Assembly (NCBI GenBank): GCA_002069945.1
Contig: MWCH01000005.1
Coordinates: 1-62,155, forward strand
Direction of reading: 5' to 3'
DNA: 62,155 bases
Source of the DNA: Microgenomates group bacterium ADurb.Bin219
GTDB lineage: Bacteria > Patescibacteriota > Microgenomatia > UM-FILTER-40-11
Both the position numbers and the translations under genes were made by a program. This document shows positions 1 to 62,155 of this stretch, one piece after another. Below the pieces are notes generated by a model. That model saw only the letters and a program-made list of their open reading frames with translations, was not told where the DNA came from and ran no database searches. Numbering within the stretch: position 1 is the first letter of the stretch; each line of letters begins with the position of its first letter.

Positions 1-756
1 TCGGTGGAAGAAATTAAAAACGAAAAATTAAAAATTAAAAATAAAGATTTAAGATTAATCGTTATTGAAAACAAAGAAAATGTGGGATTTGCGAGAGGGA
101 ACAATCAGGGAATAAAGGAAGCGAAAGGTGAATATATTATGCTTTTGAATTCTGATACCGTTGTTAAAAAAGGGTCAATTACCAAATTAATAGAATATTT
201 AGATACCCATCAGGAGATTGCCGTAGTCGGTCCAAGGCTTTTAAACGAAGACGGTTCAGCCCAAGCCAGTTGTGGTCGTTCCCCGAATATGAAAGTAGTA
301 GCACTGATGTTGTTTAAAGAGCATTTCGGCGGCAGCCGCTTTGTCCGTTGGTCGCCGGAGGAATCCACTGGGGTTGATTGGCTGATGGGAGCGGCTTTCA
401 TGGCCAGAAAAGAAGTTTTTCAAAAAATCGGCGGCCTTGACGAAAAACTGTTTATGTATATGGAAGAAGTAGAATGGTTTTACCGGGCAAAACAGGCAGG
501 ATTTAAAGCCTATTTTCTAAAAGAGGCGGAAATTGTTCATTTGGGCAGGGGAAGCTCAGTTTCGGGCAAAAAAGAACCGATTTTAAATATTTACAAAGGA
601 ATTCTTTATTTTTACCGCAAACACAAAAGCCCCATCGAGTTATTCATTTTACGGACAATGTTAAAATTAAAAGCACTTTTGGCTTTAATCTTAGGATGGT
701 TAAAGAACGATAAATATCTAAAGGAGACTTATGGCCAAGCTATTAAAATTTCTTAA
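1..756 (+). CDS. Glycosyltransferase family 2 (5' end cut by window edge)
   Basis: Frame open from base 1. Motifs NKENVGFARGNNQG, LLNSDT, VDWLMGAAF, YMEEVEWFYR are typical of GT2. Paralog of 4847..5836. Confidence 0.8.
   Translation, partial: SVEEIKNEKLKIKNKDLRLIVIENKENVGFARGNNQGIKEAKGEYIMLLNSDTVVKKGSITKLIEYLDTHQEIAVVGPRLLNEDGSAQASCGRSPNMKVVALMLFKEHFGGSRFVRWSPEESTGVDWLMGAAFMARKEVFQKIGGLDEKLFMYMEEVEWFYRAKQAGFKAYFLKEAEIVHLGRGSSVSGKKEPILNIYKGILYFYRKHKSPIELFILRTMLKLKALLALILGWLKNDKYLKETYGQAIKIS
11..59. repeat. Degenerate heptamer patch (7 units: AAATTAA AAACGAA AAATTAA AAATTAA AAATAAA GATTTAA GATTAAT)
   Basis: Read directly. Lies inside the 86-nt block that is identical to 5048..5133. Confidence 0.7.
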
Positions 757-2212
757 AAACGAGCAAATTTTATTTTTGGGAATCGGATTCCTTTTGTTCT
801 TTATTCCGATATATCCCAAATTTCCTTTAATCGCGATTAGAGAAACATATGTCAATATCAGGCTGGAGGATATCTTTTTTTCTTTATTGGTCGGAATTTT
901 TTTGATTCAGGTTGTCCTAAAAAAGGATTTTTCTTTGTTAAATAAATTTTTGACTAGGCTGATACTTTTTTTCTTTTGGACAGGTGCTCTTTCGGCGGTC
1001 AGTGGAATTCTTATCACCAAGAATGTAACTGCCCATTTGGTTTTTCTTCACTGGCTTAGAAGAGTTGAATACATTTTGCTTTTTTTTATTGCATATTCCA
1101 GTTTTAAAGATATTAAAAAATTAAAAACTTTTGGCTGGCTTCTTTTAATTTCTACTTTCGGAGTGATTATTTACGGACTTGGCCAAAAATTTTTTGGTTG
1201 GCCGGTAGTTTCAACTATGAATAAAGAATTTTCCAAGGGAATGATCTTGCGATTGACATGGTGGGCAAGAGTTAACTCCACTTTTGCCGGCCACTATGAT
1301 TTAGCCGCCTATATGGTTATGATATTGCCCTTGGCAACGATAGCCTTGATGATTAGCAAAAAAATAAAAGTTAAAATATTGATTTTAATTTTAGGTTTGC
1401 TTTGTTTTTACATTTTGCTTTTAACAGCCTCAAGAATTTCTTATGCGGCGTATTTGGCAGCGGTTTTGCTTGTTCTTCTTTTGGCAAATAAAAAATGGTG
1501 GATTATTCCCTTTTTGACCATTTCTCTTTTGGGAATGGTTTTTTCCCAGGACTTGGGTCAAAGGTATGCGGCAACCTTCAAAATAAATCTCTCCTTTTTG
1601 TCGGCGGATATCAAATTACCCAAATCAAAAGTCGCCATGGCGCCGACACCGACTCCGACAATGGTTCCGCTTGTTGTTTTGACCGAGGGACCGAAAAAGC
1701 CGGGAACACCAAAGCCGACATCAACTTTAACGCCGACGCCGACGCCAGAATCGGAGGCAACAGCTTCAGCCGAATATTTTGAACCAACCGAATTAGCAGT
1801 GGGACGATCAACGGATATTCGTTTAAAGGTTGAGTGGCCAAGGGCGATAAGAGCCTTTTTAAAAAATCCGCTTTTGGGAACAGGATATTCTTCAATTACT
1901 TTAGCTACTGATAACGATTATTTAAGGATACTGGGAGAAACGGGACTGTTGGGAGCAATAGTTTTTTTGGCGGTAATTCTTGAAATCGTCAGGGAGATCT
2001 TTTTCTTTTTGAGAGAAGGAAAAGGAAGCAAGGAAGCAAGGCTAATTGTGATTGGGGTTTGCGGAGCCGGTGTCGGCTATTTTTTAAATGCCGGTTTTAT
2101 AGACGTTTTTGAAGCCTCAAAAATTGCTTTTTTCTTTTGGATATTAATGGGAATTGCTCTTAAAATTATTGACATTGAAAGTTCAAAGTTCAAAGTTCAA
2201 AATTCAAAATGA
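731..2212 (+). CDS. O-antigen ligase/polymerase-like (Wzy_C-type) polytopic membrane protein with Pro/Thr-rich loop
   Basis: About 10 hydrophobic segments. TASRISYAAYLAA motif resembles the Wzy_C core (compare TYSRSSYLALIAG in 59166..60401). PT-rich loop APTPTPT...TPTPTPE. Start overlaps the upstream gene. Confidence 0.65.
   Translation: MAKLLKFLKNEQILFLGIGFLLFFIPIYPKFPLIAIRETYVNIRLEDIFFSLLVGIFLIQVVLKKDFSLLNKFLTRLILFFFWTGALSAVSGILITKNVTAHLVFLHWLRRVEYILLFFIAYSSFKDIKKLKTFGWLLLISTFGVIIYGLGQKFFGWPVVSTMNKEFSKGMILRLTWWARVNSTFAGHYDLAAYMVMILPLATIALMISKKIKVKILILILGLLCFYILLLTASRISYAAYLAAVLLVLLLANKKWWIIPFLTISLLGMVFSQDLGQRYAATFKINLSFLSADIKLPKSKVAMAPTPTPTMVPLVVLTEGPKKPGTPKPTSTLTPTPTPESEATASAEYFEPTELAVGRSTDIRLKVEWPRAIRAFLKNPLLGTGYSSITLATDNDYLRILGETGLLGAIVFLAVILEIVREIFFFLREGKGSKEARLIVIGVCGAGVGYFLNAGFIDVFEASKIAFFFWILMGIALKIIDIESSKFKVQNSK
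2177..2211. repeat. Heptamer tandem repeat (GAAAGTT CAAAGTT CAAAGTT CAAAATT CAAAATG)
   Basis: Read directly. Forms the C-terminal SKFKVQNSK tail and contains both the stop (2210..2212) and the next ATG (2209). Confidence 0.85.
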
Positions 2213-3643
2213 AAGGAAAAGTATTTTTGTTTTTTATATTGGCTTTAGGATTTTGTTCGCGATTGTATAAGATAAATATTCCTCTGGCCGATCACCATTC
2301 CTGGCGGCAAGCAGATACGGCGGCAGTAGCGAGAAATTATATTAAAGAAGGCTGGAATTTCTTTTTTCCGAAAGCGTGGATGAAATTGTTTTTTTATACG
2401 TGAATGATCCCTGTGTAATAATTGGTTCCAAGGAGTCTATAAATTAATCGGTGTTCGGGAAAAATGGGCGAGACTGGTTTCAATTATCTTTTCCCTGGGT
2501 TCAACCGTTTTTCTTTATTTTATTGCCAAAAATTTCTTTGGAGAAAAAACCGGTTTATTGTCAGCCTTTTTTTTCGCGATTTTGCCTTACAATATTTTTT
2601 ATTCGCGGGTTGTCCTTCCCGAGCCGATGATAATTTTCCTAACCTTGGGGATGTTTTATTATTTGATTAAGTGGCTTGATACCGATTCTTCAGTCTACTA
2701 TTTACCGTTTATTGTTTTCTCGTTGTTGTCGTTTTCCCAGAAAAGTTTTCCGCTGTTTTTTCTTTTGCCGCTGGCCTATCTTTTTTGGCAAAAGTTTGGC
2801 TTTAATTTGATTAAACAAAAGAAAATCTTTTTTTGGCTAATTGCTTCCTTTTTACCATTGATTTTGTGGCGTTGGTGGATAAGCCGCTTTCCCGAAGGTA
2901 TTCCGGCAAATTTGTGGCTGTTTAATCAAGGGAATATCCGTTTCAAGGGCGCTTTTTTTTGGTGGTTGTTTGCGGAAAGGATAGGGAAGTTGATTTTGGG
3001 TTATTGGGGTTTGCCTCTTTTGCTTTTGGGGGTTGTTTTAAAACCAAAAAAAGAGGGTTGGTTTTTCCATTTTTGGCTTTTAAGTCTTTTAATCTATTTG
3101 GCCGTTTTTGCCGCCGGAAATGTGACTCATGATTATTATCAAATTCCTTTAATCCCGATCTTTTGTATTTTTTTGGCGAAAGGCGCCAATTTTTTGCTTT
3201 TTGAAGTTAACAATAATTTTAATCGGTTTCTTTGCTCTTTGTGCTTTGTGCTTTGTACTGGTTTTATGGTGGCTTTTTCCTGGTATCAGGTTCGCGACTT
3301 TTATAATATTCAAAGCGGGGTCGATCTGGCGGGCCGCTGGATAGACGAGAATACCGACCAAAAGGCGCTAATTGTTACCGGAGACAGCAATGATGCGACC
3401 CTTTTATATAATTGCAACCGTTGGGGCTGGACCGCCGGCTATGCTTCTTCCTATCCCAACGAACCCCATGCCATTGAAGAATTAAGATCCAAAGGCGCCT
3501 CTTTTTATGTATCAACCAAATTTGATAAAAACTCCGATTTCGGAAAATATATGTTCAAAAATTATCAGCTTTTAAAGGAAACCGATCAGTTTGTTGCTTT
3601 TTCTTTAATAAACAATTACCAATTACCAATCACCAATCGCTAA
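2209..3643 (+). pseudogene. ArnT/PMT_2-like (GT39/GT83-type) membrane glycosyltransferase with the reading frame broken around 2365-2410
   Basis: The N-terminal 64 aa (SRLYKINIPLADHHSWRQADTAAVARNYIKEGWN) is the typical family start and ends at TGA 2401..2403. The family continues in another frame from 2408 (LCNNWFQGVYKLIGVREKWARLVSIIFSLGSTVFLYFIAKNFFGEKTGLLSAFFFAILPYN...) and is intact to 3643. T6 and T7 runs flank the break. Confidence 0.55.
3231..3258. repeat. Heptamer patch (TTTGCTC TTTGTGC TTTGTGC TTTGTAC)
   Basis: Read directly. Translated as LCSLCFVLC. Confidence 0.7.
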
Positions 3644-3647
3644 TCTC
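3613..3647. repeat. Heptamer patch (CAATTAC CAATTAC CAATCAC CAATCGC TAATCTC)
   Basis: Read directly. Gives the NNYQLPITNR tail and spans stop codon 3641..3643. Confidence 0.85.
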
Positions 3648-3651
3648 TATT

Positions 3652-4863
3652 ATGAAAATTTTAATGTTGACTCCTTATCTTCCTTTTCCGCCTTCTTCCG
3701 GCGGCCAGGTTCGCTCATATAATTTAATAAAGAATTTGGCCCAAAAGCACGAAATAACTTTGTTTTCTTTGATCAAAAAAGAAGAAGAGAAAAAATACGT
3801 TCTTGAATTGGAAAAATATTGTAAAAAGGTAAAAGTTTTTAAAAGATCTCCCCGGCCATGGACACTAAGAAATATTCTTAAAACCGGTTTCAGCTCTTAC
3901 CCGTTTTTAGTGATTAGAAATTCTTCGGACGAAGAGAAAGAGGCTTTAATTAACGAACTTAACGGTAATCTGTTCGACTTGATTCATGCGGAAACTTTTT
4001 ATGTTATGCCTCATTTGCCGGAAACAAAAACACCGATATTGTTAGTCGATCAAACGATTGAGTTTCAGGTATATCAGCATTTTGTGGAAAAAAGCAAGCT
4101 TTTTTTCCTTAAGCCTTTGTTATACCTCGATGTTCTTAAAATTAGATATTGGGAGTTAAAATTTTGGAAAAAAGCGAATAAAGTAGTTGCAGTATCGGAA
4201 GCCGATAAACAAAAAATGCTTTATTTGGAAAAAAATCTAGATGTCGGGGTTGTTCCCAACGGTGCCGGAGAAGATTTGATGAAGATTGGTAATTTCTCCA
4301 AAAACATTAAAGAGCCGGTAATTCTTTTTCAGGCAAATTTTTCCTGGTTGCAGAATATTGAAGCGGCTGCCAATCTCGCCAAGAAGGTTTTTCCCCTAAT
4401 CAAGAAAACGATTCCTCAAGCTAAATGCCGGATAGTTGGCCAGGGAGCGAGAGAAAAATTAAAAAAACTTTCCTCAGAAGACGTTCAGATAGTTGACCTG
4501 GAAACCGACGATACGGAAGGGGTTATGAAAGCTTATCGCCAGGCGAGTGTCTTTGTTGCTCCACTAGAGGGTCCGGGCGGCACCAGATTAAAGATTTTAG
4601 GAGCTATGGCTGCGAGTGTGCCGGTGATTACCACGACGGTTGGGATTGAAGGAATTGACGCCCATAATAATAAGGAAGTTCTAATCGCTGACTCCTGGAG
4701 TCTGATGGCAAAAAATTCCATTAAGCTGATTAGAAATCCGGATTTTTATCGGAGAATGACCAGTTCGGCCAGAAAATTAATTGAGGACAAGTATAGTTAT
4801 CAGAAGATTTCTTTAATTTTGGATAAATTTTATCGGGAGGTGGCCGGTGGAAGAAAAAATTGA
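3652..4863 (+). CDS. Glycosyltransferase family 4 (GT-B, Glycos_transf_1-type)
   Basis: MKILMLTPYLPFPPSSGGQVRSYNL N-terminus. C-terminal VFVAPLEGPGGTRLKILGAMAASVPVITT sugar-donor region. Confidence 0.8.
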   Translation: MKILMLTPYLPFPPSSGGQVRSYNLIKNLAQKHEITLFSLIKKEEEKKYVLELEKYCKKVKVFKRSPRPWTLRNILKTGFSSYPFLVIRNSSDEEKEALINELNGNLFDLIHAETFYVMPHLPETKTPILLVDQTIEFQVYQHFVEKSKLFFLKPLLYLDVLKIRYWELKFWKKANKVVAVSEADKQKMLYLEKNLDVGVVPNGAGEDLMKIGNFSKNIKEPVILFQANFSWLQNIEAAANLAKKVFPLIKKTIPQAKCRIVGQGAREKLKKLSSEDVQIVDLETDDTEGVMKAYRQASVFVAPLEGPGGTRLKILGAMAASVPVITTTVGIEGIDAHNNKEVLIADSWSLMAKNSIKLIRNPDFYRRMTSSARKLIEDKYSYQKISLILDKFYREVAGGRKN

Positions 4864-5836
4864 CCTTTCCATAATTATCCTTTCCTACAATACCAGAGAG
4901 CTTTTGAAAAAGTGCCTTGACTCGGTGATTAGTGATTTGCAATTAGCGGTTAGAGAGAAGGGAAGAGGTTTTGATACGCCACCAATCACCAATCACCAGC
5001 CACCAATCACCGAGATTATCGTGGTGGACAATGGATCAACTGACGGTTCGGTGGAAGAAATTAAAAACGAAAAATTAAAAATTAAAAATAAAGATTTAAG
5101 ATTAATCGTTATTGAAAACAAAGAAAATGTGGGCTTTGCGAGAGGAAATAATGTCGGCCTTAAAATCGCCAATGGCCGCTATATTTTGTTTTTAAATTCG
5201 GATACGGAGATTTTCCCGGGTTCTTTAAAAGAGGCGATTGATTTTATGGATTCGGATAAAACTATTGGCGCGATGACTCCCAAAACCGTCCTTTATTCCG
5301 GGAAAATAGATCCCGATTGTCATCGCGGCTTTCCGACTCCATGGGCGTCTTTGACTTACTTTCTCGGATTGGAGAAACTTTTTCCCAAGAGCCGCCTTTT
5401 CGGCCAATACCATAAATTTTATCAAGATTTGGACAAACCCCACGAAATTGATGCCGGATTCGGAACGTTTTTGCTGATAAGAAAAGAGGTATATAAAGCA
5501 ATCGGCGGCTGGGACGAGAGTTATTTTTTTTACGGTGAGGATTTGGATTATTTTTATCGCGTTAAACAAGCCGGCTGGAAAGTGATGTTTTATCCGAAGA
5601 TTCTTTTAAAGCACCATAAAGGAGGAAGTTCTGGACTAAGAAAAGAATCAAAAAAAATTACTTTGGCCAGCCGGGAAACCAGGATTAAAACCGCCCGCGC
5701 CTCAATTCGGGCGATGGAAATTTTTTACAAGAAGTTTTATAAAGACAAATATCCCAATTGGCTGACTTTTCTCGTATTGTCAGCTATCAAAGTAAAAGGC
5801 GTATTTAGATTATTGAAACACTATATTAATAAATAA
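4847..5836 (+). CDS. Glycosyltransferase family 2 carrying an in-frame repeat insertion
   Basis: LSIIILSYNT, VVDNGSTDGS, NVGFARGNNVG, FLNSDTE, FFYGEDLDYFYRVKQAGW. GTG start overlaps the upstream gene by 17 nt. Confidence 0.85.
   Translation: MEEKIDLSIIILSYNTRELLKKCLDSVISDLQLAVREKGRGFDTPPITNHQPPITEIIVVDNGSTDGSVEEIKNEKLKIKNKDLRLIVIENKENVGFARGNNVGLKIANGRYILFLNSDTEIFPGSLKEAIDFMDSDKTIGAMTPKTVLYSGKIDPDCHRGFPTPWASLTYFLGLEKLFPKSRLFGQYHKFYQDLDKPHEIDAGFGTFLLIRKEVYKAIGGWDESYFFYGEDLDYFYRVKQAGWKVMFYPKILLKHHKGGSSGLRKESKKITLASRETRIKTARASIRAMEIFYKKFYKDKYPNWLTFLVLSAIKVKGVFRLLKHYINK
4924..5014. repeat. 13-unit phase-coherent heptamer patch with inverted arms (GGTGATTAGTGATT ... AATCACCAATCACC)
   Basis: Units: GGTGATT AGTGATT TGCAATT AGCGGTT AGAGAGA AGGGAAG AGGTTTT GATACGC CACCAAT CACCAAT CACCAGC CACCAAT CACCGAG. 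Shares an 11-mer and a 24-mer with 6653..6771. Confidence 0.85.
5048..5133. repeat. 86-nt block identical to window positions 1..86
   Basis: Base-by-base comparison: first mismatch at 87/5134. Flanking coding sequence of the two GT2 paralogs is strongly diverged. Confidence 0.9.
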
Positions 5837-5903
5837 ATTGGAAGTTCGTTACAAGCTATCCCGATCTTAAACGAGATTGCAATATTACGAAATAAAAGAA
5901 AAA

Positions 5904-7208
5904 ATGAAAATCGGAATTGATTGCCGGATGATTGGATTGGAAAATGCCGGGATTGGACGTTATGTCCAGAATCTTGTAAATGAGTTATCGAAGATTGACA
6001 AGAATAACGTTTATGTTTTATTTGTTCGGAAAAATTTCTTAACGAAAATAAGTTCCAATTCCCAATCTCCCAGCCTGTGCCAAAGCTTCGGCGGGCAGGC
6101 AGTATCAAATATCAAATATGTAGCGGCAGAAGCAAGGCATTACTCCTTAAAAGAACAGGTTTTAATGCCCTATTTAATTCGGAAAGAGAAAATTGATTTA
6201 ATGCATTTTCCTCATTTTAACGTGCCGGTTTTTTATTTTGGCGATTATGTTTTGACCATTCACGATTTAATCAAACACTTTTCCCGCGGCCGGTCGACGA
6301 CGACCAAAAACTACTTGTTTTATTGGCTGAAGTATTTGGGTTATTTAATTGTTTTTCGACTGGCGGTTAAAAGAGCCAAAAATATTCTGGTTCCGTCAAA
6401 AACCGTCTCGCTTCAGTTGAGAAAAGCATATGGAATACCGGAAAGTAAAGTGGTAGTGACATATGAGGGAGCGGAAAGCAAGCAAAAAGCTACATCCTTA
6501 AAGGATTCCCCGAAGGGAGCAAATGAAAAGTTAAAAGTTGAAGAAGTATTGGAGAAATATAAAATCAAAAAACCATATTTATTATATGTCGGCAGCGTCT
6601 ATCCCCATAAAAATATCCCCAATCTCATAAGGGCAGTTACTATTCTTAACGAGTCAGCGACTAGCGATCGGCGGTTAGCGGTTAGTGGTCAATCGTTTGC
6701 CTCGTCGGAAGCGTTGAGTCAAGACGGTCCAACCACCAACCACCAACCACCAATCACCAATCACCAGCCATCGGTGAACCTTGTCATTGTTTGCGCCAGG
6801 AATATTTTTTGGGAAAGATTACAAAAAGAAGTTAAAAACCAAAAGGCAGAAAATTTTGTTAAGATGGTGGGTTTTGTTCCGGATGAGGAATTGAAATTAT
6901 TATATAGGGAGGCGGAAGTTTTTGTTTTTCCTTCTTTATCGGAGGGCTTTGGTTTGCCTGGCTTGGAGGCGATGGCAGCCGGGGTTCCGGTTTTGGCTTC
7001 GGACATTCCGGTTTTCAGAGAAATTTATCGGGAAGCAGCCAGTTATTTTAACCCCATCGATTCTCAAGAAATGGCAGAAAAAATTAAAGATCTGCTTATT
7101 GATAAGAAAAAACAAAATACTCTAAGAAAAGAAGGCTTTAAGATTTGCGATAAATACTCCTGGAAAAAGATGGCTGAGCAGACACTGAAAATATATCAAA
7201 GTATATAA
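5904..7208 (+). CDS. Glycosyltransferase family 4 with two in-frame repeat insertions
   Basis: KIGIDCRMIGLENAGIGRYVQNL start and FVFPSLSEGFGLPGLEAMAAGVPVLASD motif. ATG 5904 preferred over the track start 5877, which adds only MQYYEIKEK. Confidence 0.85.
   Translation: MKIGIDCRMIGLENAGIGRYVQNLVNELSKIDKNNVYVLFVRKNFLTKISSNSQSPSLCQSFGGQAVSNIKYVAAEARHYSLKEQVLMPYLIRKEKIDLMHFPHFNVPVFYFGDYVLTIHDLIKHFSRGRSTTTKNYLFYWLKYLGYLIVFRLAVKRAKNILVPSKTVSLQLRKAYGIPESKVVVTYEGAESKQKATSLKDSPKGANEKLKVEEVLEKYKIKKPYLLYVGSVYPHKNIPNLIRAVTILNESATSDRRLAVSGQSFASSEALSQDGPTTNHQPPITNHQPSVNLVIVCARNIFWERLQKEVKNQKAENFVKMVGFVPDEELKLLYREAEVFVFPSLSEGFGLPGLEAMAAGVPVLASDIPVFREIYREAASYFNPIDSQEMAEKIKDLLIDKKKQNTLRKEGFKICDKYSWKKMAEQTLKIYQSI
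6055..6117. repeat. 9-unit heptamer patch (63 nt, 21 codons) with central imperfect palindrome around AAGCTT
   Basis: Units: CCAATTC CCAATCT CCCAGCC TGTGCCA AAGCTTC GGCGGGC AGGCAGT ATCAAAT ATCAAAT. Translated as SNSQSPSLCQSFGGQAVSNIK. Confidence 0.75.
6653..6771. repeat. 17-unit phase-coherent heptamer patch (GTxAGCG type drifting to CAACCAC/CAATCAC)
   Basis: Single 7-nt register over 119 nt, read directly. 6747..6770 is identical to 4979..5002 and 6675..6685 is identical to 4943..4953. Confidence 0.85.
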
Positions 7209-7251
7209 AAAACCGAAAAAACTTCGTTCGTAATATTTTTATTCAAAATTT

Positions 7252-7280
7252 TTGACAATTAAGTCCTGTTGTGCTATTTA
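7252..7280 (+). promoter_or_regulatory. Putative sigma-70-type promoter (TTGACA-17 nt-TGcTATTTA)
   Basis: TTGACA at 7252..7257, 17-nt spacer, TG-extended TATTTA at 7275..7280. Lies about 50 nt upstream of the first zinc-ribbon ORF. Confidence 0.45.
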
Positions 7281-7332
7281 TGAGGTATTCTGTTGGCAAG
7301 AGAGGGTCAAATAAAAAGAAAGGAGAGAAGGA

Positions 7333-7569
7333 ATGGACGAGTGTAAGTGTCATTTGACTGGGTTGGCTAAGGACTGGGTTTTTTGCCCCGAATGTGGAGA
7401 AAGGCTGAAGGAAGAAAAGCCTGCTTGTCGGCCGGTAACCGTTGAGGGCAAGATCAGTCGGTATTGCCCCGTTTGCCGAAAGAATCGCTCGGTTATCCAC
7501 TATGCAGACGGGCAACCTTTACACAATCCGAACTTCTGTCCGGAATGTGGATCGACTTTGTTGAAATAA
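7333..7569 (+). CDS. Small multi-zinc-ribbon protein (78 aa)
   Basis: Three CxxC pairs (CPECG, CPVC, CPECG). AAAGGAGAG Shine-Dalgarno sequence 6 nt upstream. Confidence 0.6.
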   Translation: MDECKCHLTGLAKDWVFCPECGERLKEEKPACRPVTVEGKISRYCPVCRKNRSVIHYADGQPLHNPNFCPECGSTLLK

Positions 7570-7589
7570 GAAAAAAGAAGGGGGAGAGA

Positions 7590-7862
7590 ATGAGGAAGGG
7601 AATAGGGAAGAAAACAAGGGACAAGAAGGTTTGCCGGGGCTGCTTACTTAAAGTTAAGGAGGAGTGGAAATATTGCCCCCGGTGCGGGAGCGATCTCGTT
7701 ATCCAAGGCCATATTTTAAAAGAGTTATTGGAGAAGACTCAGTCGGGAAAGTGGTTTTGCCCGCATTGCCTGAATATCAAAGACGCGATCAAAACACCCA
7801 GGGGGAAGTTTGTCCCGAAGTATTGTACCGATTGCGGTATTCAGCTTCAATATCGTGTTTGA
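7590..7862 (+). CDS. Small multi-zinc-ribbon protein (90 aa), paralog-like of 7333..7569
   Basis: CRGC, CPRCG, CPHC, CTDCG. AAGGGGGAG Shine-Dalgarno directly upstream of ATG 7590. The track ORF from 7464 overlaps the previous gene and is not needed. Confidence 0.6.
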   Translation: MRKGIGKKTRDKKVCRGCLLKVKEEWKYCPRCGSDLVIQGHILKELLEKTQSGKWFCPHCLNIKDAIKTPRGKFVPKYCTDCGIQLQYRV

Positions 7863-7882
7863 TTAAGAGAAACAAAGGCTGA

Positions 7883-7920
7883 CAACTTGCCTGGTCGAAA
7901 GACAAAAAGTTGCTTTTTTT
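7883..7920 (+). terminator. Putative intrinsic terminator
   Basis: CAACTT (7883..7888) pairs with AAGTTG (7907..7912). An inner GTC-GAAA-GAC hairpin is present, followed by C plus T7 (7914..7920). Confidence 0.5.
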
Positions 7921-7941
7921 ATGGTAAAATCGCTTCAATAG

Positions 7942-8901
7942 ATGAATATTTTCCGTTGTGATCTTTGTCCGAGAAATTGCAGAATTAACCGGAAAAAAGG
8001 AATCGGTTTTTGTAAAGCTGACGATAAAATTAAGATTTCCTGGTTTGGACATCATTTTGGCGAGGAACCTCCTATCTCCGGTCCATCTCGTCTTCGGCGA
8101 AGTCGAGGCGGTTCGGGAACAATTTTTTTCAGCAATTGCAATTTAAAGTGTGTTTTTTGTCAAAATTGGCAGATCTCACAGCCCTCCTTCGCCCTCCGAT
8201 TCGGAGGGCTTCGGAAGGGTAAAGAACTAAATCAAGATAAAAGTTATGATGTGAATGGGATAGTAGAGATGATGCTGAAACTTCAAGAGGAAGGCAGCCT
8301 GAATATTAATTTAGTCTCGCCCACGGTTTGGTCATATTGGCTAGAAAAGGTAATTATTACGGCCAAAAGGAAAGGATTGAAGATCCCCATTGTTTGGAAT
8401 ACAAACGGTTATGAGAAAACGAAAACTTTAAAAGAATTTGAAGGCTTGGTGGATATTTATTTACCCGATTATAAATACGATAACGAAAAACTGGCCATCA
8501 AATATTCTTCGGCTCCCGGATATCCCGAAGTTGCCCGAAAAGCAATTTTGGAAATGCAAAGGCAGGTTGGCGATTTACAAATTGACCAGAAAGGCAAGGC
8601 GATCAGGGGATTGATCGTCCGGCATTTGATTTTACCCGGGCAAATAGAAAATACCAAAAATTGCCTCCGTTTCGTTAAAACAATTTCCGATCGGGTTCAC
8701 CTTTCCCTAATGACACAATATAATCCTCTTTATCGGGCAAGAGAGTTTGCCGAAATTAACCGGCCGATTGGCAAACAAGAGTTTGAGGCGGCCAATAAAC
8801 TTGTTGAAGGATTAGGTATAAAATACGGTTGGGTTCAAGAATTTGGGGGAGCAGTCAAATGCTTTAGCCCGGATTTTGAAAAAGAAAATCCGTTCGGTTA
8901 A
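7942..8901 (+). CDS. Radical SAM protein, PflX-like (pyruvate formate-lyase activase-related)
   Basis: FFSNCNLKCVFCQNW (CxxxCxxC) motif. N-terminal CDLCPRNCRINRKKGIGFC. No SPASM-like C-terminal Cys cluster. Confidence 0.75.
   Translation: MNIFRCDLCPRNCRINRKKGIGFCKADDKIKISWFGHHFGEEPPISGPSRLRRSRGGSGTIFFSNCNLKCVFCQNWQISQPSFALRFGGLRKGKELNQDKSYDVNGIVEMMLKLQEEGSLNINLVSPTVWSYWLEKVIITAKRKGLKIPIVWNTNGYEKTKTLKEFEGLVDIYLPDYKYDNEKLAIKYSSAPGYPEVARKAILEMQRQVGDLQIDQKGKAIRGLIVRHLILPGQIENTKNCLRFVKTISDRVHLSLMTQYNPLYRAREFAEINRPIGKQEFEAANKLVEGLGIKYGWVQEFGGAVKCFSPDFEKENPFG
8087..8107. repeat. 21-nt near-perfect palindrome inside the radical SAM ORF
   Basis: CTCGTCTTCGGCGAAGTCGAG has one off-centre mismatched pair (T8091/T8103) against its reverse complement. 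Encodes part of PSRLRRSRG. Confidence 0.7.
8181..8219. repeat. Nested palindrome inside the radical SAM ORF
   Basis: GCCCTCC occurs twice (8181, 8191). An 8-bp stem GCCCTCCG/CGGAGGGC (8191..8198 / 8202..8209) has a 3-nt loop. Outer partner is GGAAGGG. Encodes PSFALRFGGLRKG. Confidence 0.75.
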
Positions 8902-8935
8902 GATGGTTATTATTAAGAGATTAACGAATTGAAAG

Positions 8936-10030
8936 ATGAAAGTGGCTTTGGTTTACGACCGGGTTAACAAATGGGGAGGAGCAGAGCGATTATTGCTGGC
9001 CTTGCACCAAATTTGGCCCGAAGCTCCGCTTTATACCTCTGTTTATGATTCGGAAAGGGCTCCCTGGGCTAAGGTTTTTGAGGTGAGGACCTCTTTTTTA
9101 CAAAGAATTCCCTTGGCCAAAGAAAAACATGAATTCTTTGCCCCGTTAATGCCCTTGGCTTTTGAGTCTTTTAATTTTGACGAATTTGATTTGGTAATTT
9201 CCATAACCAGCGAGGCGGCCAAGGGGATAATTACTAGACCGAAAACAAAGCATCTTTGTTATTGCTTGACGCCGACCCGGTATTTATGGAGCGGGTATAA
9301 AGAATATTTTAGAACCAGCACTCAGCGTATAGCGTCTAGCTCGTTAGTCAAATATTTAAGAAAATGGGATTTAGTTGCGGCCCAAAGGCCGGATGCTTAT
9401 TTTGCCATTTCCCAGACCGTTCAAAAAAGGATCAAAAAATACTATGGCAGGGAAAGTGATGTGATTTATCCACCAGTCGATTTGGATAAATTTAGAACAA
9501 ATATCAAATATCAAATATCAAATATCAAATATTATTTAGTAGTATCGAGGTTGGTGCCGTATAAAAAGGCAGACCTGGTGGTGAAAGTTTTTAATAAGTT
9601 GGGTTGGAATCTAAAGATAATTGGCGTAGGGAGCGAATTAAGGAAGCTAAAAAGAATGGCCAATAGCAATATTGATTTTTTGGGCCAGTTGACAGACGAG
9701 CAGCTGATTAGTTACTATCAAAATTGTCGGGCGGTTGTCTTTGCCCAGGAAGAAGATTTTGGTTTGGTCCCGCTTGAGGCTCAGGCTTGCGGAAAACCGG
9801 TAATCGCTTTTAGGGCCGGAGGAGCAGCGGAAACAATTAAAGATCGGATAACCGGAGTTTTTTTTGATCAACAAACTCCCGAATCGCTGATTGAAGCGGT
9901 AAAAAAAGCCGACCTGATGATTAAAAATTCAAAATTAAAACCCGAAGACTGTCGCAAACAGGCAGAAAAATTCGGGATGAAAGAATTTTTGGCAAGGTTT
10001 AAACAAATTGCCGAGGAAAATGGCAGATAA
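8936..10030 (+). CDS. Glycosyltransferase family 4
   Basis: MKVALVYDRVNKWGGAERLL start. VFAQEEDFGLVPLEAQACGKPVIAFRAGGAAETI motif. Confidence 0.8.
   Translation: MKVALVYDRVNKWGGAERLLLALHQIWPEAPLYTSVYDSERAPWAKVFEVRTSFLQRIPLAKEKHEFFAPLMPLAFESFNFDEFDLVISITSEAAKGIITRPKTKHLCYCLTPTRYLWSGYKEYFRTSTQRIASSSLVKYLRKWDLVAAQRPDAYFAISQTVQKRIKKYYGRESDVIYPPVDLDKFRTNIKYQISNIKYYLVVSRLVPYKKADLVVKVFNKLGWNLKIIGVGSELRKLKRMANSNIDFLGQLTDEQLISYYQNCRAVVFAQEEDFGLVPLEAQACGKPVIAFRAGGAAETIKDRITGVFFDQQTPESLIEAVKKADLMIKNSKLKPEDCRKQAEKFGMKEFLARFKQIAEENGR
9315..9349. repeat. Heptamer patch (CCAGCAC TCAGCGT ATAGCGT CTAGCTC GTTAGTC)
   Basis: Read directly. Same TAGCG word family as 6653..6687. Confidence 0.65.
9497..9531. repeat. 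Heptamer tandem repeat (ACAAATA + TCAAATA x4)
   Basis: Four perfect units, read directly. Translated as TNIKYQISNIKY. ATCAAAT x2 also occurs at 6104..6117. Confidence 0.9.
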
Positions 10031-11123
10031 TAATCATCTTTACGCGCTCGTTATTTGCGGCGGAGCCGGAACTCGGCTTTGGCCTCGCTCCAGACGGAAA
10101 ACACCGAAGCAGTTTCTGGAAAATTTTTTCGGGAAAACGACCTTGTTCCGGCAGACAATTGACCGCGCCCTTCTTTTAACCGAGAGCAACAGAATCATTA
10201 TTGTTACCATTGGCGATTATGTTGACGAAATAATTAAATACGCTCCGGAAATTCTACCCCGAAATATTATTGCCGAGCCCATTGGCAGAAACACTGCTTT
10301 GGCGGTCGGCTTGGGAACTGCTTATATTAAGAAGGCCGATCCGGAAGCGATTGTGATGACTTTCTGGTCGGACGCGGCGGTAACCGAAAACGAGAGTTTT
10401 GCCGAGAGATTGAAGCTCGCCGCGGAGGCAGCCTGTAGGGGTAATTATTTGGTAACGGTTGGCATAAAACCAACCTTTGCCCATACGGGATTGGGCTATA
10501 TTGAAACCGGAAATCAACTTGATCAAAATACAGGAGAAATTTACAAAGTAATTTCTTTTAAGGAAAAACCGGAGCTGAAGTTGGCCCAGGAATTTTTGGA
10601 GAAAGGAAATTTCTATTGGAATACGGGAATTTTTACCTGTTCGGTCAAAAGTCTTTGGGAAGCCTTCGGCAAATATTCTCCCAAGCTTTTTAACGGTCTG
10701 GAAAAAATTTATCTTGCCTTGTCCGGCCCCGCGGAGCAACAGACGATAAAGGAAATCTACGAATCAGCTGAGGATTTGGCGATTGATAACGCCGTTTGGG
10801 AAAAGGCGGACAATTTATTGTTGGTGCCCGCGACTTTTGGCTGGAGCGACATTGGCGATTGGCAGGTAGCTTACGACTTGGGCGAGAAAGACGCGGAAGG
10901 CAATGCCGTGACGATTTTCGGCGGAAAGGGAAAACATTTTGGTTTGGAAACCAAAAATTGCCTTATCCAAGCTGAAAATCGGACGATTGCGACCATTGGT
11001 TTATCCGATTTGGTAATCATTGAAACAGAAGATACGGTTTTAATTTGCCCGAGACAAAGGGCCCAAGAGGTTAAAAAAATCGTTACTCTCTTGAAGGAAA
11101 AGGAAGAAAAAGACCTGTTGTGA
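10020..11123 (+). CDS. manC: Mannose-1-phosphate guanylyltransferase-like nucleotidyltransferase
   Basis: LYALVICGGAGTRLWPRSRRKTPKQF sugar-nucleotidyltransferase signature and GLGYIE. ATG 10020 with a GAGGAA Shine-Dalgarno is preferred over TTG 10008. Confidence 0.7.
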   Translation: MADNNHLYALVICGGAGTRLWPRSRRKTPKQFLENFFGKTTLFRQTIDRALLLTESNRIIIVTIGDYVDEIIKYAPEILPRNIIAEPIGRNTALAVGLGTAYIKKADPEAIVMTFWSDAAVTENESFAERLKLAAEAACRGNYLVTVGIKPTFAHTGLGYIETGNQLDQNTGEIYKVISFKEKPELKLAQEFLEKGNFYWNTGIFTCSVKSLWEAFGKYSPKLFNGLEKIYLALSGPAEQQTIKEIYESAEDLAIDNAVWEKADNLLLVPATFGWSDIGDWQVAYDLGEKDAEGNAVTIFGGKGKHFGLETKNCLIQAENRTIATIGLSDLVIIETEDTVLICPRQRAQEVKKIVTLLKEKEEKDLL

Positions 11124-11131
11124 TTTAAATT

Positions 11132-11767
11132 ATGTATGCGATTTTAAAAAGAGCAATTGACATTGTCGGCTCTTTGGTGGGAATCATTATTTTTTTCCCG
11201 GTTTGTTTTTTGTTTTCCCTGGCAATGCAGATTGAGTCTCCCGGTTCGGTTTTTGCCGATACTCCCAAGAGGATCGGCAAGGATGGCCGGCTTTTCCATT
11301 TATATAAATTAAGATCGATGATTCCCAACGCCCACCGGCTTTTGCATGAAGACAAGCGGTTCCGAAAGCTTTTGCAGGAGTATAAAAAATCAAGCTATAA
11401 GTTGCATGAAGATCCCCGGGTTACCCGGGTAGGCAAATTTATCAGGAAACATTCAATTGACGAATTACCTCAATTCATCAATATTCTTAAAGGGGAGATG
11501 AGCTTGGTCGGGCCACGGCCGTATTATCAGGATGAGCTGGCGGAACAGCAGGAAAAATACCCGGAAACAAAGCCCTTGGTTGATGAAGTTTTGAAAATAA
11601 AGCCCGGTCTTACCGGCGAATGGCAGGTTTCCGGACGTTCCGAAGTCAATTTTGACAAGAGAATTAAAATGGATGCCGATTACGCCAAAAGGCAATCAAT
11701 TATTTATGATATTATTATTTTATTGAAGTCTCCCTTGGCCATGATTACCGGCAAGGGAGCAGTTTAA
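11132..11767 (+). CDS. Polyprenyl-phosphate sugar-1-phosphate transferase (bacterial sugar transferase, WbaP/WcaJ C-domain type)
   Basis: One N-terminal TM segment. Motifs DELPQFINILKGEMSLVGPRP and KPGLTGEWQVSGRSE. Confidence 0.85.
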   Translation: MYAILKRAIDIVGSLVGIIIFFPVCFLFSLAMQIESPGSVFADTPKRIGKDGRLFHLYKLRSMIPNAHRLLHEDKRFRKLLQEYKKSSYKLHEDPRVTRVGKFIRKHSIDELPQFINILKGEMSLVGPRPYYQDELAEQQEKYPETKPLVDEVLKIKPGLTGEWQVSGRSEVNFDKRIKMDADYAKRQSIIYDIIILLKSPLAMITGKGAV

Positions 11768-11797
11768 ACAATAAATTAATATTTTTTAAGGAGAAAA

Positions 11798-13807
11798 ATG
11801 AAAAAAATTAATTTGGACGATCTTCCGATTAAAGGGAAAGAACCTGAAGTAAAAAATAAGCCTGCCCAAGAAATTGAAAAGAAAAAGTGTTGTTCTTTTG
11901 GGAAAATAAAAATCGGCAAAAAGACAAAGATTCTTTTTTCTTTCTTAGCGGTAATCTTTATTATTTTGGCGGCCTTTGGCGGGTTTTTATATATTTCCGG
12001 CCGGGATCTGTTGGCGGAAAAAGAGCCGCTTTTGGCCAGTTTTAATCAGGTTAAGGAAGCGGTAAAACAGCAGGATTTGGCAAAGGTCAAGGAAGGCGTT
12101 TTGGCGACTAAAAATTCTTTGGCTAAGGTAGAGAATAAAGTGGAAAAAATCGGTTGGATGAAAAAACTGCCTTTTTTGGGATCTTATTTCAGCGATTTGG
12201 ATCACGGTTTTAAAGCCGGTTCGGCCGGATTGGAAGCGGTTGACTTGGCCGTTGAAGCCCTAATTCCTTACGCCGATATTTTGGGCTTTTCCGGTGCCGC
12301 CAGCGCTACCCAAAGCGGAAAAACAACCATGGACAGGATTACTTTTATTATGACTACCCTGGACAAAATCAGCCCGCAGTTTGACCAAATCAGCGAAAAA
12401 CTCTTAACGGTTAAATCCGAGGTTGATCAAATTGACGAGGTTCGCTATCCCGAGGACTTTCAGGGCAAGAAAGTGAGAGAAATTATTAAGGCGGCAAAAT
12501 TGGCGGTTGACCAGGGCGCCAATTTAATGAACGACGCCAAGCCTCTTTTGGAACAATTACCGAAACTTTTGGGAATGGAAAAAGACCAGTTCTACTTGAT
12601 AATTTTTCAAAACGACGCGGAATTAAGGCCCACCGGCGGTTTTATGACCGCCTACGGGATTTTAAAAGTCTCCAAAGGAAAAATCAGTCCTTTGCTTTCC
12701 CAGGATATTTATTCTCTGGATGCCAGACTTAGCCGGACGGAAGCGGCGCCCGAAGCCCTGGTTAAATATCTGAAGCTTCCTTACGGCGATGAAGCCAGAT
12801 CGGGAAGGACGCCGCAATGGCGGATTAGAGATATGAACCTTTCTCCCGACTTCGCCTTGGCAATGGAAAAATTTTATACCTATTACGTCCGGGCAGCCGG
12901 CAACCAAACCTTAACGGGTATTTTGGCCATTGATACCAAGGTTTTGACGGCTCTTTTAAAAATCATCGGCACGGTTGGCGTTCCGGAATGGGGAAATTTT
13001 TCGGCGGAAAACGACAAAAGGTGCGATTGTCCTCAGGTTGTTTATCGGTTGGAGGAACTGGCGGATAAACCCATAAGCGGAGTAAATTTATCGCGGAAAG
13101 CGGTCATTACTCCGTTGATGCATTCAATCTTGCTTAATGCCTTTCAGTCTCCAAAAGCAAAATTGCCTTTGTTGATGGAGGCAACCTTAAAATCGGTTTA
13201 CGAAAAACACTTTTTGGTTTATCTCTTTGACAAAGAAGCGCAAAAAGCGATTGAAGCCTTTAACCTGGCCGGCCGGATTAAGGAATATTCGGGAGACTAT
13301 TTGCACCTTAACGACACCAGTTTTACCGGCGCCAAATCCAATTTGTTTATCAAACAGGCAGTAGAACAAAAAATTGAGTTTGATAATGACGGTGGCTTAA
13401 TCAAAACCGTTTCCGTTAATTATAAAAATTCGTTCCCTGCCTCAAATTGTAATTTGGAAAAAGGCGGTCTTTGCTTAAACGCGCCTTACCGTGACTGGGT
13501 TAGGCTTTATGTTCCCAAGGGTTCAACTTTGATTTCCAGCAACGGTTTTGAAACGGAAATCAAAACTTATGAGGAATTGGGGAAAACGGTTTTTGAAGGA
13601 TTTTTCGGGGACAAATATCCTTTAAGGCCCCAAAGTTCGGCCAAGATTGTCTTTAAATACAAACTGCCGGCCGAGTTTAACCGGAACAATTCATATAGCC
13701 TGATGATCCAAAAGCAACCCGGGATAGAAGCCTACGATTATGTTGTTGACTATAACGGACAAAAGCAGGAATTTGAGTTAAGAACGGACAAAGAAATTAA
13801 GTTTTGA
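11798..13807 (+). CDS. Membrane-anchored extracytoplasmic protein, DUF4012-like
   Basis: N-terminal TM (ILFSFLAVIFIILAAFGGFLYI). FQNDAELRPTGGFMTAYG motif as I recall for DUF4012. AAGGAG Shine-Dalgarno upstream. Confidence 0.5.
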   Translation: MKKINLDDLPIKGKEPEVKNKPAQEIEKKKCCSFGKIKIGKKTKILFSFLAVIFIILAAFGGFLYISGRDLLAEKEPLLASFNQVKEAVKQQDLAKVKEGVLATKNSLAKVENKVEKIGWMKKLPFLGSYFSDLDHGFKAGSAGLEAVDLAVEALIPYADILGFSGAASATQSGKTTMDRITFIMTTLDKISPQFDQISEKLLTVKSEVDQIDEVRYPEDFQGKKVREIIKAAKLAVDQGANLMNDAKPLLEQLPKLLGMEKDQFYLIIFQNDAELRPTGGFMTAYGILKVSKGKISPLLSQDIYSLDARLSRTEAAPEALVKYLKLPYGDEARSGRTPQWRIRDMNLSPDFALAMEKFYTYYVRAAGNQTLTGILAIDTKVLTALLKIIGTVGVPEWGNFSAENDKRCDCPQVVYRLEELADKPISGVNLSRKAVITPLMHSILLNAFQSPKAKLPLLMEATLKSVYEKHFLVYLFDKEAQKAIEAFNLAGRIKEYSGDYLHLNDTSFTGAKSNLFIKQAVEQKIEFDNDGGLIKTVSVNYKNSFPASNCNLEKGGLCLNAPYRDWVRLYVPKGSTLISSNGFETEIKTYEELGKTVFEGFFGDKYPLRPQSSAKIVFKYKLPAEFNRNNSYSLMIQKQPGIEAYDYVVDYNGQKQEFELRTDKEIKF

Positions 13808-13833
13808 TATTGGCTATTGGAGATCAGATATTA
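13806..13833. repeat. Heptamer patch (GATATTG GCTATTG GAGATCA GATATTA) across a stop codon and spacer
   Basis: Read directly. The reverse complement CCAATAGCCAATATC belongs to the CCAAT word family. Confidence 0.6.
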
Positions 13834-13834
13834 A

Positions 13835-14398
13835 GTGACGTTAGGTAAGACTTTTAAAACCGAAGGCATAATTTTAAAAAGAAGTAACTTCGGTGAGGCA
13901 GACAGGATTTTAACTGTTTTCACCAAACACTTCGGGAAAATTTCCATTTTGGCAAAAGGAATAAGAAGAACCACTTCCCGCAAAGGCGGAAATTTGGAAC
14001 TTTTCAACCAGGTTGTAATTTTTGCGGCCAAGGGAAAAAATTTGGATATTGTCACCGAAGTGGAAGTCATTAATTCGTTTAAAGACTGGCGAGTGGATTT
14101 AAAAAAGGTCGCGGCGGCGTATCAATTGTGCGAATTGGTAGATAAATTAAGTGCGGAAGGAGTGGAAAACAATGAGGTTTACGATCTGCTCGTCAATAGT
14201 TTTATAAATTTATCACCAATCACTAATTACCAATCACTAATCACTAACTTTGAAGTCTCCCTTCTTCAAAGTTTGGGTTTCTGGCCGAAAGGAAGACCGG
14301 TCGGCAATACCAACCTTGATCTTTACATTGAAGATTTGATCAACCGCAAACTTAAAGCCAAAAATTTTTTTAACCAAGTTTCCGTTTCTCAGAGTTAG
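13835..14398 (+). CDS. recO: DNA repair protein RecO (short form)
   Basis: GIILKRSNFGEADRILTVFTKHFGKISILAKGIRR OB-fold N-terminus typical of RecO. GTG start. Confidence 0.7.
   Translation: MTLGKTFKTEGIILKRSNFGEADRILTVFTKHFGKISILAKGIRRTTSRKGGNLELFNQVVIFAAKGKNLDIVTEVEVINSFKDWRVDLKKVAAAYQLCELVDKLSAEGVENNEVYDLLVNSFINLSPITNYQSLITNFEVSLLQSLGFWPKGRPVGNTNLDLYIEDLINRKLKAKNFFNQVSVSQS
14214..14248. repeat. Heptamer patch (CACCAAT CACTAAT TACCAAT CACTAAT CACTAAC) inside recO
   Basis: Read directly. Translated as SPITNYQSLITN. Confidence 0.85.
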
Positions 14399-14447
14399 AA
14401 GATTTCTGGCTTGAATATTTATTAAACCTAATCTAGAATTCAATTTA

Positions 14448-15740
14448 ATGACAAGCGATTTAATGGAAAAAGTTGTCTCTTTGTGCAAGAGAAGAGGATT
14501 TGTTTATCCGGGGAGTGAAATTTATGGAGGGCTTGCCAATACTTGGGATTACGGTCCTTTAGGAGTTGAGTTGAAAAACAACATCCGTGATTTTTGGTGG
14601 AAAACTTTTATCCACGGTCGGGAGGAGATGTTTGGGATTGACGGAAGCATTATTTCTCACCCGCGGGTTTGGGAAGCTTCCGGCCATGTTGAGAATTTTA
14701 AAGAGCCGTTAGTGGAATGCAAATCCTGTCATAAACGCTTCAAGGCGGAAAACGCCACTTCCAACAAATGTCCGGAATGTAAAGGAGAACTAACCGAAGA
14801 AAAGATGTTTAACGGTCTTTTTAAGACCTTTTTGGGAGCAACAGAAGATAGCTCCTCTATCGCTTATTTACGTCCGGAAACTGCCCAGGCAATTTTTATC
14901 AATTATAAAAATATTCTTGACAGTTTTCATCCGAAATTGCCGTTTGGCATAGGCCAAATCGGCCGTTCCTTCAGGAATGAAGTTACTGCCGGTAATTTTA
15001 TTTTCCGGGATTTGGAATTTGACCAGATGGAAATAGAATATTTTATTGATCCGCAATCGGATTGGCAAAAGTATTTTGATCAATGGCAGGAAGAAATGAA
15101 GAAGTGGTTGGTGGCGGTTACCGGAGCGCCCGAAGCAAAAATCAGTATTCGGGAGCACGGCGATAAAGAAAGATCCCACTATTCAAAAAAGACGGTTGAT
15201 ATTGAATACGAATATCCTTTCGGTAAAAAAGAAGTTTGGGGTCTGGCGTACCGGACTGATTTTGATTTGGCCCAGCACCAAAAATTCAGCGGAGTTAATT
15301 TGCAGTATCGAACCGAAGACGGCCGGGATTTTATTCCTCATGTGATCGAGCCTTCTTTCGGAATGCCCAGAACTCTTTTGATTACTCTCTTGGAAGCTTA
15401 CAAAGAGGAAGACAAGAGAGTAGTTTTAAAGCTGAATCCCAAACTTTCTCCTTATAAAGTGGCGGTTTTTCCGCTTTTGGCCAATAAACCGGAATTAGTC
15501 AAAGTGGCCAGACAGATCTTCGATATGCTCAGACCGGAGCTTCGCACCGCTTGGGATGACAGGGGAAATATCGGCAAAAGATATCTTTCCCAGGATGAAA
15601 TTGGCACTCCTTGGTGTATTACCGTTGATTTTCAGACGCTGGAAGACAATACGGTAACAGTGAGAGACCGCGATATCACCAAGCAGGAGAGGGTGGGGAT
15701 TGACAAATTAATAGAATATTTTCAAAATAAAATGAAATGA
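14448..15740 (+). CDS. glyQS: Glycine--tRNA ligase (dimeric class II type)
   Basis: RRGFVYPGSEIYGGLANTWDYGPLGVELKNN, RPETAQAIF, GRSFRNE. C-terminal anticodon-binding region. Confidence 0.9.
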   Translation: MTSDLMEKVVSLCKRRGFVYPGSEIYGGLANTWDYGPLGVELKNNIRDFWWKTFIHGREEMFGIDGSIISHPRVWEASGHVENFKEPLVECKSCHKRFKAENATSNKCPECKGELTEEKMFNGLFKTFLGATEDSSSIAYLRPETAQAIFINYKNILDSFHPKLPFGIGQIGRSFRNEVTAGNFIFRDLEFDQMEIEYFIDPQSDWQKYFDQWQEEMKKWLVAVTGAPEAKISIREHGDKERSHYSKKTVDIEYEYPFGKKEVWGLAYRTDFDLAQHQKFSGVNLQYRTEDGRDFIPHVIEPSFGMPRTLLITLLEAYKEEDKRVVLKLNPKLSPYKVAVFPLLANKPELVKVARQIFDMLRPELRTAWDDRGNIGKRYLSQDEIGTPWCITVDFQTLEDNTVTVRDRDITKQERVGIDKLIEYFQNKMK

Positions 15741-16552
15741 AAAAGAATTCCGTCTTCAGCTTTCGGTTTCCTGTCTTCTGTTTTTGGCTGATTCTGGCCA
15801 CTTTTGTCTTATCCGGCTGTTCTTTAAAGCAGGCGGAAAAACCAGCCGGCAGTCAAGGACAACCTTCACCGATGCCGACCAAACCCCTTGAGGAAACTAT
15901 TTTTGATCGGCCTTTTGTCAGTCTTGAACCGACGGCTGACGGTCATTGGGTTAACTTACAGGTCAACAAGATTAAAGAAGGCACCAAGTCAATTGATTAT
16001 GAATTGATTTACTTTGCCGGCGATATTGGCAACCAGGTCGAAAGGGGAGTGGCCGGCTCGGTTGAACTTAAGGGAGAAAAAAGTTTTACCCGGAAAATCT
16101 TATTCGGTTCGGAGAGCTGCACGGTTAAATGCAAGTATAAATTTGACGAGAATATCAGCGAAGGGGTTTTAACTTTGAAACTAAGGAGCGAAACCGGAAC
16201 GGAGAAATTTGAATCGGCATTCAGGTTGCAAAAAGGCAGCGAAGCCGCCGAAGGATTAAGCATTGGCGATGGCAATTTTAAGTTTGTTGCCAAGAATCTG
16301 GACAAGAATTCCTACTTTTTAACGATTTCCACCATCGGCGTTCCCAAGGAATTTGAAGGGAAAATCGGCGCCGTGCCTTACGGAATTTTTCCCAGCTCTT
16401 CGGCCAAAGGTGAAGTATTTTTTAAATCCAATGAAGAAGCCGCGATTCTTGTTTGGGACGGAACAAAGTGGTTGGAGACGGAATCAAGTCTGGTTGACGG
16501 TTGGCTGAGAACCTCGGTTCAAAAAACCGGTATCTTCGTTTTAACCAAGTAA
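15737..16552 (+). CDS. Lipoprotein of unknown function
   Basis: Signal peptide ending in the lipobox LSGC. ATGA overlap with glyQS. Confidence 0.6.
   Translation: MKKNSVFSFRFPVFCFWLILATFVLSGCSLKQAEKPAGSQGQPSPMPTKPLEETIFDRPFVSLEPTADGHWVNLQVNKIKEGTKSIDYELIYFAGDIGNQVERGVAGSVELKGEKSFTRKILFGSESCTVKCKYKFDENISEGVLTLKLRSETGTEKFESAFRLQKGSEAAEGLSIGDGNFKFVAKNLDKNSYFLTISTIGVPKEFEGKIGAVPYGIFPSSSAKGEVFFKSNEEAAILVWDGTKWLETESSLVDGWLRTSVQKTGIFVLTK
15751..15785. repeat. Weak heptamer patch (CGTCTTC AGCTTTC GGTTTCC TGTCTTC TGTTTTT)
   Basis: Read directly. Encodes part of the signal peptide. Weaker than the other patches. Confidence 0.4.
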
Positions 16553-16645
16553 CTTCTTTTTCTGCCAGTTGGTTTTAATTATCTTCCTTTCTAAAATTCT
16601 TTCTTTTGATGTTTTGCCCCTTGACAAGTATTTATAAAATAGCTC

Positions 16646-16682
16646 AAAATGGAAAAAAGTGGCATAAAGTGGTGATTAGTGT
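16646..16682 (+). promoter_or_regulatory. Putative MraZ operator: four direct repeats at exact 10-bp spacing
   Basis: AAAATGG (16646), AAAGTGG (16656), AAAGTGG (16666), TTAGTGT (16676). They sit 13 nt upstream of the mraZ ATG and downstream of TTGACA (16621..16626). Confidence 0.6.
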
Positions 16683-16694
16683 CACAAACAAAAT

Positions 16695-17156
16695 ATGTTG
16701 ATCGGCCAATATCACTCCAAAGTCAGTCTTAAAGGAAGAATTGCTTTTCCGAAAAAATTCCGCGACGTTTTGGGCGATCAATTGGTTTTGACTTTGGGTT
16801 ACGAAGGCTCCTTGATTATTGTTTCCAACGACAATTGGAAATCTCTTATCAGCGGAACGGAAGACAAACCGTTTTTCATGGGCTCGGCCCGGGACACCAA
16901 CCGTTTCTTGCTGGGTAGCGCTTCGGAAGTAAATCTGGACGAACAGGGCCGATTCGTTATCCCGCCGTATTTAAGGGATTACGCCAAGATTGTTTCCGAG
17001 GTAGTTTTTCTGGGACTTAACCAATATGTTGAGGTTTGGGAAAAAGGCCGTTGGCTGGAACATCAAAAATATTTAAGTGAGCATATCGAAGAAATAGCCG
17101 AAAAGTTGGGAGAAATTGATTTAAGCAAGGATAGAGCGAGACAGGGTAGGGGGTAG
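16695..17156 (+). CDS. mraZ: Transcriptional regulator MraZ
   Basis: Two SpoVT/AbrB-like halves (KGRIAFPKKFR and QGRFVIPPYLR). First gene of the dcw cluster. Confidence 0.9.
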   Translation: MLIGQYHSKVSLKGRIAFPKKFRDVLGDQLVLTLGYEGSLIIVSNDNWKSLISGTEDKPFFMGSARDTNRFLLGSASEVNLDEQGRFVIPPYLRDYAKIVSEVVFLGLNQYVEVWEKGRWLEHQKYLSEHIEEIAEKLGEIDLSKDRARQGRG

Positions 17157-17219
17157 AGCAAGAGAACACGGGAGACGGGGAGTTTGATTTAAACTTGGCA
17201 CCTTAAACTTTGAACTTGC
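17136..17219. repeat. 12-unit heptamer patch spanning the mraZ tail, stop codon and mraZ-rsmH spacer
   Basis: Units: GCGAGAC AGGGTAG GGGGTAG AGCAAGA GAACACG GGAGACG GGGAGTT TGATTTA AACTTGG CACCTTA AACTTTG AACTTGC. The reverse complement of the last units (GCAAGTTCAAAGTT) matches the 2177 patch family. Confidence 0.7.
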
Positions 17220-17224
17220 TAAAA

Positions 17225-18121
17225 ATGACTAACGAATACCATACGCCGGTTCTTTTAAAAGAAGCAATTGAACTTTTAAATGTTAAAAAGGGGGAACGCT
17301 ACATAGATGCCACTTTGGGTGGCGGCGGTCATTCTGAAGCGATTATAAAGGCCGGAGGAGAGGTCTTGGGAATTGACCGTGATCCCGAAGCTTTAGAGTT
17401 TAGCGGGAAGCGCCTAAGTCAAGCCTGCCCTTTAGGCGCTTTCAGGTGGACTTTAATTGAAGGCAATTTCGGCCAGATTGGCGATTTGGCCGGAAAGGCG
17501 GGGTTTGATCAGGTTAAAGGAATCCTTTTTGATTTGGGAGTTTCCAGCCATCAACTGGAAACAGGAGAAAGGGGCTTTTCTTTTAACAAAGAAGCAGATT
17601 TGGATATGAGGATGTCGCCGGGATTAAAAGTCACGGCCAGGGATCTGATTAACGGTTTAAACGAAGGGGAATTGATTGAGCTCTTTACCAAACTGGGCGG
17701 TGAACACCGCTCCCGGTCGATTGCGGCCGCAATTTGTCGGGCCAGAACAACGTCGCCAATAGAAAAATGCGATCAATTGGCGACCATTATTCTAAAGTCC
17801 GTTCCGGCCAGAGGAAAATATGACCGGACTCATCCGGCAACCAGAGTATTCCAGGCTTTGCGCATTGCCGTTAACGACGAATTGAATAATTTAAAAGAAG
17901 CTTTGCCGTCAGCTTTAGGTCTTTTAAAACCCGGGGGTCGACTGGTTGCGATCAGTTTTCATTCGCTGGAAGATCGGATCGTAAAGGACTTTATCAAAGA
18001 AAAAGAAAATTCGGGAGAAATAAATAATTTAACCGGCTCGCCGATTACTCCTTCCCGAGAGGAGGTTGAGGCAAATCCGCGGGCCAGAAGCGCAAAAATG
18101 AGAGGAGCGGAAAAAAAATGA
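17225..18121 (+). CDS. rsmH: 16S rRNA (cytosine1402-N4)-methyltransferase
   Basis: HTPVLLKE, DATLGGGGHS, FDLGVSSHQL, SFHSLEDRIVK. ATG 17225 preferred over TTG 17210. Confidence 0.9.
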   Translation: MTNEYHTPVLLKEAIELLNVKKGERYIDATLGGGGHSEAIIKAGGEVLGIDRDPEALEFSGKRLSQACPLGAFRWTLIEGNFGQIGDLAGKAGFDQVKGILFDLGVSSHQLETGERGFSFNKEADLDMRMSPGLKVTARDLINGLNEGELIELFTKLGGEHRSRSIAAAICRARTTSPIEKCDQLATIILKSVPARGKYDRTHPATRVFQALRIAVNDELNNLKEALPSALGLLKPGGRLVAISFHSLEDRIVKDFIKEKENSGEINNLTGSPITPSREEVEANPRARSAKMRGAEKK

Positions 18122-18396
18122 TGAAAAAAATCTTAAATATCTCAATCGTAATCGTCATTTTATTGGTGGCTTTTCAATTTTTGATAGGGGGATCGGTTTG
18201 TGCCGATGGCGATAAATTTGCTTTTCTGGAAGAGAAAAAAGCCTTTCTTTTAAAAGAAAACCGGATTTATGACCAAAAGATTGCCGAACTTTCTTCTTTA
18301 ATTAGAATTAAAACCCAGGCAGAACTTCTTGGTTTTAAAGATAATTCTATTATGGTCGGTTATTCTTCTGCCGATTCGGTGGCGTTAAGACCGTGA
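18118..18396 (+). CDS. FtsL-like small bitopic division protein
   Basis: Sits between rsmH and ftsI. Single TM segment plus a coiled-coil-like segment. ATGA overlap with rsmH. Confidence 0.45.
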   Translation: MMKKILNISIVIVILLVAFQFLIGGSVCADGDKFAFLEEKKAFLLKENRIYDQKIAELSSLIRIKTQAELLGFKDNSIMVGYSSADSVALRP

Positions 18397-18427
18397 TTTT
18401 GAAAAATTATTAAAACCTGACAAAAAC

Positions 18428-20137
18428 ATGCGGATAAAGGTTTTGTTCGTTTTTTTTCTAATGGCTTGGTTTTTAATCTTGGCAAAACTTTTTTATTGGC
18501 AGGTAATTAAGTCCGAAGAGCTGGCAGCGGCTGCCAGGAATCAGCAGGAAAGTGAAGAAAAAATTTTTTCTCCCAGGGGCTCGATTTATTCTGCGGACGG
18601 TTTTCCTCTTTCTTTCAGCCGGAAAAGTTATTTGTTGTTTCTGGAACCGGAAAAAGTTTCCGGATCCGACCAAACAGTTTCAGCTTCGGCAGCCCGGGAA
18701 AAAAAGCAAGATCTGGTAAATTATTTAAAGGATTTTTTAGCATACAATGAAGACAAACTGAATTCTGTTTTAAACAATCCTAAAATTAAGTGGTTTTCTT
18801 TAGGAAAGATTTTAAACGAAGAGGAAAAAGTAGATTTGGAAAGCAAATCTTTTTCCGGCTTGGGTTTTGAGGAACAATGGGAACGCTATTATCCGGAAGC
18901 CTCAATGGCGGCTCACCTTTTGGGTTTTGTCGCTGCGGACGAAAAAGACAAAGAAAGAGGCTATTTTGGCTTGGAGGGTTTTTATAATCAGGAATTAAAA
19001 GGAATACCGGGGATTAAATTTGAAGAAAAGGATCTTTTCGGCCGGGAAATTATTATTGGTCAAGAAAGAGAGAAAAAATCGGTTCCCGGCCGGGATTTAT
19101 ATCTTTCATTGGATCGTTCGGTTCAGTTTTTGGCGGAAAGAAAATTAAAGGATAAAATGGAAAAATACGGAGCGGTTTCCGGTTCGGTAATCGTTATGGA
19201 TCCTTTTTCCGGCGCCATAATTGCAATGGCCTCTTTTCCCTCTTTTGATCAGGCGCATTTTTCCTCTTTTCCCGGCGAACTTTTTCCCAATCCGGCTATT
19301 TCTTTTACTTTTGAACCCGGTTCTATTATTAAGCCGCTGGTGATGGCCGCTGCATTTGATACTGGCGCGGTTAACCGGGAATCGCGTTGCGATATTTGCA
19401 CGGGGCCGGTTACAATCGGCCAATACAGTATCAAGACCTGGAACGAAAAATATTATCCCGATTCCCTGCCGATAGAAATTATTCAGCATTCGGACAACGT
19501 CGGTATGGTTTATACGGCCAGACGCTTGGGAATAGCAAAAATTTATGACTATTTTAAAAAATTCGGTTTTGACGAGAGAACCGGAATTGATCTTGAAGGC
19601 GAAGCCAAAACAAAGTTAAAAGATGAGAATAATTGGCAGGAAATTGATTTGGCTACTGCCAGTTTTGGCCAGGGGATTGCCGTCACTCCCCTTCAAATGG
19701 TCAGGGCGATCAGCGTTCTGGCTAACGGAGGCAATCTGGTGAAGCCTTGGGTGGTGGCCAGGATTAAAGAAGGCGACCGGATTGTTTTTACCAGCAAGCC
19801 TGAATTCTCACCGGTGATCAAACCGGCAACGGCGAAAATTATTAAAGAGATGATGGTTAATGCGGTTGAGAACGGCGAGTCAAAATGGGCCAAGCCAAAA
19901 GGTTATCGTATTGCCGGTAAAACAGGCACGGCTCAGATCCCGGTTGCCGGTCATTATGACCAGGAAAAAACCATTGCTTCGTTTATCGGTTTTGCTCCGG
20001 CGGAGCAACCCAGATTTGCCATGCTGGTCACTCTCAGGGAGCCTAAAACTTCGCCCTGGGGATCGGAAACCGCGGCTCCGCTTTGGTTTGAAATAGCCAA
20101 GGGAATTTTTGAAATCTGGGGCATCCCTCCGGGCTAA
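18428..20137 (+). CDS. ftsI: Class B penicillin-binding protein (FtsI/PBP2-type transpeptidase)
   Basis: N-terminal TM. SxxK (GSIIKP), SxN (HSDNVG) and KTGT (GKTGTA) motifs. Confidence 0.9.
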   Translation: MRIKVLFVFFLMAWFLILAKLFYWQVIKSEELAAAARNQQESEEKIFSPRGSIYSADGFPLSFSRKSYLLFLEPEKVSGSDQTVSASAAREKKQDLVNYLKDFLAYNEDKLNSVLNNPKIKWFSLGKILNEEEKVDLESKSFSGLGFEEQWERYYPEASMAAHLLGFVAADEKDKERGYFGLEGFYNQELKGIPGIKFEEKDLFGREIIIGQEREKKSVPGRDLYLSLDRSVQFLAERKLKDKMEKYGAVSGSVIVMDPFSGAIIAMASFPSFDQAHFSSFPGELFPNPAISFTFEPGSIIKPLVMAAAFDTGAVNRESRCDICTGPVTIGQYSIKTWNEKYYPDSLPIEIIQHSDNVGMVYTARRLGIAKIYDYFKKFGFDERTGIDLEGEAKTKLKDENNWQEIDLATASFGQGIAVTPLQMVRAISVLANGGNLVKPWVVARIKEGDRIVFTSKPEFSPVIKPATAKIIKEMMVNAVENGESKWAKPKGYRIAGKTGTAQIPVAGHYDQEKTIASFIGFAPAEQPRFAMLVTLREPKTSPWGSETAAPLWFEIAKGIFEIWGIPPG

Positions 20138-20159
20138 AATTTAATTCTCTGGTGTATAA

Positions 20160-21494
20160 TTGTTTAAGTTTATCAAGGTGAATAAAATTTGGTTAAAACT
20201 GAGAAGTAACGGTCTGGTTGGAAAAATCCGCTTTTTAATTCCTCAAAAAGCGGTTAATTTGCTTATCCATTTGCCTTTGGCCGTCCTGGCCTGTCTTTTT
20301 TATCGGTTTCCATCACGAAAAATGAAAGTTATTGGCATTACGGGAACCGACGGCAAAACGACGACCGTCAATTTGATTTACGAAATAATAAAAGCTTCCG
20401 GAGAAAAAACGGCCGAGGTCTCTACTCTTTCCGCCAGAATCGGCCACGAAGAAATTGATACCGGTTTCCATGTCACGTCTCCGAACTCATGGCAATTGCA
20501 AAAATTACTTAGAAAAATGGTGGATCAAAAGGTAAAATTTGCGGTTTTGGAAGTAACCTCGCACGGGTTAGACCAATTCCGTTTTTGGGGAGTTAATTTT
20601 TTTCTTTCCGTGCTGACGAACGTTACCCATGAACATCTTGATTATCATAAAACCTACGAAAGATATCTGGCGACAAAGACAAAGCTTCTTCTTAAATCAA
20701 AAACAGCGATTATTAACAAAGACGATGAATCATATGATTTTGTCAGCACAAAGTGCAAAGAGCAAAGCATAAAGGTGGTTACCTACGGAATTAAAAACAA
20801 AGCGGATTTTACGCCGGAAAACTTCCGTTTCAAAACTTTGTTGCCCGGGGAATACAATCAATATAATTGTTTGGCGGCAATAGCAGCAACGTCCGAGCTT
20901 CGGGTATCGGAAAAAACGATCAGGAAAACGGTTGGCGATTTTAAGGGAGTTGCCGGCAGGATGGAAGAAATCAAGTTGGGCCAGGATTTTAAGGTTTTTG
21001 TTGATTTTGCCCATACGCCTAATGCCTTAAAACAGGCATTAATAACACTTAAAGAGCAAAACGCAAAAGAGAATAACGGCCACGGAAAGACAATCGTGGT
21101 TTTCGGATGCGCCGGATTAAGGGATAAAACCAAAAGACCTTTGATGGGCGAAATAGCTTGCCGCTTGGCTGATTTTACCGTCTTGACCACCGAAGATCCC
21201 CGGACGGAGAAAGCAACCGATATTATTGAAGAAATCGCTTCCGGCTGTCGGGCCGGCGCCGGAAAAGAAGGAAAAACTTTTTACAAGATTAGCGATCGCC
21301 AGGAAGCCATCAATTTTGCCGTCCGCAAGTTGGCAAGAAAGAGAGATTATGTTCTTATCGCCGGAAAAGGTCATGAAAAATCAATGTGTTTCGATCAGAC
21401 CGAATTTCCCTGGTCGGATAAAGAGGCGGCCAAAAAAGCAATCAATTTATTATTAAAAAACAAAGATTTTAAAAAGGGAGAGAAACAATTATGA
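20160..21494 (+). CDS. murE: UDP-MurNAc-L-Ala-D-Glu:diamino-acid ligase (MurE), short N-terminus
   Basis: VIGITGTDGKTTT P-loop, TNVTHEHLDYH, and TTEDPRTE at the position of the DNPR-type motif. TTG start is uncertain. Confidence 0.8.
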   Translation: MFKFIKVNKIWLKLRSNGLVGKIRFLIPQKAVNLLIHLPLAVLACLFYRFPSRKMKVIGITGTDGKTTTVNLIYEIIKASGEKTAEVSTLSARIGHEEIDTGFHVTSPNSWQLQKLLRKMVDQKVKFAVLEVTSHGLDQFRFWGVNFFLSVLTNVTHEHLDYHKTYERYLATKTKLLLKSKTAIINKDDESYDFVSTKCKEQSIKVVTYGIKNKADFTPENFRFKTLLPGEYNQYNCLAAIAATSELRVSEKTIRKTVGDFKGVAGRMEEIKLGQDFKVFVDFAHTPNALKQALITLKEQNAKENNGHGKTIVVFGCAGLRDKTKRPLMGEIACRLADFTVLTTEDPRTEKATDIIEEIASGCRAGAGKEGKTFYKISDRQEAINFAVRKLARKRDYVLIAGKGHEKSMCFDQTEFPWSDKEAAKKAINLLLKNKDFKKGEKQL

Positions 21495-22321
21495 AAATTT
21501 TCTTTGCCGAATATAAAGCCGATTACCCCCATTATCGTTTTCCTTATCAGGTATGGTTATTGAAAGAGGAAGGTGATTCTCCGGAGAATATTTACGGAGC
21601 CGGTTTTTTGCCGATAAGAAGCCTTCCGGAAATTTATTACCTTAGCCGTTCTTTAAGAATAAATCTAGCCGCTTTTGAACTTTCTTCCGAAAATCGGCGG
21701 ATTTTAAAAAAAACGGATTGCTTTGAATCTGATTTGATTCCCTTGTCCGAATTTGTTTACCAGCCAAAAATCCAGAAGTTTTGTAAAGATTATATGCGGC
21801 AAAGATTTGGAAAAGACAGTATGACGGCTGCCGGAATCAGGAAAATTTTTTCCGGAAATACTTTTAATTATGTTTTTGTTTGGAAAGAAAGAGAAACCCA
21901 AAAGGAAATTGGCTATGCCGTTTGTTTTGTTTCCTCAAAGATTGTTCAATATGCCCACGCGTTTTATGACTTGAAATATTTTCAACAATCTCTCGGCGGC
22001 CGGATGATGTTGGAGGCGGTTAATTGGGCCAAGGAAAGCAAAAAGGAATATCTTTACCTGGGAACGTGTTATGAAGAAAGCGCTCTTTATAAAACGGAGT
22101 TTAAAGGGGTTGAATTTTTTAACGGTTTCAGGTGGAGCGATAACCTGGAAGAACTGAAAGGGCTGATACTGAGAAATAAAAATAGGGAAGCGGGAAGCGG
22201 GGACAAAGAAGGGAAAAAGGAGGAGGAATATACCTTAAAAAATAAAGATTTTTTGGAAAAGTATTATCAGGGCGACTTAAGATCAATTCTTGACCGGTTC
22301 GGAATTAAAGTCAGCTTTTAA
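21491..22321 (+). CDS. ATE/Bpt-like (arginyl/leucyl-tRNA--protein transferase family) GNAT-fold protein
   Basis: GFLPIRS...YYLSRSLRINLAAFELSSENRRILKK and YAHAFYDLKYFQQSLGGRMMLEAVNWAKESKKEYLYLGTCYEESALYKTEFKGVEFFNGFRW. These parallel the ATE_N/ATE_C motifs (GFRRSG, RR, FYDP..SLG, YYYLGYYI..M.YK..F.P.E....W). ATGA overlap with murE. Confidence 0.5.
   Translation: MKIFFAEYKADYPHYRFPYQVWLLKEEGDSPENIYGAGFLPIRSLPEIYYLSRSLRINLAAFELSSENRRILKKTDCFESDLIPLSEFVYQPKIQKFCKDYMRQRFGKDSMTAAGIRKIFSGNTFNYVFVWKERETQKEIGYAVCFVSSKIVQYAHAFYDLKYFQQSLGGRMMLEAVNWAKESKKEYLYLGTCYEESALYKTEFKGVEFFNGFRWSDNLEELKGLILRNKNREAGSGDKEGKKEEEYTLKNKDFLEKYYQGDLRSILDRFGIKVSF
22184..22225. repeat. Heptamer patch (AGGGAAG CGGGAAG CGGGGAC AAAGAAG GGAAAAA GGAGGAG)
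   Basis: Read directly. 42 nt = 14 codons, translated as REAGSGDKEGKKEE. Confidence 0.65.
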
Positions 22322-22387
22322 TTATTTTTTTAACTAATTATTACGAAAAGTAAAAAAGTTCATTTTATCGGAATTGCCGGAAAAGCG

Positions 22388-23764
22388 ATGGCGCCGCTGG
22401 CCAAGGCTTTTAAAGACAAAGGCTGGCAGGTTTCCGGATCCGATCACTGTGGGGTTTATCCGCCAATGTCGGACTATTTAAAGAATAATAATCTTCAGTA
22501 TGTTGAAGGATATTCGGAAAATAATCTTAAAAAGGAAACCGACCTGGTGATTGTCGGCAGAAGCGCCTTGATGGTTGATCCCCGCAATCCGGAATATTTT
22601 CGCGCCCGTTTCTTAAAGATTCCGACAATATCCTATCCCGAAGCCATCGCTAAATATCTCATTAAAAAGGAATCAATAGTGGTTGCCGGAACTTACGGAA
22701 AGACGACCGTAACCGCTTTAGTAAGCTGGATTTTAAAAAAAGCAGGCAAAGACCCTTCTTTTATGATCGGCGGCCAACCTTTAAATTTTCCGGACGGAGT
22801 CTGTCTTAACGATTCTCCTTTTTCCGTTGTCGAAGGAGACGAAACCCCGGATCTTTTCCCGAGCGATCCGCCGAAATTTCTGTTTTATCGGCCTAAATAT
22901 TTGCTTTTAACCGCCACCCATTGGGATCATCCGGAAATTTTTTCCTCTAAAGAAGAATATTTGTCCGCCTTTTCAAAGCTGGGGAAGTTGATTCCCAAAG
23001 ACGGAAAATTAATTTACAACCTGGACAATGTTGATCCGAAACTGGTTAAAGAATTTAAAGGAAAAAAAATAAGCTATTCCTTTTCCCACCATAAAGCCGA
23101 TTGGTTCATTACCGATTTTCTTAAAAAAAGCGAAAAAACAGAATTACATTTCAATAAATTATTAAAAATAAAGACGGTTTTATTGGGAAGAGCGAATTGG
23201 GAAAACATTTGCGGAGCCTTGGCGCTTTGTTCTTCTTTAGGGGTAGATCAAAAGAGCCTGATTTCCGGGGTTGAAACTTTTTTGGGAGTAAAAACCAGGC
23301 TTGAGTTTTTGGGACGGCACGCGGATAAATATTTTTATTGGGATTTTGCCCAACATCCGGAAAAAGTTAAAGCCAGTTTGGAAGCCTTAAGAGATCATTA
23401 TTCAAAAAACCGGATTATTTGTGTTTTTGACCCGTCCGCTTCAATATTGAAATATAAAGAAAGCCTTAATTGGTTTACGGCGGCTTTTTCCGCCGCAAAT
23501 ATGGTTTTGATTAACCGGATTAGCTTTATAAAAGAAATAAAGAAAAACGATCGGGTAAAAGGGCAGGATTTGGTTGAGGCAATCAGTAAAGGAAACCCCG
23601 AAGTTTCTTTAGTAGTTTATTGTCCGCTTAAAAGCCAGATTAATGATTTTTTGAGAGCTAAAACTTCCAAAGACGACGTCATTGTTTTTATGTCTTCCGG
23701 CGGAATTGAATTTACCAAGTTAATTGAAGAAAACGTGAGCGATTTTAAAAATTTTAAATATTAA
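22388..23764 (+). CDS. Mur ligase, Mpl/MurC-type (UDP-MurNAc:L-Ala or tripeptide ligase)
   Basis: SGSDHCGVYPPMSDYL...DLVIVG, AGTYGKTTV, FMIGGQPLNF, DETPDLF...WDHPEIF resemble E. coli Mpl more than MurC (from memory). The conserved KKVHFIGIAGKA N-terminus lies in frame upstream (22352..22387) without a canonical start codon. Confidence 0.8.
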   Translation: MAPLAKAFKDKGWQVSGSDHCGVYPPMSDYLKNNNLQYVEGYSENNLKKETDLVIVGRSALMVDPRNPEYFRARFLKIPTISYPEAIAKYLIKKESIVVAGTYGKTTVTALVSWILKKAGKDPSFMIGGQPLNFPDGVCLNDSPFSVVEGDETPDLFPSDPPKFLFYRPKYLLLTATHWDHPEIFSSKEEYLSAFSKLGKLIPKDGKLIYNLDNVDPKLVKEFKGKKISYSFSHHKADWFITDFLKKSEKTELHFNKLLKIKTVLLGRANWENICGALALCSSLGVDQKSLISGVETFLGVKTRLEFLGRHADKYFYWDFAQHPEKVKASLEALRDHYSKNRIICVFDPSASILKYKESLNWFTAAFSAANMVLINRISFIKEIKKNDRVKGQDLVEAISKGNPEVSLVVYCPLKSQINDFLRAKTSKDDVIVFMSSGGIEFTKLIEENVSDFKNFKY

Positions 23765-23766
23765 CG

Positions 23767-23806
23767 GATTAACAAATTAAAATATTAAAAAATAATAATA
23801 AAATAA
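23767..23806. repeat. Octamer-register AT-rich patch (GATTAACA AATTAAAA TATTAAAA AATAATAA TAAAATAA)
   Basis: Read directly. Shares ACGGATTAA...GATTAACAAATTAAAA with the 35577..35614 region. Confidence 0.6.
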
Positions 23807-23816
23807 TACAAAACTT

Positions 23817-24710
23817 ATGACACAAATGATACAAAAAATAATTTCTTCTTTGGGTAAGGGAAGGGTTGCTCTAAACGAGCCGATGGCAAAACACACGACT
23901 TTTAAAATCGGCGGCCCGGCTGATTTATTTTATTCGGCTCGAACTCAAGAAGAATTGATAAAGGCCGTAAAATTGGCCAGAGAAAATAATTTTCCCTACT
24001 TTATTTTAGGAAACGGCTCAAATCTTTTGGTTAAAGATAAGGGATATCGCGGTTTGGTTATTAAGTATCAGGCGGCAAAGGTATTTAAAGAAAAAGAAAA
24101 AATAATTGTTGAAGCGGGAATGCTTTTGAGTCAATTGATTAAGGAAAGTGTAAAAAACGGCTGGGGCGGTCTGGAGTTTTTAGCCGGCATTCCGGGAAGT
24201 CTTGGCGGCGCAATCCGCGGTAACGCCGGAGCCTGGCAAAAGAGCATCGGCGATTTAGTTTCCCGAGTTAAAGTTTTAGATAAAAACGGAAAAACTCTCT
24301 GGTTAAATAAAAATGATTGCCGTTTTTCTTATCGGCAAAGCCGGTTTAAAATATCCGGGGAGATAATTTTGGCGGCGGAGTTTTGTTTACCGAAAAAAGA
24401 AAAAAAAGAGATTTTGAAGTTGATTGAAGAATATACACTTAAAAGAAGTAACCAGCCCAAAGAGCCGTCGGCCGGGTGCGTTTTTATTAATCCGAAACCT
24501 TTTTCGGCCGGAGAAATGATTGAAGATTGCGGCCTAAAGGGGAAGAAGAGCCGTCAAGCTCAAATTGCCAAATCTCATGCTAACTTTATTATTAATTTAA
24601 ACCAGGCTAAAGCCAAAGACGTCCTGACCTTGATGGACCAGATAAAAGAAAAAGTCAAAACAAAATTTGGTGTTGACCTTAAGGAGGAAATTGTTATCCT
24701 GGGAGAGTGA
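23817..24710 (+). CDS. murB: UDP-N-acetylenolpyruvoylglucosamine reductase
   Basis: HTTFKIGGPADLF, LGNGSNLL, AGIPGSLGGAIRGNAGA. Confidence 0.9.
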   Translation: MTQMIQKIISSLGKGRVALNEPMAKHTTFKIGGPADLFYSARTQEELIKAVKLARENNFPYFILGNGSNLLVKDKGYRGLVIKYQAAKVFKEKEKIIVEAGMLLSQLIKESVKNGWGGLEFLAGIPGSLGGAIRGNAGAWQKSIGDLVSRVKVLDKNGKTLWLNKNDCRFSYRQSRFKISGEIILAAEFCLPKKEKKEILKLIEEYTLKRSNQPKEPSAGCVFINPKPFSAGEMIEDCGLKGKKSRQAQIAKSHANFIINLNQAKAKDVLTLMDQIKEKVKTKFGVDLKEEIVILGE

Positions 24711-24722
24711 TAACAACTATCT

Positions 24723-26051
24723 ATGAACAAAAGAGAAAAATTTGTTATTGAGGGCGGTAAACCGCTAAAAGGGGAAGTTACTCTTTGTGGCGCAAAGAAT
24801 TCCGGTTTTAAGCTGATGATCGCTTCGCTTTATGCGGACGGACGATCGGAAATAAGAAATTTTTCCAAAATCACCGACACTTTTTCAACCGGAGAAATTA
24901 TTCGAAATTTGGGCGGTGAAGTTATTTTTGGAGAAAACCATATCGTCACGGTTTCGGGAAAAAGTTTAAGTAATTGGGTGATTTCGTCCGGACAGGGTAA
25001 GCTTTCCCGAGCCGCTACTTATTTCATCGGTCCTTTTTTGTCTCGTTTCGGAAAAGCGGTTGTTTCCAATCCCGGAGGATGCAAAATCGGCCGCCGGCCT
25101 TTGGACCGGCATTTTGAAGGAATAAAAGCGTTGGGCGCAAAAATTAAGGGCCAAGACGGTCATTATTTAATTTCCGCCAAGGAGTTGAAAGGTACCCGTT
25201 ATCGCTTTCCCAAGGTCACCCACGGTGGAACCGACGTGATGGTCATTACTTCGGTTTTAGCTAAAGGAAAAACGGTTTTGGAAAATGCGGCTTTGGAGCC
25301 GGAGATTGACGATTTGATTGCCTTTTTAAATAAGATGGGCGCCAAAATTGAAAGAAAACCCGGTCGGATTATTACGATCGAAGGCGTGAAGGAATTAAAA
25401 AGCGCTTCCCATTCGGTTATGCCTGACAGAAACGAGGCAGTAACCTTTGCTTGCGCTGCTTTGGCAACAAAAGGTGATGTTTTGGTTAAGGGCGCTGACA
25501 AAAAAGTCCTAGGAGCCTTTTTGGAGCAATTGGATAAAGTCGGCGGCGGTTATGAAATCGACGGCAAAGATATTCGTTTTTATTATAAAAAACAACTTAG
25601 CCCCTGCAATATCCTAACCCATCCTTATCCGGGATTTATGACCGATTGGATGGCGGTTTGGTCGGTGTTGATGACCCAGGCAAAAGGAGAATCGGTAATT
25701 CACGAGACAATTTTTGAAAACCGTTTTGCCTTTTTTGAACAATTGATAAAGATGGGAGTAAAAGTGAAACTTTTTAATCCCCGGGTACCCCGGCCGGAAG
25801 AAGTATACAGCTTTAATCTCAAAGACGACCGGCCGGAATATTTCCATGCGGCCAGAATTTTTGGCCCGGCGACCTTAAAACCAGCCAGATTGGAGATTGC
25901 CGATTTAAGGGCCGGTGCAACCTTGATTTTAGCTTCATTGATTGCCAAAGGTAAAAGCGAACTGACGGGTGCAGAATTAGTCGATCGGGGTTATGAAAAT
26001 TTAGACGAAAAATTGAGAGGATTGAAGGCAAATATCAAAAGGACAGAATAA
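24723..26051 (+). CDS. murA: UDP-N-acetylglucosamine 1-carboxyvinyltransferase
   Basis: GAKNSGFKLM, NPGGCKIGRRPLDRH (active-site Cys loop), DLRAGATLILA. Confidence 0.9.
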   Translation: MNKREKFVIEGGKPLKGEVTLCGAKNSGFKLMIASLYADGRSEIRNFSKITDTFSTGEIIRNLGGEVIFGENHIVTVSGKSLSNWVISSGQGKLSRAATYFIGPFLSRFGKAVVSNPGGCKIGRRPLDRHFEGIKALGAKIKGQDGHYLISAKELKGTRYRFPKVTHGGTDVMVITSVLAKGKTVLENAALEPEIDDLIAFLNKMGAKIERKPGRIITIEGVKELKSASHSVMPDRNEAVTFACAALATKGDVLVKGADKKVLGAFLEQLDKVGGGYEIDGKDIRFYYKKQLSPCNILTHPYPGFMTDWMAVWSVLMTQAKGESVIHETIFENRFAFFEQLIKMGVKVKLFNPRVPRPEEVYSFNLKDDRPEYFHAARIFGPATLKPARLEIADLRAGATLILASLIAKGKSELTGAELVDRGYENLDEKLRGLKANIKRTE

Positions 26052-26063
26052 AGATTGGAGAAA

Positions 26064-27074
26064 ATGAACAAGATAAAAATTGTTGTTTTAATGGGAGGGA
26101 AGAGTGCTGAACGGGAAGTTTCTCTTTCAAGCGGCAGGGAAGTAGTTCGTCATCTAAACAAGAATAAATATGATATTCTACCGGTTGTAATTTCCAAAGA
26201 TGGTTTGAGATGGGAATTAAAAGATCTCGGACAATTGCTTCTTTGCGATCCTCTTTTAAAAAAAGAAAACTGCGAAAACCTTGTGTCTACAAAAGAAAAT
26301 ATTCGAATTGAATCTTTGCCCCAAAAAGCTAAGGTTGTTTTTATTGCGATGCATGGTAATTACGGGGAGGACGGTTCGATTCAGGGATTATTAGAAATGG
26401 CGGGGGTTCCTTATACAGGGGCGGGAGTTTTAGCCTCAGCTTTAGGGATGAATAAAATTATGTTTAGAAAAGTAATGCAAGCGGAAAAGATTCCGATGGC
26501 CAGGGCTCTTGTCTTATCTAAAAAAGATAATCCCCAAGTAATTTTAAAAGAGTTTAAGTTCCCTTTTGTAATTAAACCTTTTTCGCAAGGATCAAGCGTG
26601 GGTATAACTATCATAAAAGAGGAACGGCAGTTGAAAGATGGTTTAAAATTAGCTTTTGAATACGGTTCTAAAATCATTGTTGAAGAATATCTTTCCGGAG
26701 TTGAAGTTACTTGCGGAGTTATCGGGAATAGTAACCCTCTCGCTTTACCCATAGCGGAAATAGTTTCCAAAAATGAGTTTTTTGATTATGAGGCTAAATA
26801 CACTCCTGACAAATCGGAGGAAATCGTGCCGGCAAGACTAACGGCGAATCTAGCCAAAAAGGTTCAAAATTTAGCGATAAAAGTTTACAATGCTGTTGAT
26901 TGTCAAGGATTTGGAAGGGTTGATATGATTATCAGAGAAAACAAAATTTTCATTTTGGAGATAAATACGATTCCCGGGTTAACGCCTAACTCTTTATTGC
27001 CCAAAGAAGCTGCCGCTGCGGGAATTTCCTTCCCACAATTATTGGATAAAATTATTAATTTGGCTTTAGAATAA
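26064..27074 (+). CDS. ddl: D-alanine--D-alanine ligase
   Basis: GGKSAEREVSLSSG, HGNYGEDGSIQGLLEMAGVPYTG, EINTIPGLTPNSLLP. ATG 26064 preferred over TTG 26055. Confidence 0.9.
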   Translation: MNKIKIVVLMGGKSAEREVSLSSGREVVRHLNKNKYDILPVVISKDGLRWELKDLGQLLLCDPLLKKENCENLVSTKENIRIESLPQKAKVVFIAMHGNYGEDGSIQGLLEMAGVPYTGAGVLASALGMNKIMFRKVMQAEKIPMARALVLSKKDNPQVILKEFKFPFVIKPFSQGSSVGITIIKEERQLKDGLKLAFEYGSKIIVEEYLSGVEVTCGVIGNSNPLALPIAEIVSKNEFFDYEAKYTPDKSEEIVPARLTANLAKKVQNLAIKVYNAVDCQGFGRVDMIIRENKIFILEINTIPGLTPNSLLPKEAAAAGISFPQLLDKIINLALE

Positions 27075-28309
27075 TGATTAAATCATATTTCCATCGGGCA
27101 AGAAGATCGTTGGCCAAGTTTTGGCTTGAGGTTAATCCCCAATTAAGAATTGTCGGGATCACCGGCAGCTTCGGTAAAACCAATACGGCTCGGGCAGTTG
27201 CGTCCGTATTGAGTAAAATGTTTCCGACCGTTCAAACCGATTTAAATCTGGACACGGTTTATAATTTGCCGATAACGATTTTAAAGGTGAAGCCATGGAC
27301 GGAAGCGTTGGTTTTGGAAATGGGGGTTGATCACCTTGGAGAAATGGATTTCCATCTTTCTTTGGTCAAGCCGCAGATCGGGATTGTCACCGGGATTACG
27401 CCGGTTCATAGCGACAAAGAACATTTTGGCTCGCTGGAAAATATTATTAAGGAGAAAGCCAAATTGCTTCAGTCTTTGCCGGCTGACGGGTTGGCGATTT
27501 TAAACTACGAAGACGAAGCGGTTAGAAAGATGGCCGGTTTGACCAAGGCAAAAGTGGTCTTTTACGGCAGGAATCAGGATAAAAAGAACAATTGCGATGT
27601 TTGGGCGGAGACAATTAAAGTTGACCGCGAAGGAACAAGATTTACCATTCGGGAAAAAAACGGAAGGATTAATGTTTCTACCGGCTTAATCGGCGATCAT
27701 TTGGTTGACGGCTGTTTGGCGGCTTACTTGGTCGGCCGCTATTTCCAAATAGAAAAAAATTTGATTATCAATTCTTTCAGCGAGCTAAAACCTTTAAAAG
27801 GAAGGCTGAATTATGAACCGGGTCCGAGGGGAACTTATTTGTTGAACGATGCTTTGCGGTCCAACCCGGCCTCCGCCATGGCCGGATTAACCGTTTTAAC
27901 GGAATTGAAAGGCAAAAGGAAGATTGCTGTTTTGGGAGAGATGGGCGAGCTGGGCGATTTTGAAGAAGAAGGTCATCGTCTGGTCGGCCGGCATTTGGCC
28001 AAGCAAAAAATTGATTTGGCGGTCGGAATCGGACCTTTGACCAAATTTATTTTAACTGAAGCAATCAAAGAGGGAATGGACAAAAAGAAAACTTTTTGGG
28101 CCAAAGACGTAATTCAAGCGGCTGATTTTTTAAGAAAGGAATTGAGAAAAGAGGATTTTGTTTATTTAAAAGGTTCTTTGCTTCGTCATCTGGAAAGAAT
28201 ATTGATTTTATTGAAAGAGGAGAAAGTTGATTGCCGGTTGGTTTCCTGCAATCGCTATTTGCCCTGTTGGACTTGCCCCTATCGGTTTAATAAAGTAAAA
28301 TCTTCCTAA
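27074..28309 (+). CDS. murF: UDP-MurNAc-tripeptide--D-Ala-D-Ala ligase
   Basis: VGITGSFGKTNT, LEMGVDHLGEM, NDALRSNPASAMAGL, LGEMGELG. 1-nt TAATG overlaps on both sides. Confidence 0.8.
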   Translation: MIKSYFHRARRSLAKFWLEVNPQLRIVGITGSFGKTNTARAVASVLSKMFPTVQTDLNLDTVYNLPITILKVKPWTEALVLEMGVDHLGEMDFHLSLVKPQIGIVTGITPVHSDKEHFGSLENIIKEKAKLLQSLPADGLAILNYEDEAVRKMAGLTKAKVVFYGRNQDKKNNCDVWAETIKVDREGTRFTIREKNGRINVSTGLIGDHLVDGCLAAYLVGRYFQIEKNLIINSFSELKPLKGRLNYEPGPRGTYLLNDALRSNPASAMAGLTVLTELKGKRKIAVLGEMGELGDFEEEGHRLVGRHLAKQKIDLAVGIGPLTKFILTEAIKEGMDKKKTFWAKDVIQAADFLRKELRKEDFVYLKGSLLRHLERILILLKEEKVDCRLVSCNRYLPCWTCPYRFNKVKSS

Positions 28310-29343
28310 TGATGGCTTTGTACTTGGGACTATTGCTTTTTTCTTTCAGCCTGACCAGTATTCTGATTGTTCCCTATATCAATCTTCTTTACCGCTTAAA
28401 ATTCCTCAGGAAAATTCAGAAAACCAAAGACTTTTTAGGGAATCGGACTCCGATTTTTGATCGTCTTCACCAGGTGAAGGCGGGAACGCCGGTCGGCGGC
28501 GGCGTTTTAACCATATTTTTGGTTTTTTTTCTTTACTTGATTCTTTTCCCGGCCTTAAAAATTTTAGGTGTTTATATTACAGCACTTTACCCGATCAATG
28601 AAGAATTGAACATTATTTTCTTTACTTTCATTTCCTTTGGTCTGTTGGGACTTTATGATGATTTGATGAAATTTTTCGGCCTGGCAAAGATCGGGGTTTT
28701 TGGCTTAAGAATGAGGCATAAATTTATTATTCAATGGATTTTGGCTTTAATCATCGGCCTTTTGCTTTATCAGAATTTAAAAATTGATTTTATTTACATT
28801 CCTTTTTTGAACGTTATCAATTTAGGCTGGCTTTTTATTCCTTTTTCCGCTTTGGTAATCGTTTCTTTTACCAACGCTTTTAATATTACTGACGGTCTTG
28901 ACGGATTGGCCGCCGGCTTGAATTTAATCTGTCTATTCGCCTTTTGGCTTCTTTCGTATACGACTTTGGACACGCCGCTTTCGGTTTTTTTGGCGCTTTG
29001 GATCGGCTCATTGATTGCTTTTTTATACTTTAATGTTTATCCGGCCAGAATATTTTTGGGCGACGGCGGCGCTTTGTCCTTTGGTGCCACCATGGCGGTT
29101 GTCGGTTTATTGATCGGCAAATTGGCTCCCTTGATAGTTATCGGCGGAATTTTTGTCATAGAAGCTTTTTCAAGCATGGTTCAAATTTTGGCCAAAAAGT
29201 TTTTAGGCAGGAAAATTTTTAAGGTCGCTCCTTTTCATCTCTGGCTTCAAAATGAGGGTTGGGAAGAACCAAAAATTGTCATGCGCGCCTGGCTGGCCGG
29301 AATTATTTTGGCAATTTTCGGAATTTGGCTGGCGGTTATTTAG
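28309..29343 (+). CDS. mraY: Phospho-N-acetylmuramoyl-pentapeptide transferase
   Basis: NAFNITDGLDGLA, VYPARIFLGDGGALSFG. About 10 TM segments. Confidence 0.9.
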   Translation: MMALYLGLLLFSFSLTSILIVPYINLLYRLKFLRKIQKTKDFLGNRTPIFDRLHQVKAGTPVGGGVLTIFLVFFLYLILFPALKILGVYITALYPINEELNIIFFTFISFGLLGLYDDLMKFFGLAKIGVFGLRMRHKFIIQWILALIIGLLLYQNLKIDFIYIPFLNVINLGWLFIPFSALVIVSFTNAFNITDGLDGLAAGLNLICLFAFWLLSYTTLDTPLSVFLALWIGSLIAFLYFNVYPARIFLGDGGALSFGATMAVVGLLIGKLAPLIVIGGIFVIEAFSSMVQILAKKFLGRKIFKVAPFHLWLQNEGWEEPKIVMRAWLAGIILAIFGIWLAVI

Positions 29344-29375
29344 AGATTGGATATTAGAAACGAGAGATGATAGAA
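29341..29375. repeat. Heptamer patch (TAGAGAT TGGATAT TAGAAAC GAGAGAT GATAGAA) across the mraY stop and the next start
   Basis: Read directly. TAGAGATTGG is identical to 31951..31960. Confidence 0.6.
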
Positions 29376-30077
29376 AAATCAGAAGTTTTGGAAAGACTTT
29401 ATTTTGAATATACCCATTTATTTTTGGGCGGTAAAGCCGTTCGTTGCCCTTATTGGTCAAACGACAAAAAGAATTTAATCCCCGGCCCTTTTAAAGGCAA
29501 GGGAACACCGAGGCAAATTATCGAGGCTACGATCAAGAGGGCTTTGGATTTGGGTTTGGATTTGGAGAAGATGTCTTCCGCCGAGATCCGAAGTTTTATG
29601 GTCCGGGAAAAAATCGGGGTTGATTGCTCCGGTTTTGTCTATCATTTGGCGAATGGTCTTGATAAAGAAAAAGGCGGTTCGGGTATCTTGGAAAAAGTGG
29701 CGGGCATTAACGGAAACGGACCTCTTAGGGTAAACGCCTTTTGCCTAACCAATGATAGAAATTCGCTGCCGGTTGAATCTGTCGCCGAAATAAGAATAGG
29801 CGATTTTATCCGCCTTAACGCCGGAAAACACATTGCGATTGTTTTAAGAATTAATAAAGATCGCCAAAAAACAATCAAGGAAGTGATTTATGCCCACTCT
29901 GCATTTTTTACAAAAACGACCGGTGTTCATACTGCCAAGTTTTTAGTTAAAGAAATTTCGGCGGGATTGGAGAAACAGTTGTGGTTTGAAAAAGACCGGC
30001 AGGGAAAGGACTATTTTTCCGCTAGCTTCAATAAACAAACCGGAGACGGAATTAGAAGATTAAAAATCTGGGCTTAA
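29367..30077 (+). CDS. Putative NlpC/P60-like cysteine peptidase, no signal peptide
   Basis: GVDCSGFVYHLANG (catalytic Cys context) and GDFIRLNAGKHIAIVL...VIYAHS (His region). Assignment is by motif only. Confidence 0.4.
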   Translation: MIEKSEVLERLYFEYTHLFLGGKAVRCPYWSNDKKNLIPGPFKGKGTPRQIIEATIKRALDLGLDLEKMSSAEIRSFMVREKIGVDCSGFVYHLANGLDKEKGGSGILEKVAGINGNGPLRVNAFCLTNDRNSLPVESVAEIRIGDFIRLNAGKHIAIVLRINKDRQKTIKEVIYAHSAFFTKTTGVHTAKFLVKEISAGLEKQLWFEKDRQGKDYFSASFNKQTGDGIRRLKIWA

Positions 30078-30191
30078 CGGAAGTGCAAAACTATCCTGAC
30101 CACAAAGTGTCTGATTTTTCCAAACGAAGATTTTAAGCAAGGACTGTTAACAAGCAAAAAAGTTTGAGAATATTTAGACAGGATAGCGCGG

Positions 30192-30824
30192 TTAGGCTTT
30201 AGAGATTTCGGCCTTCGTTTCTGGCGACTTAAAGACTCCGTAGGATTGCTGAAAATAGTTAAAAACAGCATTCCTTAATTTTTCCCAAAGTTTGCCTTGA
30301 TCATTGGCGTTTGGTAGATTTCCAAGGATTTTTTCCCTGATTGTACTTTCTTCTTCTCCGGATAATTTTTTATCTTCTTCTTTTCCTTTTTTTATTATTT
30401 TTCCGCTTTTAAGACATTCTTCAAGGCTAAATATTGGCAAAACTTCCTCTTCGTTCGCCGAATAAATTCGGTTTCTTATTGAAACCGACAAACCATCCCA
30501 GATATTTTCGACAGTCTCTTGAGGTAGTTTGGTGAGCCGAGTATTAAATTTCTTATATATTCTTTGAAGTTCTGGTATTTGTTGTTCAGCAATATCTTCA
30601 ATATATTTACTAACAGATTGGCCAAAAGAGTCTAGTGTTTGCGACAAATCAATCGTTTGAAGAAAGAAATCCGGGTTTTCTCTTTGAGTTTTAAAGCTAA
30701 TAAAATCCAGTCCTTCAATCAAAATCTCAGGAGGAACGACTAACATTTCCCTAAGTGCTTGTCTTACCAAATTTCTAGTAGAAACTGATGTTATTTCAAC
30801 AAGAGTTGGCAGATGCTCACTCAT
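30192..30824 (-). CDS. Hypothetical protein (210 aa), translationally coupled to the LysW-like ORF
   Basis: Long ORF with no family I recognise. Its ATG overlaps the TGA of 30821..30979 (ATGA). Confidence 0.6.
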   Translation of the reverse strand: MSEHLPTLVEITSVSTRNLVRQALREMLVVPPEILIEGLDFISFKTQRENPDFFLQTIDLSQTLDSFGQSVSKYIEDIAEQQIPELQRIYKKFNTRLTKLPQETVENIWDGLSVSIRNRIYSANEEEVLPIFSLEECLKSGKIIKKGKEEDKKLSGEEESTIREKILGNLPNANDQGKLWEKLRNAVFNYFQQSYGVFKSPETKAEISKA

Positions 30825-30979
30825 TTTTCTTCCTCAATTAAGGAAACAGAAAGCGGCTCCAGACTGGTGATTTCAATTTCCGCACCGCAATTTTCACACT
30901 CGATTATTTCGCCGACTTTCGGGTCTTTTTCTTTAATTTCTACCGGCTCATGACAATCCGGACAAATTACTTTTTTCAT
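30821..30979 (-). CDS. LysW/ArgW-like zinc-ribbon protein (52 aa), absent from the ORF track
   Basis: Hand translation: MKKVICPDCHEPVEIKEKDPKVGEIIECENCGAEIEITSLEPLSVSLIEEEK. GGAGGAGG Shine-Dalgarno 4 nt upstream. Pattern CPxC-x13-GE-x3-CxxCGAExE...LxPL is as in LysW (from memory). Confidence 0.6.
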   Translation of the reverse strand: MKKVICPDCHEPVEIKEKDPKVGEIIECENCGAEIEITSLEPLSVSLIEEEK

Positions 30980-31012
30980 TCTTCCTCCTCCTTACTAATT
31001 GTAAGATTAATG

Positions 31013-31018
31013 TATAAT
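31013..31018 (+). promoter_or_regulatory. Putative -10 box (TATAAT) in the divergent intergenic region
   Basis: TATAAT lies 11 nt upstream of ATG 31030. No Shine-Dalgarno in between, implying a very short leader. Confidence 0.4.
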
Positions 31019-31029
31019 TTATCCTAAAG

Positions 31030-31953
31030 ATGATTAATCTTCAAGAGGATGTTTCCCAGAGAGGAATTTGGCGGTATCACCGCGATTTATTACCTATCGG
31101 AGAAGAGTCCCGTTTAAGCCTGGGGGAAGGAGCGACCCCAACTACACAAATTGACGGAATTTTTTTCAAAAGGGAGGATCTAAACCCGAACGGCTCGCTT
31201 AAAGATCGGGGAATGGCCTTTCAAGTTAGTTCTGCTTACGGCTCAGGCGAAAAGAATTTGGTCATTTCTTCTTCGGGGAATGCCGCGATTTCCGCTTCCG
31301 CCTATTGCCGCTTGGCGGATATCAATCTTACCGTTTTTGTTGCCGAAAGCATTAACCAAAAAAAACTGGCAATGGTAAAAAATTCAAAAGCAAAAGTTAA
31401 AATCGGCAAAAGACCGGTTAGCGAAGCGATTAAATGGGCAAAAAGAAACAATTTTCCCAATTTAAGACCGTCAACCGATCCGGCGGGCAGTATCGGCTAT
31501 CAAACAATCGCGTATGAACTTTATCGGGAGCTGGGCCGAATTGAAGAGCTTTTTTTGCCGGTTTCTTCGGGAACAGCCCTAAAAGGAATTGCTGGCGGAT
31601 TTAAAAGACTGGGTTTTTTACCCAGGATTTATGCTTGTCAGTCAACAAGAACTTTTTCTTTGGCCAAAAACTTTGATGCGGATTTTGTTGTTTCCAAGAC
31701 CAGTCTGGCGGATGCGCTGGTCGCAAAAATTGTTCCGGACAGAGATCAGATTTTAAATATAATAAGAGAGTCCGGCGGCGGCGGTTGGGTAATTTCTGAT
31801 GAAGAGATTGTCAAAGCCGGCGATTGGTTGGAGAAAAACGGAATTTTAACTTCGGCTGAAGGTGCCTTGGCTTTGGCGGCGGTTTGGAAAGCAAAAGCCA
31901 AGGAGCAAAAACTCGGGAAAACCGTTTGTCTGTTAACGGGAAAAAAATATTAG
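31030..31953 (+). CDS. Fold-type II PLP-dependent enzyme, threonine synthase-like (short form)
   Basis: EDLNPNGSLKDRGMAFQVS (PLP-lysine motif of the ThrC type) and ISSSGNAAISASAYC. Confidence 0.7.
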   Translation: MINLQEDVSQRGIWRYHRDLLPIGEESRLSLGEGATPTTQIDGIFFKREDLNPNGSLKDRGMAFQVSSAYGSGEKNLVISSSGNAAISASAYCRLADINLTVFVAESINQKKLAMVKNSKAKVKIGKRPVSEAIKWAKRNNFPNLRPSTDPAGSIGYQTIAYELYRELGRIEELFLPVSSGTALKGIAGGFKRLGFLPRIYACQSTRTFSLAKNFDADFVVSKTSLADALVAKIVPDRDQILNIIRESGGGGWVISDEEIVKAGDWLEKNGILTSAEGALALAAVWKAKAKEQKLGKTVCLLTGKKY

Positions 31954-31965
31954 AGATTGGAAAAA

Positions 31966-33342
31966 ATGGAAAAAATAAATTTTTTGGAAAAGATTAAAGA
32001 ACCGATTTTTTATATTACCAATGATGTAGCCAAAGGAATCGGCCTGGAAAATCTTTTACCCGACTATCACATTATCTGTCTTGATGATCATCCTTTGGTT
32101 GATTATTTGGAAAAGGCCGGTGTTAAAGTATTTTGCCTGGAAAGAGTTTTAAAGCAGAAGAACCGGATTTTCAGGAGTACCGGTAAAATTATTGACCATC
32201 CTTTGGTTTTGGAATACATTAAAAAAGAAAGTTCGGGAGAGACGCCCCAAATTCTTTTTTTTAAGCCTTCGTCAAAAATAGACTTAATTTGCAAAAAATT
32301 CGGCTTTAACCGCCTGGGAAACCCGAGCCCTTTAAACCGGATTTTTGAAGATAAAATCAGTTTTTACGATCTGTGCCGGCAAGAAGGTTTGCCGGTTCCC
32401 GAGGGAGAATTGACGAAATTGGCGCAAGCAGAAAACTTTGAGGAAACGGCAAAAAAATATGGCCTTCCTTTTGTTGTCCAATTCGGTCGGGGATGGGCGG
32501 GGAGCACTACTTTTTTTGTCAATAACGAAAACGAATTTGCGGAATTGAGAAGAAAATATCCCGATATTCCGGTAAAAATTACCGAATTTATCAAGGGAAT
32601 TACATTATTAAACAATGCCTGTATTTTTGCCGGCAAAGTCTTGACCAGTCCCCCGGCAATGCAGATTCCCTCTTTCCCGAATTGGACTTCTTTGGCGGCG
32701 GCGACTTGCGGTCGGCAGTGGCCGGCGGAGATTGGTCCGGCCAAAACAAAGGAGATTGACGCGCTAACCGAAAAAGTCGGTAGATTGATGGCCGAAAAGG
32801 GCTACCGGGGCTTTTTCGGGCTTGATTTTCTTTTGGAAGACAAGACCGGCCGGATTTTTCTTTCGGAAAATAATGCCCGGCTGACCGCTTCCGCGCCTTT
32901 TTTTACTAAACTGGAAATAGAAGCTTTAAATAACCGGAAAGCGGAAAGATTGCCTTTAACGGCTTTTCATTTGCTGTCGTTTTTGGATCTTAAAGAGGCG
33001 GAAAGTTTATCCTATCTGAAGACAGAAGTTTGCGGCAGCGAAATTGTTTTCCGAAACAAGGAAAAGTCAGCGCTTTTGGTTAAGGGCTCTTTTGCCCCCG
33101 GCGTTTATACTTTTTCTCAAGAAAAATTGACCCTTAAAAGAAAAGATTATTCCTTTTTTCCTTTGGCCGACAAAGAAGTTTGGCTGACCGCGGCCGCTTC
33201 GGGCCGATTAATCAATCCGGAAGTAGAAATCGGCAGAATTATTCTAAACCGGAAGATTTTGGCCGACAGGTCCATTAATGATCCTTCCGTTTTTGTAATG
33301 GTCAAACAGGTTAAAAGTTTATTAATGTTGGAAAAATGTTGA
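31966..33342 (+). CDS. ATP-grasp family ligase (458 aa), substrate unknown
   Basis: FEDKISFYDLCRQEGLPVP, LPFVVQFGRGWAGSTTFFV, EFIKG, GYRGFFGLDFLLEDKTGRIFLSENNARLT. Stop overlaps the ftsW start by 7 nt. ATG 31966 preferred over TTG 31957. Confidence 0.7.
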   Translation: MEKINFLEKIKEPIFYITNDVAKGIGLENLLPDYHIICLDDHPLVDYLEKAGVKVFCLERVLKQKNRIFRSTGKIIDHPLVLEYIKKESSGETPQILFFKPSSKIDLICKKFGFNRLGNPSPLNRIFEDKISFYDLCRQEGLPVPEGELTKLAQAENFEETAKKYGLPFVVQFGRGWAGSTTFFVNNENEFAELRRKYPDIPVKITEFIKGITLLNNACIFAGKVLTSPPAMQIPSFPNWTSLAAATCGRQWPAEIGPAKTKEIDALTEKVGRLMAEKGYRGFFGLDFLLEDKTGRIFLSENNARLTASAPFFTKLEIEALNNRKAERLPLTAFHLLSFLDLKEAESLSYLKTEVCGSEIVFRNKEKSALLVKGSFAPGVYTFSQEKLTLKRKDYSFFPLADKEVWLTAAASGRLINPEVEIGRIILNRKILADRSINDPSVFVMVKQVKSLLMLEKC

Positions 33343-34442
33343 AGCCTTTTTCCGGAAAAGCCAAAATTGACCGGGGATTGTTGACCGCGGTTATTTTGTT
33401 GGGTTTTTTCGGAATTCTTATGGTTTTTGATTCCTCTTCGGTAATGGCAGCCCAAAATTTTAACGACAAATTCCATTTTGTTAAATTGCATGGGGTTTGG
33501 GCTTTCTTGGGGATGATAATTATGCTTTTAGCTTCGTTGATAGACTTTCGTTTTTGGAAAAAAACCGCGGTAATTTTTTTTGCCGCTTCGCTGGCAAGCT
33601 TGGTTTTGGTTTTAATTCCCGGAATCGGCTTAAAGCTCTTGGGAGGTAGAAGATGGTTAGGGATCGGCGAGTTGACCTTTCAGCCGTCCGAAGTCGCCAA
33701 ATTGGCGACGATAATTTATCTGGCTTCATTTTTGGAAAAAAAGAAGAGTTTTTTTCACTTTTCCATTATTTTGGCGGTAGTTGCCGGATTATTGATGTTG
33801 GAGCCGGATTTGGGAACAACCGTAATCTTGATTTTTTCTTCATTGGTGGTTTATTTTCTTTCCGGCGCCAGTTTAAAAGAATTTTTTTTCCTGGCCCTGG
33901 CCGGGATTGCCGCCGGATCTTTACTGATTTTGATTTCCCCTTACCGTATGGCCAGAATGAAGGTTTTTTTAAATCCCGATTTGGATCCCCAGGGCTCATC
34001 GTATCATTTAAGGCAGATTCTTTTGGCTTTGGGTTCGGGCGGATTTTTTGGCCGGGGGATTGGTCAGTCTAGACAAAAATTTCTTTTTTTGCCGGAAACG
34101 GCGACCGATTCGATTTTCGCGGTTATTGCCGAGGAAACCGGTTTTGCCGGCGCTTTTTTGGTTCTCGGCTGTTTTTTTTACATTATTTCCCGAAGCTTGA
34201 GAATTTCGCGTTTTTCCACGGATAAATTCGGTCAGCTTTTGGCGGGCGGAATTACCGGATTGTTTTTTATTCAGGCTTTTTTGAATTTAGGCTCAATGGT
34301 TTCTTTGGTCCCTTTAACCGGGGTTCCTTTGCCGTTGATTTCTTACGGTCGCTCCTCAATGGTGGTGACTTTTTTTTATTTCGGGATTTTGCTTAATATT
34401 TCCCGAAACGTGTTAATTGTTAAAAAGGAGAAAACACGATGA
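33336..34442 (+). CDS. ftsW: SEDS-family peptidoglycan polymerase FtsW
   Basis: FQPSEVAKL, EPDLGT, LPETATDSIFAVIAEE, PLISYGRSS. Positioned before murG. Confidence 0.85.
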   Translation: MLKPFSGKAKIDRGLLTAVILLGFFGILMVFDSSSVMAAQNFNDKFHFVKLHGVWAFLGMIIMLLASLIDFRFWKKTAVIFFAASLASLVLVLIPGIGLKLLGGRRWLGIGELTFQPSEVAKLATIIYLASFLEKKKSFFHFSIILAVVAGLLMLEPDLGTTVILIFSSLVVYFLSGASLKEFFFLALAGIAAGSLLILISPYRMARMKVFLNPDLDPQGSSYHLRQILLALGSGGFFGRGIGQSRQKFLFLPETATDSIFAVIAEETGFAGAFLVLGCFFYIISRSLRISRFSTDKFGQLLAGGITGLFFIQAFLNLGSMVSLVPLTGVPLPLISYGRSSMVVTFFYFGILLNISRNVLIVKKEKTR

Positions 34443-35596
34443 GAAAAATTGTTATTACCGGCGGCCACTTGACCCCCGCGATTGCGACAATTCAGGAGTT
34501 GAAAAGCAAAAAAGAAAATCCCTGGAAGATTTATTACTTTGGTCGTAAGGTTTCTTTGGAGGGAACCAAAATCGCTTCCGTTGAGGCTAAAATTATTCCC
34601 GGTTTGGGCGTAATTTTTGTCCCCATCAATCCCGGCCGCTGGCAAAGGCGTTTTTCCGTTTATACACTGGCCAGCTTATTAAGGGTTCCTTGGGGTTTTT
34701 TTCAGGCAACAGTAAATTTGTTCAGGATTAAACCCGATCTGATTTTATCTTTTGGCAGTTACGTTTCCACCCCGGTCGTTATTGCCGGCTGGTTAATGGG
34801 AATACCCATCGTCAGTCACGAGCAAACACCGACTGCCGGTTTGGCCAACGCAATTAATTCCCGCTTTTCGGTCAAAATTGCCGTAACTTTTAAGGAAAGC
34901 TTAAATAATTTTCCTTCGGGAAAAGCGGTTTTTACCGGCAATCCCTTAAGAAAAGAAATTTTTATTGACCGGACAGACGAATTTACCCAAAAGATAAAAA
35001 AAATGATGGCCCGAAAGAACCTTCCTTTACTTTATATAACCGGAGGTAATCAGGGTTCGGCGCCTATTAACAAATTTATCGCCGATCATCTTCCCTGCTT
35101 TCTTGATAATTTTATTATTCTTCACCAAACCGGTAGTTTGGACTATCCCAATTTAATTAAATTAAAAATGAAATTAATAAACAATCTTCGGGAAAATTAT
35201 TTTCTTAAAGATTTTATTTCTTTAAAGGAAATCGGCTGGGTTTTTAAAAATGCTCTTCTTGTTGTTTCCCGTTCCGGAGCCAATATTTGTTATGAGCTGG
35301 GTTGCTTGGGGAAGCCGGCTATTTTAATACCTTTGCCTTTTTCTTTTCGCAACGAACAGTTTAAAAATGCCGCCAGGCTTAAGGATCTTGGTTTGGCGGA
35401 AATACTGGAAGAAGACCGGTTAAATCTTAAAAACTTTAATTTAGCCATTTCCCGATTAACGGATAAAGATTTTTTGGCAAAGAATTTAACCAAATTAGCC
35501 GATTTTTATCCTAGAGACGGAGCGGAAAAATTAGTGAAAATAATTGAGGAGATTTATAAAGAAAAAATTAAAAAAACTAACGGATTAAAAGATTAA
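34439..35596 (+). CDS. murG: UDP-GlcNAc:lipid I GlcNAc transferase
   Basis: ITGGHLTPAIA, TGGNQGS, SRSGANICYELGCLGKPAILIPLP. ATGA overlap with ftsW. Confidence 0.9.
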   Translation: MRKIVITGGHLTPAIATIQELKSKKENPWKIYYFGRKVSLEGTKIASVEAKIIPGLGVIFVPINPGRWQRRFSVYTLASLLRVPWGFFQATVNLFRIKPDLILSFGSYVSTPVVIAGWLMGIPIVSHEQTPTAGLANAINSRFSVKIAVTFKESLNNFPSGKAVFTGNPLRKEIFIDRTDEFTQKIKKMMARKNLPLLYITGGNQGSAPINKFIADHLPCFLDNFIILHQTGSLDYPNLIKLKMKLINNLRENYFLKDFISLKEIGWVFKNALLVVSRSGANICYELGCLGKPAILIPLPFSFRNEQFKNAARLKDLGLAEILEEDRLNLKNFNLAISRLTDKDFLAKNLTKLADFYPRDGAEKLVKIIEEIYKEKIKKTNGLKD

Positions 35597-35638
35597 AAGA
35601 TTAACAAATTAAAAAATTAGAAATTGAGAAAGAGAAAT
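35583..35638. repeat. Octamer-register patch (GATTAAAA x2, GATTAACA, AATTAAAA, AATTAGAA, ATTGAGAA, AGAGAAAT)
   Basis: Read directly. Covers the murG stop (35594..35596), the spacer and the start of the next ORF. Confidence 0.75.
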
Positions 35639-36016
35639 AAAAAAAGCAAAAAAAGTTTTCTTGTATTTTTGACGGCAATGATTATTTTCTTGGCCGCATT
35701 TTTTATAAGAAAGGCAGGGATTGATTCTTCAGCCAAAGATATTCCTTTATTAAGTCCGGTTTCGGAATCTTTTTTTAACAAAAACGGTTCGGAAATATTA
35801 AAGCAGGCCGGAATTGAGATTTCCGGTTCTTTAATAGAGGAGGAAAACGCGCTTGTTGCGACTTTATCTTCCGGAACGACTGTTTTCTTTAAAAAAGGAG
35901 AAAAAATTGAACAAAAACTTCCCTCTTTACAATTAATTTTAAAAAACATTAAAATGGAGGGAAGGTGGCCGGTGAAAATTGATTTGCGTTTCACCCGGCC
36001 TGTGATAGGATATTAA
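35624..36016 (+). CDS. Short FtsQ/DivIB-like bitopic protein
   Basis: Sits between murG and ftsA. Basic N-terminus plus one TM segment. C-terminal VKIDLRFTRPVIGY resembles the FtsQ end. Confidence 0.4.
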   Translation: MRKRNKKSKKSFLVFLTAMIIFLAAFFIRKAGIDSSAKDIPLLSPVSESFFNKNGSEILKQAGIEISGSLIEEENALVATLSSGTTVFFKKGEKIEQKLPSLQLILKNIKMEGRWPVKIDLRFTRPVIGY

Positions 36017-36021
36017 ATTAA

Positions 36022-37329
36022 ATGGTTAATCGACCTAAGATAGTTGCCGGAATTGATGTCGGCAGCTCAAAAATTGCCACAATTATTGCCCAAATAAACC
36101 AGGAGAAAGAAGCAATAAATATTGTGGGGACTTCTTCCGTTCCTTCATTGGGTATCCGAAAAGGCCAAATTGTCAACATTGAAGAAGCGTCGGCCGCAAT
36201 TGTCAACAGCGTTGAAGCGGCGGAAAGAATGGCCGGTTATTCTCTCAGTCGCTTGATTTTATCAGTCGGCGGAGCGCATATCGCTTCCCAAAATTCTCAC
36301 GGTGTAGTTGCCGTCGCCGAACCGGAAGGAGAAATTAATAGTGAAGACATCCGCCGGGTAATTGAAGCGGCCAAGGCGGTTTCCATTCCTTCTTCAAGAG
36401 AAATAATCCATGTTTTACCGCGCACCTATACGGTTGATTCCCAGGAAGGAGTAGCCGATCCGATCGGAATGAGCGGAGTTCGTTTGGAAGTAGAGACCCA
36501 CATTATTACCGGTTCAACCACGGCGATCAGGAATTTGACCAAATGCGTGGCTGAAGTTGGCGCCAATATTGAAAATCTGGTTTTCTCCGGTATTGCGGCG
36601 GCGGAAGCGGTTTTAACCGAAACGGAAAAAGAATTGGGCGTTGTTTTGGTGGATATCGGCGGCGGGACGACCAATGTTTTGATTTATATTGAAGGTTCTC
36701 CGGTTTATACCTCGGTTTTGCCGATTGGAGCCAAGAATGTGACCAACGACTTGGCGATCGGTTTGCGGTTATCTTTGGAATCGGCAGAAAAATTAAAATT
36801 GTCTTTGGCAGAAAAAGAAGCTAAGGAAAAGGTTGTCGAGGAAGCTGCAGAGGAAGAGAAAAAACCGGAGACAAAAGATAAAGACGAGATTGATCTTTCC
36901 CGGTTGGGAATAGAAGAAGCCAAATCGGTTTCCCGCAAAACGGTGGTTGAGGGTATTATTAAGCCCCGCTTGAACGAAATTTTTTCCATGGTCGGCCAGG
37001 AGTTGCAAAAAAGCGGGTTTGCCGGAATGACGCCTTCGGGAATCGTTCTTTCCGGCGGCGGAGCTTTAACGGTAAGCGCCGTGGAAACCTGCAAAAGAAA
37101 TCTGGCCCTGCCGGTCAGGGTTGGTTTTCCTTCTTTGGCGACCGGGTTGATTGATGATATCTTAACTCCTGCTTTTGCGACCGCCATCGGCTTAATTCAA
37201 TTTGCCGGAAAAGAAAGCGCTTTCGTTTCCAAAATGAGCAGTCCGCCGATTGGCCGATTAATGGACAAACTTCCCGGCAGGGGTTCGTTGGGAAAATTGG
37301 TGGATATGGTAAAGTCCTTTTTACCATAA
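36022..37329 (+). CDS. ftsA: Cell division protein FtsA
   Basis: VAGIDVGSSKIATII, VLVDIGGGTTNVLIY, IVLSGGGA (actin-fold phosphate motifs). Confidence 0.9.
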   Translation: MVNRPKIVAGIDVGSSKIATIIAQINQEKEAINIVGTSSVPSLGIRKGQIVNIEEASAAIVNSVEAAERMAGYSLSRLILSVGGAHIASQNSHGVVAVAEPEGEINSEDIRRVIEAAKAVSIPSSREIIHVLPRTYTVDSQEGVADPIGMSGVRLEVETHIITGSTTAIRNLTKCVAEVGANIENLVFSGIAAAEAVLTETEKELGVVLVDIGGGTTNVLIYIEGSPVYTSVLPIGAKNVTNDLAIGLRLSLESAEKLKLSLAEKEAKEKVVEEAAEEEKKPETKDKDEIDLSRLGIEEAKSVSRKTVVEGIIKPRLNEIFSMVGQELQKSGFAGMTPSGIVLSGGGALTVSAVETCKRNLALPVRVGFPSLATGLIDDILTPAFATAIGLIQFAGKESAFVSKMSSPPIGRLMDKLPGRGSLGKLVDMVKSFLP

Positions 37330-37346
37330 ATTCAATTGGAAATTTG

Positions 37347-37355
37347 TGATATAAT
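37347..37355 (+). promoter_or_regulatory. Putative extended -10 promoter (TGaTATAAT) upstream of ftsZ
   Basis: TG at 37347..37348 and TATAAT at 37350..37355. AAAGGA Shine-Dalgarno precedes ATG 37408. Confidence 0.45.
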
Positions 37356-37407
37356 TATTACTATCATTAAAACTGCCCCGAGTTTCTTCGTTAGTAGAAA
37401 GGATTAA

Positions 37408-38550
37408 ATGGCATTAGTTAAACCAGATGTTGGTCGATTTGCCCGCATTAAAGTTTTGGGAGTTGGCGGCGGCGGCGGCAACGCGGTTAATTCCATGATT
37501 GCTTCAAACACGATTGCCGGTGTTGATTTTGTGGTTCTAAATACGGACGCCCAGGCTTTGTTGGCCAACCAGTCCCCGGTCAAAATTCAATTGGGAGAAA
37601 ATCTCAGCCGCGGTTTGGGAGTTGGCGGCAATCCGGAACTGGGAGCGAAGGCGACCGAGGAATCCCGAGAAAAAATCAAAGAGATTTTAACGGATACGGA
37701 TATGGTTTTTATCACCGGCGGGATGGGCGGCGGGACCTGTACCGGAGGTGCCCCGATTATTGCCGAGATTGCCAAAGAGCAAGGTGCTTTAACGGTTGCC
37801 GTGGTTACCAAGCCTTTTGCTTTTGAGGGAACCAAAAGAATGGTGGTTGCCGAAGACGGAATAAGCAATTTAAAAGAAAAGGTTGACGCCCTGATTGTTA
37901 TTCCCAACCAAAGGCTGATGGATACGATTGACCGGAAAATGACTTTGGTGGAAGCATTCAAAATTGCGGATTCGGTTCTTTCTTCCGGAGTGCAGGGTAT
38001 TTCCGACTTAATTACCTTGCCCGGCTTGATCAACCGGGATTTTGCCGATGTCAGGACGATTATGAAAGATGCCGGCAGTTGTTTTATGGGAATCGGAACC
38101 GGAGTCGGCGATAACCGGGCCCAGGCCGCGGCCAGAAGCGCCATTGCTTCTCCGCTCTTGGAAATTTCCATTGACGGAGCAAAAGGAATCCTTTTTAACA
38201 TTACCGGCGGACCGGATTTGACGATGGCCGAAGTGGAAGAGATCGCCAAGGTAATTTCCGAACATGCCGATGCCGACGCCAACATTATCTTCGGCGCGAC
38301 AATTTCCGAGACTATGGTTGACCAAGTTAAAGTGACGGTTATTGCGACCGGCTTTGACGAAACAAGAATGAGATTACAAAGGATGGTAATAAAACCGAAA
38401 GTAGAAGAAAAACCAATGACGGTAAAGCAGGTTATCCAGGAAAGAATAGAAAAAATTAAAGATAAAGAAGAAGAGTTGCCGGCGGAAATTCCTCCGGAAG
38501 AAATGGGCGAAGAGTTCGAGATCCCCGCATTTTTAAGGCAAGGCCATTAA
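37408..38550 (+). CDS. ftsZ: Cell division GTPase FtsZ
   Basis: [31 protein letters not shown] (tubulin signature), NLDFADV-like INRDFADV. Confidence 0.95.
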
Positions 38551-38650
38551 GTTCATCCTGAGCACTTAATCCCTCTTTAACATTTTCGGGCAGTTAAAAT
38601 CTCCAAATATATTAATAGTTCCTTTTGTTTTAAATTATCCGGAAATCTAG

Positions 38651-38656
38651 TATAAT
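38651..38656 (+). promoter_or_regulatory. Putative -10 box (TATAAT) exactly 7 nt before the ileS ATG (leaderless candidate)
   Basis: TATAAT at 38651..38656 and ATG at 38664. No Shine-Dalgarno. -35 is weak. Confidence 0.45.
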
Positions 38657-38663
38657 TTTGGCT

Positions 38664-41573
38664 ATGTTTAAACCGGTTGATTTAAAAATTGATTTTCCGG
38701 CAATGGAGCGCCGGATATTAGACTGGTGGTATTCTTCAGGATTGGTCAATAAATATCTTCACCGCAACGATTCTTCAAAGAAAAAATTTTCTTTTTTTGA
38801 CGGTCCGATTACGGCCAATAATCCCATGGGTGTTCACCACGCTTGGGGCCGAACCTATAAAGATCTTTGGCAGAGATATAAAAATATGAACGGATTTCGC
38901 CAAAGGTTTCAAAACGGATTTGACAACCAGGGCCTTTGGGTAGAGGTTGAGGTGGAAAAAGAAAAAGGCTTCCGCTCCAAAAAAGAAATTGAAAAGTACG
39001 GAATAGAAAAATTTGTTAACGATTGCCGCGAAAGAACCTTAAAGTGCGCCAAAGAGCAGACTGAGCAATCAAAGAGGTTGGGCTATTTTATGGATTGGGA
39101 GAACTCCTATTACACCTTAAGCGAAGAAAACAACTACATGATTTGGCATTTTTTAAAAAAATGCTGGCAGACCGATTGGCAGGGTGGTCCGGGATTATAT
39201 AAAGGTCGCGATTCGGTTCCCTGGTGCCCCCGTTGCGGAACCGCCATTTCCCAACACGAAATTTTAACCGAAGAATATAAAGAATTAACCCACGAGTCGG
39301 TTTATTTCCGTTTGCCTTTGGTTGATCGGGAAAATGAATACTTTCTGGTTTGGACAACCACCCCCTGGACAATTCCGGCCAATGTCGGCTTGGCCGTCAA
39401 TCCGAAATTGGAATATTGGTTAGTTGAAGGAGAAGACAAAAAAAGATATTGGCTTGTCGCCGATTTGGCAAAAACGGTTTTCGGCGAAAAAGCAAAACCA
39501 GTTAAAAAAACAAAAGGGAATTCTTTGGTCGGTTTAAAGTATCTTGGTCCTTTTGACGAACTTTTGGCGGTTCAGGAAGCCAAAAAAGAAAAACCGGAAA
39601 CTTTTCATACGGTTTTGGCTTCCGAAGAGCTGGTAACGGCGACCGAAGGGACCGGCATCGTTCATCTTGCTACCGGCTGCGGTCAGGAAGATTTCGCTTT
39701 AGGTAAGGAAAATAATTTGCCGGTAATCGCGGCAATTGACGAATCGGCCAATTATTTTGAGAATTTCGGGGATTTGTCCGGCAAGAACGCCAAAAAAGAT
39801 CCGGATTTAATTTTAAAACACACCTTGCTGAAAGACTTCCTTTTTAAAATTACACCTTACACCCACCGCTATCCGACTTGCTGGAGATGTAAAACGGAAT
39901 TGGTTTGGCGGGTAGTTGACGAATGGTATATTGCCATGGATACGGTTCGGGAAAAAATGATGGCGATAACCAAAAAAATTAATTGGCTGCCGGCCTGGGG
40001 GAAAGATCAAGAGCTGGATTGGCTTAAAAATATGCACGATTGGTTGATTTCCAAAAAAAGATATTGGGGTCTGGCTTTACCGATTTGGGAATGCCAATGC
40101 GGATATTTTGAAGTGATTGGCTCAAAAGAAGAGTTAAAGGAAAAAGCGGTTGAGGGTTGGAAGAAATTTCAGGGTCATACGCCTCACCGGCCTTGGATTG
40201 ATGAAGTAAAAATTCTTTGTCCAAAATGCGGGGAAAAAGCCTCGCGAATAAAAGATGTCGGAAACCCCTGGCTGGACGCGGGGATTATCTCTTTCTCAAC
40301 CCTGGTTGCTCCGGAAACCAAAAAAGTGAGCTACTTAACCGATAAAAAATATTGGCAAGAGTGGTATCCGGCCGATTTTATTACCGAAAGTTTTCCTGGC
40401 CAGTTCAAAAACTGGTTTTACTCTCTTTTGGCGATGGCAACGGTTTTGGAAAATGAAGCGCCTTTTAAAAACGTTTTGGCTTACGCTTTGGTCAGGGACG
40501 AAAAAGGGGAAGAGATGCATAAAAGCAAGGGAAACGCGATTTGGTTTGATGATGCGGCGGAAAAGATGGGGGTTGACGTGATGCGCTGGATGTATGTTTT
40601 ACAAAATCCGGAAGCAAATCTTAATTTCGGTTTTCAGGTTGCGGACGAAGTCAGGCGCCGTTTCCACCTGATGATTTGGAATGTCTATAACTTTTTTGTC
40701 ACTTATGCGAATATTGCGGAAACTCAAAACCTAAATTTTAAAACTAATAACGAAAATTTAAAACTTAAATCTGTTTTGGACAAGTGGATTATTTCTAAAC
40801 TTAACGGATTAATAAAAATTGTTACCGAAGCTTTGGATAAATACGATCCGTTTTTAGCCAGCCATGCCATTGAGGAGTTTGTCGTTAACGATCTTTCCGC
40901 CTGGTATGTCCGCCGTTCGCGGGATCGGGTTTCTCCTTCTTCGGCCGACCGCCAAGACCAGGAAGATTGTTTCCGGACGCTGTTTCTCGTTTTAAATAAT
41001 TTGGTCAAGATTTTGGCGCCCTTTACTCCTTTTATTGCGGAAGAGATTTATCAGAATCTCGCAACGAAAAAAGAAGGAGAATTAAAAAGTGTCCATCTGG
41101 AAGGCTGGCCCAGTCCGGAAGAAAATTTGATTGATTTGGAATTGGAAGAAAAAATGGTTTTGGCAAGGAAAATTTGCGAGATGGGCCACGCCGCCAGAAA
41201 AAGTGCCGGCATTAAAGTTCGTCAGCCTCTTTCAAAGTTATCTATCAAGAATCTTCCTTTAAATATTGACGAGGTGGCAGACTTAATCAAAGACGAGTTG
41301 AACGTCAAAGAATTGCTGGGCAATATCGGGAAAGGGGAGTTAACGGTTGAGTTGGATACCGAGATTACCGCCGGACTTAAAGAAGAAGGAGAAGCCAGGG
41401 ATATTATCAGGCAAATCCAAGAGGCCAGAAAAAATGTTGGTTGTCGGCTGGACGAAAAAGTTGAAGTATATTTTCCTAATTGGCCGGAAAAATTTACCGA
41501 ATTAATCAAAAAAGAAACCTTGGCCATTAAAATTGAGAAAAAAGAAACCTTGGAAATTATCAGAAACCAATGA
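38664..41573 (+). CDS. ileS: Isoleucine--tRNA ligase
   Basis: ANNPMGVHHAWGRTYKD (HIGH-region variant), EMHKSKGN (KMSKS), WCPRCGTAIS, CWRCKTELV, GFDNQGLWVEVEVEK. Confidence 0.85.
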   Translation: MFKPVDLKIDFPAMERRILDWWYSSGLVNKYLHRNDSSKKKFSFFDGPITANNPMGVHHAWGRTYKDLWQRYKNMNGFRQRFQNGFDNQGLWVEVEVEKEKGFRSKKEIEKYGIEKFVNDCRERTLKCAKEQTEQSKRLGYFMDWENSYYTLSEENNYMIWHFLKKCWQTDWQGGPGLYKGRDSVPWCPRCGTAISQHEILTEEYKELTHESVYFRLPLVDRENEYFLVWTTTPWTIPANVGLAVNPKLEYWLVEGEDKKRYWLVADLAKTVFGEKAKPVKKTKGNSLVGLKYLGPFDELLAVQEAKKEKPETFHTVLASEELVTATEGTGIVHLATGCGQEDFALGKENNLPVIAAIDESANYFENFGDLSGKNAKKDPDLILKHTLLKDFLFKITPYTHRYPTCWRCKTELVWRVVDEWYIAMDTVREKMMAITKKINWLPAWGKDQELDWLKNMHDWLISKKRYWGLALPIWECQCGYFEVIGSKEELKEKAVEGWKKFQGHTPHRPWIDEVKILCPKCGEKASRIKDVGNPWLDAGIISFSTLVAPETKKVSYLTDKKYWQEWYPADFITESFPGQFKNWFYSLLAMATVLENEAPFKNVLAYALVRDEKGEEMHKSKGNAIWFDDAAEKMGVDVMRWMYVLQNPEANLNFGFQVADEVRRRFHLMIWNVYNFFVTYANIAETQNLNFKTNNENLKLKSVLDKWIISKLNGLIKIVTEALDKYDPFLASHAIEEFVVNDLSAWYVRRSRDRVSPSSADRQDQEDCFRTLFLVLNNLVKILAPFTPFIAEEIYQNLATKKEGELKSVHLEGWPSPEENLIDLELEEKMVLARKICEMGHAARKSAGIKVRQPLSKLSIKNLPLNIDEVADLIKDELNVKELLGNIGKGELTVELDTEITAGLKEEGEARDIIRQIQEARKNVGCRLDEKVEVYFPNWPEKFTELIKKETLAIKIEKKETLEIIRNQ
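40719..40767. repeat. Heptamer patch inside ileS (GAAACTC AAAACCT AAATTTT AAAACTA ATAACGA AAATTTA AAACTTA)
   Basis: Read directly. Translated as ETQNLNFKTNNENLKL. Confidence 0.65.
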
Positions 41574-42655
41574 AAGTTTTCCGGAATTTTGACTGGTTAT
41601 TTTTTCTGGTCATTTTTTTGCTTCTTACCTTTGGCTCCGTCACCATTTTAAGCGTTAATCCCGGGATTTTCAGCGATCAAATAGCCTATGCTCTTCTTTC
41701 GCTTGGAATTTTTTTTCTGTTTTCCTACCTAGACTTAAAAATATTTGAAAGTTTTGCCAAAGTTTTATATTTTGCTTCTTTGTTTTTCTTGACAACACCA
41801 TTGTTTTTAGGTGTTTTATCAAGGGGAGCGACCCGGTGGGTGGAAATTGCCGGAAAAACCTTTCAGCCTTCCGAGGCAGCAAAACTTTTTTTAATTGTTT
41901 TTTTGGCCCGCTATTGGGCTTACCGCCGGGTGAATCTCAGTAGTTTCTCGAGAGCCTTGTTTTTAATTTTGCCTCAGTTTTTTTTGGTTTTCAGACAGCC
42001 GGATTTGGGTAGCTCCCTGGTAATTATGGCGATTTTTTTCGGAATGATTTTATTAACCGAGATCCGGTGGCGTCAGATTTTTGTTCTTTTGGCCGGTTTT
42101 TTGCTTATTTTACCGATAAGCTGGTTTTTTCTTCACGATTATCAGAAAGAAAGAATTACCCATTTTTTAAATCCTTCCCTAGATCCCTTGGGAGCCGGTT
42201 ATAACGTCATCCAGTCTATTTTAACGGTCGGCTCAGGAGGTTTGACGGGGAAGGGCTTGGGAAAGGGTTCCCAAAGCCAGCTGGCATTTTTACCGGAAAA
42301 ACACACCGACTTTATTTTCAGTTCTTTCGCGGAAGCTTTTGGTTTTTTGGGATCTGTTTTGGTTATCTTTTTGTATTTTTTACTTTGCCGTCGGATAATT
42401 TACGCGATGAGAAAAACTGAAAGTGATTTTTCCAAATATCTTTGCGCCGGAGTTTTTTGGCTGGTTTTCTTTCAGTCAAGCGTTAATATCGGCATGAATT
42501 TGGGAATTTTGCCGATAACAGGTATTACTTTACCTTTGTTTTCCTACGGAGGCAGCTCCTTGCTTTCCACGATGGCCTGTTTGGGCTTGGTGGAAAACGT
42601 CATCCATTCCAATTTTGGCAAAGAGGCAATTGAAATCGGATTTAAAAGAGACTAG
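41570..42655 (+). CDS. rodA: SEDS-family protein (RodA/FtsW paralog)
   Basis: FQPSEAAKL, QPDLGS, LPEKHTDFIFSSFAE, PLFSYGGSS. ATGA overlap with ileS. No adjacent class B PBP. Confidence 0.7.
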   Translation: MKVFRNFDWLFFLVIFLLLTFGSVTILSVNPGIFSDQIAYALLSLGIFFLFSYLDLKIFESFAKVLYFASLFFLTTPLFLGVLSRGATRWVEIAGKTFQPSEAAKLFLIVFLARYWAYRRVNLSSFSRALFLILPQFFLVFRQPDLGSSLVIMAIFFGMILLTEIRWRQIFVLLAGFLLILPISWFFLHDYQKERITHFLNPSLDPLGAGYNVIQSILTVGSGGLTGKGLGKGSQSQLAFLPEKHTDFIFSSFAEAFGFLGSVLVIFLYFLLCRRIIYAMRKTESDFSKYLCAGVFWLVFFQSSVNIGMNLGILPITGITLPLFSYGGSSLLSTMACLGLVENVIHSNFGKEAIEIGFKRD

Positions 42656-42672
42656 ATCGGATTTTTGGACTC

Positions 42673-42701
42673 TGGACATTTTAGCTAATTACGTTTATAA
42701 T
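42673..42701 (+). promoter_or_regulatory. Promoter TGGACA-17 nt-TATAAT, with the rplU ATG 7 nt downstream (leaderless candidate)
   Basis: TGGACA at 42673..42678, 17-nt spacer, TATAAT at 42696..42701, ATG at 42709. The intervening TTCCTTC has no Shine-Dalgarno. Confidence 0.6.
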
Positions 42702-42708
42702 TTCCTTC

Positions 42709-43020
42709 ATGAAATACGCAGTCGTTAAGATCAGCAATAAACAATATTTGGCTAGCGAAGGCGATACTCTTAGGGTAAACAAGCTTTCTTTGGAAAAGGG
42801 AAAAAAGTTTGTTTCCGAAGAAATTTTGCTTTTGGTTGACGGAGATAAAGTGACTCTCGGCAAGCCTTTGGTTGAAGGAATTAAAATGGAAGCGGAAGTT
42901 ATCGGAGAGGAAAAAGGGGAGAAGGTCAGAGTAGCCAAGTTTAAGGCCAAAACCGGTTATCGTCGGGTTACCGGATTCAGGCCGCAATTTACTCTTCTTA
43001 AAATTAATAAAATTGCTTAA
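42709..43020 (+). CDS. rplU: 50S ribosomal protein L21
   Basis: MKYAVVKISNKQYLASEGD typical L21 start. 103 aa. Followed by L27. Confidence 0.9.
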   Translation: MKYAVVKISNKQYLASEGDTLRVNKLSLEKGKKFVSEEILLLVDGDKVTLGKPLVEGIKMEAEVIGEEKGEKVRVAKFKAKTGYRRVTGFRPQFTLLKINKIA

Positions 43021-43066
43021 TTGACCCTTGATTTTCGTGAAAACAAATATTATTCTTTAATACGAA

Positions 43067-43306
43067 ATGGCAAAAGCATCAGGAAAAGTAAATCAAAAAC
43101 CTCCTCGGGTCGGAAAAAGATTGGGAATTAAGAAAACTGGCGGTGAAGAAGTTGCTTCCGGAAATATCATCATCAGACAAAGGGGTTCAACTTTCCATCC
43201 TGGAAAAGGTACATTGATGGCTAAAGATTTTACCATTCAGGCTACCGAGAAAGGAAAAGTTAATTTTAAAACCTTAAAAGGAAAAAAAATAGTGGAGGTG
43301 ATCTAA
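43067..43306 (+). CDS. rpmA: 50S ribosomal protein L27 (divergent N-terminus)
   Basis: GKRLGIKKTGGEEVASGNIIIRQRGSTFHPGKG core. The N-terminus MAKASGK replaces the usual MAHKK. Confidence 0.85.
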   Translation: MAKASGKVNQKPPRVGKRLGIKKTGGEEVASGNIIIRQRGSTFHPGKGTLMAKDFTIQATEKGKVNFKTLKGKKIVEVI

Positions 43307-43307
43307 A

Positions 43308-44141
43308 ATGGCCGACGAAGGCAGACAGGTTATCCAGATGCCCATTGATGAGCTTCAGGCGAATCCCCTTCAGCCAAGAGGCGTTATCACTCCGGAATCC
43401 TTGGTTGATTTGGTTGACTCCATTAGGGAACACGGTATTTTAGAGCCGTTGGTGGCGGCAAAAACTCCTGCAGGTTACCAGATTATTGCCGGAGAAAGAC
43501 GTTGGCGGGCGGCCAAGGTTGTTGGCCTGGATACTGTTCCGGTTGTGGTAAAAGAAACAACTCCCAGGGGAATGTTAGAGATGGCGATTGTGGAGAATGT
43601 CCAAAGGGTTGATTTAAATCCATTGGAAAGAGCCAAGGCTTTTCAAAGATTGATTGAGGAATTCGGTCTCGACGTTTCGGAAATTAGCCAGAGAATCGGC
43701 AAAAGTCCGGCTTATGTTTCCAATTCCTTAAGATTATTGACCTTACCCGACGCTTTAAAAGACGGTCTTTTGGGCGGTTTGATTACCGAAGGCCACGCCA
43801 GAGCTTTGGCGGCGATTCCCGACCAAAAAGTGATGATTGAGTCGTATAAAATCATCCTTAAGGAATCCGGATCGGTCAGAAGAGCGGAGGATTTGGCCAG
43901 AAGAATGAAAAGTCAGGCGGGGATTGCTTCTAGAAAAAATCCTTCGGTGAAATTAGTCCACGAGGATATTGACCGGATGAGAGACGAGATTGAAGCCGCC
44001 TTGGGCGGAAAAGAATTAACGAACGTCAAATTGACTCGTTCCCGAAAAGAAACCAGGTTAGTTTTGATTATGGAAGGAAATCTGGAAGCAACCGAAGAAA
44101 GACTGCAAAAAGTTTACAAAGGTATCTGTAGTAAATCTTAA
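43308..44141 (+). CDS. parB: ParB/Spo0J-family partition protein
   Basis: LQPRG, IIAGERRWRAAK, ENVQRVDLNPLE, HTH region ISQRIGKSPAYVSNSLRLL. Confidence 0.85.
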   Translation: MADEGRQVIQMPIDELQANPLQPRGVITPESLVDLVDSIREHGILEPLVAAKTPAGYQIIAGERRWRAAKVVGLDTVPVVVKETTPRGMLEMAIVENVQRVDLNPLERAKAFQRLIEEFGLDVSEISQRIGKSPAYVSNSLRLLTLPDALKDGLLGGLITEGHARALAAIPDQKVMIESYKIILKESGSVRRAEDLARRMKSQAGIASRKNPSVKLVHEDIDRMRDEIEAALGGKELTNVKLTRSRKETRLVLIMEGNLEATEERLQKVYKGICSKS

Positions 44142-44145
44142 ATTC

Positions 44146-44721
44146 TTAATACTCAACTCCCTTAATTGCCCCGAACCGATTAAAAGGCCAATATCTGACC
44201 CAGGCTTTACCGATGATATCTTCTTTAGAAATCGGTCCGAATTCTCTGCCGTCACGCGATTGGCTTCGGTTGTCGCCCAAGGCCAGATATTCGTTTTCCG
44301 GAATTTCCTTTTCCAAATTTTCCAAAAGGTAACTTCCGGGAGAGACATAGATGCCGTTAGCCAAATAGGATTCATTGAGTTTAGAGCCGTTGATAAAAAC
44401 ACTGCCCCCTTGAACCTTAACCCGATCGCCCGGAAGGCCGATAATCCGTTTAATATACTCGCATTCGATTTCGGCGCAAGGTTCGCCTGCCGGAGCTTTG
44501 AAAATAATGACGTCACCTCTTTTGGGAGAGCCGAGGCGGTAAGAAACTTTATTGGTTAAAATAAATTCGCCGTCGTGGAAATTCGGATACATAGAGCTTC
44601 CTTTAACTTGATGAGGCTGAACCAAAAAAAGATAAATAATGATAAAAACCGAAAGCGCCAAGACAATAGTTTGGATAATATCCAAAAAAAAAGCGCCGAT
44701 GGCTTTAAAAACACGAACCAT
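44146..44721 (-). CDS. lepB: Signal peptidase I
   Basis: N-terminal TM. GSSMYPNF (Ser box), RIIGLPGD, GDNRSQSRDGR. Confidence 0.85.
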   Translation of the reverse strand: MVRVFKAIGAFFLDIIQTIVLALSVFIIIYLFLVQPHQVKGSSMYPNFHDGEFILTNKVSYRLGSPKRGDVIIFKAPAGEPCAEIECEYIKRIIGLPGDRVKVQGGSVFINGSKLNESYLANGIYVSPGSYLLENLEKEIPENEYLALGDNRSQSRDGREFGPISKEDIIGKAWVRYWPFNRFGAIKGVEY

Positions 44722-44805
44722 AATGGAAATAGTTTAGCTTTATTTGTATAATCAAATCAAGTCCCATTTTGTTCGTTAAGAAAAGGGAAAAAAATTCAAA
44801 AACAC

Positions 44806-44879
44806 GCTCGCGTAGCTCAGTTGGTTAGAGCGTTCGGTTCACATCCGAAAGGTCCCCGGTTCGATTCCAGGCGCGAGCA
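44806..44879 (+). tRNA. tRNA-Val (anticodon CAC)
   Basis: Hand-folded. Acceptor GCTCGCG/CGCGAGC, D-arm GCTC/GAGC, anticodon arm TTCGG-TTCACAT-CCGAA, T-arm CCCGG-TTCGATT-CCAGG (one C-A mismatch), discriminator A. No encoded CCA. Confidence 0.85.
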
Positions 44880-44880
44880 C

Positions 44881-44924
44881 AAAAAGAAAAAACCCTCTTA
44901 AATTAACACGAGAATTTAAGAGGG
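44881..44924 (-). terminator. Intrinsic terminator for the minus-strand small ORF
   Basis: Perfect 12-bp stem CCCTCTTAAATT / AATTTAAGAGGG (44893..44904 / 44913..44924) with an 8-nt loop. On the minus strand it is followed by TTTTTTCTTTTT. Confidence 0.75.
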
Positions 44925-44931
44925 TTAATCG

Positions 44932-45192
44932 TCAAGCGGGGAAGACAAAAGGAGCGCCCCAGTAAATTACCAACCAGACGATAAACGTTACAATGATCTT
45001 ATCGAAGTCGAGGTTGGCGGGGCCGGGAATGATGATTATCAACCAGAAAGAAACAAGCCAGAGAATGGGATATAAAAGAGTTGAAAGGTCTTCTCCGATA
45101 AATTCTTCCAAAAAGCTGATGACTAATATGCGTAAGAATAAACTAACCGTAATAATCACCATTATCTTGTCAGCTGAATCTAAGTTATTCAT
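44932..45192 (-). CDS. Small membrane protein (86 aa), unknown function
   Basis: Three hydrophobic segments. AAGGAGAAGG Shine-Dalgarno before the internal ATG at 45192. The track ORF start at 45261 is probably too long. Confidence 0.5.
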   Translation of the reverse strand: MNNLDSADKIMVIITVSLFLRILVISFLEEFIGEDLSTLLYPILWLVSFWLIIIIPGPANLDFDKIIVTFIVWLVIYWGAPFVFPA

Positions 45193-45278
45193 TTTTCCCT
45201 TCTCCTTTTTTAGGGTGCACTTGACTAGTCTTATAGTATCATAAACAAGGAAATAGCTCAATATATTTTTGTGATAGA

Positions 45279-45503
45279 ATGAATCTCGTTGAAAATTATA
45301 TGAAGGAAAAACTAGAACAAGAGAATGATAAAAGATGGGTGAATTTTGTCAGACCGCCAAGTTTTTGGCAAGTTGTCAGAGATGTTTGGCAGGGCGAAGG
45401 GGATTTGTGCAGAAAGATCACCCAATCAATGGAAGGTTTGGACGCCGCCGGCGCAACGGGTGTTTTGGCGAAAAAAGAGGGAAAGGACAAACCGGTCGAA
45501 TAG
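45279..45503 (+). CDS. Hypothetical small protein (74 aa)
   Basis: ORF only. No recognisable motif. Abuts the convergent 848-aa gene stop-to-stop. Confidence 0.3.
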   Translation: MNLVENYMKEKLEQENDKRWVNFVRPPSFWQVVRDVWQGEGDLCRKITQSMEGLDAAGATGVLAKKEGKDKPVE

Positions 45504-48050
45504 TTACTTAATTTTCAAAGACTCTTGAAGTAAAGATTGAGTGACGGAAATCAATATTCGGGAAAGATAAAGATTATTTTGGGAAAAAGCTTCCTTTGCT
45601 TTCAAAAAATTAATTTGTGCCAACTCAAAAGAAACACCATTAGTTTCTTTAATAATTTTAATTTTTTGAAAAAAAGCCAATTTAGACTCGGTTAATTTAA
45701 AAAACTTTTCCAGGTTGCTTATTTCAGCTTCGATTGATTTGCCTGACGGAGAATACTTAAGACCTGCGGAAACAATTTCATAACTTTTAACTAAAAATTC
45801 TATTGCCTCGAAGGAAATATTCCTGACCAATGATGAAGAGTTACTTGCTCTTAGGGTAAAAAATTCTTTGATTATAACCTCTATTGAGTTTGATGCTTCC
45901 AAATATCTTTGGGATTCAATTAATTTTTTGGTAAAGTCAATTTTTTTAAGGATGTTATTTAAAAAATTGTTTTTAGACTGTTTTTTTAAAAGATTTAGTT
46001 TATCTTTGGCTAGATTAAGATATAAATTACCTGAAGGATCGAGAAAAGTGCTTTTTTTTGGGTGATATTTATTAAAATTAAATTGAATTGAGATCGGTAG
46101 GACGGTTAATTCACCGTCCAGGGTTAGCCAATGACTACTTTCATCTGTTTCTTGCCCGACAAAGAGTTTATAAGAACCATTAATTATTGGGTTTATATTT
46201 ATTTGATAATTACCGGAAACAACTGGCGAGAGAAATACCATTTTTTCCGCTCCTCCTGAATAGCTAAAGCCGTTTGGGTCGGTAACGGTAATTGATCCGG
46301 GTGAACCGAGAATAAAAAGAAGGGAAGGAAAAGCTAGTAGGGTTTGGCTTTCTTCAATTACATTTTCATTTTCGGGAATTTCCAGCATTTGAAGAATCTT
46401 TCTGATTCCCGCTTCTTTTTTAACAAGATTTCCGTGGTTCAAAGATAAAACTTCCGGATTTTCTCCCGGAATTCTGCTGCTATCTTCCCAAACAGTAGAA
46501 TCGCCATTAGCATGAATTGGTTCTGTTGGTTTGCCGTCCTGCCATTTACCCAATAGCGCATCAAGCCAACTTCTTTCCTCGATCCAGTAACCTCTGGGAG
46601 TATCAATACCTTGACCAGAAATAGCTTTGATTTTGGCTAACAATTCTGATCCCGGGAGAGAATTATTAAGATTATTCAACCAATTGTTAAACCAATTCAT
46701 ATCTTGAAAAACTTTTTCCGAATAGTCTTGGTTGACAAGGAAATTATATGTCGGAAAAAGATCTAAAGTAGAGGGAGCAATGTTTCTGATAGTTTCAACA
46801 TTAGTTGCAAAATTTCTTTTTTGTGTTTGAATTAAAATCTGCCAGGCCAGCCAGCCAAGATTTTTTTCTCCAGGAGGTTCACCACCTTCCCAAGCATAAT
46901 ATACTTGGGGAACTCCCGAATGGGGAGAGCCGACGGTGATTAGTTTTTCAAGAAAAGCTCCTTGATATTTTTGGGCAAAACTGCGGCCTACCAGGCCACC
47001 GAGGGAATGGCCAACAATTTTAATTCGATCAACGTCGGTTCTGTCTTTTAAGACTTTATTGACGATAAAATCATTTAAGACATCGGCAGTTTGATCAATT
47101 TTCTTTCTCCAGTCATAGCAAAAAAGAAAAAGATCTTTGTTTTCTTCATATCCTGAATTTTCAATAGATTTCAACAGGCCGTCGTAATCGTGAACAAAAG
47201 ACCAAAGACCCCATTCTTCCTGGGGGACATTTTCTTTTCCGTCAATTATTGCTTCGTGGTTATAGCAGGCGCCATGTCCAGGGATCACGACGATAGGAAT
47301 TTTAGATGAAGGCATTGGCGTTAATGTTGGAGTCGGAATTAGAGTGGGAGTTTGAGTTGGGATAGGAGTAGGGGTGGAAGTTGGTGTTGGTGTCGGAATT
47401 TCTTCATCGATACTGGTAACTACAATATTATCAAACCAAGTTTCAGAAATCGGATCTGATCCAGTTGTGGCCCTCAAAGCTATCTTGCCGCTCGGAAATA
47501 TATCAACATAAGACGTGTAATCTTTAACAAGAACGTTTTCGACATATACTTTAATATTGTTATAAAAAATAACAATTTTTATATGATACGTTTGCCCATT
47601 TTGGTAAGAACCAACAATATTTTTATTGTATTCTCCATTTGGATTAAGTCTTTCAATAATAAAGTCTCCTGGACACTGGAAATGCAAATCGTACCAGTTA
47701 TTGCTTGGACTAGACGGAGAAAATCTGAAAGCAACATTGTGGTCAGTTCCACGAACAAATTTCATATCAAATTCGAAGGTGTAATTGTTTCCAATTGATC
47801 CCCATAAATAATCGTTAGGGACAATATTTGTAGTACATTGATATTGATTTAAAACTTGAATTCCTAACATTTTATCTGAATTGACAATCCATTGAGCGGA
47901 GCAAGGGGTTCTATCTGGGTCGTCAACTCTGACCCATCCGTCAAGATTTCCATCTTCAAAGTTATCGGTAAAAGAATAGGCAAATAATATTTTTTTAGAA
48001 GATACAAAGAAGGTAATAAGTGATAAAATGAAGAGTATCTTTTTCTTCAT
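45504..48050 (-). CDS. Secreted multidomain protein: LamG/DUF1080-like lectin fold + PT linker + LCAT/PGAP1-like alpha/beta-hydrolase (lipase/acyltransferase)
   Basis: Signal peptide MKKKILFILSLITFFVSS. FTDNFEDGNLDGWV. PTPTPTSTPTPIPTQTPTLIPTPTLTP linker. FCYDWRK and IVGHSLGG nucleophile elbow. Confidence 0.7.
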   Translation of the reverse strand: MKKKILFILSLITFFVSSKKILFAYSFTDNFEDGNLDGWVRVDDPDRTPCSAQWIVNSDKMLGIQVLNQYQCTTNIVPNDYLWGSIGNNYTFEFDMKFVRGTDHNVAFRFSPSSPSNNWYDLHFQCPGDFIIERLNPNGEYNKNIVGSYQNGQTYHIKIVIFYNNIKVYVENVLVKDYTSYVDIFPSGKIALRATTGSDPISETWFDNIVVTSIDEEIPTPTPTSTPTPIPTQTPTLIPTPTLTPMPSSKIPIVVIPGHGACYNHEAIIDGKENVPQEEWGLWSFVHDYDGLLKSIENSGYEENKDLFLFCYDWRKKIDQTADVLNDFIVNKVLKDRTDVDRIKIVGHSLGGLVGRSFAQKYQGAFLEKLITVGSPHSGVPQVYYAWEGGEPPGEKNLGWLAWQILIQTQKRNFATNVETIRNIAPSTLDLFPTYNFLVNQDYSEKVFQDMNWFNNWLNNLNNSLPGSELLAKIKAISGQGIDTPRGYWIEERSWLDALLGKWQDGKPTEPIHANGDSTVWEDSSRIPGENPEVLSLNHGNLVKKEAGIRKILQMLEIPENENVIEESQTLLAFPSLLFILGSPGSITVTDPNGFSYSGGAEKMVFLSPVVSGNYQININPIINGSYKLFVGQETDESSHWLTLDGELTVLPISIQFNFNKYHPKKSTFLDPSGNLYLNLAKDKLNLLKKQSKNNFLNNILKKIDFTKKLIESQRYLEASNSIEVIIKEFFTLRASNSSSLVRNISFEAIEFLVKSYEIVSAGLKYSPSGKSIEAEISNLEKFFKLTESKLAFFQKIKIIKETNGVSFELAQINFLKAKEAFSQNNLYLSRILISVTQSLLQESLKIK

Positions 48051-48071
48051 AATTTAAAGTTAAGACAAACA

Positions 48072-48086
48072 ATTGACAATGTCAAT
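48072..48086. promoter_or_regulatory. 15-bp perfect palindrome ATTGACA-A-TGTCAAT in a divergent intergenic region, overlapping TATAAT (48086..48091)
   Basis: Read directly. Lies between the 848-aa gene (minus) and the methyltransferase gene (plus). Confidence 0.4.
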
Positions 48087-48106
48087 ATAATTCAATTTAA
48101 AAACGA

Positions 48107-48841
48107 ATGAGAGAATATTTTTATAACATTTTCCATTTAAATAGTTCGTTATCAAAAAAAATTATAACAAGGTTAAATTTTACTTATGTATTAATTTATC
48201 CAATCTTAAAGAAACAAATAAAAAGTAAAAATATGTCAGATATTTTGGATATTGGGTGTGGGGTAGGGACAATTAGTTTATTATTGGCAAGCTGGGGAAA
48301 CAAAGTAGAAGGAATTGATATTTCGTCAATAGCGATTGATTCATGTAAAAATAGTGCAAAATTATTAAATCTAGAAAAAAATATAAATTTTAAACAGTTT
48401 GATTTTAAAGACTATAAAGAAAATAAAAAGTTTGATTTTATTATTTGTCTTGAGGTTATAGAACACCTAGAAAATGACAGAGAAGCCCTACAAAAGATGT
48501 TTACTTTTTTAAAACCCTCAGGAAAGCTAATTGTTTCCACTCCTTCAAAAAACGCTCCTCTTTTTAGACTAGGTTACACAAGGAATTTTGATAAAAGAGT
48601 TGGGCACTTGAGAAGGTATAATCTAGAGGAATTACAAAAAAAAATAGAAGACGCTGGGTTTAAAATACTGGAAAGTTATAAAAAAGAAGGAATTATCAGG
48701 AATTTTCTTTTTCTTAACCCGGTTGTTGGAAAATTTATTAGATTTATTCGTGGCCCAATTACTTACTTTGTTACTTTTATTGATAACATTGCCGTAAAAA
48801 TATTTGGGGAATCGGATCTTATTTTGGTGGCGGAGAAATAA
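48107..48841 (+). CDS. Class I SAM-dependent methyltransferase
   Basis: ILDIGCGVGT (motif I), FDFIICLEVIEHL, LKPSGKLIVSTP. Confidence 0.75.
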   Translation: MREYFYNIFHLNSSLSKKIITRLNFTYVLIYPILKKQIKSKNMSDILDIGCGVGTISLLLASWGNKVEGIDISSIAIDSCKNSAKLLNLEKNINFKQFDFKDYKENKKFDFIICLEVIEHLENDREALQKMFTFLKPSGKLIVSTPSKNAPLFRLGYTRNFDKRVGHLRRYNLEELQKKIEDAGFKILESYKKEGIIRNFLFLNPVVGKFIRFIRGPITYFVTFIDNIAVKIFGESDLILVAEK

Positions 48842-48921
48842 AACTTTTTTAATTTTTCTTCTTAACCCTTAACACAAAAAAGATTTGCCTTTGGTTTGAA
48901 TTAAAGCTAAAATGGCTTTAA

Positions 48922-49938
48922 ATGAAAGTATTGTTTTTGGTCAAGAGATTTTATCCCTCTATCGGGGGAGTAGAAAAACACGCTTTTGAGGTCGCCAAAG
49001 AATTGGCCGATAGGGGAGACGAGATAACAATAGTAACGGAGGAAAATTCTATTGATTCAAAATTGAATTTTGATAATCATAAATTGAGAGCCAAGATTTA
49101 CAGAATTCCGGCTGGGGAGAGCGAAAAATTGAAAAAATTCCGGATTTGGAAATGGTTTTGGAAAAACAGACAATTGATTAAGGAGGCAGAAATAATTCAT
49201 TGCCACGACGTTTTTTATTGGTATTTGCCTTTCAGATTTTTATTTCCCAATAAACCTGTATTTATTACTTTCCATGGTTGGGAAGGAAAATTCCCGATTC
49301 CCCAAAAAAATCTTTTTATGAGAAAGATTGGGGAAAAATTAAGTAACGGAAATATTTGTATCGGCGAATATTTAAAAAAGTGGTATGGAACAAAAACGGA
49401 CTTTATCAGTTACGGCGGCGTTCGTTTGGAAAAGGAAAAATCAAACCGAAAGGAAGAAAACAAGATTGTTTTTGTCGGCAGACTGGAAAAAGATACAGGT
49501 TTACCTATTTACTTAAAGCTGTTAAAGATATTGAAAAAGAAAAAAGTTAATTTTGTGATTGAATTTTACGGTGACGGCTCTTTGAGAAAAGAAGCGGAGA
49601 AATACGGAAAAGTCTTTGGTTTTACGGACAATGCTTATTCCAAAATATCTTCTGCCGGAATTGTATTTGCTTCATCGTATTTGGCAATTTTAGAAGCGCT
49701 TTCTTTAAAAAAAGCGGTGATTTCGGTTTACGACAATCCTTTAAAAAGAGATTATCTATTTGACTCCCCTTTTAAAAATTATCTTGTTTTGAATTCCAAT
49801 CCGGTAAAACTAGCCGAAGAAACGATTAGCTTATTAAAAACTGATAAAGAAAATTTAAAAGGTTATGATTGGGCCAGAAAACAATCTTGGGAAAAAGTAA
49901 CGGATTTATATTTAAAACTTTGGGGTCGGAATACTTAA
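48922..49938 (+). CDS. Glycosyltransferase family 4-like
   Basis: MKVLFLVKRFYPSIGGVEKHAFEV N-terminus and VFVGRLEKDTGL. GT-B architecture. Confidence 0.7.
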   Translation: MKVLFLVKRFYPSIGGVEKHAFEVAKELADRGDEITIVTEENSIDSKLNFDNHKLRAKIYRIPAGESEKLKKFRIWKWFWKNRQLIKEAEIIHCHDVFYWYLPFRFLFPNKPVFITFHGWEGKFPIPQKNLFMRKIGEKLSNGNICIGEYLKKWYGTKTDFISYGGVRLEKEKSNRKEENKIVFVGRLEKDTGLPIYLKLLKILKKKKVNFVIEFYGDGSLRKEAEKYGKVFGFTDNAYSKISSAGIVFASSYLAILEALSLKKAVISVYDNPLKRDYLFDSPFKNYLVLNSNPVKLAEETISLLKTDKENLKGYDWARKQSWEKVTDLYLKLWGRNT

Positions 49939-49953
49939 TCAAAATAAACAATA

Positions 49954-50928
49954 ATGATGAAGATTTCATTTATTGCAACCGTTTTAAACGAAGAAAAGAC
50001 AATTGATTCTTTTTTGGCTTCATTGGCTAACCAGTCAAAATTGCCGAATGAAATTATCATTGTTGATGCTGGATCTGTTGATAAAACAATAACAAAAATT
50101 AAAAAAGAAAAATTAAAAATGAAAAAAAATAAGATTATAATTGAGCTTTTGGAAAGAAAAGGTTTTAATCGGTCACAAGGAAGGAACGAAGCGATTAAAA
50201 AAGCAAAAGGAGAAATTATTGTAACTTCAGACGCAGGTTGTCTTTTGGATAAAGAGTGGCTTAAGGAAATAACCAAACCCTTTTTAAAAGAAGACGGACC
50301 GGCAGTGGTTTCCGGATTTTATTTGCCGACCGGCGAATCGCTTTTCCAAAAAGTTTTAGGCCAATTGACTTCGGTTTCTTTGAAAAATATTGATCAAAAA
50401 AATTTTTTACCCTCTTCACGCTCTCTCGCTTTTAAAAAAAATGCCTGGACTAAAGTTGGCGGTTATCCGGAAGAATTAAATTATTGTGAAGATCTTGTTT
50501 TTGATTTAAGGCTTAAAAATGCCGGTTTAGAATTTATTTTTGCTTCTAAGGCCATAGTTTTTTGGCCCCAAAGAAAAAATTTTTTTCAGGCCATTCGCCA
50601 ATTTTTTAATTATAGCGTTGGTGACGGAATGGCAGGGGAACAAGGGCCACATTATAAAAAACTGCGGTGGCAATTGTTACTGCTGGTAGGGTTGGGAATA
50701 TTGGGAGCGCTGGGATGGTGGCAGGAATTGGGTATCGCTTTTTTTATATTTTTTGTTTTTAAAGCCCTGAGATTAACCTCCGGCTTTATCGGTAACTCTT
50801 CTTTTGGTTTTAACCATCTTTTGTTTTTTCTGTCTTCCTTTTTTTTGATCCCCTTTTTAAATCTGGCGGTTATGTTAGGATTTTTGGCGGGTATATTTAA
50901 AAAATCATTAATAAAAGACAAAAAATGA
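49954..50928 (+). CDS. Glycosyltransferase family 2 with C-terminal TM segments
   Basis: ISFIATVLNEEKTI, IIIVDAGSVDKT, VTSDAGC. Hydrophobic tail. Confidence 0.75.
   Translation: MMKISFIATVLNEEKTIDSFLASLANQSKLPNEIIIVDAGSVDKTITKIKKEKLKMKKNKIIIELLERKGFNRSQGRNEAIKKAKGEIIVTSDAGCLLDKEWLKEITKPFLKEDGPAVVSGFYLPTGESLFQKVLGQLTSVSLKNIDQKNFLPSSRSLAFKKNAWTKVGGYPEELNYCEDLVFDLRLKNAGLEFIFASKAIVFWPQRKNFFQAIRQFFNYSVGDGMAGEQGPHYKKLRWQLLLLVGLGILGALGWWQELGIAFFIFFVFKALRLTSGFIGNSSFGFNHLLFFLSSFFLIPFLNLAVMLGFLAGIFKKSLIKDKK
50094..50128. repeat. A-rich heptamer patch (AAAAATT AAAAAAG AAAAATT AAAAATG AAAAAAA)
   Basis: Read directly. Same relative position in this GT2 as the 11..59 / 5058..5106 patch in the other GT2 paralogs. 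Confidence 0.55.
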
Positions 50929-51719
50929 AGAATAAATCAAAAATATTTAATAAAATCTGTCTTTCGATAATTATTGTTAATTATAAAGCCAACAGATATT
51001 TAAAAAAATGTTTGCAGTCTATAGGAAAAAATAATCATTGGGAGACAATTGTTGTGGACAACAGTCAAAATAATATTGGCTATGCTGGCGGTTGTAACTT
51101 GGGGGCTAAAAAGGCAAGAGGCAAATATTTTCTTTTTTTAAATTCCGATACTATTCTTTTAGGCGAGAGTTTGAATATGATGGTAAATTTTTTTGAAAAA
51201 AATAACGAAATTGGAATTCTAGGCCCAAGAATTTATAAAAACAGACAAAAGGAAAAACAGTTAAGTTTTTGCCGTTTTCCGTCTCTTTGGGAGTCGGTTT
51301 TTGTATACAGCCCTCTCAAACAGTTAGGATTTGCTGAACCAATTTGGAATAATTTTATTTACCAAAACAGGTTAAATCTTGATCAAGAACTGGAAGTTGA
51401 TGCGGTTTCTGGTGCCGCATTAATGATTGAAAGAGACGTTTTTTTTAAGGTCGGCGGTTTCGACGAAAATTTTTTCCTTTATTTTGAAGATAACGATCTT
51501 TGCCGGAGAGTTCAAAAAGCAGGTAAAAAAATAGTATTTTTTCCAAAGGCCGAAATTATTCATTTTGGCGGGAAAAGTTCATTTGATTTAGATAAAGTCA
51601 ATGTTTTATTTAAAAAAAGCAGATATTATTTTTTTTGTAAATATAATTCATTTATTTTTGCGGCGATTGCAGAATTAATTATAAGATTTTTGGAAGAAAT
51701 CGCCCGACGAATACGATGA
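50925..51719 (+). CDS. Glycosyltransferase family 2
   Basis: LSIIIVNYK, VVDNSQNNIGYAGGCNLG, FLNSDT, LYFEDNDLCRRVQKAG. Confidence 0.8.
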   Translation: MKNKSKIFNKICLSIIIVNYKANRYLKKCLQSIGKNNHWETIVVDNSQNNIGYAGGCNLGAKKARGKYFLFLNSDTILLGESLNMMVNFFEKNNEIGILGPRIYKNRQKEKQLSFCRFPSLWESVFVYSPLKQLGFAEPIWNNFIYQNRLNLDQELEVDAVSGAALMIERDVFFKVGGFDENFFLYFEDNDLCRRVQKAGKKIVFFPKAEIIHFGGKSSFDLDKVNVLFKKSRYYFFCKYNSFIFAAIAELIIRFLEEIARRIR

Positions 51720-52942
51720 ACGAGCTGGAAAGAAATATATTTTTTAATACCGGTTATCAGATTATCGGTAAGATATTAACCTCTTTGCTTGGTTTTATTT
51801 CTTTGTCATTAATTGCCAGGAGTTTGGGAATATTACTTTTTGGGCAGTACAGCTTAATTTTTGTATATTTAAGTTTGAGTGGAATATTTGCTGATTTTGG
51901 ATTAGTCACTTTGTTGATTCGTGAGATAGCATCAAAAAGAGGAAGCAAAAAATATTTAAAGGGAATTTTCAGTTTGAGATTATTGTTAAACCTGCTAATT
52001 TTTTTGGTTGCCGGAGTTTTTACTTACTTTTTACCCTTTCAGCAGACATTTAAATTGTCATTGATTCTTGGTTTTGCCAGTAATGTTATTCTATCGCTTT
52101 CTTCTGTCTTTTTGGGGGTTTTTCAAGCAGGGCTTAGGTTTAAATTGGTAGCGTCGAGCCAAATTATCACTAACTTAATAATATTAATTTTTGTTTTTTG
52201 GGGCTATTGGCAAGGGAAAGATCTGTTGTATTTTATTATGGCGACGTTGCTGGGTAATTTATTCGGGTTTTTATTTATTCTCAAAAAGGGTTATTTTTCA
52301 CCATTTAAATTATTTATTTTAGATAAAAAACTTTTTTTTCGAATAATCAAGGATGCATGGCCTATCGGATTGGGGGCAATCGTTACCACTTTTTATTTAA
52401 AAATTGATTCTATTGTTTTGTCTTTTTTTTACAATCCTTCTTTTAATCAGGATTTGGGAATCTATTCTTCGGCTTATAAAATTTTTGAAGTTATTGGTGT
52501 CTTTATCGGTTTTTTCCAAACAACAACTTTTCCGGTAATTGCCTCAAAACTAAACAAAAAGAATTTTTATTTAATTTATCAAAAGTTAATCAGAGATTCG
52601 CTTTTAATTGGTTTATTGGCTACGGGATGTTTATTTTTGATGTCAGAGATGTTAATTAATATTTTCAGCCGGGATTTTGTGGTTGCAACTTCTTCTTTGA
52701 AGATATTATCTTTGGCCTTAAGCACAAGGGTTGTTTCGGGAATTTGGCTTTCGGTTGGAGTGGCCGGAGGGAAACAAAAAGAACTGTTTTTCGTTTCAAT
52801 TGCCGCCTTTATATTTAATTTGCTTTTGAATTTACTGATTATTCCAAGATATTCGTTTATTGGTGCTAGCTGGGTCACGGTATTTACTCAAGGATTTATT
52901 ACTTTAGCAAACTTATGGGTTGCTTCTATGGTTATAAAATAA
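51716..52942 (+). CDS. Polysaccharide flippase (Wzx/MOP superfamily)
   Basis: About 12 TM segments. N-terminal NTGYQIIGKILTSLLGFISLSLIARSLG is typical of Wzx-like exporters. Confidence 0.75.
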   Translation: MNELERNIFFNTGYQIIGKILTSLLGFISLSLIARSLGILLFGQYSLIFVYLSLSGIFADFGLVTLLIREIASKRGSKKYLKGIFSLRLLLNLLIFLVAGVFTYFLPFQQTFKLSLILGFASNVILSLSSVFLGVFQAGLRFKLVASSQIITNLIILIFVFWGYWQGKDLLYFIMATLLGNLFGFLFILKKGYFSPFKLFILDKKLFFRIIKDAWPIGLGAIVTTFYLKIDSIVLSFFYNPSFNQDLGIYSSAYKIFEVIGVFIGFFQTTTFPVIASKLNKKNFYLIYQKLIRDSLLIGLLATGCLFLMSEMLINIFSRDFVVATSSLKILSLALSTRVVSGIWLSVGVAGGKQKELFFVSIAAFIFNLLLNLLIIPRYSFIGASWVTVFTQGFITLANLWVASMVIK

Positions 52943-53184
52943 CAAAACCAATAGTTAGACTTTAAATAAGAAATTTTTATCAAAATTAATATTTAATACC
53001 TATTTGATTACAAAGAGTGAAAGGACTATTTAATTTATTTCTTGACACGGTGTCGTCAACTTCTCTTCTTGCCAGAAGCAGGATAAGATTGTCCTCTAAA
53101 GGAAGAATATTTATTAATTATTGCCGGATAAGCTTTAAACTTTTCACCATTAACCGTCTTTTTAAAATATCGACCGAAAAGATA

Positions 53185-53868
53185 ATGGGATTTAAGGTCA
53201 AGACTTTTGATTATGGTGCGTTACACTTTCTTTTTAGAGAAATTTTTGTTGAAAATGAATATTTCTTTCTTTCTGGCAAAAAAAGACCGTTAATCATCGA
53301 CGGAGGATCAAACATAGGTCTGGCCACTCTTTATTTCAAGTGGCTTTATCCGCAAAGTCAAATATATTGTTTCGAACCCGATCCGGAAACTTTTAAAATT
53401 CTTTTGATAAACATTAAGCAAAATCACCTTAAAGACATATCCGCCTACAATGTTGCACTTTGGGAGAAAAAAGGAAGGATTGATTTTTTCGTTGATTTGC
53501 TTAATCCGGGGTGGCTCACAATGAGCGCCTTTTATAATAGACTACCAAAGAATAAAATCAAGGTGAAGTCCGTTTGTCTTTCGCAATATTTAAAGAAAAA
53601 AAAGATTGATTTTTTGAAGTTGGACATAGAAGGAGCCGAGAACAAAGTAATAGAAGAATTATTGAGAAATAACGTATTGGGCAGTATTGATCAAATGCAG
53701 ATTGAGTATCACTACGATATTGAATCAGACTCCGGAGGGCTGTCTTTACTTATTCAAAGTTTACTTAAAGCCGGTTTTAAGTTTTCCTTTGGTTCTCATT
53801 TGCCTATAAGTATGAAAAAAGATATAACTTTTCAGGATATAACCATCTTTGCCTCCAAACATATATGA
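53185..53868 (+). CDS. FkbM-family methyltransferase
   Basis: IIDGGSNIGLATLYF and FLKLDIEGAE. ATG 53185 (MGFKVKTFDYG) is preferred. The track ORF starts at GTG 53017. Confidence 0.7.
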   Translation: MGFKVKTFDYGALHFLFREIFVENEYFFLSGKKRPLIIDGGSNIGLATLYFKWLYPQSQIYCFEPDPETFKILLINIKQNHLKDISAYNVALWEKKGRIDFFVDLLNPGWLTMSAFYNRLPKNKIKVKSVCLSQYLKKKKIDFLKLDIEGAENKVIEELLRNNVLGSIDQMQIEYHYDIESDSGGLSLLIQSLLKAGFKFSFGSHLPISMKKDITFQDITIFASKHI

Positions 53869-54698
53869 ATAAGCCAAAGGTTACAATTATTATTCCCGTT
53901 TACAATGAAGAAAAGTATTTGGCTTATTGTATCTCTTCAATTTTTTCACAGTCTTTTAAGGATTTTGAAATAATTATCGTTGATGATGGGTCAACTGATC
54001 GTTCGAACCAAATTGGAAGGAATTTTGTTAAAAAAGGAGTTCTTTTTCTTAAGCAAAAACATCAAGGGCCAGGGACGGCAAGAAACTTAGGAGCCAAAAA
54101 AGCAAGGGGAGATATTTTAGTTTTTGTTGATGCGGATATGATGCTTGATAAATATTTTTTAGAATATCTTGTTAGGCCGATTATTGAGAAAGACGTTATG
54201 GGAACCTTTCAGGAAGAAGAACTGGTTGCAAATCAACAAAACATTTGGGCTAAGTGCTGGAGTTTTAATTCTGATTTGCCGGCGAAAAGGAGAAGGCCGG
54301 TTAACTTACCTAAGGAGATTGGTGTTTTTCGGGCAATACAAAAAAAATATTTTGACAAGGTCGGTGGCTTTGATCCAGAGAGAGGCTATATGGATGATGG
54401 CTCATTATCAACAAAGCTAAAAACAAAAGCCATGATTGCCCCCGGATCTATTTGTTTTCATTTTAACCCAGAATCATTAAATGAAGTTTTTTATTCCGCT
54501 AGGTGGATCGGGAAAAGCGGAGAATTTCCCAAAAGTCTAACTAATTTACTAAGATATTCACCTCTAAATTCCATGAGGATAGGATTAAGAAACGTAATTT
54601 TCCGAAAACAGCCGATTGTTTTTTTGTTTTTTAAACTAGTTTACGATGCCGGTATGTTTTGGGGCATTTGGTTTTGTAGAAAGGGTGGGGCGAAATGA
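53865..54698 (+). CDS. Glycosyltransferase family 2
   Basis: VTIIIPVYNEEKYL, IIIVDDGSTD, VFVDADM. Confidence 0.8.
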   Translation: MNKPKVTIIIPVYNEEKYLAYCISSIFSQSFKDFEIIIVDDGSTDRSNQIGRNFVKKGVLFLKQKHQGPGTARNLGAKKARGDILVFVDADMMLDKYFLEYLVRPIIEKDVMGTFQEEELVANQQNIWAKCWSFNSDLPAKRRRPVNLPKEIGVFRAIQKKYFDKVGGFDPERGYMDDGSLSTKLKTKAMIAPGSICFHFNPESLNEVFYSARWIGKSGEFPKSLTNLLRYSPLNSMRIGLRNVIFRKQPIVFLFFKLVYDAGMFWGIWFCRKGGAK

Positions 54699-55351
54699 AA
54701 TATTTTTACAAAGGAAAATTCAATCTTCAAAAATTGCATCCTCTCAATATTGATTATCAAACAGTTTCTCGGATTCCTTGCGGTTGCCGTGTTTTAGAGA
54801 TTGGATGCGCCGATGGTTTTATGGGTGAATATCTGATGAAAAAGAAAAAATGTAGTTTGGTTGGAGTGGAAATCGATCAAAAAGCGGGAAAAAAAGCCAG
54901 GGCCAGAGGACTGGAAATAATTGAGGGGGATATTGAACAACCTGAAGTGTATAGGAAACTGAAAATATTTCCACCCTTTGACATAATTTTGGCTTCGTCA
55001 ATAATCGAGCACTTGAAGGAACCTGGTCAATCTTTGGTGAATTGGAAGAAATTTTTAAAAACAAACGGTTTTTTAATTGTTACTGTGCCTAACATCGCAC
55101 ATTGGGCGGCGAGATTAAAAATTTTATCGGGAAAGTTTGATTATGAAAAATATGGAATTTTTGACGAAAATCATTTACGTTTTTTTACTGAAAAATCTTT
55201 TAAAAAACTAATATCTTCAGCCGGTTATAAAATTGAGTTTTTCGGGATTGACCCGGTTGGCGGTGGATTTCCGAAAATCAGCCGATTTTTGTCGCTTTTT
55301 TTCCCAAAACTTTTTGCTTATCAAATGATTATTAAAGCAAAACTTTATTAA
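54695..55351 (+). CDS. Class I SAM-dependent methyltransferase
   Basis: VLEIGCADG, ILASSIIEHL, GFLIVTVPN. Confidence 0.75.
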   Translation: MKYFYKGKFNLQKLHPLNIDYQTVSRIPCGCRVLEIGCADGFMGEYLMKKKKCSLVGVEIDQKAGKKARARGLEIIEGDIEQPEVYRKLKIFPPFDIILASSIIEHLKEPGQSLVNWKKFLKTNGFLIVTVPNIAHWAARLKILSGKFDYEKYGIFDENHLRFFTEKSFKKLISSAGYKIEFFGIDPVGGGFPKISRFLSLFFPKLFAYQMIIKAKLY

Positions 55352-56709
55352 TGAAAAAGGAATTGATACTTATAATTTCTTTTTTGATAATTTCTTATTT
55401 TCTTCGTTTTTACCGATTGTCCGAATTGGCTATGTTCGTCGGCGATCAGGGAAGGGATTATCTTGCGGCCAAGGATATGCTTCTTAATCGCCGGTTGACC
55501 TTAATCGGTCCGCAAACAAGTATCAGATGGCTTAATTTAGGCCCATTTTTTTATTACTTTTTAGCCTTTTTTTTGCTTTTGGGAAAATTCAACCCGGTTT
55601 GGCCCATTTACGCCACGGCCTTTTTTGGCGTTTTGGCGACCTATCTAATTTTTCTTTTGGGTAAAGAATTTTATTCTCCGAAAATCGGACTAATAGCCGG
55701 TTTTATTTATGCAGTTTCTCCTTTCGCGGTTATTCAATCCAGAATTGCCCTTCACACTTCGATTTATCCGGTTTTTATCCTCCTTTTTCTTTTCTTCCTG
55801 GATAAATTCTTAAAGTCGGCCAAAAATAAAAAAATAAATTTGGCCGGATTATTAATTTCATTTTCAATCGCTATTCAGCTTCATCTCTCGGCAATATTAT
55901 TAATTCCGTTTGCCTTACTGGTAATTGAGTCGGAAAAGAGACCGAAGAAAAAATTATTTTTAAGTATTTTTCTTTTATTTTCGTTTGTTTTGTTTTTGTA
56001 TAAACTTTATCGCCGGTCTCCGTTTACGGAAATTTCCTATTGGTTAAAAATAATTGAAGAAATATTTGGATTCGGTTATTTTTGGCTAACGTTTTTGGCT
56101 TTGGGGGCGATGATTTTGGGGCTGGTTGGATTAATCGGAAATCCTGGGAAAGGAGAAAGAATTCTCAAAATCAGTCTTTTGGTTACGGTATTGGGATTAA
56201 CGATTAAAAATTCTTCAGCCGAACATTATTTTAATCTGTTTTTGCCGTTTGGTATTCTTCTTTTTTCCCTGGGACTGGAAAGAGCCGGTTCGTTCGTTGG
56301 AGGAAAGGTTACGGTATTGGTAGCGGTATCGGTTTTTTTAATAATAAATTTCTTCGGATTAATAAATTCCCGTTTCTATTCTTCCTTTTATGGTCCGACC
56401 TTGTCTCAGCGATTGGAATTGGCGCGGTTTATCGTTAACGATTCGCCCCAAAAGAATCCTTCATTAATAAGGTGCGGTCCCCTTTGGGATTTTGCTTCAA
56501 CCAATCTAAACTATGAATATCTTGTTTGGTGGCTTTCGTTAAACAAGCAAGAACAAACTTTTGAGGAAAATAAACCCGTTTATTATCTTTATGAGCCCAA
56601 AGAAGCTTGGATAACCCGTGAGGGTTGTGAGCAAATTGATTTGTCAAAAGGCGAACTTTTTGAATTCAAGCAAGCATTCTTATTAAAATCATATTTGAGA
56701 AATGATTAG
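55351..56709 (+). CDS. ArnT/PMT_2-like membrane glycosyltransferase
   Basis: Polytopic. N-terminal RFYRLSELAMFVGDQGRDYLAA and later loops resemble the GT39/GT83 family. Paralog class of 2209..3643. Confidence 0.55.
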   Translation: MKKELILIISFLIISYFLRFYRLSELAMFVGDQGRDYLAAKDMLLNRRLTLIGPQTSIRWLNLGPFFYYFLAFFLLLGKFNPVWPIYATAFFGVLATYLIFLLGKEFYSPKIGLIAGFIYAVSPFAVIQSRIALHTSIYPVFILLFLFFLDKFLKSAKNKKINLAGLLISFSIAIQLHLSAILLIPFALLVIESEKRPKKKLFLSIFLLFSFVLFLYKLYRRSPFTEISYWLKIIEEIFGFGYFWLTFLALGAMILGLVGLIGNPGKGERILKISLLVTVLGLTIKNSSAEHYFNLFLPFGILLFSLGLERAGSFVGGKVTVLVAVSVFLIINFFGLINSRFYSSFYGPTLSQRLELARFIVNDSPQKNPSLIRCGPLWDFASTNLNYEYLVWWLSLNKQEQTFEENKPVYYLYEPKEAWITREGCEQIDLSKGELFEFKQAFLLKSYLRND

Positions 56710-57592
56710 CGCAATAGTTTTAGCCAAAGATGAAGAAAAGAATTTGGCAAGATGCCTTAATTCTTTATCCTGGTGTGACGAAATTTTGGTGATTGACGAT
56801 TATTCGCAAGACGGGACTTTAAAAATAGCCAAGGAAAAGAAGGCTTTGGTTATTCAAAGAAAGTTGGCCGATAATTTTTCCGGTCAAAGGAATTTCGGCT
56901 TAAGCAAGGCGAAAGGGGAGTGGGTTTTGTTTGTTGACGCGGACGAGGAAGTTTCGGAAAATTTAAGAAAGGAAATTTTAATTCAGTTGTCTTCATCTTC
57001 CGTTAAAGATATTGACGGTTTTTATTTGAAACGAAAAGATTTTTTTCTTGGTCGCTGGCTAAACCACGGAGAAACGTCTTTTGTTCGTTTATTGCGGCTC
57101 GGCCGCCGGGGAAAGGGTATTTGGCAGGGGAATGTTGATGAAACCTGGAAAATAAAAGGGAAAACACAATCGCTTGGCAATCCCCTTTTTCATTATTCAC
57201 ATTCTTCTTTGGTTGAATTTTTGAACAGCCTAAATCGCTATTCTTCCTTAAACGCCAAACAAAACTTTGAAAATGGCAGAAAGCTTTCTTTTTTTGATTG
57301 GTTTAAGCCTCTGGGGAAATTTGTTTTTAATTATTTTTTCAAATTGGGATTTTTGGACGGGGCTCGGGGATTAATGATGACGGTTTTGATGAGTTTTCAC
57401 TCTTTTTTGGTCAGGGGAAAACAATATTTACTGGAAAAAAATATTGCTTCTGAAGATTTGCGGAAAACAAATCCAAAAGATGGGGGGAAAATATTCTCTC
57501 TCTTTATCTTTGCTTGGGGAGCTGTCATTATCTTTTTTTATCTTAAATTTCTGCTCTCAAGAAAAGGAATATGGTTGAATTGGCCTTTTTAA
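56702..57592 (+). CDS. Glycosyltransferase family 2
   Basis: ISAIVLAKDEEKNLARCL, VIDDYSQDGT, LFVDADEE. Confidence 0.8.
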   Translation: MISAIVLAKDEEKNLARCLNSLSWCDEILVIDDYSQDGTLKIAKEKKALVIQRKLADNFSGQRNFGLSKAKGEWVLFVDADEEVSENLRKEILIQLSSSSVKDIDGFYLKRKDFFLGRWLNHGETSFVRLLRLGRRGKGIWQGNVDETWKIKGKTQSLGNPLFHYSHSSLVEFLNSLNRYSSLNAKQNFENGRKLSFFDWFKPLGKFVFNYFFKLGFLDGARGLMMTVLMSFHSFLVRGKQYLLEKNIASEDLRKTNPKDGGKIFSLFIFAWGAVIIFFYLKFLLSRKGIWLNWPF

Positions 57593-59169
57593 GCGGAATT
57601 TTTTCCTACCTGGTTTTTGGATTGGGAATTTCCTTCGGGGTTACCGGATTAAGCCTACTTCTTCCGGTTTCGGCTTTGGCCGTTGGCTTAGTAATATTAT
57701 TTAAAGCCAATTATAAAAAAATAATTGACTACTTCAGCCAAGCAATTAATGATAAAAAATCTTTAGGGATTATCGGACTGATTCTTTTATCGGCGCTGGT
57801 TAATTTAATTGGCGCCCTCGGTCCGGAATTGGGTTTTGACGCTCTTTGGTATCACTTGACCTTACCCAAAATATACACGATTTATCGGAGGATTGTTTTT
57901 ATTCCCGGAAACCTTTTATACTACAGCGCCATGCCCAAGCTGGCGGAAATGTTTTATCTTCCGGCTGTTTTTTTAAATAAGGAAATTATCGCCAAATTAA
58001 CCCATTATTTATTTGGTCTTTTTTCCGCTCTGGCGCTCTATCGCCTCTCTTCACGCTACCTGAAAAGACCCAGAGCCCTTTTGGCGGTTTTAGTTTATTA
58101 TTCTTCCTTGGTTGTCGGCTGGCAGAGTATTACCGCCTATGTCGATTTATTCAGAGCCTTTTTTGAAATATTGGCGCTTGATTTATTTTTAAAATGGCTG
58201 GAGAAGGAAAAGACGGTTGATCTAATCGAGTCAGCGGTTCTTCTTGGTCTGGCGGTTACAACCAAATTATTGGCCACTGGATCTTTGGTCATATTTTTGG
58301 CGATGATTGCTTGGAAACTCCGCCATGATCCTAAAAAAATTATTTCCTTCTCTTTTATTTTTGCGTTTTTTACTTTTATTATTCCTTTGCCTTGGTTTAT
58401 TTTTTCCTTTGTTCATACGGGCAACCCCTTTTATCCCGTCTTTTCCGGATTATTAGATAAATCTCATTGGTTTACCGGATTTGATCTTAAACTATTTTTT
58501 AAAGATTTTTGGCAAATTTTTCTTTTAGCCCAGGATCCGACCTTGCCCGCTTTTTTAATTTCCTTGCCTGTTTTAATCTTTCATCGAAAAAAAATTATGG
58601 TTGAGAAAAAAAGAGTAGGTTTCATAAATCTTATTTTTTATTGCCTGATGGCTTATGTCGTCTGGTATTTTTTACCCAGGACCGGCGGCGGCCGTTTTAT
58701 CTTGCCTTATTTACCCGCCTTTTCTTTGTTGACCGTCTACGGCTATACGCTGATTGAACAAAAATCGGCAAAAAATATTTATTTGTTTTTTCTTTTCTTC
58801 ATTTGCCTTGTTAATATTTCCTACCGTTTGATCGCCAATAAAAAATACTTGCCTGTTATTTTGGGCAAACAAGCAAAAAACGAATTTTTAAAAAATAATT
58901 TGAATTTTGAGTTTGGAGATTTTCTGGATATTGACGGATTCTTTAATAAAACCATAAAAAATGAAGATTTGGTTTTAGTTTCTGGGGTCCATAACCTTTA
59001 CTATTTAAATTTTAATTTTGTTCATGAATCCTGGGCGGAAAAGAGCCTTCAAACAAAATATATTTTGACCAGATATCAATCGGGCGAGACAGACGAAAGA
59101 TACTACGGCAAGAAAATAATTTATCAAAACCCGGTTACTAATGTAAAATTGTATTCGGCGGAAGAATGA
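57571..59169 (+). CDS. Large polytopic membrane protein, probably GT-C-type glycosyltransferase
   Basis: More than 10 TM segments plus a soluble C-terminal domain, in glycan-locus context. No firm motif. Confidence 0.4.
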   Translation: MVELAFLSGIFSYLVFGLGISFGVTGLSLLLPVSALAVGLVILFKANYKKIIDYFSQAINDKKSLGIIGLILLSALVNLIGALGPELGFDALWYHLTLPKIYTIYRRIVFIPGNLLYYSAMPKLAEMFYLPAVFLNKEIIAKLTHYLFGLFSALALYRLSSRYLKRPRALLAVLVYYSSLVVGWQSITAYVDLFRAFFEILALDLFLKWLEKEKTVDLIESAVLLGLAVTTKLLATGSLVIFLAMIAWKLRHDPKKIISFSFIFAFFTFIIPLPWFIFSFVHTGNPFYPVFSGLLDKSHWFTGFDLKLFFKDFWQIFLLAQDPTLPAFLISLPVLIFHRKKIMVEKKRVGFINLIFYCLMAYVVWYFLPRTGGGRFILPYLPAFSLLTVYGYTLIEQKSAKNIYLFFLFFICLVNISYRLIANKKYLPVILGKQAKNEFLKNNLNFEFGDFLDIDGFFNKTIKNEDLVLVSGVHNLYYLNFNFVHESWAEKSLQTKYILTRYQSGETDERYYGKKIIYQNPVTNVKLYSAEE

Positions 59170-60401
59170 ATGGTATTAGCAAAACAAAACTTAATTCACT
59201 TATCAAGACTTTTATTCTTTTTTTTGTTTTAGCCTATCCGCTTGGCCAATTGGTTCAATTGCCTCTGGCTTTTAAAAACAGCGCCGAGATAAGGATAAAT
59301 ATAATCGATCCCCTTATTTTTTTAATAACTTTTATTTGGTTTATTTGGCACCTTTTTAATAAAAAGAAAATTATTTTCCCCCGGGGATATAAATCATTTA
59401 TTTTCTTTGTGGGTGTATTATTTTTTTCCTGGTTTATTAATTTTAAGAATTATTATTTAAGGGAAAGCGTCACCGGGCTTCTCTATTTACTAAGGTTGGC
59501 AAATTATTCTTTTGTTTATTTAGTTTTTTCCGACTTACGCCATAATTTTGATTTATTTACCAGCGGGATAATTAATAAAATTTTATTATTTTGGAGTCTT
59601 GCCTTGGGGTTTATCGGCCTTGGTCAATATCTTTTTCTTCCCGATACCCGTTTTCTGCTTTCTTCCGGCTGGGACGATCATTATTTCAGGGTAATTGGTT
59701 CCTTTTTTGACCCGAATTTTACCGGTTTGATTTTATCTTTGGCCATAATCTGGGGTATTAATAATTTTTATTCCCAACAATCGCTAATAAAAATACAATT
59801 TTTTAAATTATTTTTACTTTTTTTGCTTCTTTTCCCCGCTTTCTTTTTGACCTATTCGCGCAGTTCCTATCTGGCTTTGATTGCTGGGCTAGCCGTCTAT
59901 TTTGTTTTAAAAGCCAAAAAAAGAAATTTGTTTTATTTGTTAATACTTTTTGTTTTGGTTGTCATATTGTTACCGAGACCTGGGGGTGAAGGCGTCAGAC
60001 TGGAGAGAACTGCTTCTATGGTCCTAAGATTGGAAAATTGGCAAGTCATGTTTTCTCTTTGGAAAAAACATCCTCTTTTTGGCGTCGGATTTAACAATTT
60101 GCGCTACGCTATAAGAAAAACGGGTTATTTGCGGCTTGATCAGTGGAGAGAGGTTCATTCGGCCGCAGGAGCAGATAACAGTTATTTGTTTATTTTGGTA
60201 ACAGCCGGCCTTATGGGCTTGGCGGGATTTTTCTTTTACTGTTTTTCAACAGTAAAAAATATTTTGCATTTTAGCGAAGACCAAAAGAGATTGCTTTTCT
60301 CTTCGTATACAGCAGTATTTATCCACTGTTTTTTTACCAATAGTTTCTTCTATCCCTGGGTTTTTCTTTGGTTGATGACAATTCAAAGCCTTGAAGATTA
60401 A
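59166..60401 (+). CDS. O-antigen ligase/polymerase-like (Wzy_C-type) membrane protein
   Basis: TYSRSSYLALIAG motif and a periplasmic loop with HSAAGADNSYL. About 10 TM segments. Confidence 0.6.
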   Translation: MNGISKTKLNSLIKTFILFFVLAYPLGQLVQLPLAFKNSAEIRINIIDPLIFLITFIWFIWHLFNKKKIIFPRGYKSFIFFVGVLFFSWFINFKNYYLRESVTGLLYLLRLANYSFVYLVFSDLRHNFDLFTSGIINKILLFWSLALGFIGLGQYLFLPDTRFLLSSGWDDHYFRVIGSFFDPNFTGLILSLAIIWGINNFYSQQSLIKIQFFKLFLLFLLLFPAFFLTYSRSSYLALIAGLAVYFVLKAKKRNLFYLLILFVLVVILLPRPGGEGVRLERTASMVLRLENWQVMFSLWKKHPLFGVGFNNLRYAIRKTGYLRLDQWREVHSAAGADNSYLFILVTAGLMGLAGFFFYCFSTVKNILHFSEDQKRLLFSSYTAVFIHCFFTNSFFYPWVFLWLMTIQSLED

Positions 60402-61108
60402 AGATTAAAAAAAAGAAGCAGCTCCTTTTCGGTAATATTGCCAGCCTCGTCTTTAGCCGAAACGGTTATTTTATTTTCACCCTCGGAAAGATAATAACTA
60501 AATTCGAAAAAACCGTCCTTTTTAAGAATTGCCCTTCGGTTATTAACCAAGATAATCGCGTTTTCGTCCGTTCGTCCGGAAAGAGTTACCGTCCTCTGGT
60601 TATTCCCGGTAAGGTGCGATTCATTGGCCGGAGAAAGAATCTCCAGCGAGGGAGAAGTGAGGTCGGTTAATACCACCAAAATTTCCGAAGGCGAAGAAGT
60701 TTGACCGTTTTTATTTTCGGCAACAGCATAAATTTCGTTTTTTCCTTCAGGTAGAGAAAGAGAGAGGGAAAATTCGGAATTTTTGTCCGTTTCCAGAGAT
60801 TGGTAGTTTTTACCGTTAAGAACAAGTTTTACCTTTCCTTCGGAAAACGATTTGCCGTTGACGACAATGGCTGAAGAATTGGTGGCTTCGTAGTCGTAAT
60901 AAAGAAGGGGCCGGGGAACAATTTCATTGGCTGGCGATTGTTGACTGGGGTTAAATTTAAAAACAAAAGAGGTCAGATTAATCACCAACAGTATGCCGAA
61001 TTTTAAAAAAAGAAAAATTAAAGCAAAAGAAATTAAAATTAACCCCGTTGAAGAGGAGAATAAATTATTTTTTTGATATTTTTTATTTGAAAACTGATCG
61101 TTATCCAT
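60398..61108 (-). CDS. Membrane-anchored protein with two Ig-like repeats
   Basis: One TM segment, then two repeats ending GKNEIYAVAENKNGQTS and GENKITVSAKDEAGNIT. Stop overlaps the convergent gene stop (TTAA). Confidence 0.45.
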   Translation of the reverse strand: MDNDQFSNKKYQKNNLFSSSTGLILISFALIFLFLKFGILLVINLTSFVFKFNPSQQSPANEIVPRPLLYYDYEATNSSAIVVNGKSFSEGKVKLVLNGKNYQSLETDKNSEFSLSLSLPEGKNEIYAVAENKNGQTSSPSEILVVLTDLTSPSLEILSPANESHLTGNNQRTVTLSGRTDENAIILVNNRRAILKKDGFFEFSYYLSEGENKITVSAKDEAGNITEKELLLFFNL

Positions 61109-61115
61109 CTTTATG

Positions 61116-61187
61116 AGCCGGAGGCGGGATTTGAACCCGCGACTTGCTGTTTACGAAACAGCTACTCTACCACTGAGTTACCCCGGC
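61116..61187 (-). tRNA. tRNA-Thr (anticodon CGT)
   Basis: Hand-folded on the minus strand. Acceptor GCCGGGG/CTCCGGC (one G-T pair), anticodon arm GCTGT-TTCGTAA-ACAGC, T-arm GCGGG-TTCAAAT-CCCGC, discriminator T. Confidence 0.85.
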
Positions 61188-61208
61188 AAAATTGTTTTAA
61201 AATCTCGC

Positions 61209-61283
61209 TGGAGCGGCGGAAGGGAATTGGACCCTCGACCTTCTCCTTGGGAAGGAGACATTCTACCACTGAACTACCGCCGC
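61209..61283 (-). tRNA. tRNA-Gly (anticodon CCC), CCA encoded
   Basis: Acceptor GCGGCGG/CCGCCGC, anticodon arm TCTCC-TTCCCAA-GGAGA, T-arm GAGGG-TCCAATT-CCCTT, discriminator T then CCA. The T-loop has C at position 55. Confidence 0.8.
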
Positions 61284-61325
61284 CTGACAAAGATCTTAAA
61301 CCTATTTTAGCAAAGACGGTAGTGA

Positions 61326-61895
61326 TTATCTAGGAATGGTAAAAACATTACCGGGATGAATTAAGCCTGGATTTTTTAAATTATTTGCTTTGGCCAATTC
61401 CTGCCAGCGATAACCGTCTCCATAAGCTCTGACGGCGATAGACCAAAGACTGTCGCCTTTAACAACGGTGTATTGATTTCCGGTAATGATTGCCGAATCG
61501 GCTTCTTTAACGGTCGCCATTTTTTTCTCAACCGCGGGAATAATCAATTTAATTCCGTTTGCGAGAAGATTCGGATCAACCAGATTATTTACTTTGGCGA
61601 TATCCACCCAGTTATATCCTGATCCGTAATATTTTTCCGCAATCGTCCAGAGTGATTCTCCTTCCTGAATTTCGTGGATTTTTTCTCCTTCGGCTAGATT
61701 AGCCAGGGCTTGTTCCTCTTCATTGGCAATATCGTTATTAACCACGGAAAGATTAGTCTTGCCCGCACCCTGAAAATATTTAAAGATTAAAGAGCCAACG
61801 ATCAAGACAACAATAAAACCGAATAAAGTGCTGATGGAAGATTCGGCCAACTTTATTTTTTTAAGAATTTTTTTAAGATTCAATTTTTTTCTCAC
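61326..61895 (-). CDS. LysM-repeat peptidoglycan-binding protein
   Basis: N-terminal TM, then two LysM repeats (HEIQEGESLWTIAEKYYGSGYNWVDIAKVNNL and YTVVKGDSLWSIAVRAYGDGYRWQELAKANNL). The true start may be TTG 61883, because GGAGG abuts GTG 61895. Confidence 0.8.
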   Translation of the reverse strand: MRKKLNLKKILKKIKLAESSISTLFGFIVVLIVGSLIFKYFQGAGKTNLSVVNNDIANEEEQALANLAEGEKIHEIQEGESLWTIAEKYYGSGYNWVDIAKVNNLVDPNLLANGIKLIIPAVEKKMATVKEADSAIITGNQYTVVKGDSLWSIAVRAYGDGYRWQELAKANNLKNPGLIHPGNVFTIPR

Positions 61896-61900
61896 CTCCT

Positions 61901-61935
61901 TTGGGGCAGGAGAATTGGGGCAGAGATTTTTGGCA
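61901..61935. repeat. Heptamer/14-mer patch (TTGGGGC AGGAGAA TTGGGGC AGAGATT TTTGGCA)
   Basis: Read directly. Lies in the spacer between tRNA-Asp and the LysM gene. Confidence 0.55.
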
Positions 61936-61961
61936 ACGTTATCCCCAAGGGGATTCCGTTG

Positions 61962-62035
61962 CGGGCTCGACCGGATTTGAACCGGCGATCTTCTCCTCGA
62001 CAGGGAGATGTGTTAGGCCGCTACACCACGAGCCC
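61962..62035 (-). tRNA. tRNA-Asp (anticodon GTC)
   Basis: Acceptor GGGCTCG/CGAGCCC, D-arm GTGT/ACAC, anticodon arm TCTCC-CTGTCGA-GGAGA, T-arm GCCGG-TTCAAAT-CCGGT, discriminator G. Confidence 0.85.
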
Positions 62036-62155
62036 GTGCAGGTTCAATATAGCATAAATTCTCCGCTTCAGTCAATGTGATGTATCCGTTGCATACTTGT
62101 TGGACTTTTTAAGATAATCTACAACCGCTTTCATTGGTTCTTGGTTGTTTAGGGC

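Follow-up and report, generated by a model that had tools for sequence, protein, structure and literature searches.

Heptanucleotide arrays in protein loops of a Microgenomates genome: microsatellites probably born of slippage

Heptanucleotide repeats are reported as the most abundant class of long simple sequence repeats (SSRs) in prokaryotes (Mrazek et al. 2007, as summarised in PMC4679880 and PMC4692102), and a polymerase-footprint slippage hypothesis has already been proposed for them (PMC4679880, PMC4692102). In neuO of Escherichia coli K1 a translated heptanucleotide array of 3-53 units, with a mode near 20, acts as a switch (PMC13001214). The window analysed here is a 62,155-nt stretch of contig MWCH01000005.1 of Microgenomates group bacterium ADurb.Bin219, in which a sequence-only reading had listed 19 heptamer and two octamer patches, likened them to cyanobacterial STRR heptamers and Rickettsia palindromic elements (RPEs), and suggested contingency behaviour in glycan genes.

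Period-7 excess in the window

The proposed lag-7 excess over a composition-matched null is borne out. Lag-7 identity is 0.2735 across the whole window, versus 0.261-0.264 for lags 5, 8 and 10; 11 patches reach at least 16 lag-7 matches per 21-nt window against 0.30 expected from 50 codon-block shuffles, and 7 pass a stricter cut-off of at least 18 against 0.02. No lag other than multiples of 7 stands out in the scan of the window against shuffles, and period 7 is its commonest tandem period in Tandem Repeats Finder (TRF). Tested singly, by the expected number of equal-or-better clusters per shuffled window, 10 of the 19 heptamer sites are significant, as are both octamer sites. The expectation is 0 at 11-59 (a duplicate of the 5058-5105 array), 2177-2211, 3613-3647, 6653-6771 and 9497-9531; 0.005 at 3231-3258 and 4924-5014; 0.01 at 14214-14248; 0.025 at 50094-50128 (A-rich low complexity); and 0.18 at 40719-40767, which is decayed and was counted as significant. 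For lag 8 it is 0.005 at 23767-23806 (A-rich) and 0 at 35583-35638. The other nine do not exceed chance alone: 6055-6117 (71 expected) and the sites at 9315 (14.5), 13806 (6), 15751 (5), 17136 (13), 22184 (4.4), 29341 (1.7), 60396 (5.8) and 61901 (138, with a lag-7 identity of just 0.21). TRF also finds arrays absent from the earlier list at 9920-9940, 20749-20767 and 11202-11216. The single register with a drifting unit that had been described is not well defined in the supposed 13-unit and 17-unit patches; each comprises two arrays, the left approximately the inverse of the right, around a non-periodic spacer of about 40 nt. The CACCAAT/CAATCAC word does recur in four genes, which span 11 kb, with 31 matches against 4.65 expected.

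Arrays in genes and spacers

All window arrays described below are read on the + strand. The O-antigen-ligase-like ORF 731-2212, of Wzy_C type by Pfam, ends in a (CAAAGTT)~5 array at 2174..2211 that covers its last 12 codons and its stop and encodes IESSKFKVQNSK (TRF score 55-56; lag-7 matches 25/28); the array does not change in length among relatives at 94-100% identity. ORF 2558-3643, without a Pfam match, contains a (CTTTGTG)~4 array at 3231..3258 (100% matches in TRF; lag-7 18/21; peptide LCSLCFVLC) and, across its C-terminal tail and stop, a (CAATTAC/CAATCAC)~5 array of the CACCAAT word family at 3613..3647 (peptide NNYQLPITNR and stop; lag-7 24/28). The GT2 gene 4847-5836 carries a composite in-frame insert at 4921..5014 (aa 25-56; lag-7 47/84 over 4924-5014), in which a left arm, GGTGATTAGTGATT, partly native DSVIS coding sequence, is followed by a spacer and an inverse right arm, (CACCAAT)~5, whose peptide ends in PPITNHQPPIT. 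These arms (4921-4951/4984-5014) are 71% complementary, and 93% over a 14-nt core. The claimed insertion relative to paralogs holds: alignment gives about 18-24 residues more than in four paralogs and a gap in the Pfam profile, and the insert is unchanged in a relative at 97% identity. An imperfect (AAATTAA)~7 array at 5058..5105 of the same gene (aa 71-87, EIKNEKLKIKNKDLRLI; TRF score 54) has an exact copy at 11-58, at the contig start, in the partial GT2 paralog 4-756 (TRF also 54). Window positions 1-86 are identical to 5048-5133, and 11-59 is therefore not an independent site; beyond this segment the paralogs diverge, to about 40% protein identity. Positionally homologous to 5058-5105 by paralog alignment is an A-rich period-7/14 patch at 50094..50128 in GT2 49954-50928 (TKIKKEKLKMKKN; TRF period 14, score 59; lag-7 21/28), which is of low complexity because lags 5-11 all reach at least 0.53.

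The GT4 protein of 5877-7208 exceeds its orthologs by 19-60 aa, with the surplus located in the patches, and its AlphaFold model (pLDDT 88 overall) falls below 60 only in three patch regions. Loop 1 (6055..6119; pLDDT <50, P0025 residues 53-65) combines (CCAATTC)x2, a GC-rich hairpin element at 6063-6101 and (TATCAAA)x2.4; lag 7 is not significant across the full span, and TRF detects 6103-6119. The 17-nt hairpin core, GCTTCGGCGGGCAGGCA, occurs exactly in an in-frame ileS insert of another genome (L075) and with at most 2 mismatches in L165 and L167. Loop 3 (6653..6771, aa 259-299; lag-7 64/112; pLDDT 46-60) consists of a GTTAGCG-type x5 left array, approximately inverse to the right one, a spacer of about 42 nt, and the right array (CAACCAC)x3(CAATCAC)x2, whose peptide ends in PTTNHQPPITNHQPS. 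This insert is not present in paralogs, and the loop has 54 residues in the window versus 13-23 in orthologs, whose length classes are 16 and 23 (31 sequences at 23); lineage-specific insertion is upheld for at least two patches (GT2 4847 and GT4 5877). In GT4 8936-10030 the inter-domain linker contains a perfect (CAAATAT)x5 array at 9497..9532 (aa 188-199, TNIKYQISNIKY; 100% matches, TRF score 70; lag-7 27/28), and TRF finds a short (ATTAAAA)x3 array at 9920..9940 (IKNSKLK). Neither is changed in a 95% strain (L300), nor is the former in one metagenome contig, and many orthologs have heptamer-coded peptides in the homologous linker. An 87% identical relative (L301) has (AAAGTTA)x3 in place of (CAAATAT)x5 and, in loop 3 of the first GT4, a perfect (CAATCAC)x5 array and 30 nt less, which amounts to unit turnover with amplification of a variant unit.

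As had been noted, arrays occur in housekeeping genes besides glycosyltransferases. In recO (13835-14398), a (CACCAAT/CACTAAT)x5 array at 14212..14248 (aa 126-138, LSPITNYQSLITN; lag-7 22/28) takes the place of the normal inter-helix segment without added length, and the Pfam RecO_C alignment runs through it without a gap. Six relatives (91-99% identity) show no length variation there; L300 has three substitutions. In ileS (38658-41573) a decayed (AAACTTA)~7 array lies at 40719..40769 (aa 688-704, ETQNLNFKTNNENLKLK; 63% matches in TRF; lag-7 26/42). The TATTGGC/TATTGGA-type patch at 13806..13833, between ORF 11798-13807 and recO, is not significant alone, but L300 has exactly one unit (TATTGGC, 7 nt) fewer; this indel at 13808 is the sole clean small indel across 7.3 kb and a direct case of unit slippage. 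Among the octamer arrays, an AT-rich period-8/24 array of GATTAAAA type at 35562..35638 spans the stop of ORF 34439-35596 into the spacer (TRF scores 59-73; lag-8 38/48) and holds the 16-nt word GATTAACAAATTAAAA. An A-rich period-8/10 array found by TRF at 23745..23813, intergenic between ORFs 22388-23764 and 23817-24710, has this 16-mer exactly at 23767 (lag-8 24/32 over 23767-23806, but every lag is at least 0.48). With matches of at most 2 mismatches at 8919 and 15698, immediately upstream of gene starts, the word has 6 matches in the window against 0.68 expected.

Relatives and other phyla

The loop that holds this ileS array is an array hot spot throughout Microgenomates. TRF finds period-7 arrays there in seven genomes (L069, L018, L078, L047, L031, L075, L170), and an eighth, L001, has an interrupted one; the loop has 35-45 residues in these eight where measured and 37 in the window, versus a mode of 31-32. 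Lengths of the IleS 691 loop are 31-32, next 35-39, 42 and 45. Across 80 Microgenomates ileS loci (1.39 Mb) there are 35 period-7 arrays where shuffles give 0.4, and dcw loci (0.27 Mb) have 8; 37 of these 43 (86%) lie inside ORFs, whereas for 80 gammaproteobacterial loci taken as controls the figure is 5 of 16. At one IleS site the unit is AAATTCG in L001 (five perfect copies), AAATTTG in L002, AAATTTT in L025, L034 and L077, and AAAGTTC in L009, differences that indicate concerted evolution. Similarly, LeuRS of two Pyrinomonadaceae has AAAGTTC versus AAAGTCC units.

The exact (AAAGTTC)x3.4 pattern is spread over many phyla, in more than 119 stretches; 73 of 127 are inside ORFs, and LeuRS, Mfd, UvrA and transketolase are among its hosts. 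Given that LeuRS, UvrA and Mfd genes of several other phyla carry such arrays in frame, the heptamer arrays are not CPR-specific. The same loci contain 128 more period-7 arrays of many different units.

Slippage and the alternatives

The reading we favour, at a probability of roughly two in three, is that the patches are heptanucleotide microsatellites arising from slippage, a by-product of mutation that makes protein loops more diverse and not a regulated switch. Arrays typically have 4-5 copies of the unit (about 30 nt), lie mostly within ORFs and are translated in frame into peptides of 7-residue period; the odd peptides previously remarked upon arise because each unit yields exactly seven cyclic codons. 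Arrays are situated in surface loops that are variable and modelled with low confidence, in linkers between domains or in C-terminal tails, and orthologs and paralogs have arrays at the same loop positions with units that are lineage-specific but internally homogeneous, which indicates concerted evolution or unit turnover. Turnover is seen between relatives at 87-92% identity. Sharing with distant orthologs, which would have suggested ordinary conserved sequence, does extend to heptamer-coded peptides at the same loop positions at 55-65% identity (IleS, GT4), but with different, internally homogeneous units; such sites are long-lived repeat loci and not ordinary conserved sequence.

Slipped-strand mispairing, in which an offset of 7 nt is preferred, would create and renew the arrays; in genes, selection would let pass nothing but homogenisation at constant length and net gains or losses of three units (21 nt, 7 residues). 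Sites that tolerate insertions would in this way come to hold repeat loci that renew themselves and are probably close to neutral. Intrastrand template switching may copy an array inversely to give quasi-palindromic composites, and GC-rich hairpin elements may at times be nested between arrays. Differences in loop length tend towards about 7 residues (21 nt, 3 units): LeuRS site 2 differs by exactly +7 aa, IleS loop 429 with a KPS/RPS-type prefix has lengths of about 9-11, 15-17 and 24-25, and the lengths of the IleS 691 loop and the two classes of GT4 loop 3 given above are further instances. This stepping is a tendency, not a rule: loops of about 7-10 residues dominate loop 429 in the whole family, and GT4 loop 3 differs by 10 residues between the window and P0026. 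Slippage by single units cannot on its own build an array that is in frame in an essential gene, since it would pass through frameshifted intermediates that are lethal, and the three-unit jump from a seed of 1-2 units is an assumption. Nor does frame selection alone explain why perfect arrays have a modal length of about 30-33 nt within and outside ORFs alike. Hot spots favour the slippage reading, in that ileS, with 17% of the DNA, holds 33 of the 65 period-7/14 arrays, at five loop positions; its roughly 5-fold enrichment over its flanks is a point that slippage does not account for. Among the few close relatives compared, coding arrays are constant in length, and ongoing slippage in ORFs is consequently drawn from deeper comparisons only.

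An unlikely alternative, although the best of those considered, is that the arrays belong to small palindromic elements, mobile or spreading by copying (RPE- or MITE-like), that insert in frame with heptamer arms or a GC-rich hairpin core. Two window inserts are quasi-palindromic with inverse arrays, pairs of inverse arrays occur commonly in other phyla (L184, L208, L220, L248, L275, L181), and the hairpin core lies between arrays in the window GT4, in L075 ileS and, with at most 2 mismatches, in L165 and L167. The presence of CACCAAT in four neighbouring genes, the 86 identical array-containing nt of the two GT2 paralogs, and (AAAGTTC)n as a compositional outlier in genomes of 60-69% GC point the same way; unit recurrence in the window and across phyla could reflect spread rather than independent birth. 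However, most arrays have no hairpin, inverted partner or common termini, and units change almost site by site, as the 128 further arrays illustrate. At their edges arrays pass into codons native to the gene, such as those for DSVIS, which make up the left arm at 4921, and those for KYxI at 9497. Phase is preserved between orthologous sites whose units are 1-2 nt apart, which fits in-situ evolution and not repeated insertion. Further, the L001 ileS array is perfectly periodic once its hairpin is cut out, making the hairpin a later guest.

Contingency loci, in which gain or loss of single units would toggle glycosyltransferase genes as in neuO, are less probable again. Seven is not a multiple of 3, neuO provides a precedent, arrays are densest among the glycan genes at 1-10 kb, the (CAAATAT)x5 array is perfect, and one intergenic array differs by a unit between strains. 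Yet perfect units number at most 5-6 here, and relatives at 91-99% identity show no frameshifted or unit-number variants (GT2 4847, GT4 8936, the Wzy-like gene, recO). Moreover, similar arrays sit in essential genes (ileS here; LeuRS and UvrA elsewhere), mainly internally or C-terminally and not at the 5' end. The suggested contingency behaviour thus finds no support.

Slightly more doubtful still is selection at the protein level for peptides of heptad type, be it a coiled-coil or a beta-hairpin repeat, and not a process acting on DNA. Hydrophobic and polar residues alternate in KFEIRNS, SKFKVQN and NIKYQIS, peptides recur at the same loop positions, and the IleS 860 segment is constant in length. 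Such selection would at most produce a 21-nt period, however, and non-conserved codons too follow the 7-nt periodicity, at as many as 35/35 bases in L001; arrays cross stops or occur in spacers (2174-2211, 3613-3647, 13806-13833), any TT-containing unit gives the alternation by arithmetic, and AlphaFold confidence is low for array segments. Chance, low-complexity composition or assembly artefact is the most remote reading: nine listed sites fall within random expectation, all lags are raised in the A-rich 50094 and 23767 patches and the first 86 nt of the contig copy an internal segment, but the excess of 11 patches over 0.3, the presence of the same arrays in independent assemblies, and arrays that fit inside one sequencing read with frames kept refute it for the ten strong sites.

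The claim of novelty stands for CPR genomes, for which we found no such arrays described in the literature, and falls more generally, heptanucleotide repeats being a published prokaryotic SSR class (PMC4679880, PMC4692102). That bacteria carry heptamer repeats is known; their long-lasting residence in ORF loops, at times with nested GC-rich hairpins, appears to be undescribed. The STRR analogy fails, since cyanobacterial STRR heptamers differ from the window arrays in unit identity and location, and the RPE analogy fits the quasi-palindromic composite inserts alone and none of the other arrays. The array of neuO in E. coli K1 is, like those described here, a translated heptanucleotide array, but one that typically has more units (PMC13001214).

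Period-7 arrays and their host proteins

Across the whole window, bases seven nucleotides apart are identical with a frequency of 0.2735; nearby lags other than multiples of three give 0.261-0.264. The lag-7 signal proposed by the sequence-only reading is borne out against a composition-matched null in which codons were permuted within 300-nt blocks: 11 patches reach at least 16 lag-7 matches per 21-nt window (0.30 expected) and seven reach at least 18 (0.02 expected), an excess shared by lags 14 and 21 alone. TRF likewise finds more arrays of period 7 than of every other period, eight in the window. The individual sites proposed from inspection survive in part, in that 10 of the 19 heptamer sites and both octamer sites each have an expectation below 0.2 per shuffled window, whereas those at 6055, 9315, 13806, 15751, 17136, 22184, 29341, 60396 and 61901 are individually within chance. 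The site at 11-59 is a real array but not a separate one, being an exact copy of 5058-5105, because window positions 1-86 equal 5048-5133. The single register with a drifting unit envisaged for 4924-5014 and 6653-6771 does not hold, since each comprises two roughly inverse arrays separated by about 40 non-periodic bases. Conversely, the CACCAAT/CAATCAC family does recur in four genes (31 matches versus 4.65 expected), all four arrays encoding P-I-T-N-H/Y-Q. An inverted CAAAGTT is present at 17199-17219 (AAACTTTGAACTT), between mraZ and the next gene, but its approximately two units are inseparable from chance. The longest perfect runs are of five units (9497-9532) and of three plus two units (6729-6763). 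Taken together, the original observation is partly confirmed and its interpretation partly supported.

The 86-nt identity between the contig start and the glycosyltransferase gene GT2 4847 (ORF 4847-5836) is either a gene-conversion tract between paralogs or an assembly contig-end overlap; beyond it, the two GT2 paralogs are only about 40% identical at the protein level. The contig of another assembly breaks at the same place, the related protein P0009 beginning with IKNKDLRL.

The ORF map of the window contains a glycan-synthesis cluster at 1-11 kb and 48-60 kb, recO, a class II aminoacyl-tRNA synthetase, an mraZ-to-ftsA division and cell-wall cluster, and ileS, with nearly all ORFs on the + strand and a G+C content of 31-47%. 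The window IleS is at most 66% identical to any GTDB species-representative protein and is most closely related to those of Microgenomates (OP11) MAGs (Shapiro-, Curtiss-, Collier-, Levy- and Daviesbacteria, for example), which places the window in a CPR/Patescibacteria genome. An Rfam gathering scan of the window returns four tRNA genes alone, at 44806-44879 (+), 61116-61187, 61212-61283 and 61962-62035 (-), none of them overlapping a patch; the proposed site at 61901-61935 adjoins a tRNA gene and has no lag-7 signal. Promoter and terminator scans of 1-18000 give the same counts as shuffles, and the patches are thus without link to either.

With one exception the strong arrays lie in ORFs and are translated in frame, those at 2174-2211 and 3613-3647 crossing a stop codon as C-terminal tails. 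In-frame insertion relative to homologs is seen in GT2 4847, by comparison with paralogs, and in GT4 5877 (ORF 5877-7208), by comparison with both paralogs and orthologs. The insertion suspected in the former is real, CLDSVIS and EIIVVDN being separated by about 20 residues more than in four paralogs. GT4 5877 is about 40 residues longer than its paralogs and, at 434 residues, exceeds nearly all of 120 listed relatives (355-415); one is longer still (P0093, 548 residues) and has an additional Pfam domain. In an alignment of 115 GT4 orthologs, length variation is focused in three loops, namely patches 6055-6117 and 6653-6771 and the inter-domain linker, and an AlphaFold model of GT4 5877 built on that alignment (mean pLDDT 88) falls below a pLDDT of 60 solely in these three segments. 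The peptides PITNHQS, PISNIQY and KLQITNY of the GT4 family each correspond to exactly seven cyclic codons of one heptamer. The recO array (recO, 13835-14398) takes the place of a normal inter-helix segment and adds no length. RecO has 187 residues in the window and in all close relatives, and matches RecO_N plus the first 66 or so positions of RecO_C, truncated relative to the 157-position Pfam RecO_C model.

Recurrence and turnover in other genomes

TRF analysis of 1.39 Mb surrounding ileS in 80 Microgenomates genomes yields 35 arrays of period 7 (0.4 in shuffles) and 30 of period 14 (5.2 in shuffles), with units that are nearly all distinct; period 7 is again foremost around ftsI (8 arrays in 0.27 Mb). 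Counting Microgenomates loci and window together, 37 of 43 period-7 arrays (86%) are well inside ORFs of at least 100 aa, versus 5 of 16 in a matched control of 80 gammaproteobacterial ileS loci, where the arrays are limited to six genomes and belong mostly to intergenic families. The ileS gene makes up 17% of the DNA in these Microgenomates ileS loci but holds 33 of the 65 arrays there, at five positions, a roughly five-fold enrichment over its flanks. At IleS position 429, the variable loop EWYIAMD[...]TLREQM has about 7-10 residues in most genomes, and forms with a KPS/RPS-type prefix have about 9-11, 15-17 or 24-25, the extra residues being heptamer-coded. The 691-706 loop has a modal length of 31-32 residues, rising to 35-39, 42 or 45 where arrays occur, and the window's decayed array at 40719 belongs to these array-bearing loops. 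At position 860, length is constant across genomes while the DNA reads AAATTCG x5 in the ileS locus L001 (35/35 bases periodic), AAATTTG in L002, AAATTTT in L025, L034 and L077, and AAAGTTC in L009, in a phase common to all. The non-conserved codons there follow the 7-nt rule within each genome and differ between genomes, which is the mark of concerted evolution of the repeat rather than of protein-level conservation; the GT4 family has the same concerted pattern at the peptide level.

The phenomenon is not CPR-specific. Over 119 stretches of GTDB genome sequence contain the exact 24-mer (AAAGTTC)x3.4, whose unit is that of patch 2177; they span Acidobacteriota (Pyrinomonadaceae), Verrucomicrobiota, Bacteroidota, Cyanobacteria, Planctomycetota, Chloroflexota and Nitrospirota as well as several Microgenomates. 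The presence of this repeat even in genomes of 60-69% G+C weakens the notion that AAATT-type units are mere AT-rich composition. Inside ORFs of at least 100 codons lie 73 of 127 such arrays; as the opposite strand of the unit carries TGA, every one of the 73 is in sense orientation. Among the proteins that contain them are LeuRS (four cases), Mfd, UvrA, an AddB-like nuclease, transketolase and NamZ. Two Pyrinomonadaceae LeuRS orthologs have an array at a common site, with AAAGTTC in one and AAAGTCC in the other, and at a second LeuRS site the same pair differs by exactly seven residues. Perfect arrays have a modal length of about 30-33 nt, alike inside and outside ORFs, and another 128 arrays of period 7, with many different units, lie in the 0.84 Mb that these loci comprise. 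The exact arrays in the retrieved loci L181-L299 are about 30 nt long and often form inverse pairs 20-150 nt apart (L184, L208, L220, L248, L275). A TSD-like direct repeat, GAAGTAGTT, flanks the LeuRS array of L204, with nothing comparable at the other arrays.

Comparisons with close relatives, with the metagenome contig L300 and with the more distant L301 indicate that the arrays are stable among strains and that, between species or genera, they change more quickly than the flanking sequence, unit-sized slippage being visible where the reading frame permits. Array lengths are kept in 91-100% identical proteins of GT2, GT4-8936 (ORF 8936-10030), the Wzy-like ORF (731-2212) and RecO, and in this small sample of closest relatives (2-7 per gene) no unit-number change was found in coding arrays. 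L300 is 95% identical over window 9228-16539; its arrays at 9497 and 9920 are unchanged, its recO array has three substitutions, and the one clean small indel between the two sequences is a 7-nt unit (TATTGGC) that L300 lacks at 13808, in the intergenic patch 13806-13833. Indels relative to L300 of 21 nt (10440) and 11 nt (13909) are scaffold-gap artefacts beside N runs. L300 also has about 650 extra bases upstream of mraZ, missing from window 16553-16620. Scanning metagenomes for versions of the perfect 9497 array with a different number of units turned up one contig, whose array has the same length. In L301 (87-92% nucleotide identity), a perfect (CAATCAC)x5 stands against (CAACCAC)x3(CAATCAC)x2 in the window, (AAAGTTA)x3 occupies the site of (CAAATAT)x5, and segments of 27 nt and 30 nt adjoining arrays are missing. 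The 27 nt are window 6493-6519 (CATCCTTAAAGGATTCCCCGAAGGGAG), an in-frame stretch of the GT4 linker with two short palindromes, directly upstream of an (AAAAGTT)x2 array.

Probable slipped-strand mispairing and rival explanations

The evidence best supports heptanucleotide microsatellites that arise and are renewed through slipped-strand mispairing, with selection acting as a filter. Mispairing with a preferred 7-nt offset would create and renew the arrays, while selection in genes would leave as survivors either three-unit changes or length-neutral homogenisation, confined to loops, linkers and tails. The scheme presumes a three-unit jump from a short seed, some cause for the 7-nt preference, and template switching behind the inverse array pairs. 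It agrees with the published heptanucleotide abundance and the published hypothesis of a roughly 7-nt polymerase footprint (Mrazek et al. 2007, as summarised in PMC4679880 and PMC4692102). This reading does not account for the modal length of about 30-33 nt, the enrichment in ileS or the recurrence of one unit across phyla. A more far-reaching proposal, which we regard as doubtful, would make the arrays self-renewing loci seeded and expanded by a replication or repair process with an intrinsic 7-nt register, typically in steps of about three units (21 nt, close to two turns of the helix). They would then act across phyla to generate 7-residue insertions in the loops of essential proteins (IleS, LeuRS, UvrA, Mfd, glycosyltransferases) and serve as landing or nucleation sites for small GC-rich hairpins, a distinct and undescribed mode of loop evolution especially active in Microgenomates, Pyrinomonadaceae and Verrucomicrobia.

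Insertion of a mobile palindromic element explains a minority of the features. The composites at 4921-5014 (31-nt arms 71% complementary, DNA fold z = -2.1) and 6653-6771 (z = -0.9 over 6645-6780) are quasi-palindromic, and a GC-rich hairpin with a consensus of about CCCGCCTTCGCCAAGGCTTCGGCGGGCAGGCA and core GCTTCGGCGGGCAGGCA sits between heptamer arrays at 6063-6101. The window has a single copy of the core, and three further genomes carry it (with at most two mismatches in L165 and L167); the hairpin is inserted in frame, between heptamer arrays, in different genes of four Microgenomates genomes, at about 7405-7440 of L075 (in ileS), 100-135 of L165 (-) and 1900-1935 of L167 (-). It looks like a small mobile or copy-spreading element akin to Rickettsia palindromic elements (RPEs). 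Most arrays, however, have no such structure; the array of L001 becomes perfect again once its hairpin is removed, and within the window no dispersed conserved family emerges, the patches sharing nothing beyond 7-nt words. A hairpin role for plain arrays is rejected, as the simple arrays in 2160-2225, 3595-3660, 9480-9550 and 14195-14265 fold no better than shuffles (z >= -0.07).

Other small elements accompany the arrays. Arrays in L001 and L061 are interrupted by related GC-rich inserts (CCTGCCTGCCGGCAGGCAAGG in L001), and further in-frame palindromic inserts are found in the ileS genes of L011 and L020 as well as L008 and L009. The insert CATTCTGGGGAGCGAAGCGACTCCAGAATC (peptide HSGERSDSRIDSGQVL), common to two Curtissbacteria and present twice in L020, lies in the equivalent of the window's 691-706 loop, which consequently appears to accept several kinds of short palindromic DNA. 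Separately, the 16-nt word GATTAACAAATTAAAA is exact at 23767-23782 and 35599-35614 and recurs with at most two mismatches at 8919-8934 and 15698-15713, just upstream of two gene starts (six matches in all versus 0.68 expected); 32 extra bases in L301 are two more copies upstream of the GT4 ortholog. This word may be a promoter or leader motif with changing copy number.

A contingency switch, in which gain or loss of units toggles genes, had been suggested for the glycan genes and is unlikely. Its natural reference is neuO of the E. coli K1 prophage CUS-3, whose AAGACTC repeat is phase variable with 3-53 copies, gives a full-length product only with a copy number divisible by three, and is OFF in 66% of genomes (PMC13001214). 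The arrays here are short by comparison and occur in essential genes, and out-of-frame alleles are absent from the relatives, whose array lengths are kept, within that small sample. Protein-level selection for the encoded peptides cannot produce a 7-nt DNA period, and the strong sites cannot be put down to chance or artefact. On present evidence, no new regulatory system is revealed.

Implications and relation to known repeat systems

If the slippage reading holds, a simple 7-nt slippage bias at the DNA level is continually adding segments of seven residues to surface loops of conserved proteins, aminoacyl-tRNA synthetases among them, in several bacterial phyla. This would explain part of the odd low-complexity insertions in CPR proteins and would introduce artefacts into the alignment and annotation of protein families derived from MAGs, while offering natural markers for strain typing. 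More broadly, ORF-embedded arrays would record which length changes arise and are tolerated, giving a concrete way to approach the old problem of why the long simple repeats of prokaryotes are mostly heptanucleotides.

To our knowledge, CPR genomes were not available in 2007, when a survey of such repeats appeared. According to later summaries of that survey, heptanucleotides are the most abundant long simple repeat (LSSR) in most prokaryotic genomes, polymerase slippage is the proposed cause, with about 7 nt being the stretch held by the polymerase, and units that are not multiples of three fall mainly outside genes (Mrazek, Guo and Shah, PNAS 2007, as summarised in PMC4679880 and PMC4692102). 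The arrays here resemble these LSSRs in their tandem 7-nt units of many sequences, their over-representation and their patchy phylogenetic distribution. Head-to-tail 7-nt copies exceed composition, and length polymorphism in 7-nt steps is present (the 13808 indel against L300, with length and unit differences against L301). They differ in lying predominantly in ORFs (37/43), at orthologous loop positions, with four or five units that are homogenised and lineage-specific; since non-coding location is a reported tendency and not a strict criterion, this makes them atypical members rather than non-members.

Like neuO, they place a 7-nt unit in the gene of a glycan-modifying enzyme, translated as a heptad peptide; unlike neuO, they have at most five or six perfect copies, no unit variation in the few close relatives compared, and essential genes among their hosts. 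The TAACTGA direct repeats of marine Beggiatoaceae, cyanobacteria and some Bacteroidetes have 2-6 copies and no evident transfer mechanism, and are mainly intergenic, upstream of start codons, with one dominant unit per genome (PMC4679880). (AAAGTTC)n resembles them as one specific heptamer recurring across unrelated phyla, whereas the arrays here have many units and lie mainly in ORFs. The cyanobacterial STRR and the GGGAATC / GGGGA(T/C)T repeats of Xanthomonas/Nostoc comprise a few fixed, G-rich, intergenic units, potentially G-quadruplex forming (PMC4692102). The likeness extends to 7-nt tandem arrays, sometimes inversely paired, but the analogy drawn from sequence inspection fails on the units, which here are diverse, A/T- or C/A-rich, translated and mostly in ORFs. 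RPEs are families of 100-150 bp palindromic elements with conserved sequence, inserted in frame in coding genes, housekeeping genes among them, where the protein surface tolerates them. That analogy may fit the in-frame, quasi-palindromic composites and the GC-rich hairpin, but not most patches, which are plain tandem arrays without shared sequence or termini. A search for literature on heptamer repeats in CPR, Patescibacteria or Microgenomates found nothing relevant. The patches are members of a known repeat class; undescribed, as far as the searchable literature shows, are their form as short, translated, loop-bound arrays, some of which host hairpin elements, and their persistence at orthologous sites with homogenised, lineage-specific units.

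Follow-up and report, generated by a model that had tools for sequence, protein, structure and literature searches.

Rickettsia palindromic elements (RPEs), reportedly described by Ogata et al. in 2000, are said to be approximately 100–130 nt of palindromic DNA lying in frame in protein-coding genes. An RPE family has a consensus along its whole length, and the elements are regarded as mobile. Both PMC1779305 and PMC10969869 cite the concept. Simple sequence repeats (SSRs) with a 7-nt unit are over-represented in bacteria according to Mrazek et al. (2007), as quoted in PMC4679880 and PMC4692102. Described heptamer families include the STRR heptamers of cyanobacteria, GGGAATC in Xanthomonas and GGGGAYT in Nostoc (PMC4692102), and TAACTGA in the Beggiatoaceae, cyanobacteria, and Bacteroidetes (PMC4679880). 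Such repeats occasionally form inverted pairs able to fold into stem-loops (PMC4692102) and are occasionally read through in the stop-free orientation (PMC4679880). Translated repeats of other kinds are found in Borgs, where in-frame amino-acid repeats make disordered protein regions (PMC9879509), and in the mitochondrial genes of Nematomorpha, which contain coding palindromes with long perfect inverted repeats (PMC6649704).

The locus analyzed here has two patches, one in each of two glycosyltransferase genes, within a window of 62,155 nt (the whole stretch of DNA that was analyzed). Both patches are inverted heptanucleotide microsatellites of the form (GYGRYTR)n–spacer–(YARYCRC)n, and both are translated in frame.

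Anatomy of the patches and their shared blocks

The host genes and the parts of the two patches are as follows.

4847–5836, plus strand: GT2-family glycosyltransferase, host gene, 329 aa (Pfam Glycos_transf_2, 7.3e-25)
4921–4952, plus strand: left arm of the GT2 patch, CTCG, then GTGATTA GTGATTT GCAATTA GCGGTTA; peptide SVISDLQLAV; holds the 11-mer
4953–4978, plus strand: spacer of the GT2 patch, 26 nt, purine-rich, unlike the GT4 spacer
4979–5014, plus strand: right arm of the GT2 patch, CCA CCAATCA CCAATCA CCAGCCA CCAATCA CCGAG; peptide PPITNHQPPITE; holds the 24-mer
5904–7208, plus strand: GT4-family glycosyltransferase, host gene, 434 aa from the ATG at 5904 (Pfam Glycos_transf_1, 3.6e-33, and Glyco_transf_4)
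6654–6691, plus strand: left, GT-rich arm of the GT4 patch, TCA, then GCGACTA GCGATCG GCGGTTA GCGGTTA GTGGTCA (family GYGRYTR); peptide SATSDRRLAVSGQ
6692–6729, plus strand: spacer of the GT4 patch, 38 nt, itself containing a small stem
6730–6771, plus strand: right, CA-rich arm of the GT4 patch, three CAACCAC, two CAATCAC, and CAGCCAT; peptide PTTNHQPPITNHQPS; holds the 24-mer at 6747–6770

The Pfam scan covered 6 of the approximately 55 ORFs in the window. Homologues of the GT2 protein have approximately 300–310 aa in most of the best 120, and those of the GT4 protein, GT4 proteins of Patescibacteria, usually have 370–380 aa. The sequence-only reading of this DNA counted 17 units in the GT4 patch; it actually comprises five GT-rich units (6657–6691), a 38-nt nonrepeat spacer, and six CA-rich units. 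The ORF runs uninterrupted across the patch, the palindromic insert being in frame, and no direct repeats are seen at its borders. An AlphaFold model of the GT4 protein gives pLDDT values below 50 to residues 256–287, the patch segment, which lies between a helix (238–261) and a strand (293–296); two other lineage-specific inserts are likewise below 50 and the remainder is confident. The patch is thus predicted to occupy a tolerant, disordered loop at the surface. The GT2 patch, too, forms a hairpin (4921–5014), with a perfect 10-nt terminal inverted repeat (CTCGGTGATT...AATCACCGAG).

Two blocks are identical between the patches, as the sequence-only reading had noticed. The 24-mer CCACCAATCACCAATCACCAGCCA is found at 4979–5002 and 6747–6770 (0 matches expected in shuffles) and the 11-mer TTAGCGGTTAG at 4943–4953 and 6675–6685, although the 11-mer alone lacks significance (two or more matches at ≤1 mismatch turned up in 28 of 100 shuffles). 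The blocks lie 36 nt apart in one patch and 72 nt apart in the other, the claimed difference of 36 nt, and share a reading frame (..LAV.. then PPITNHQP). From this it had been argued that the genes carry one modular mobile element rather than products of independent slippage. The patches do share unit vocabulary, reading phase, and a hairpin layout with A-type units outside and G-type units inside, so unrelated slippage can be set aside, and these likenesses support their being two instances of one repeat family; a discrete mobile element is the part of the claim without supporting evidence. The 24-mer also occurs in 14 unrelated genomes (MAGs), and from unit frequencies two arrays of such sizes are calculated to share a three-unit block approximately 16% of the time. 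The shared blocks are plain family vocabulary, belonging to a tandem array that is common everywhere and has no conserved flanks, an outcome that the sequence-only reading itself had named as refuting its proposal.

Units of this family differ by transitions only, reading GYGRYTR on the GT-rich strand (TGGTGRY, GCGGTTA, GTGATTA) and YARYCRC on the CA-rich strand (CACCAAT, CACCAGC, TAACCGC). Within the window, TRF reports period-7 arrays at 4980–5011, 6671–6689, and 6729–6770, and there are 11 exact runs of period 7 compared with 2–5 for other periods. Six arrays of at least three units fit YRRYYRY (≤1 mismatch per 21 nt), where shuffles gave 1.25. Family loci number four, all of them inside ORFs and on the sense strand. 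Arrays other than the two patches include the following.

3613–3647, plus strand: non-hairpin family array, two CAATTAC, then CAATCAC, CAATCGC, and TAATCTC
9496–9534, plus strand: (CAAATAT)x5 = TNIKYQISNIKYY, an array with a different unit, in a further GT4 gene (8936–10030), where it falls in the interdomain linker
14210–14251, plus strand: non-hairpin family array in the RecO gene (13835–14398), CAATCAC TAATTAC CAATCAC TAATCAC; peptide ..ITNYQSLITN..

The first of these provides the stop of the ORF at 2558–3643 and the 10 codons before it (..NYQLPITNR*), and none of the arrays at 2175, 3611, 6101, 9496, and 14212 folds into a hairpin. The CAAATAT unit recurs at 6101–6119 in the first GT4 gene. 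Its array at 9496–9534 is missing at the same site from comparison locus L016, and other heptamers stand there in other Patescibacteria, which shows that the array-forming process is general.

Stop codons appear to be avoided within the arms, where a 7-nt unit restores the frame every third unit and gives a peptide period of 7 aa. The left arms of both patches leave the consensus mainly where the consensus unit would place a stop in frame, namely at units 2 and 5 of the GT4 arm (TAG) and units 2 and 3 of the GT2 arm (TAG or TGA); putting consensus units back creates in-frame stops at the deviant units. Recoding of the left arms from TGGTGGT by selection for hydrophilic residues was considered and dropped, GCGGTTA and GTGATTA being ordinary units in non-coding hairpins elsewhere. 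Two further likenesses, that (TGGTGGC)n presumably holds the Escherichia coli Chi site GCTGGTGG and that GGTGAT, as we take it, matches an extended Shine-Dalgarno sequence, are not relied on.

Turnover in relatives, spread across phyla, and origin of the arrays

Most orthologues of both the GT4 and the GT2 gene lack the patches, and the same site differs in array length and units between the window and its relatives L016 and L017. In L016 (87–93% nucleotide identity) the left arm is kept, the spacer is different, and the right arm is a perfect (AATCACC)x5; L017 (∼87%) has only a CCAATAT-type array, and its alignment is broken at 6651–6782. The spacer of the 86%-identical GT4 orthologue is shorter (15–18 nt) and unrelated to that of the window GT4 patch, and no two of the GT2, GT4, and L016 patches have related spacers, heptamer units alone being shared. 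At the same GT4 loop, L342 and L343 have hairpins of a different build, as do L138, L139, and L140 at the GT2 loop. Some arrays are perfect ((CAAATAT)x5 at 9498; (AATCACC)x5 in L016 and L343), and the L343 and L016 proteins are ∼47% and ∼86% identical to the window GT4 protein, so the arrays there are not retained ancestry. Between strain assemblies at 99.95% and 99.3% identity (two pairs) the arrays are identical. There are no indels in an NCBI MAG contig (L015), and a metagenome scan recovered just one more L016-like strain, whose patch is the same.

The family extends well beyond this genome. Arrays of (GCGGTTA)n are present in dozens of genomes, reaching ∼230 nt including a masked stretch and often having an inverted partner, and together with TGGTGRY/RYCACCA hairpins they account for more than 200 loci, mostly intergenic, in many phyla. 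Hairpins of the type TGGTGRY–loop–RYCACCA number at least 120 in Gemmatimonadota, Saprospiraceae, Heliobacteria, Acidobacteriota, Chloroflexota, Planctomycetota, and Caulobacteraceae; a cultured Brevundimonas is among the genomes bearing them, many of which have several copies each. By a crude ORF heuristic, 116 of 120 such hairpins sit at ORF boundaries, and their variable positions are the RY spacer positions, at which the arms are 65% complementary. In two multi-copy genomes the copies have unrelated flanks, loops of 4–6 nt that are likewise unrelated, and arms of unequal length, and target duplications are not evident. In 1.35 Mb of Patescibacteria, exact arrays of period 7 number 91, compared with 35 of period 6 and 10 of period 8, and 64 of the 91 are inside long ORFs. 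A literature search on the GYGRYTR/YARYCRC family and on heptamers in Patescibacteria/CPR returned nothing specific and no paper naming the family.

With moderate confidence, we favor growth in place: slippage and fold-back copying would expand the repeats where they stand, and permissive loops would tolerate them, with neither transposition nor a dedicated function. Arrays would nucleate and change length via replication slippage, and an inverted partner would arise when an existing array is copied by fold-back (template switching). The resulting structure could persist as nearly neutral, its CA-rich strand being stop-free and encoding a Pro/Thr/Asn/Gln-rich linker peptide (PITNHQP); the GT-rich arm would be kept in a gene only once units placing TAG or TGA in frame had been altered. 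One arm would stay pure C/A on the coding strand and the other would differ from its complement by transitions only, yielding a G-U helix. Some observations speak against growth in place: generic slippage fails to explain why one vocabulary recurs both at the four loci of this window and in many phyla, the unit order and phase common to the two hairpins could be due to copying of one from the other, and the clustering of arrays in the glycosyltransferase cluster could reflect selection and not tolerance.

It is conceivable, if unlikely, that the GYGRYTR/YARYCRC hairpins are an undescribed cross-phylum system spread by a dedicated sequence-specific mechanism that recognizes the invariant TGGTG/CACCA core. 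This might be an enzyme or a nucleic-acid-templated process, comparable to REPs with RAYT transposases, and the gene-dense Patescibacteria would have had the coding loops of their envelope-glycan genes colonized and perhaps made switchable. If true, the hairpins would constitute a new class of bacterial repeat element.

We consider it rather improbable that the patches are a miniature mobile palindromic element residing in frame (RPE-, MITE-, or REPIN-like), either as two insertions or as an ectopic-conversion copy. Four loci of the same family in 62 kb (against 1.25 arrays expected), the blocks, unit order, and phase common to both hairpins, the terminal inverted repeat of the GT2 patch, the several copies per genome in other phyla, and the lack of the patches in most orthologues are what such an element would leave. 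Vocabulary alone, however, would yield the shared blocks approximately 16% of the time. Mobility is harder to reconcile with spacers that offer no conserved nonrepeat core, with unrelated flanks, and with orthologues that keep the site while its sequence changes. Target duplications, which the sequence-only reading proposed to look for, were seen neither at the patch borders nor at 20 copies in two other genomes; the arms in other phyla are often unequal and imperfectly complementary at variable positions, and viral contigs gave one match only.

Similarly improbable is that the arrays are contingency loci. Tetranucleotide and homopolymer repeats switch genes in Haemophilus, Neisseria, and Campylobacter, and because 7 is not a multiple of 3, gain or loss of a heptamer unit would frameshift the glycosyltransferase and could toggle surface-glycan genes. 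Consistent with this, 10 of the 11 exact period-7 arrays fall in the first 10 kb of the window, which is the glycosyltransferase cluster, several arrays are perfect, and heptamer arrays recur in glycosyltransferase genes of many Patescibacteria, the 80 comparison loci all having been picked around such genes. However, unit number is constant between the strain pairs, and the arrays are short (2–6 units) and also occur in RecO and at the 3′ end of a gene.

Protein-level selection, in which the PITNHQP-type peptide, rich in Pro, Thr, Asn, His, and Gln, serves as a beneficial flexible linker and repetition at the nucleotide level is incidental, is very unlikely. GT4 orthologues that are 44–60% identical do carry similar peptides at the same loop, which is predicted to be disordered, but most orthologues work without any insert and nucleotide arrays are perfect in proteins as divergent as those of L343 and L016. 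Moreover, other phyla hold the same nucleotide family almost wholly in intergenic DNA, so the repeat is an entity of the DNA level.

The antisense helix of the GT4 patch

The arms at 6671–6689 and 6732–6750 pair at 15 of 19 positions, the four exceptions all being A-C, and on this basis an uninterrupted 19-bp antisense helix had been put forward. The helix exists and its length was understated: on the minus strand the left arm of the GT4 patch (6654–6691) and its right arm (6730–6771) form a 38-bp helix without interruption, including 15 G-U pairs, and the fold is at −68 to −70 kcal/mol (z −7.7), compared with −42 to −44 kcal/mol for the plus-strand fold. A 120-nt sliding fold scan of the 62-kb window has this patch as its strongest outlier (z −6.1; next best −3.2). 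The GT2 patch folds at −36.4 kcal/mol (z −4.4) on the minus strand and −24.2 (z −1.8) on the plus strand, and the same asymmetry is found in L016, L139, L140, L342, and L343. Both patches escape a generic search of the whole window for inverted repeats because they contain no 8-nt exact Watson-Crick seeds. A run of 38 pairs in a stem free of transversions is cleaner than simple neutral decay predicts, which also counts against tolerated growth in place, and a pairing constraint is possible.

The antisense G-U bias arises from arm composition together with transition-only variation: the coding strand must hold the stop-free C/A arm, and it is only in antisense that transitions in the other arm become G-U pairs. 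The helix is thus real, and composition explains it as a side effect for which no antisense RNA is needed. In a promoter/terminator scan, 4600–7400 contained no promoter-like site on its minus strand; the patches gave no terminator, and no T-run follows the hairpin. Searches of Rfam at gathering and E-value thresholds assigned the hairpins to no family, only tRNAs reaching the gathering score in the window, and the sub-threshold matches of the patches are of plant-miRNA-precursor type, reflecting a generic long hairpin. In the 120 hairpins of other phyla, the non-Watson-Crick positions divide almost evenly between the strands (117:116), and individual elements show no bias (p ∼ 0.15). A functional antisense RNA or strand-specific minus-strand hairpin selected for G-U-tolerant pairing, as the outstanding transversion-free fold and its recurrent asymmetry might invite, is barely credible beside this even split, the L138 hairpin, which folds equally well on both strands, and the results of the promoter, terminator, and Rfam searches.

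Comparison with known repeat systems

The coding palindromes of Nematomorpha resemble the patches in being inverted repeats that are inside ORFs and translated, but are not microsatellites. Borg repeats are similarly embedded in ORFs and translated, adding disordered or tolerated segments; they are read as in-frame amino-acid repeats, whereas the patch unit is 7 nt with a peptide period of 7 aa. REP/REPIN sequences and MITEs (PMC3116915, PMC10969869) share with the family the character of short, dispersed hairpin repeats with many copies, mostly intergenic in the other phyla, and differ in that here no target-site duplication is seen, element length is not fixed, and the arms are variable-number tandem arrays. 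RPEs are alike in being in-frame palindromic inserts, presumably translated, in a tolerant surface region and missing from orthologues. In contrast to RPEs, the patches share heptamer vocabulary only, their spacers are unrelated, and the site persists as its sequence turns over.

Microsatellites with a non-triplet unit, even as hairpins, can inhabit conserved enzymes as translated, putatively disordered loops. For Patescibacteria this may be a route to new protein segments, and it is a trap for annotation and assembly, contigs breaking at the repeats here. One transition-varying heptamer vocabulary forms hairpins at hundreds of loci in distant phyla, and both the 24-mer and the 38-bp antisense helix are explicable without a mobile element or an antisense RNA.

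The closest likeness is to the heptanucleotide SSRs, and the GYGRYTR/YARYCRC family is best read as a new variant among these known repeats. Both consist of head-to-tail 7-nt units with fixed and variable positions at many loci per genome, both are patchily distributed among phyla, and both differ widely in length and sequence at the same site between relatives. The family departs from them in its unit, in the hairpin arrangement, which is the rule here and the exception there, and in location, the described families being overwhelmingly intergenic whereas the present arrays are in frame inside conserved enzymes.

Paired heptamer arrays within two glycosyltransferase genes

The patches at 4921–5014 in the GT2 gene and 6654–6771 in the GT4 gene share a single design, and both are hairpins. 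The best-supported reading, which we favour with moderate confidence, is that each is a pair of heptanucleotide microsatellites in inverted orientation that grows in place and is tolerated in a loop that, in GT4, is predicted to be disordered. Although the GT4 patch had been described as 17 contiguous units, it consists of five units rich in GT and six rich in CA, separated by 38 nt of non-repeat spacer. In both patches A-type units lie on the outside and G-type units on the inside, in identical reading phase. Phase is regained every three units, giving a peptide period of 7 aa; for example, (CCAATCA)3 encodes PITNHQ[PS].

One purine/pyrimidine pattern fits every unit of both patches, YRRYYRY on the C/A-rich strand (CAAYCRC, TAAYCRC) and GYGRYTR on its complement (GTGGTTG, GTGATTG, GCGGTTA, GTGATTA), with variants of the family differing by transitions only. 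Six arrays of at least three units fit this code in the window, compared with 1.25 in shuffles, and the C/A strand is the sense strand in all four that lie on the plus strand.

Arrays of the heptamer family in the window
Right arms of the GT4 and GT2 patches: two of the six arrays
Left arms of the GT4 and GT2 patches: two of the six, opposite strand
3613–3647, plus strand: simple array, last 10 codons and stop of an ORF
14210–14251, plus strand: simple array inside RecO

If the consensus GYGRTTA is restored throughout the left arms, stops appear in frame at deviant units (GT4 units 2 and 5, GT2 units 2 and 3), the idealised peptides reading SAISD*RLAV.. and DSVISD*RLAV... This correspondence indicates that the left arms are normal arrays of the family, altered at points where the reading frame demanded it. 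GT4 unit 1 (GCGACTA) is one transition off GYGRTTA with no stop involved, and still fits the family pattern. Exact period-7 arrays are concentrated in the first 10 kb of the window, the glycosyltransferase and envelope cluster (10 of 11, with one in the other 52 kb).

Shared blocks and the wider repeat family

As the sequence-only reading reported, the 24-mer CCACCAATCACCAATCACCAGCCA is present at 4979–5002 and 6747–6770 (zero such matches expected in shuffles) and the 11-mer TTAGCGGTTAG, not significant by itself, at 4943 and 6675; their spacing differs by 36 nt between patches and their reading frame is common. The conclusion that both genes hold copies of one modular element stands as regards a single repeat family, but the shared blocks do not show copies of one element. 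Based on unit frequencies in hairpins from other phyla, two right arms of four and six units with four common unit variants would have a 3-unit block in common with a probability of about 0.16, so the 24-mer and 11-mer show membership in one repeat family. Given the further likeness in A-outside/G-inside order and reading phase, local copying between the two loci, 1.7 kb apart, may also have taken place.

The 24-mer was found in 14 unrelated MAGs (∼0.004 matches expected by chance), including Brevundimonas, Gemmatimonadaceae, Planctomycetota, Verrucomicrobiae, Flavobacteriales and others, several with an inverted GT-rich array just upstream. The pattern GGTGRYTGGTGRYTGGTG-N8–38-CACCARYCACCARYCACC occurs at at least 120 loci, and the matches listed span many phyla, cultured Brevundimonas included, with as many as a dozen copies in one genome. 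For the left-arm unit, sought as the 15-mer GCGGTTAGCGGTTAG, the raw count is nearly meaningless, ∼1,100 chance matches being expected in the collection. Among the matches listed, 39 form arrays 28 nt or longer, and some are far longer. Many stand beside an inverted (TAACCGC)n partner, and one array from Planctomycetaceae combines GCGGTTA, GTGGTTA and GTGATTA like the window left arms. This unit too is common vocabulary of the family. Perfect (GCGGTTA)n arrays of great length are present in Methylotuvimicrobium buryatense 5G (L237 2566–2685, 120 nt), in a Myxococcota MAG (L261 6313–6544, about 230 nt with masked N) and at a contig end in a SAR324 MAG (L250 1–78, 78 nt).

The multiple copies per genome would fit an RPE/MITE-like mobile element, which we consider unlikely. 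By a crude ORF heuristic, 116 of 120 listed hairpins are positioned at ORF boundaries, in all gene orientations. Copies in two multi-copy genomes have unrelated flanks, 4–6 nt loops, often unequal arms and no evident target duplications, and viral contigs yielded one family match only. One transition-variant vocabulary, with an invariant TGGTG/CACCA core, recurs as hairpins in many phyla, a recurrence for which generic slippage does not account. Each unit of (TGGTGGC)n arrays (e.g., L060, L118) contains the E. coli Chi octamer GCTGGTGG, and GGTGAT resembles the extended Shine–Dalgarno sequence complementary to the 3′ end of 16S rRNA; neither is more than a resemblance.

Turnover, protein setting and strand bias

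GT4 (5904–7208) and GT2 (4847–5836) belong to a glycosyltransferase cluster, a setting in which phase-variable contingency loci in glycan genes might be considered. The NCBI MAG contig L015 is 99.95% identical to the window over 10 kb with zero indels, and we think this explanation improbable. Among more distant relatives the sites turn over. L016 (87–93% nucleotide identity) retains the left arm, but its spacer is unrelated and shorter and its right arm is a perfect (AATCACC)x5 array; L141, 99.3% identical to L016, has the same patch. L017 (about 87%) has only a CCAATAT-type array without a hairpin, and its alignment is interrupted at 6651–6782. At the same GT4 loop, L343 (GTGAACA/GTGGTCA followed by an A7 loop and (AATCACC)x5) and L342 (GGTTACC-type units) carry differently built hairpins, and GT2-loop hairpins in L138, L139 and L140 have different arms. 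Retained ancestry cannot account for perfect nucleotide arrays in host genes so highly diverged; renewal in place must have occurred. Relative to L016, the window also has small GC-rich palindromes inserted in frame, in GT4 at 6493–6519 (TCCTTAAAGGA plus TTCCCCGAAGGGA) and in a radical-SAM gene at 8182–8218 (CCCTCCGATTCGGAGGG); these are coding-sequence hairpins rather than heptamer arrays.

Both enzymes are long, GT4 at 434 aa (typically 370–380 in homologues) and GT2 at 329 aa (∼300–310). The orthologue alignment places three lineage-specific inserts in GT4, coinciding with the three segments of pLDDT <50 in an otherwise confident AlphaFold model (residues 52–66, 197–202 and 256–287, the last being the patch). 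The insert at 6040–6120 (residues about 46–70; SSNSQSPSLCQSFGGQAVSNIKY), in which a (TATCAAA) array accompanies a short GC-rich stem, is also predicted to be disordered (residues 52–66). PxTNHQxPxT often occurs at the patch loop in orthologues of 44–60% protein identity, and others lack an insert; protein-level selection for the linker seems very unlikely.

The window belongs to a Patescibacteria (CPR) bacterium. Every GT4 homologue bears a Patescibacteria name, and Candidatus Shapirobacteria/Microgenomates are the closest genomes with a name (∼50% protein identity). Labels of "uncultured Gammaproteobacteria" or "Pseudomonadales" on many TPA MAG records (L142, L143, L149 and others) look doubtful; their GT4 genes, 37–50% identical to the window's, rank among Shapirobacteria, Woesebacteria and Microgenomates. 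The window begins within a second GT2 paralogue, and the opening ∼105 nt are nearly identical to 5046–5150 (96% over 74 aligned nt via L015); the insert site of this paralogue falls just outside the contig. L015 likewise begins within the duplicated stretch (window 5079), indicating that assemblies break there.

Across 80 loci, 1.35 Mb in all, surrounding GT4 orthologues in other Patescibacteria, exact arrays numbered 91 at period 7 versus 35 at period 6, 10 at period 8 and none at period 9. Within long ORFs lie 64 of the 91 (peptides such as SNIKYQISNI, FRIQNSEFRIQN and FQISNFKFQIS), many in the GT4 interdomain linker, the site of the window's (CAAATAT)x5. Translated heptamer microsatellites are thus general in these genomes. 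Strict CACCARY arrays were absent from the 80 loci, where other bases do form arrays of the same purine/pyrimidine pattern; within these comparisons the CACCARY vocabulary is confined to the window lineage and closer relatives. Inverted AGGAATT ... ATTCCTR arrays about 100 nt apart in one Patescibacteria ORF (L210 8513–8642) indicate intragenic heptamer hairpins beyond the CACCARY family.

Between the 19-nt GT4 arms, 15 of 19 positions pair and the four exceptions are all A-C, as originally noted. The proposed uninterrupted 19-bp antisense helix is real but understated: minus-strand 6651–6779 folds at −68 to −70 kcal/mol (z −7.7) into an unbroken stem of 38 pairs, including 15 G-U. The plus strand folds at −42 to −44 kcal/mol, and in a 120-nt sliding scan of the 62-kb window the patch is the top outlier (z −6.1; next −3.2). 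Among the listed hairpins from elsewhere, arms at two variable unit positions are Watson–Crick in 65% of cases versus 52% expected, with the remainder divided between top- and bottom-strand wobble (117 versus 116) and no per-element strand bias. Coding constraint combined with transition-only arm differences accounts for the antisense bias: the stop-free C/A arm must be on the coding strand, the opposite arm is a transition variant of its complement, and differences appear as A-C on the sense and G-U on the antisense strand. A functional antisense RNA is highly improbable, a promoter/terminator scan finding no antisense promoter-like site or terminator at the patches and Rfam matching them, below threshold, to nothing but long hairpins of a generic kind. 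Across the whole window, Rfam at gathering score returned four tRNA genes only (44806–44879, 61116–61283, 61962–62035).

Comparison with known repeat systems

For the favoured reading of microsatellites growing in place, slippage together with fold-back template switching would generate the arms, and the patches would be nearly neutral. Rickettsia provide a precedent for palindromic inserts in frame. Heptamer SSRs are over-represented in bacteria and include the lineage-specific STRR, GGGAATC/GGGGAYT and TAACTGA families, in which inverted pairs and read-through are both occasional (PMC4692102, PMC4679880). Disordered protein regions arise from repeats in Borgs (PMC9879509). The literature searched yielded no description of the GYGRYTR/YARYCRC unit family or of heptamer hairpins translated within conserved enzymes.

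Follow-up and report, generated by a model that had tools for sequence, protein, structure and literature searches.

A LysW-like zinc ribbon protein, a ThrC-like PLP enzyme, and an ATP-grasp ligase are encoded together within the dcw cluster of many CPR genomes, next to a gene for a predicted cysteine amidase and, in part of the genomes, next to murD. Our preferred reading, which we put forward tentatively, combines three parts: the four proteins would together constitute a single, old functional module of the cell-wall clusters of CPR, MurD would be its ancestral partner, and it would operate as a carrier pathway. In many of these ultra-small bacteria the module genes lie next to, or instead of, the gene for the D-glutamate-adding enzyme, and they probably serve to prepare a building block of the wall peptide in a new way.

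Organization of the Locus

The window, i.e., the whole stretch of 62,155 nucleotides analyzed here, harbors a normal dcw cluster on both sides of the module. The order is mraZ, rsmH, ftsI, murE, an ATE_C-like gene, murC, murB, murA, ddl, murF, mraY, the module, ftsW, murG, an ftsQ-like gene, ftsA, and ftsZ. The following features were taken from the ORF table, for mraY also from neighbor comparison; the spacer was read from the sequence.

28309-29343, plus strand: mraY, 5' border of the expected murD slot
29367-30077, plus strand: P236, 236 aa
30192-30824, minus strand: 210-aa ORF
30821-30979, minus strand: LysW-like zinc ribbon protein, 52 aa
30980-31029: divergent 50-nt spacer
31030-31953, plus strand: PLP enzyme, 307 aa, with the motif NPNGSLKDRGM
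31957 (TTG start) or 31966 (ATG start, 458 aa) to 33342, plus strand: ATP-grasp ligase
33336-34442, plus strand: ftsW, 3' partner of the ATP-grasp gene

All ORF coordinates of an earlier note on this DNA were confirmed, and so was its statement that the slot between mraY and ftsW lacks murD: phmmer searches of the 62-kb window with two MurD queries revealed no MurD-like ORF and matched only MurF, MurE, and MurC. The stop codon of the ATP-grasp gene at 33342 overlaps the ftsW start at 33336 by 7 nt, as had been reported, and the 52-aa ORF is coupled to the 210-aa ORF by ATGA, seen as "tcat" at 30821-30824 on the plus strand. The spacer contains the TATAAT box described before (31013-31018), 11 nt 5' of the ATG of the PLP enzyme, and on the minus strand a strong Shine-Dalgarno sequence (AGGAGGAGG) for the LysW-like gene. 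A consensus scan listed no full sigma-70 site in the spacer, and there was no Rfam match. The 210-aa ORF, which had been considered a part of the module, is missing from 93%-identical relatives; it is a strain-specific insertion outside the module.

Conservation of the Module and Its Linkage to MurD

We compared 88 distinct related ATP-grasp loci of CPR genomes. The PLP gene was located directly 5' of the ATP-grasp gene in 74 of the 88 loci, and 66 of these 74 also had the LysW-like gene. Directly 3' of the ATP-grasp gene, ftsW was present in 58/88 loci, and a P236-type gene directly preceded the LysW-like gene in 38 loci. Some loci, e.g., L021 and L039, retained the ATP-grasp–ftsW pair without an adjoining PLP or LysW-like gene. 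Relatives of the ATP-grasp protein were present in 172 GTDB species, and the dcw position of the module was kept in genomes labelled Microgenomates, Parcubacteria, and Chloroflexota. With this set of genes found again in dozens of independent genomes, its association is far beyond chance; the locus counts bear out the earlier view of a module wired into the dcw operon and show that it is conserved. No gene fusions joining parts of the module were found. The LysW-like gene was on the opposite strand in 66/66 loci; constant transcription against the operon is unusual for a subunit of a pathway.

MurD ligates D-glutamate as the second residue of the stem peptide of peptidoglycan. While murD is absent at the module position in the lineage of the window, it was found directly 5' of the LysW-like gene in 24 related loci. 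Gottesmanbacteria-, Parcubacteria-, and Chloroflexota-labelled genomes have the order NlpC/P60–MurD–LysW-like–PLP–ATP-grasp(–ftsW), and the NlpC/P60 gene directly 5' of MurD corresponds to P236 in its relative position. One MurD subfamily, found in 50 genomes, is set apart by N-terminal motifs of its own, and the LysW-like gene nearly always lies 3' of it, even when the PLP and ATP-grasp genes are located at another site of the same assembly. We infer that this gene order is ancestral and that MurD is an ancestral neighbor and working partner of the module.

Properties of the Module Proteins

The 52-aa protein has two CxxC motifs and the C-terminal tail ...IEEEK-COOH. It passed the Pfam model of the LysW globular domain (PF21344, Zn_ribbon_LysW) with 40 bits at a gathering score of 27, whereas the scores for TIGR01206 (34.7) and NF041070 (31.4) stayed below the cut-offs of 53.2 and 75, respectively. 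LysW/ArgW carries glutamate, as is also reflected in the name of NCBIfam NF041070. A tail ending in ..EK was present in 62 of 63 distinct LysW-like orthologs, nearly all with EEK, and the sole exception ended in ..EEKG. In the wider superfamily, the best 150 representatives included about 55 with a terminal -E[EDQ]K and 10 with a terminal -DWGE. Of the LysW/ArgW-type carrier that had been proposed, the conserved LysW domain was thus retained, while the family profiles failed and -EEK replaces the C-terminal Glu. By its sequence the protein is a true LysW homolog with a zinc ribbon, and it is a putative carrier protein. Since the tail ends in Lys and not in Glu, LysW-style loading of a gamma-carboxyl group should not be assumed. 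To our knowledge, a single role has been established for the tails of the LysW family, namely insertion into the active sites of an ATP-grasp ligase and of later enzymes.

The PLP enzyme matched PF00291 with 162.8 bits, and its best PDB matches were ThrC proteins (E 1e-16), with racemases also among the matches. This agrees with the earlier assignment to the ThrC-type fold-II enzymes. The PLP lysine of this fold-type II enzyme is K58 in GS-L-K-D-R, and K58, R60, S80, G83, N84, K112, R146, S148, E163, S180, G186, S275, and E277 were at least 95% identical in 77 orthologs. The best NCBIfam matches were "threonine synthase" models with scores far under the cut-off (143.8 vs. 358), and TIGR00260 reached 65 at a cut-off of 167. 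ThrC positions T88, R160, and N188 are occupied by A, G/A/S, and S in the orthologs, and the phosphate ligands of ThrC are replaced. The enzyme is ThrC-like but non-canonical as a threonine synthase.

The 458-aa protein proved to be an ATP-grasp ligase, as proposed before, with scores above the cut-off for PF02655 (25.4) and PF02786 (24.6). The top Foldseek matches of the AF2 model (pLDDT 93.7) were PurK, biotin carboxylase, PurT, and PurD, with a TM of about 0.6 and 12-16% identity. Its invariant Ser312 aligns with Glu296 of biotin carboxylase. Most of 182 homologs are nameless, and those with a name, from CPR, are "hypothetical" or "ATP-grasp domain-containing". The ligase is a family of its own within the E-x-N-x-R class. 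A ligase of the LysX/ArgX/RimK type, for which the earlier note had suggested a check, was ruled out: no Pfam or NCBIfam profile of this kind matched at E≤1, and the nearest structures were PurK and biotin carboxylase. The score of the ATP-grasp protein for NF005096 was 109 bits at a cut-off of 684.

P236 of the window had no match in Pfam. Among 50 homologs, most are nameless, and the named ones are "hypothetical protein" except for one annotated as NlpC/P60 (PF00877). Comparison by hhalign with bona fide PF00877 proteins at the same position in Parcubacteria gave a probability of 93.8%. The AF2 model (pLDDT 95.5) had no PDB match at E<0.001, the best being the papain-like IdeS (E 0.03). G84, D86, C87, S88, G89, H155, Y175, H177, and H188 are invariant in the family, and Cys87, His155, and His177 (plus His188) are candidate catalytic residues. 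The earlier NlpC/P60-like label therefore stands on the profile-profile comparison and the invariant Cys/His, while Pfam sees nothing; P236 is predicted to be a cytoplasmic, highly divergent NlpC/P60-type cysteine amidase. In Parcubacteria, a D-aminoacylase is added, and its scores to PDB D-aminoacylase (261 bits) and N-acyl-D-glutamate deacylase (233 bits) indicate a D-amino acid, specifically D-Glu.

The translations revealed no signal peptides or membrane segments in any module protein, suggesting that they act on cytoplasmic precursors.

A Possible Carrier Pathway and Alternative Explanations

A carrier-protein pathway that prepares or delivers the position-2 amino acid of the stem peptide (D-Glu) is the likeliest, though still doubtful, function of the module. 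For the chemistry, the cargo, and the link to D-Glu, we infer the following. With the consumption of ATP, the ATP-grasp ligase would attach an amino acid, glutamate being the most plausible one, to the LysW-like protein; the site would be in its flexible -EEK tail, either at the terminal carboxylate, as in LysW, or at the lysine epsilon-amine. The PLP enzyme would convert the tethered or incoming amino acid, e.g., its configuration or side chain. The cytoplasmic amidase would free the product for the UDP-MurNAc-peptide, and the D-aminoacylase would assist this release in Parcubacteria.

This proposal is supported by the conservation of the module, the linkage to MurD, the place of the NlpC/P60 gene, the D-aminoacylase of Parcubacteria, the LysW homology with its invariant tail, and the cytoplasmic location. 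Several points count against it: LysW is loaded by ligases of the LysX/ArgX/RimK family, to which this ligase does not belong, the gene of the carrier is always antisense to the operon, gene fusions between the parts are absent, and MurD, which would finally use the product, is not nearby and thus not seen in the lineage of the window. Acylation of the alpha-amine prevents an amino acid from forming an aldimine with a PLP enzyme, so LysW-style linkage and PLP chemistry on one residue are hard to combine. A precedent is MurD2/MurL, with which bacteria without glutamate racemase reach the D-Glu residue by another ATP-dependent route (PMC8788868). In line with the earlier note, no description of a system combining these LysW-like, ATP-grasp, PLP, and amidase parts was found in the searchable literature.

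It is less likely that a D- or non-protein amino acid is produced by the PLP enzyme and ligated directly to a nucleotide or lipid precursor by the ATP-grasp enzyme, as a pair like Alr/Ddl/MurF or Aslfm and its racemase in E. faecium. Targets could be, e.g., the residue-3 epsilon-amine or the D-Glu alpha-carboxyl; alternatively, the ATP-grasp enzyme would make a dipeptide for addition by a Mur ligase. The LysW-like protein would be a substrate mimic or regulator instead of a carrier, its -Glu-Lys-COOH tail resembling the -D-iGlu-L-Lys-COOH end of UDP-MurNAc-tripeptide. The ATP-grasp gene is indeed the one most tightly tied to ftsW, also at loci such as L021 and L039, racemases belong to the PLP fold-II family, and the acylation of a lysine epsilon-amine is known for ATP-grasp enzymes (PylC, Aslfm), with a weak match of our ligase to PylC (22.7 bits). 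However, the invariant tail of the small protein and its strict co-occurrence with the enzymes across phyla are more readily explained by a substrate or carrier than by a regulator, the PLP enzyme is nearer to ThrC than to racemases, and the cluster already holds a candidate branch-adding enzyme, the ATE_C-like (aminoacyl-tRNA-transferase-like) gene.

Salvage of muropeptides is unlikely. Host-scavenging CPR bacteria would import wall peptides, NlpC/P60 would cut gamma-D-Glu–diamino acid and the D-aminoacylase L-Ala–D-Glu, and D-Glu would go to MurD, while the other three genes would handle another salvaged piece or re-ligate peptides. NlpC/P60 enzymes typically cut gamma-D-Glu–Lys/DAP, N-acyl-D-Glu deacylases take L-Xaa-D-Glu, and both hydrolases adjoin murD and are cytoplasmic, so that salvage explains them as well as the carrier pathway does. 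The lack of amino-acid biosynthesis in CPR genomes (PMC7143001) also fits. However, salvage covers the hydrolases only and leaves the most conserved parts, the carrier-like protein, the PLP enzyme, and the ligase, without a role, and P236 is too diverged from wall-peptide NlpC/P60 for Pfam.

Slightly more improbable still is non-homologous replacement of MurD, with the ATP-grasp ligase itself adding the second residue to UDP-MurNAc-L-Ala in window-like lineages. The ligase holds the murD–ftsW position in a window without MurD, and at 40 related loci no MurD lies closer than about 10 kb, although mur genes otherwise abound in their dcw clusters. But many MurD-less clusters also lack murF, ddl, and murB, so absence from the cluster does not mean absence from the genome. 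The same ATP-grasp gene adjoins MurD at 24 loci, and ligases from MurD-adjacent and MurD-less lineages share 32 conserved positions with 1 fixed difference, which argues for no functional shift and weakens the earlier idea that the module compensates for the missing murD.

Ordinary amino-acid biosynthesis, with a threonine synthase and the remnant of a LysW lysine/arginine pathway in the dcw cluster by accident, suggested by the top database names "threonine synthase" and "LysW", is very improbable, as all scores are far under the family cut-offs, the ThrC phosphate ligands are replaced, a LysX-type ligase is missing, no lysZ/Y/J/K-like ORF was recognizable in the window translations or related loci, and the dcw position is kept across differently labelled genomes.

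Comparison with Known Systems

The LysW/ArgW amino-group carriers act with LysX/ArgX in Thermus, Sulfolobus, and Thermococcus, and also in Streptomyces AmCP pathways. The CPR module shares with them the homologous zinc ribbon domain, an acidic flexible C-terminal tail, and an adjoining ATP-grasp, PLP enzyme, and hydrolase that could release the product. LysW ends in -EDWGE, whereas the invariant -EEK of CPR offers no terminal Glu gamma-carboxylate. The LysW system uses a LysX/RimK-family ligase, a kinase and reductase (LysZ/LysY), a fold-I aminotransferase, and an M20 metallopeptidase; the CPR module has a ligase of another family, no kinase or reductase, a fold-type II ThrC-like enzyme, and a cysteine amidase, and lies in the dcw cluster next to MurD.

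MurD2/MurL of Xanthomonas and Micromonospora (PMC8788868) provides an alternative ATP-consuming entry of D-Glu at position 2 with a variant MurD, in bacteria missing the usual D-Glu supply, as the CPR module would do. Carrier protein, PLP enzyme, and ATP-grasp are absent from MurD2/MurL. In Alr–Ddl–MurF and in Aslfm (D-Asp ligase) with its racemase from Enterococcus faecium, an amino-acid-converting enzyme is likewise paired with an ATP-grasp, which feeds or decorates the stem peptide, with wall genes as neighbors, but there is no carrier-like protein, and the racemase is of fold III or cofactor-free instead of ThrC-like.

In the tubulin tyrosination cycle, with the ATP-grasp ligase TTL and the papain-like carboxypeptidase vasohibin, an encoded acidic -EE-X tail is found as well, whose last residue an ATP-grasp could re-add and a papain/transglutaminase-fold cysteine peptidase could remove; this cycle is eukaryotic, regulatory, and without a PLP enzyme, and is a mechanistic analogy only. 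In butirosin biosynthesis (BtrI/BtrJ/BtrK/BtrG), a carrier is loaded with glutamate by an ATP-grasp via the side-chain carboxylate, a PLP enzyme acts on the free alpha-amino-acid end, and a dedicated enzyme deprotects the product. BtrI is a carrier of the phosphopantetheinyl type that binds its cargo as a thioester, and the protein families are unrelated and belong to secondary metabolism. With the chemistry proposed here, the CPR module would nevertheless resemble the butirosin side-chain pathway in combining a glutamate-loaded carrier, an ATP-grasp, a PLP enzyme, and a remover of the protecting group.

Gene Content of the mraY–ftsW Region

According to the ORF table and the translations, the dcw cluster has the order mraZ, rsmH, ftsI, murE, an ATE_C-like gene, murC, murB, murA, ddl, murF and mraY, and continues downstream of the slot with ftsW (33336-34442), murG, an ftsQ-like gene, ftsA and ftsZ. 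The identities of MurE, MurC and MurF were confirmed by NCBIfam. The slot between mraY and ftsW contained the five ORFs that the earlier note had described, at the same places, and no MurD-like ORF; no such ORF was present in the entire 62 kb either. The features of this region are:

28309-29343: mraY, upstream border of the slot
29367-30077, + strand: P236, 236 aa, a putative, divergent NlpC/P60-like protein
30192-30824, - strand: 210-aa ORF, ATGA-coupled to the 52-aa ORF
30821-30979, - strand: 52-aa LysW-like ORF
31013-31018: TATAAT in the 50-nt divergent spacer
31030-31953, + strand: PLP enzyme, 307 aa
31957/31966-33342, + strand: ATP-grasp ligase, 458/461 aa, stop overlapping the ftsW start by 7 nt

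The opposite strand of the 50-nt divergent spacer carries a strong ribosome-binding site (AGGAGGAGG) for the 52-aa gene. In some Parcubacteria the gap between the LysW-like and the PLP gene is wider and harbors only AT-rich DNA or a small, non-conserved membrane ORF. Rfam searches over positions 28000-35000 and 11 related loci revealed neither a riboswitch nor another RNA. Signal peptides and membrane segments are absent from P236 and from the LysW-like, PLP and ATP-grasp proteins.

We also considered the 210-aa ORF as a member of the pathway and rejected it. Homologs were found in none of the fetched loci, and in relatives with 93% identity (L134-L136) a 740-bp segment (30078-30820) is absent, with P236 and the LysW-like gene directly adjoining each other. 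This strain-specific insertion, which holds the 210-aa ORF, lies outside the module.

Some other features of the window were recorded. The 276-aa ATE_C-like gene (21491-22321, + strand) between murE and murC has the fold of arginyl/leucyl-tRNA-protein transferases or Fem-like proteins, reaches 50 bits with models for arginyltransferases, far under the cut-off, and is kept at the same position in nearly all Microgenomates-type loci. Its product is a candidate for an aminoacyl-tRNA-dependent enzyme adding a branch to the stem peptide. MurE of the window (20160-21494) carries EDPR at the motif for residue-3 specificity, which reads DNPR in mDAP-adding and D(D/N)P(N/A) in Lys-adding enzymes. A second gene of the FtsW/RodA family (41570-42655) directly follows ileS, and an ileS–rodA pair also follows the dcw cluster in several related loci among those examined. 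The G+C content drops to 0.30-0.32 at 48000-54000, compared to about 0.40 elsewhere; glycosyltransferase, methyltransferase and flippase genes are located there, and the stretch may be an acquired surface-polysaccharide island. The GT2 glycosyltransferase ORFs 4-756 and 4847-5836 share about 33 identical aa (EEIKNEKLKIKNKDLRLIVIENKENVGFARGNN), and a neighboring ORF pair (region including 5877-7208) has the odd repeat PPITNHQPPIT / TTNHQPPITNHQP in common. These shared sequences suggest a recent duplication or recombination.

Conservation of the Module and Its Relation to MurD

The PLP gene was located directly upstream of the ATP-grasp gene in 74 of 88 distinct loci. In 66 of the 88 the LysW-like gene was also present, always on the opposite strand (66/66), and ftsW directly followed the ATP-grasp gene in 58. 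The organism labels of many MAGs cannot be relied on: 'uncultured Gammaproteobacteria' is a frequent title for MAGs with CPR-like gene content.

Loci labeled as Gottesmanbacteria show the order NlpC/P60-like, Mur ligase, LysW-like (- strand), PLP, ATP-grasp as a unit apart from the other dcw genes. The Parcubacteria-type order is mraY, D-aminoacylase, NlpC/P60, Mur ligase, LysW-like (- strand), PLP, ATP-grasp, ftsW, murG, murC, murB. For the Mur ligase of the module, TIGR01087 was the top model each time (153-247 bits), and the best PDB match was MurD of S. agalactiae (227 bits). The protein keeps the equivalents of Thr321 and Lys348 of E. coli MurD, both of which presumably have a role in that enzyme. 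By these sequence matches, the Mur ligase in the Gottesmanbacteria and Parcubacteria loci is a MurD.

This MurD subfamily (L022:7499-8908, L037:6936-8462 and 47 further loci, L085-L133) has a divergent N-terminal domain with the motifs FVPQSWRLY, FYSLTRLYLE and HDF, the last replacing D-T-R of E. coli MurD, and its N-terminal 110 residues align with no MurD in the PDB. A scan with the N-terminal motifs retrieved the subfamily from no more than 50 genomes of GTDB species, and the ATP-grasp gene is demonstrably present in many of them too. Across the 50 genomes, murD is directly followed by the LysW-like gene in nearly every case, even when the PLP and ATP-grasp genes are on another contig of the assembly. 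From these arrangements we infer NlpC/P60–MurD–LysW-like–PLP–ATP-grasp(–ftsW) as the ancestral order. In a single locus, from a MAG labeled as Gemmatimonadetes (L114:3980-6700), the LysW-like gene was co-directional with murD and the PLP gene and overlapped both, in the order murD–lysW-like–PLP and with the tail -EIEK; no second co-directional case was seen.

At the module position, murD is missing in the lineage of the window and in about 40 related loci. This absence applies to the cluster and need not extend to the genome, since murF, ddl and murB are likewise missing from many of the MurD-less clusters. The Shapirobacteria-type dcw clusters (L046-L084) lack murD, murF and ddl, and often murB. 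A motif search for glutamate racemase was negative in the fetched loci, which represent a small part of each genome.

The LysW-like Protein Has a Different, Conserved Terminus

The 52-aa protein matched PF21344, the Pfam model for the globular domain of LysW, with 40 bits (gathering score 27), and nearly all of 63 orthologs retain both CxxC pairs, with a CxxxC as first motif in a few. The cut-offs of the LysW equivalogs were missed (TIGR01206, 34.7 versus 53.2; NF041070, 31.4 versus 75). In LysW/ArgW the gamma-carboxylate of the terminal Glu in the EDWGE tail carries the amino group. This tail is absent from the window protein, which ends with IEEEK. Among the 63 distinct orthologs, 62 end with ..EK, nearly all as [LIV]-x-E-E-K; the one exception, ..EEKG, is one residue longer.

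With the 52-aa protein as query, a word-indexed search returned just 2 near-identical proteins, so that an exhaustive search was needed. The latter, in 1.84 billion representatives, gave 234 relatives at E<=1e-3. About 55 of the best 150 of these 234 have the tail -E[EDQ]K and 10 the canonical -DWGE of LysW, and the proteins ending with DWGE form a distinct set among the representatives. By this distribution of tails, true LysW has a large sister group in the -EEK proteins, whose terminus is different and strictly conserved. Invariance of the last residue on a flexible acidic tail would be expected for a group that enters an active site, and is hard to explain for a purely structural zinc ribbon.

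A ThrC of the PRK05638 type was considered as a possible zinc-ribbon fusion and rejected, as the 52-aa protein did not match the PRK05638 model. Among long representatives, fusions of the LysW-like domain to PLP, ATP-grasp or Mur-ligase domains were not detected, only tandem zinc ribbons. Genes for lysX/argX, lysZ, lysY, lysJ and lysK were absent from the translations of the window and from ±10 kb of the related loci.

The PLP Enzyme and the ATP-Grasp Ligase

A match of 162.8 bits to PF00291 identified the PLP protein as a fold-II enzyme. The PLP lysine K58, within GS-x-KDR, and the Asn loop are invariant across 77 orthologs. Threonine synthases are the closest models and structures, every model being far under its family cut-off (TIGR00260, 65.3 versus 167.1; best model PRK08329, 143.8 versus 358). 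In the alignment with Aquifex ThrC, GNT is changed to GNA, the Arg of NPxRxEGQK to G/A/S and the Asn of the glycine loop to Ser, three positions which we take, from Thermus ThrC structures, to bind the phosphate of O-phosphohomoserine. K112 and R146 are new invariant basic residues in the orthologs. The enzyme is ThrC-like and is predicted not to be a threonine synthase.

The ATP-grasp protein matched PF02655 and PF02786, both above the cut-off, and E304, N306 and R308 of its E-x-N-x-R Mg/phosphate motif are invariant. Its AF2 model (pLDDT 93.7) retrieved PurK, biotin carboxylase, PurT and PurD as structural neighbors in Foldseek (E 1e-18; TM ~0.6, 12-16% identity). No RimK, LysX or ArgX model from Pfam or NCBIfam was matched at E<=1. 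Biotin carboxylase was rejected as an identity: NF005096 (PRK06524) reached 109 bits where the cut-off is 684, and the position of Glu296 of the E. coli enzyme, presumably the catalytic residue that activates bicarbonate/biotin, is occupied by the invariant Ser312. Because both Pfam models pass while NF005096 is weak and RimK, LysX and ArgX are not matched, and because of the structural neighbors and the Ser in place of Glu296, we assign the protein to a family of its own, predicted to form acyl-phosphates as a ligase. In a set of 5.8 billion proteins we found 182 homologs, of which most are unnamed and the others, from Microgenomates/Patescibacteria, are labeled 'hypothetical' or 'ATP-grasp domain-containing'. 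In GTDB, 172 species representatives have a relative of the protein. In the Shapirobacteria-type loci (L046-L084) the protein is about 90 aa shorter and lacks the C-terminal beta-rich domain.

P236 and Other Putative Hydrolases

P236 of the window had no match in Pfam. It shows the invariant pattern G-x-DCSG...KH...YAHS...GxH, with C87, H155 and H177 invariant, and one homolog is annotated as NlpC/P60 (PF00877). Comparison by hhalign with PF00877 proteins at the same gene position in Parcubacteria resulted in 93.8% probability, for the His region only. The AF2 model (pLDDT 95.5) had papain-like IdeS proteases as best PDB matches (E 0.03, not significant), and neither the PDB sequence profile search nor Foldseek gave a significant match.

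In Parcubacteria-type loci (L116:993-3486, L110:908-3824, L126, L112) two genes between mraY and murD encode a D-aminoacylase and a genuine NlpC/P60 protein, both without signal peptide. The D-aminoacylase scored 261 bits to PDB 1RJQ (D-aminoacylase) and 233 bits to the N-acyl-D-glutamate deacylase 3GIP. This hydrolase pair looks like a cytoplasmic system to release or salvage D-Glu.

A Possible Carrier-Protein Pathway at the MurD Step

The module genes and murD, in Parcubacteria together with the D-aminoacylase gene, are co-inherited at the MurD/FtsW junction, and their products are cytoplasmic. By analogy to known carriers we tentatively propose, as a possibility that falls short of probable, that the module serves the MurD step as a carrier-protein pathway. 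The ATP-grasp ligase would load the -EEK tail with an amino acid, for which glutamate is the most plausible candidate, the PLP enzyme would convert the tethered amino acid, and the amidase or amidases would release a D-configured product for the wall precursor. In archaea, LysW/ArgW carries glutamate. Since PLP chemistry requires a free alpha-amine, tethering via the side-chain carboxylate to the epsilon-amine of lysine would be favored; this is the polarity of PylC and Aslfm. The proposal contains a conflict, as LysW-style N-acylation would block the alpha-amine, yet N-acylation would fit the D-aminoacylase. In its widest form, the proposal is that the -EEK carrier, the non-LysX ATP-grasp ligase, the ThrC-like PLP enzyme and cytoplasmic amidases constitute an ATP-driven, protein-tethered supply or attachment of D-Glu in much of the CPR, with some lineages lacking any MurD; this we regard as doubtful.

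Several other explanations were weighed against the carrier pathway. The ligase could act directly in tailoring, with the PLP enzyme as a racemase and the small protein as a mimic of the substrate, which we consider unlikely. That salvage of muropeptides by the two hydrolases is the role of the module seems to us still less likely. Replacement of MurD by the module, in line with the earlier note, which considered that the gene set may compensate for a missing murD, is improbable: the ATP-grasp sequences adjacent to MurD (25) and those from MurD-less loci (41) have 32 conserved positions in common and a single fixed difference. Because of these shared positions the ligase most likely performs the same job in both lineages, which would not simply be that of MurD. 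An unrelated amino-acid biosynthesis is very improbable.

Significance and Relation to Known Systems

How the stem peptide is assembled in the cytoplasm is considered essentially settled and close to universal, with MurC-F as ligases and D-amino acids provided by MurI, Alr and Ddl. An extra or alternative step at the MurD/FtsW junction is implied by a module of four to six genes that is conserved there in a major bacterial radiation and lacks annotation. The module, which would perform carrier-protein-assisted amino-acid chemistry, has a real chance of adding a new step to the synthesis of peptidoglycan precursors. To our knowledge, the only established cases of carrier-protein chemistry are lysine/arginine and a few natural products. 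Were the LysW homolog to act as a carrier, this chemistry would extend to cell-wall synthesis with a new tail chemistry on a terminal Lys, and the D-glutamate source of organisms with almost no amino-acid metabolism might emerge. The proteins are small and soluble, and the proposal can thus be tested in vitro without CPR cultivation.

In the literature searched, we found no paper linking LysW to MurD, peptidoglycan or CPR or naming this ATP-grasp family, and nothing on PRK06524. The module would work like the amino-group-carrier systems but is not a member of this class, since a sufficient equivalog score, the defining tail and a LysX-type ligase are lacking, as are the lysZYJK partners within the window and ±10 kb of the related loci. 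A precedent for the logic of the pathway is MurD2/MurL, by which the D-Glu residue is obtained in an alternative way (PMC8788868); LysW/LysX and the butirosin proteins BtrI/J/K/G are further precedents.
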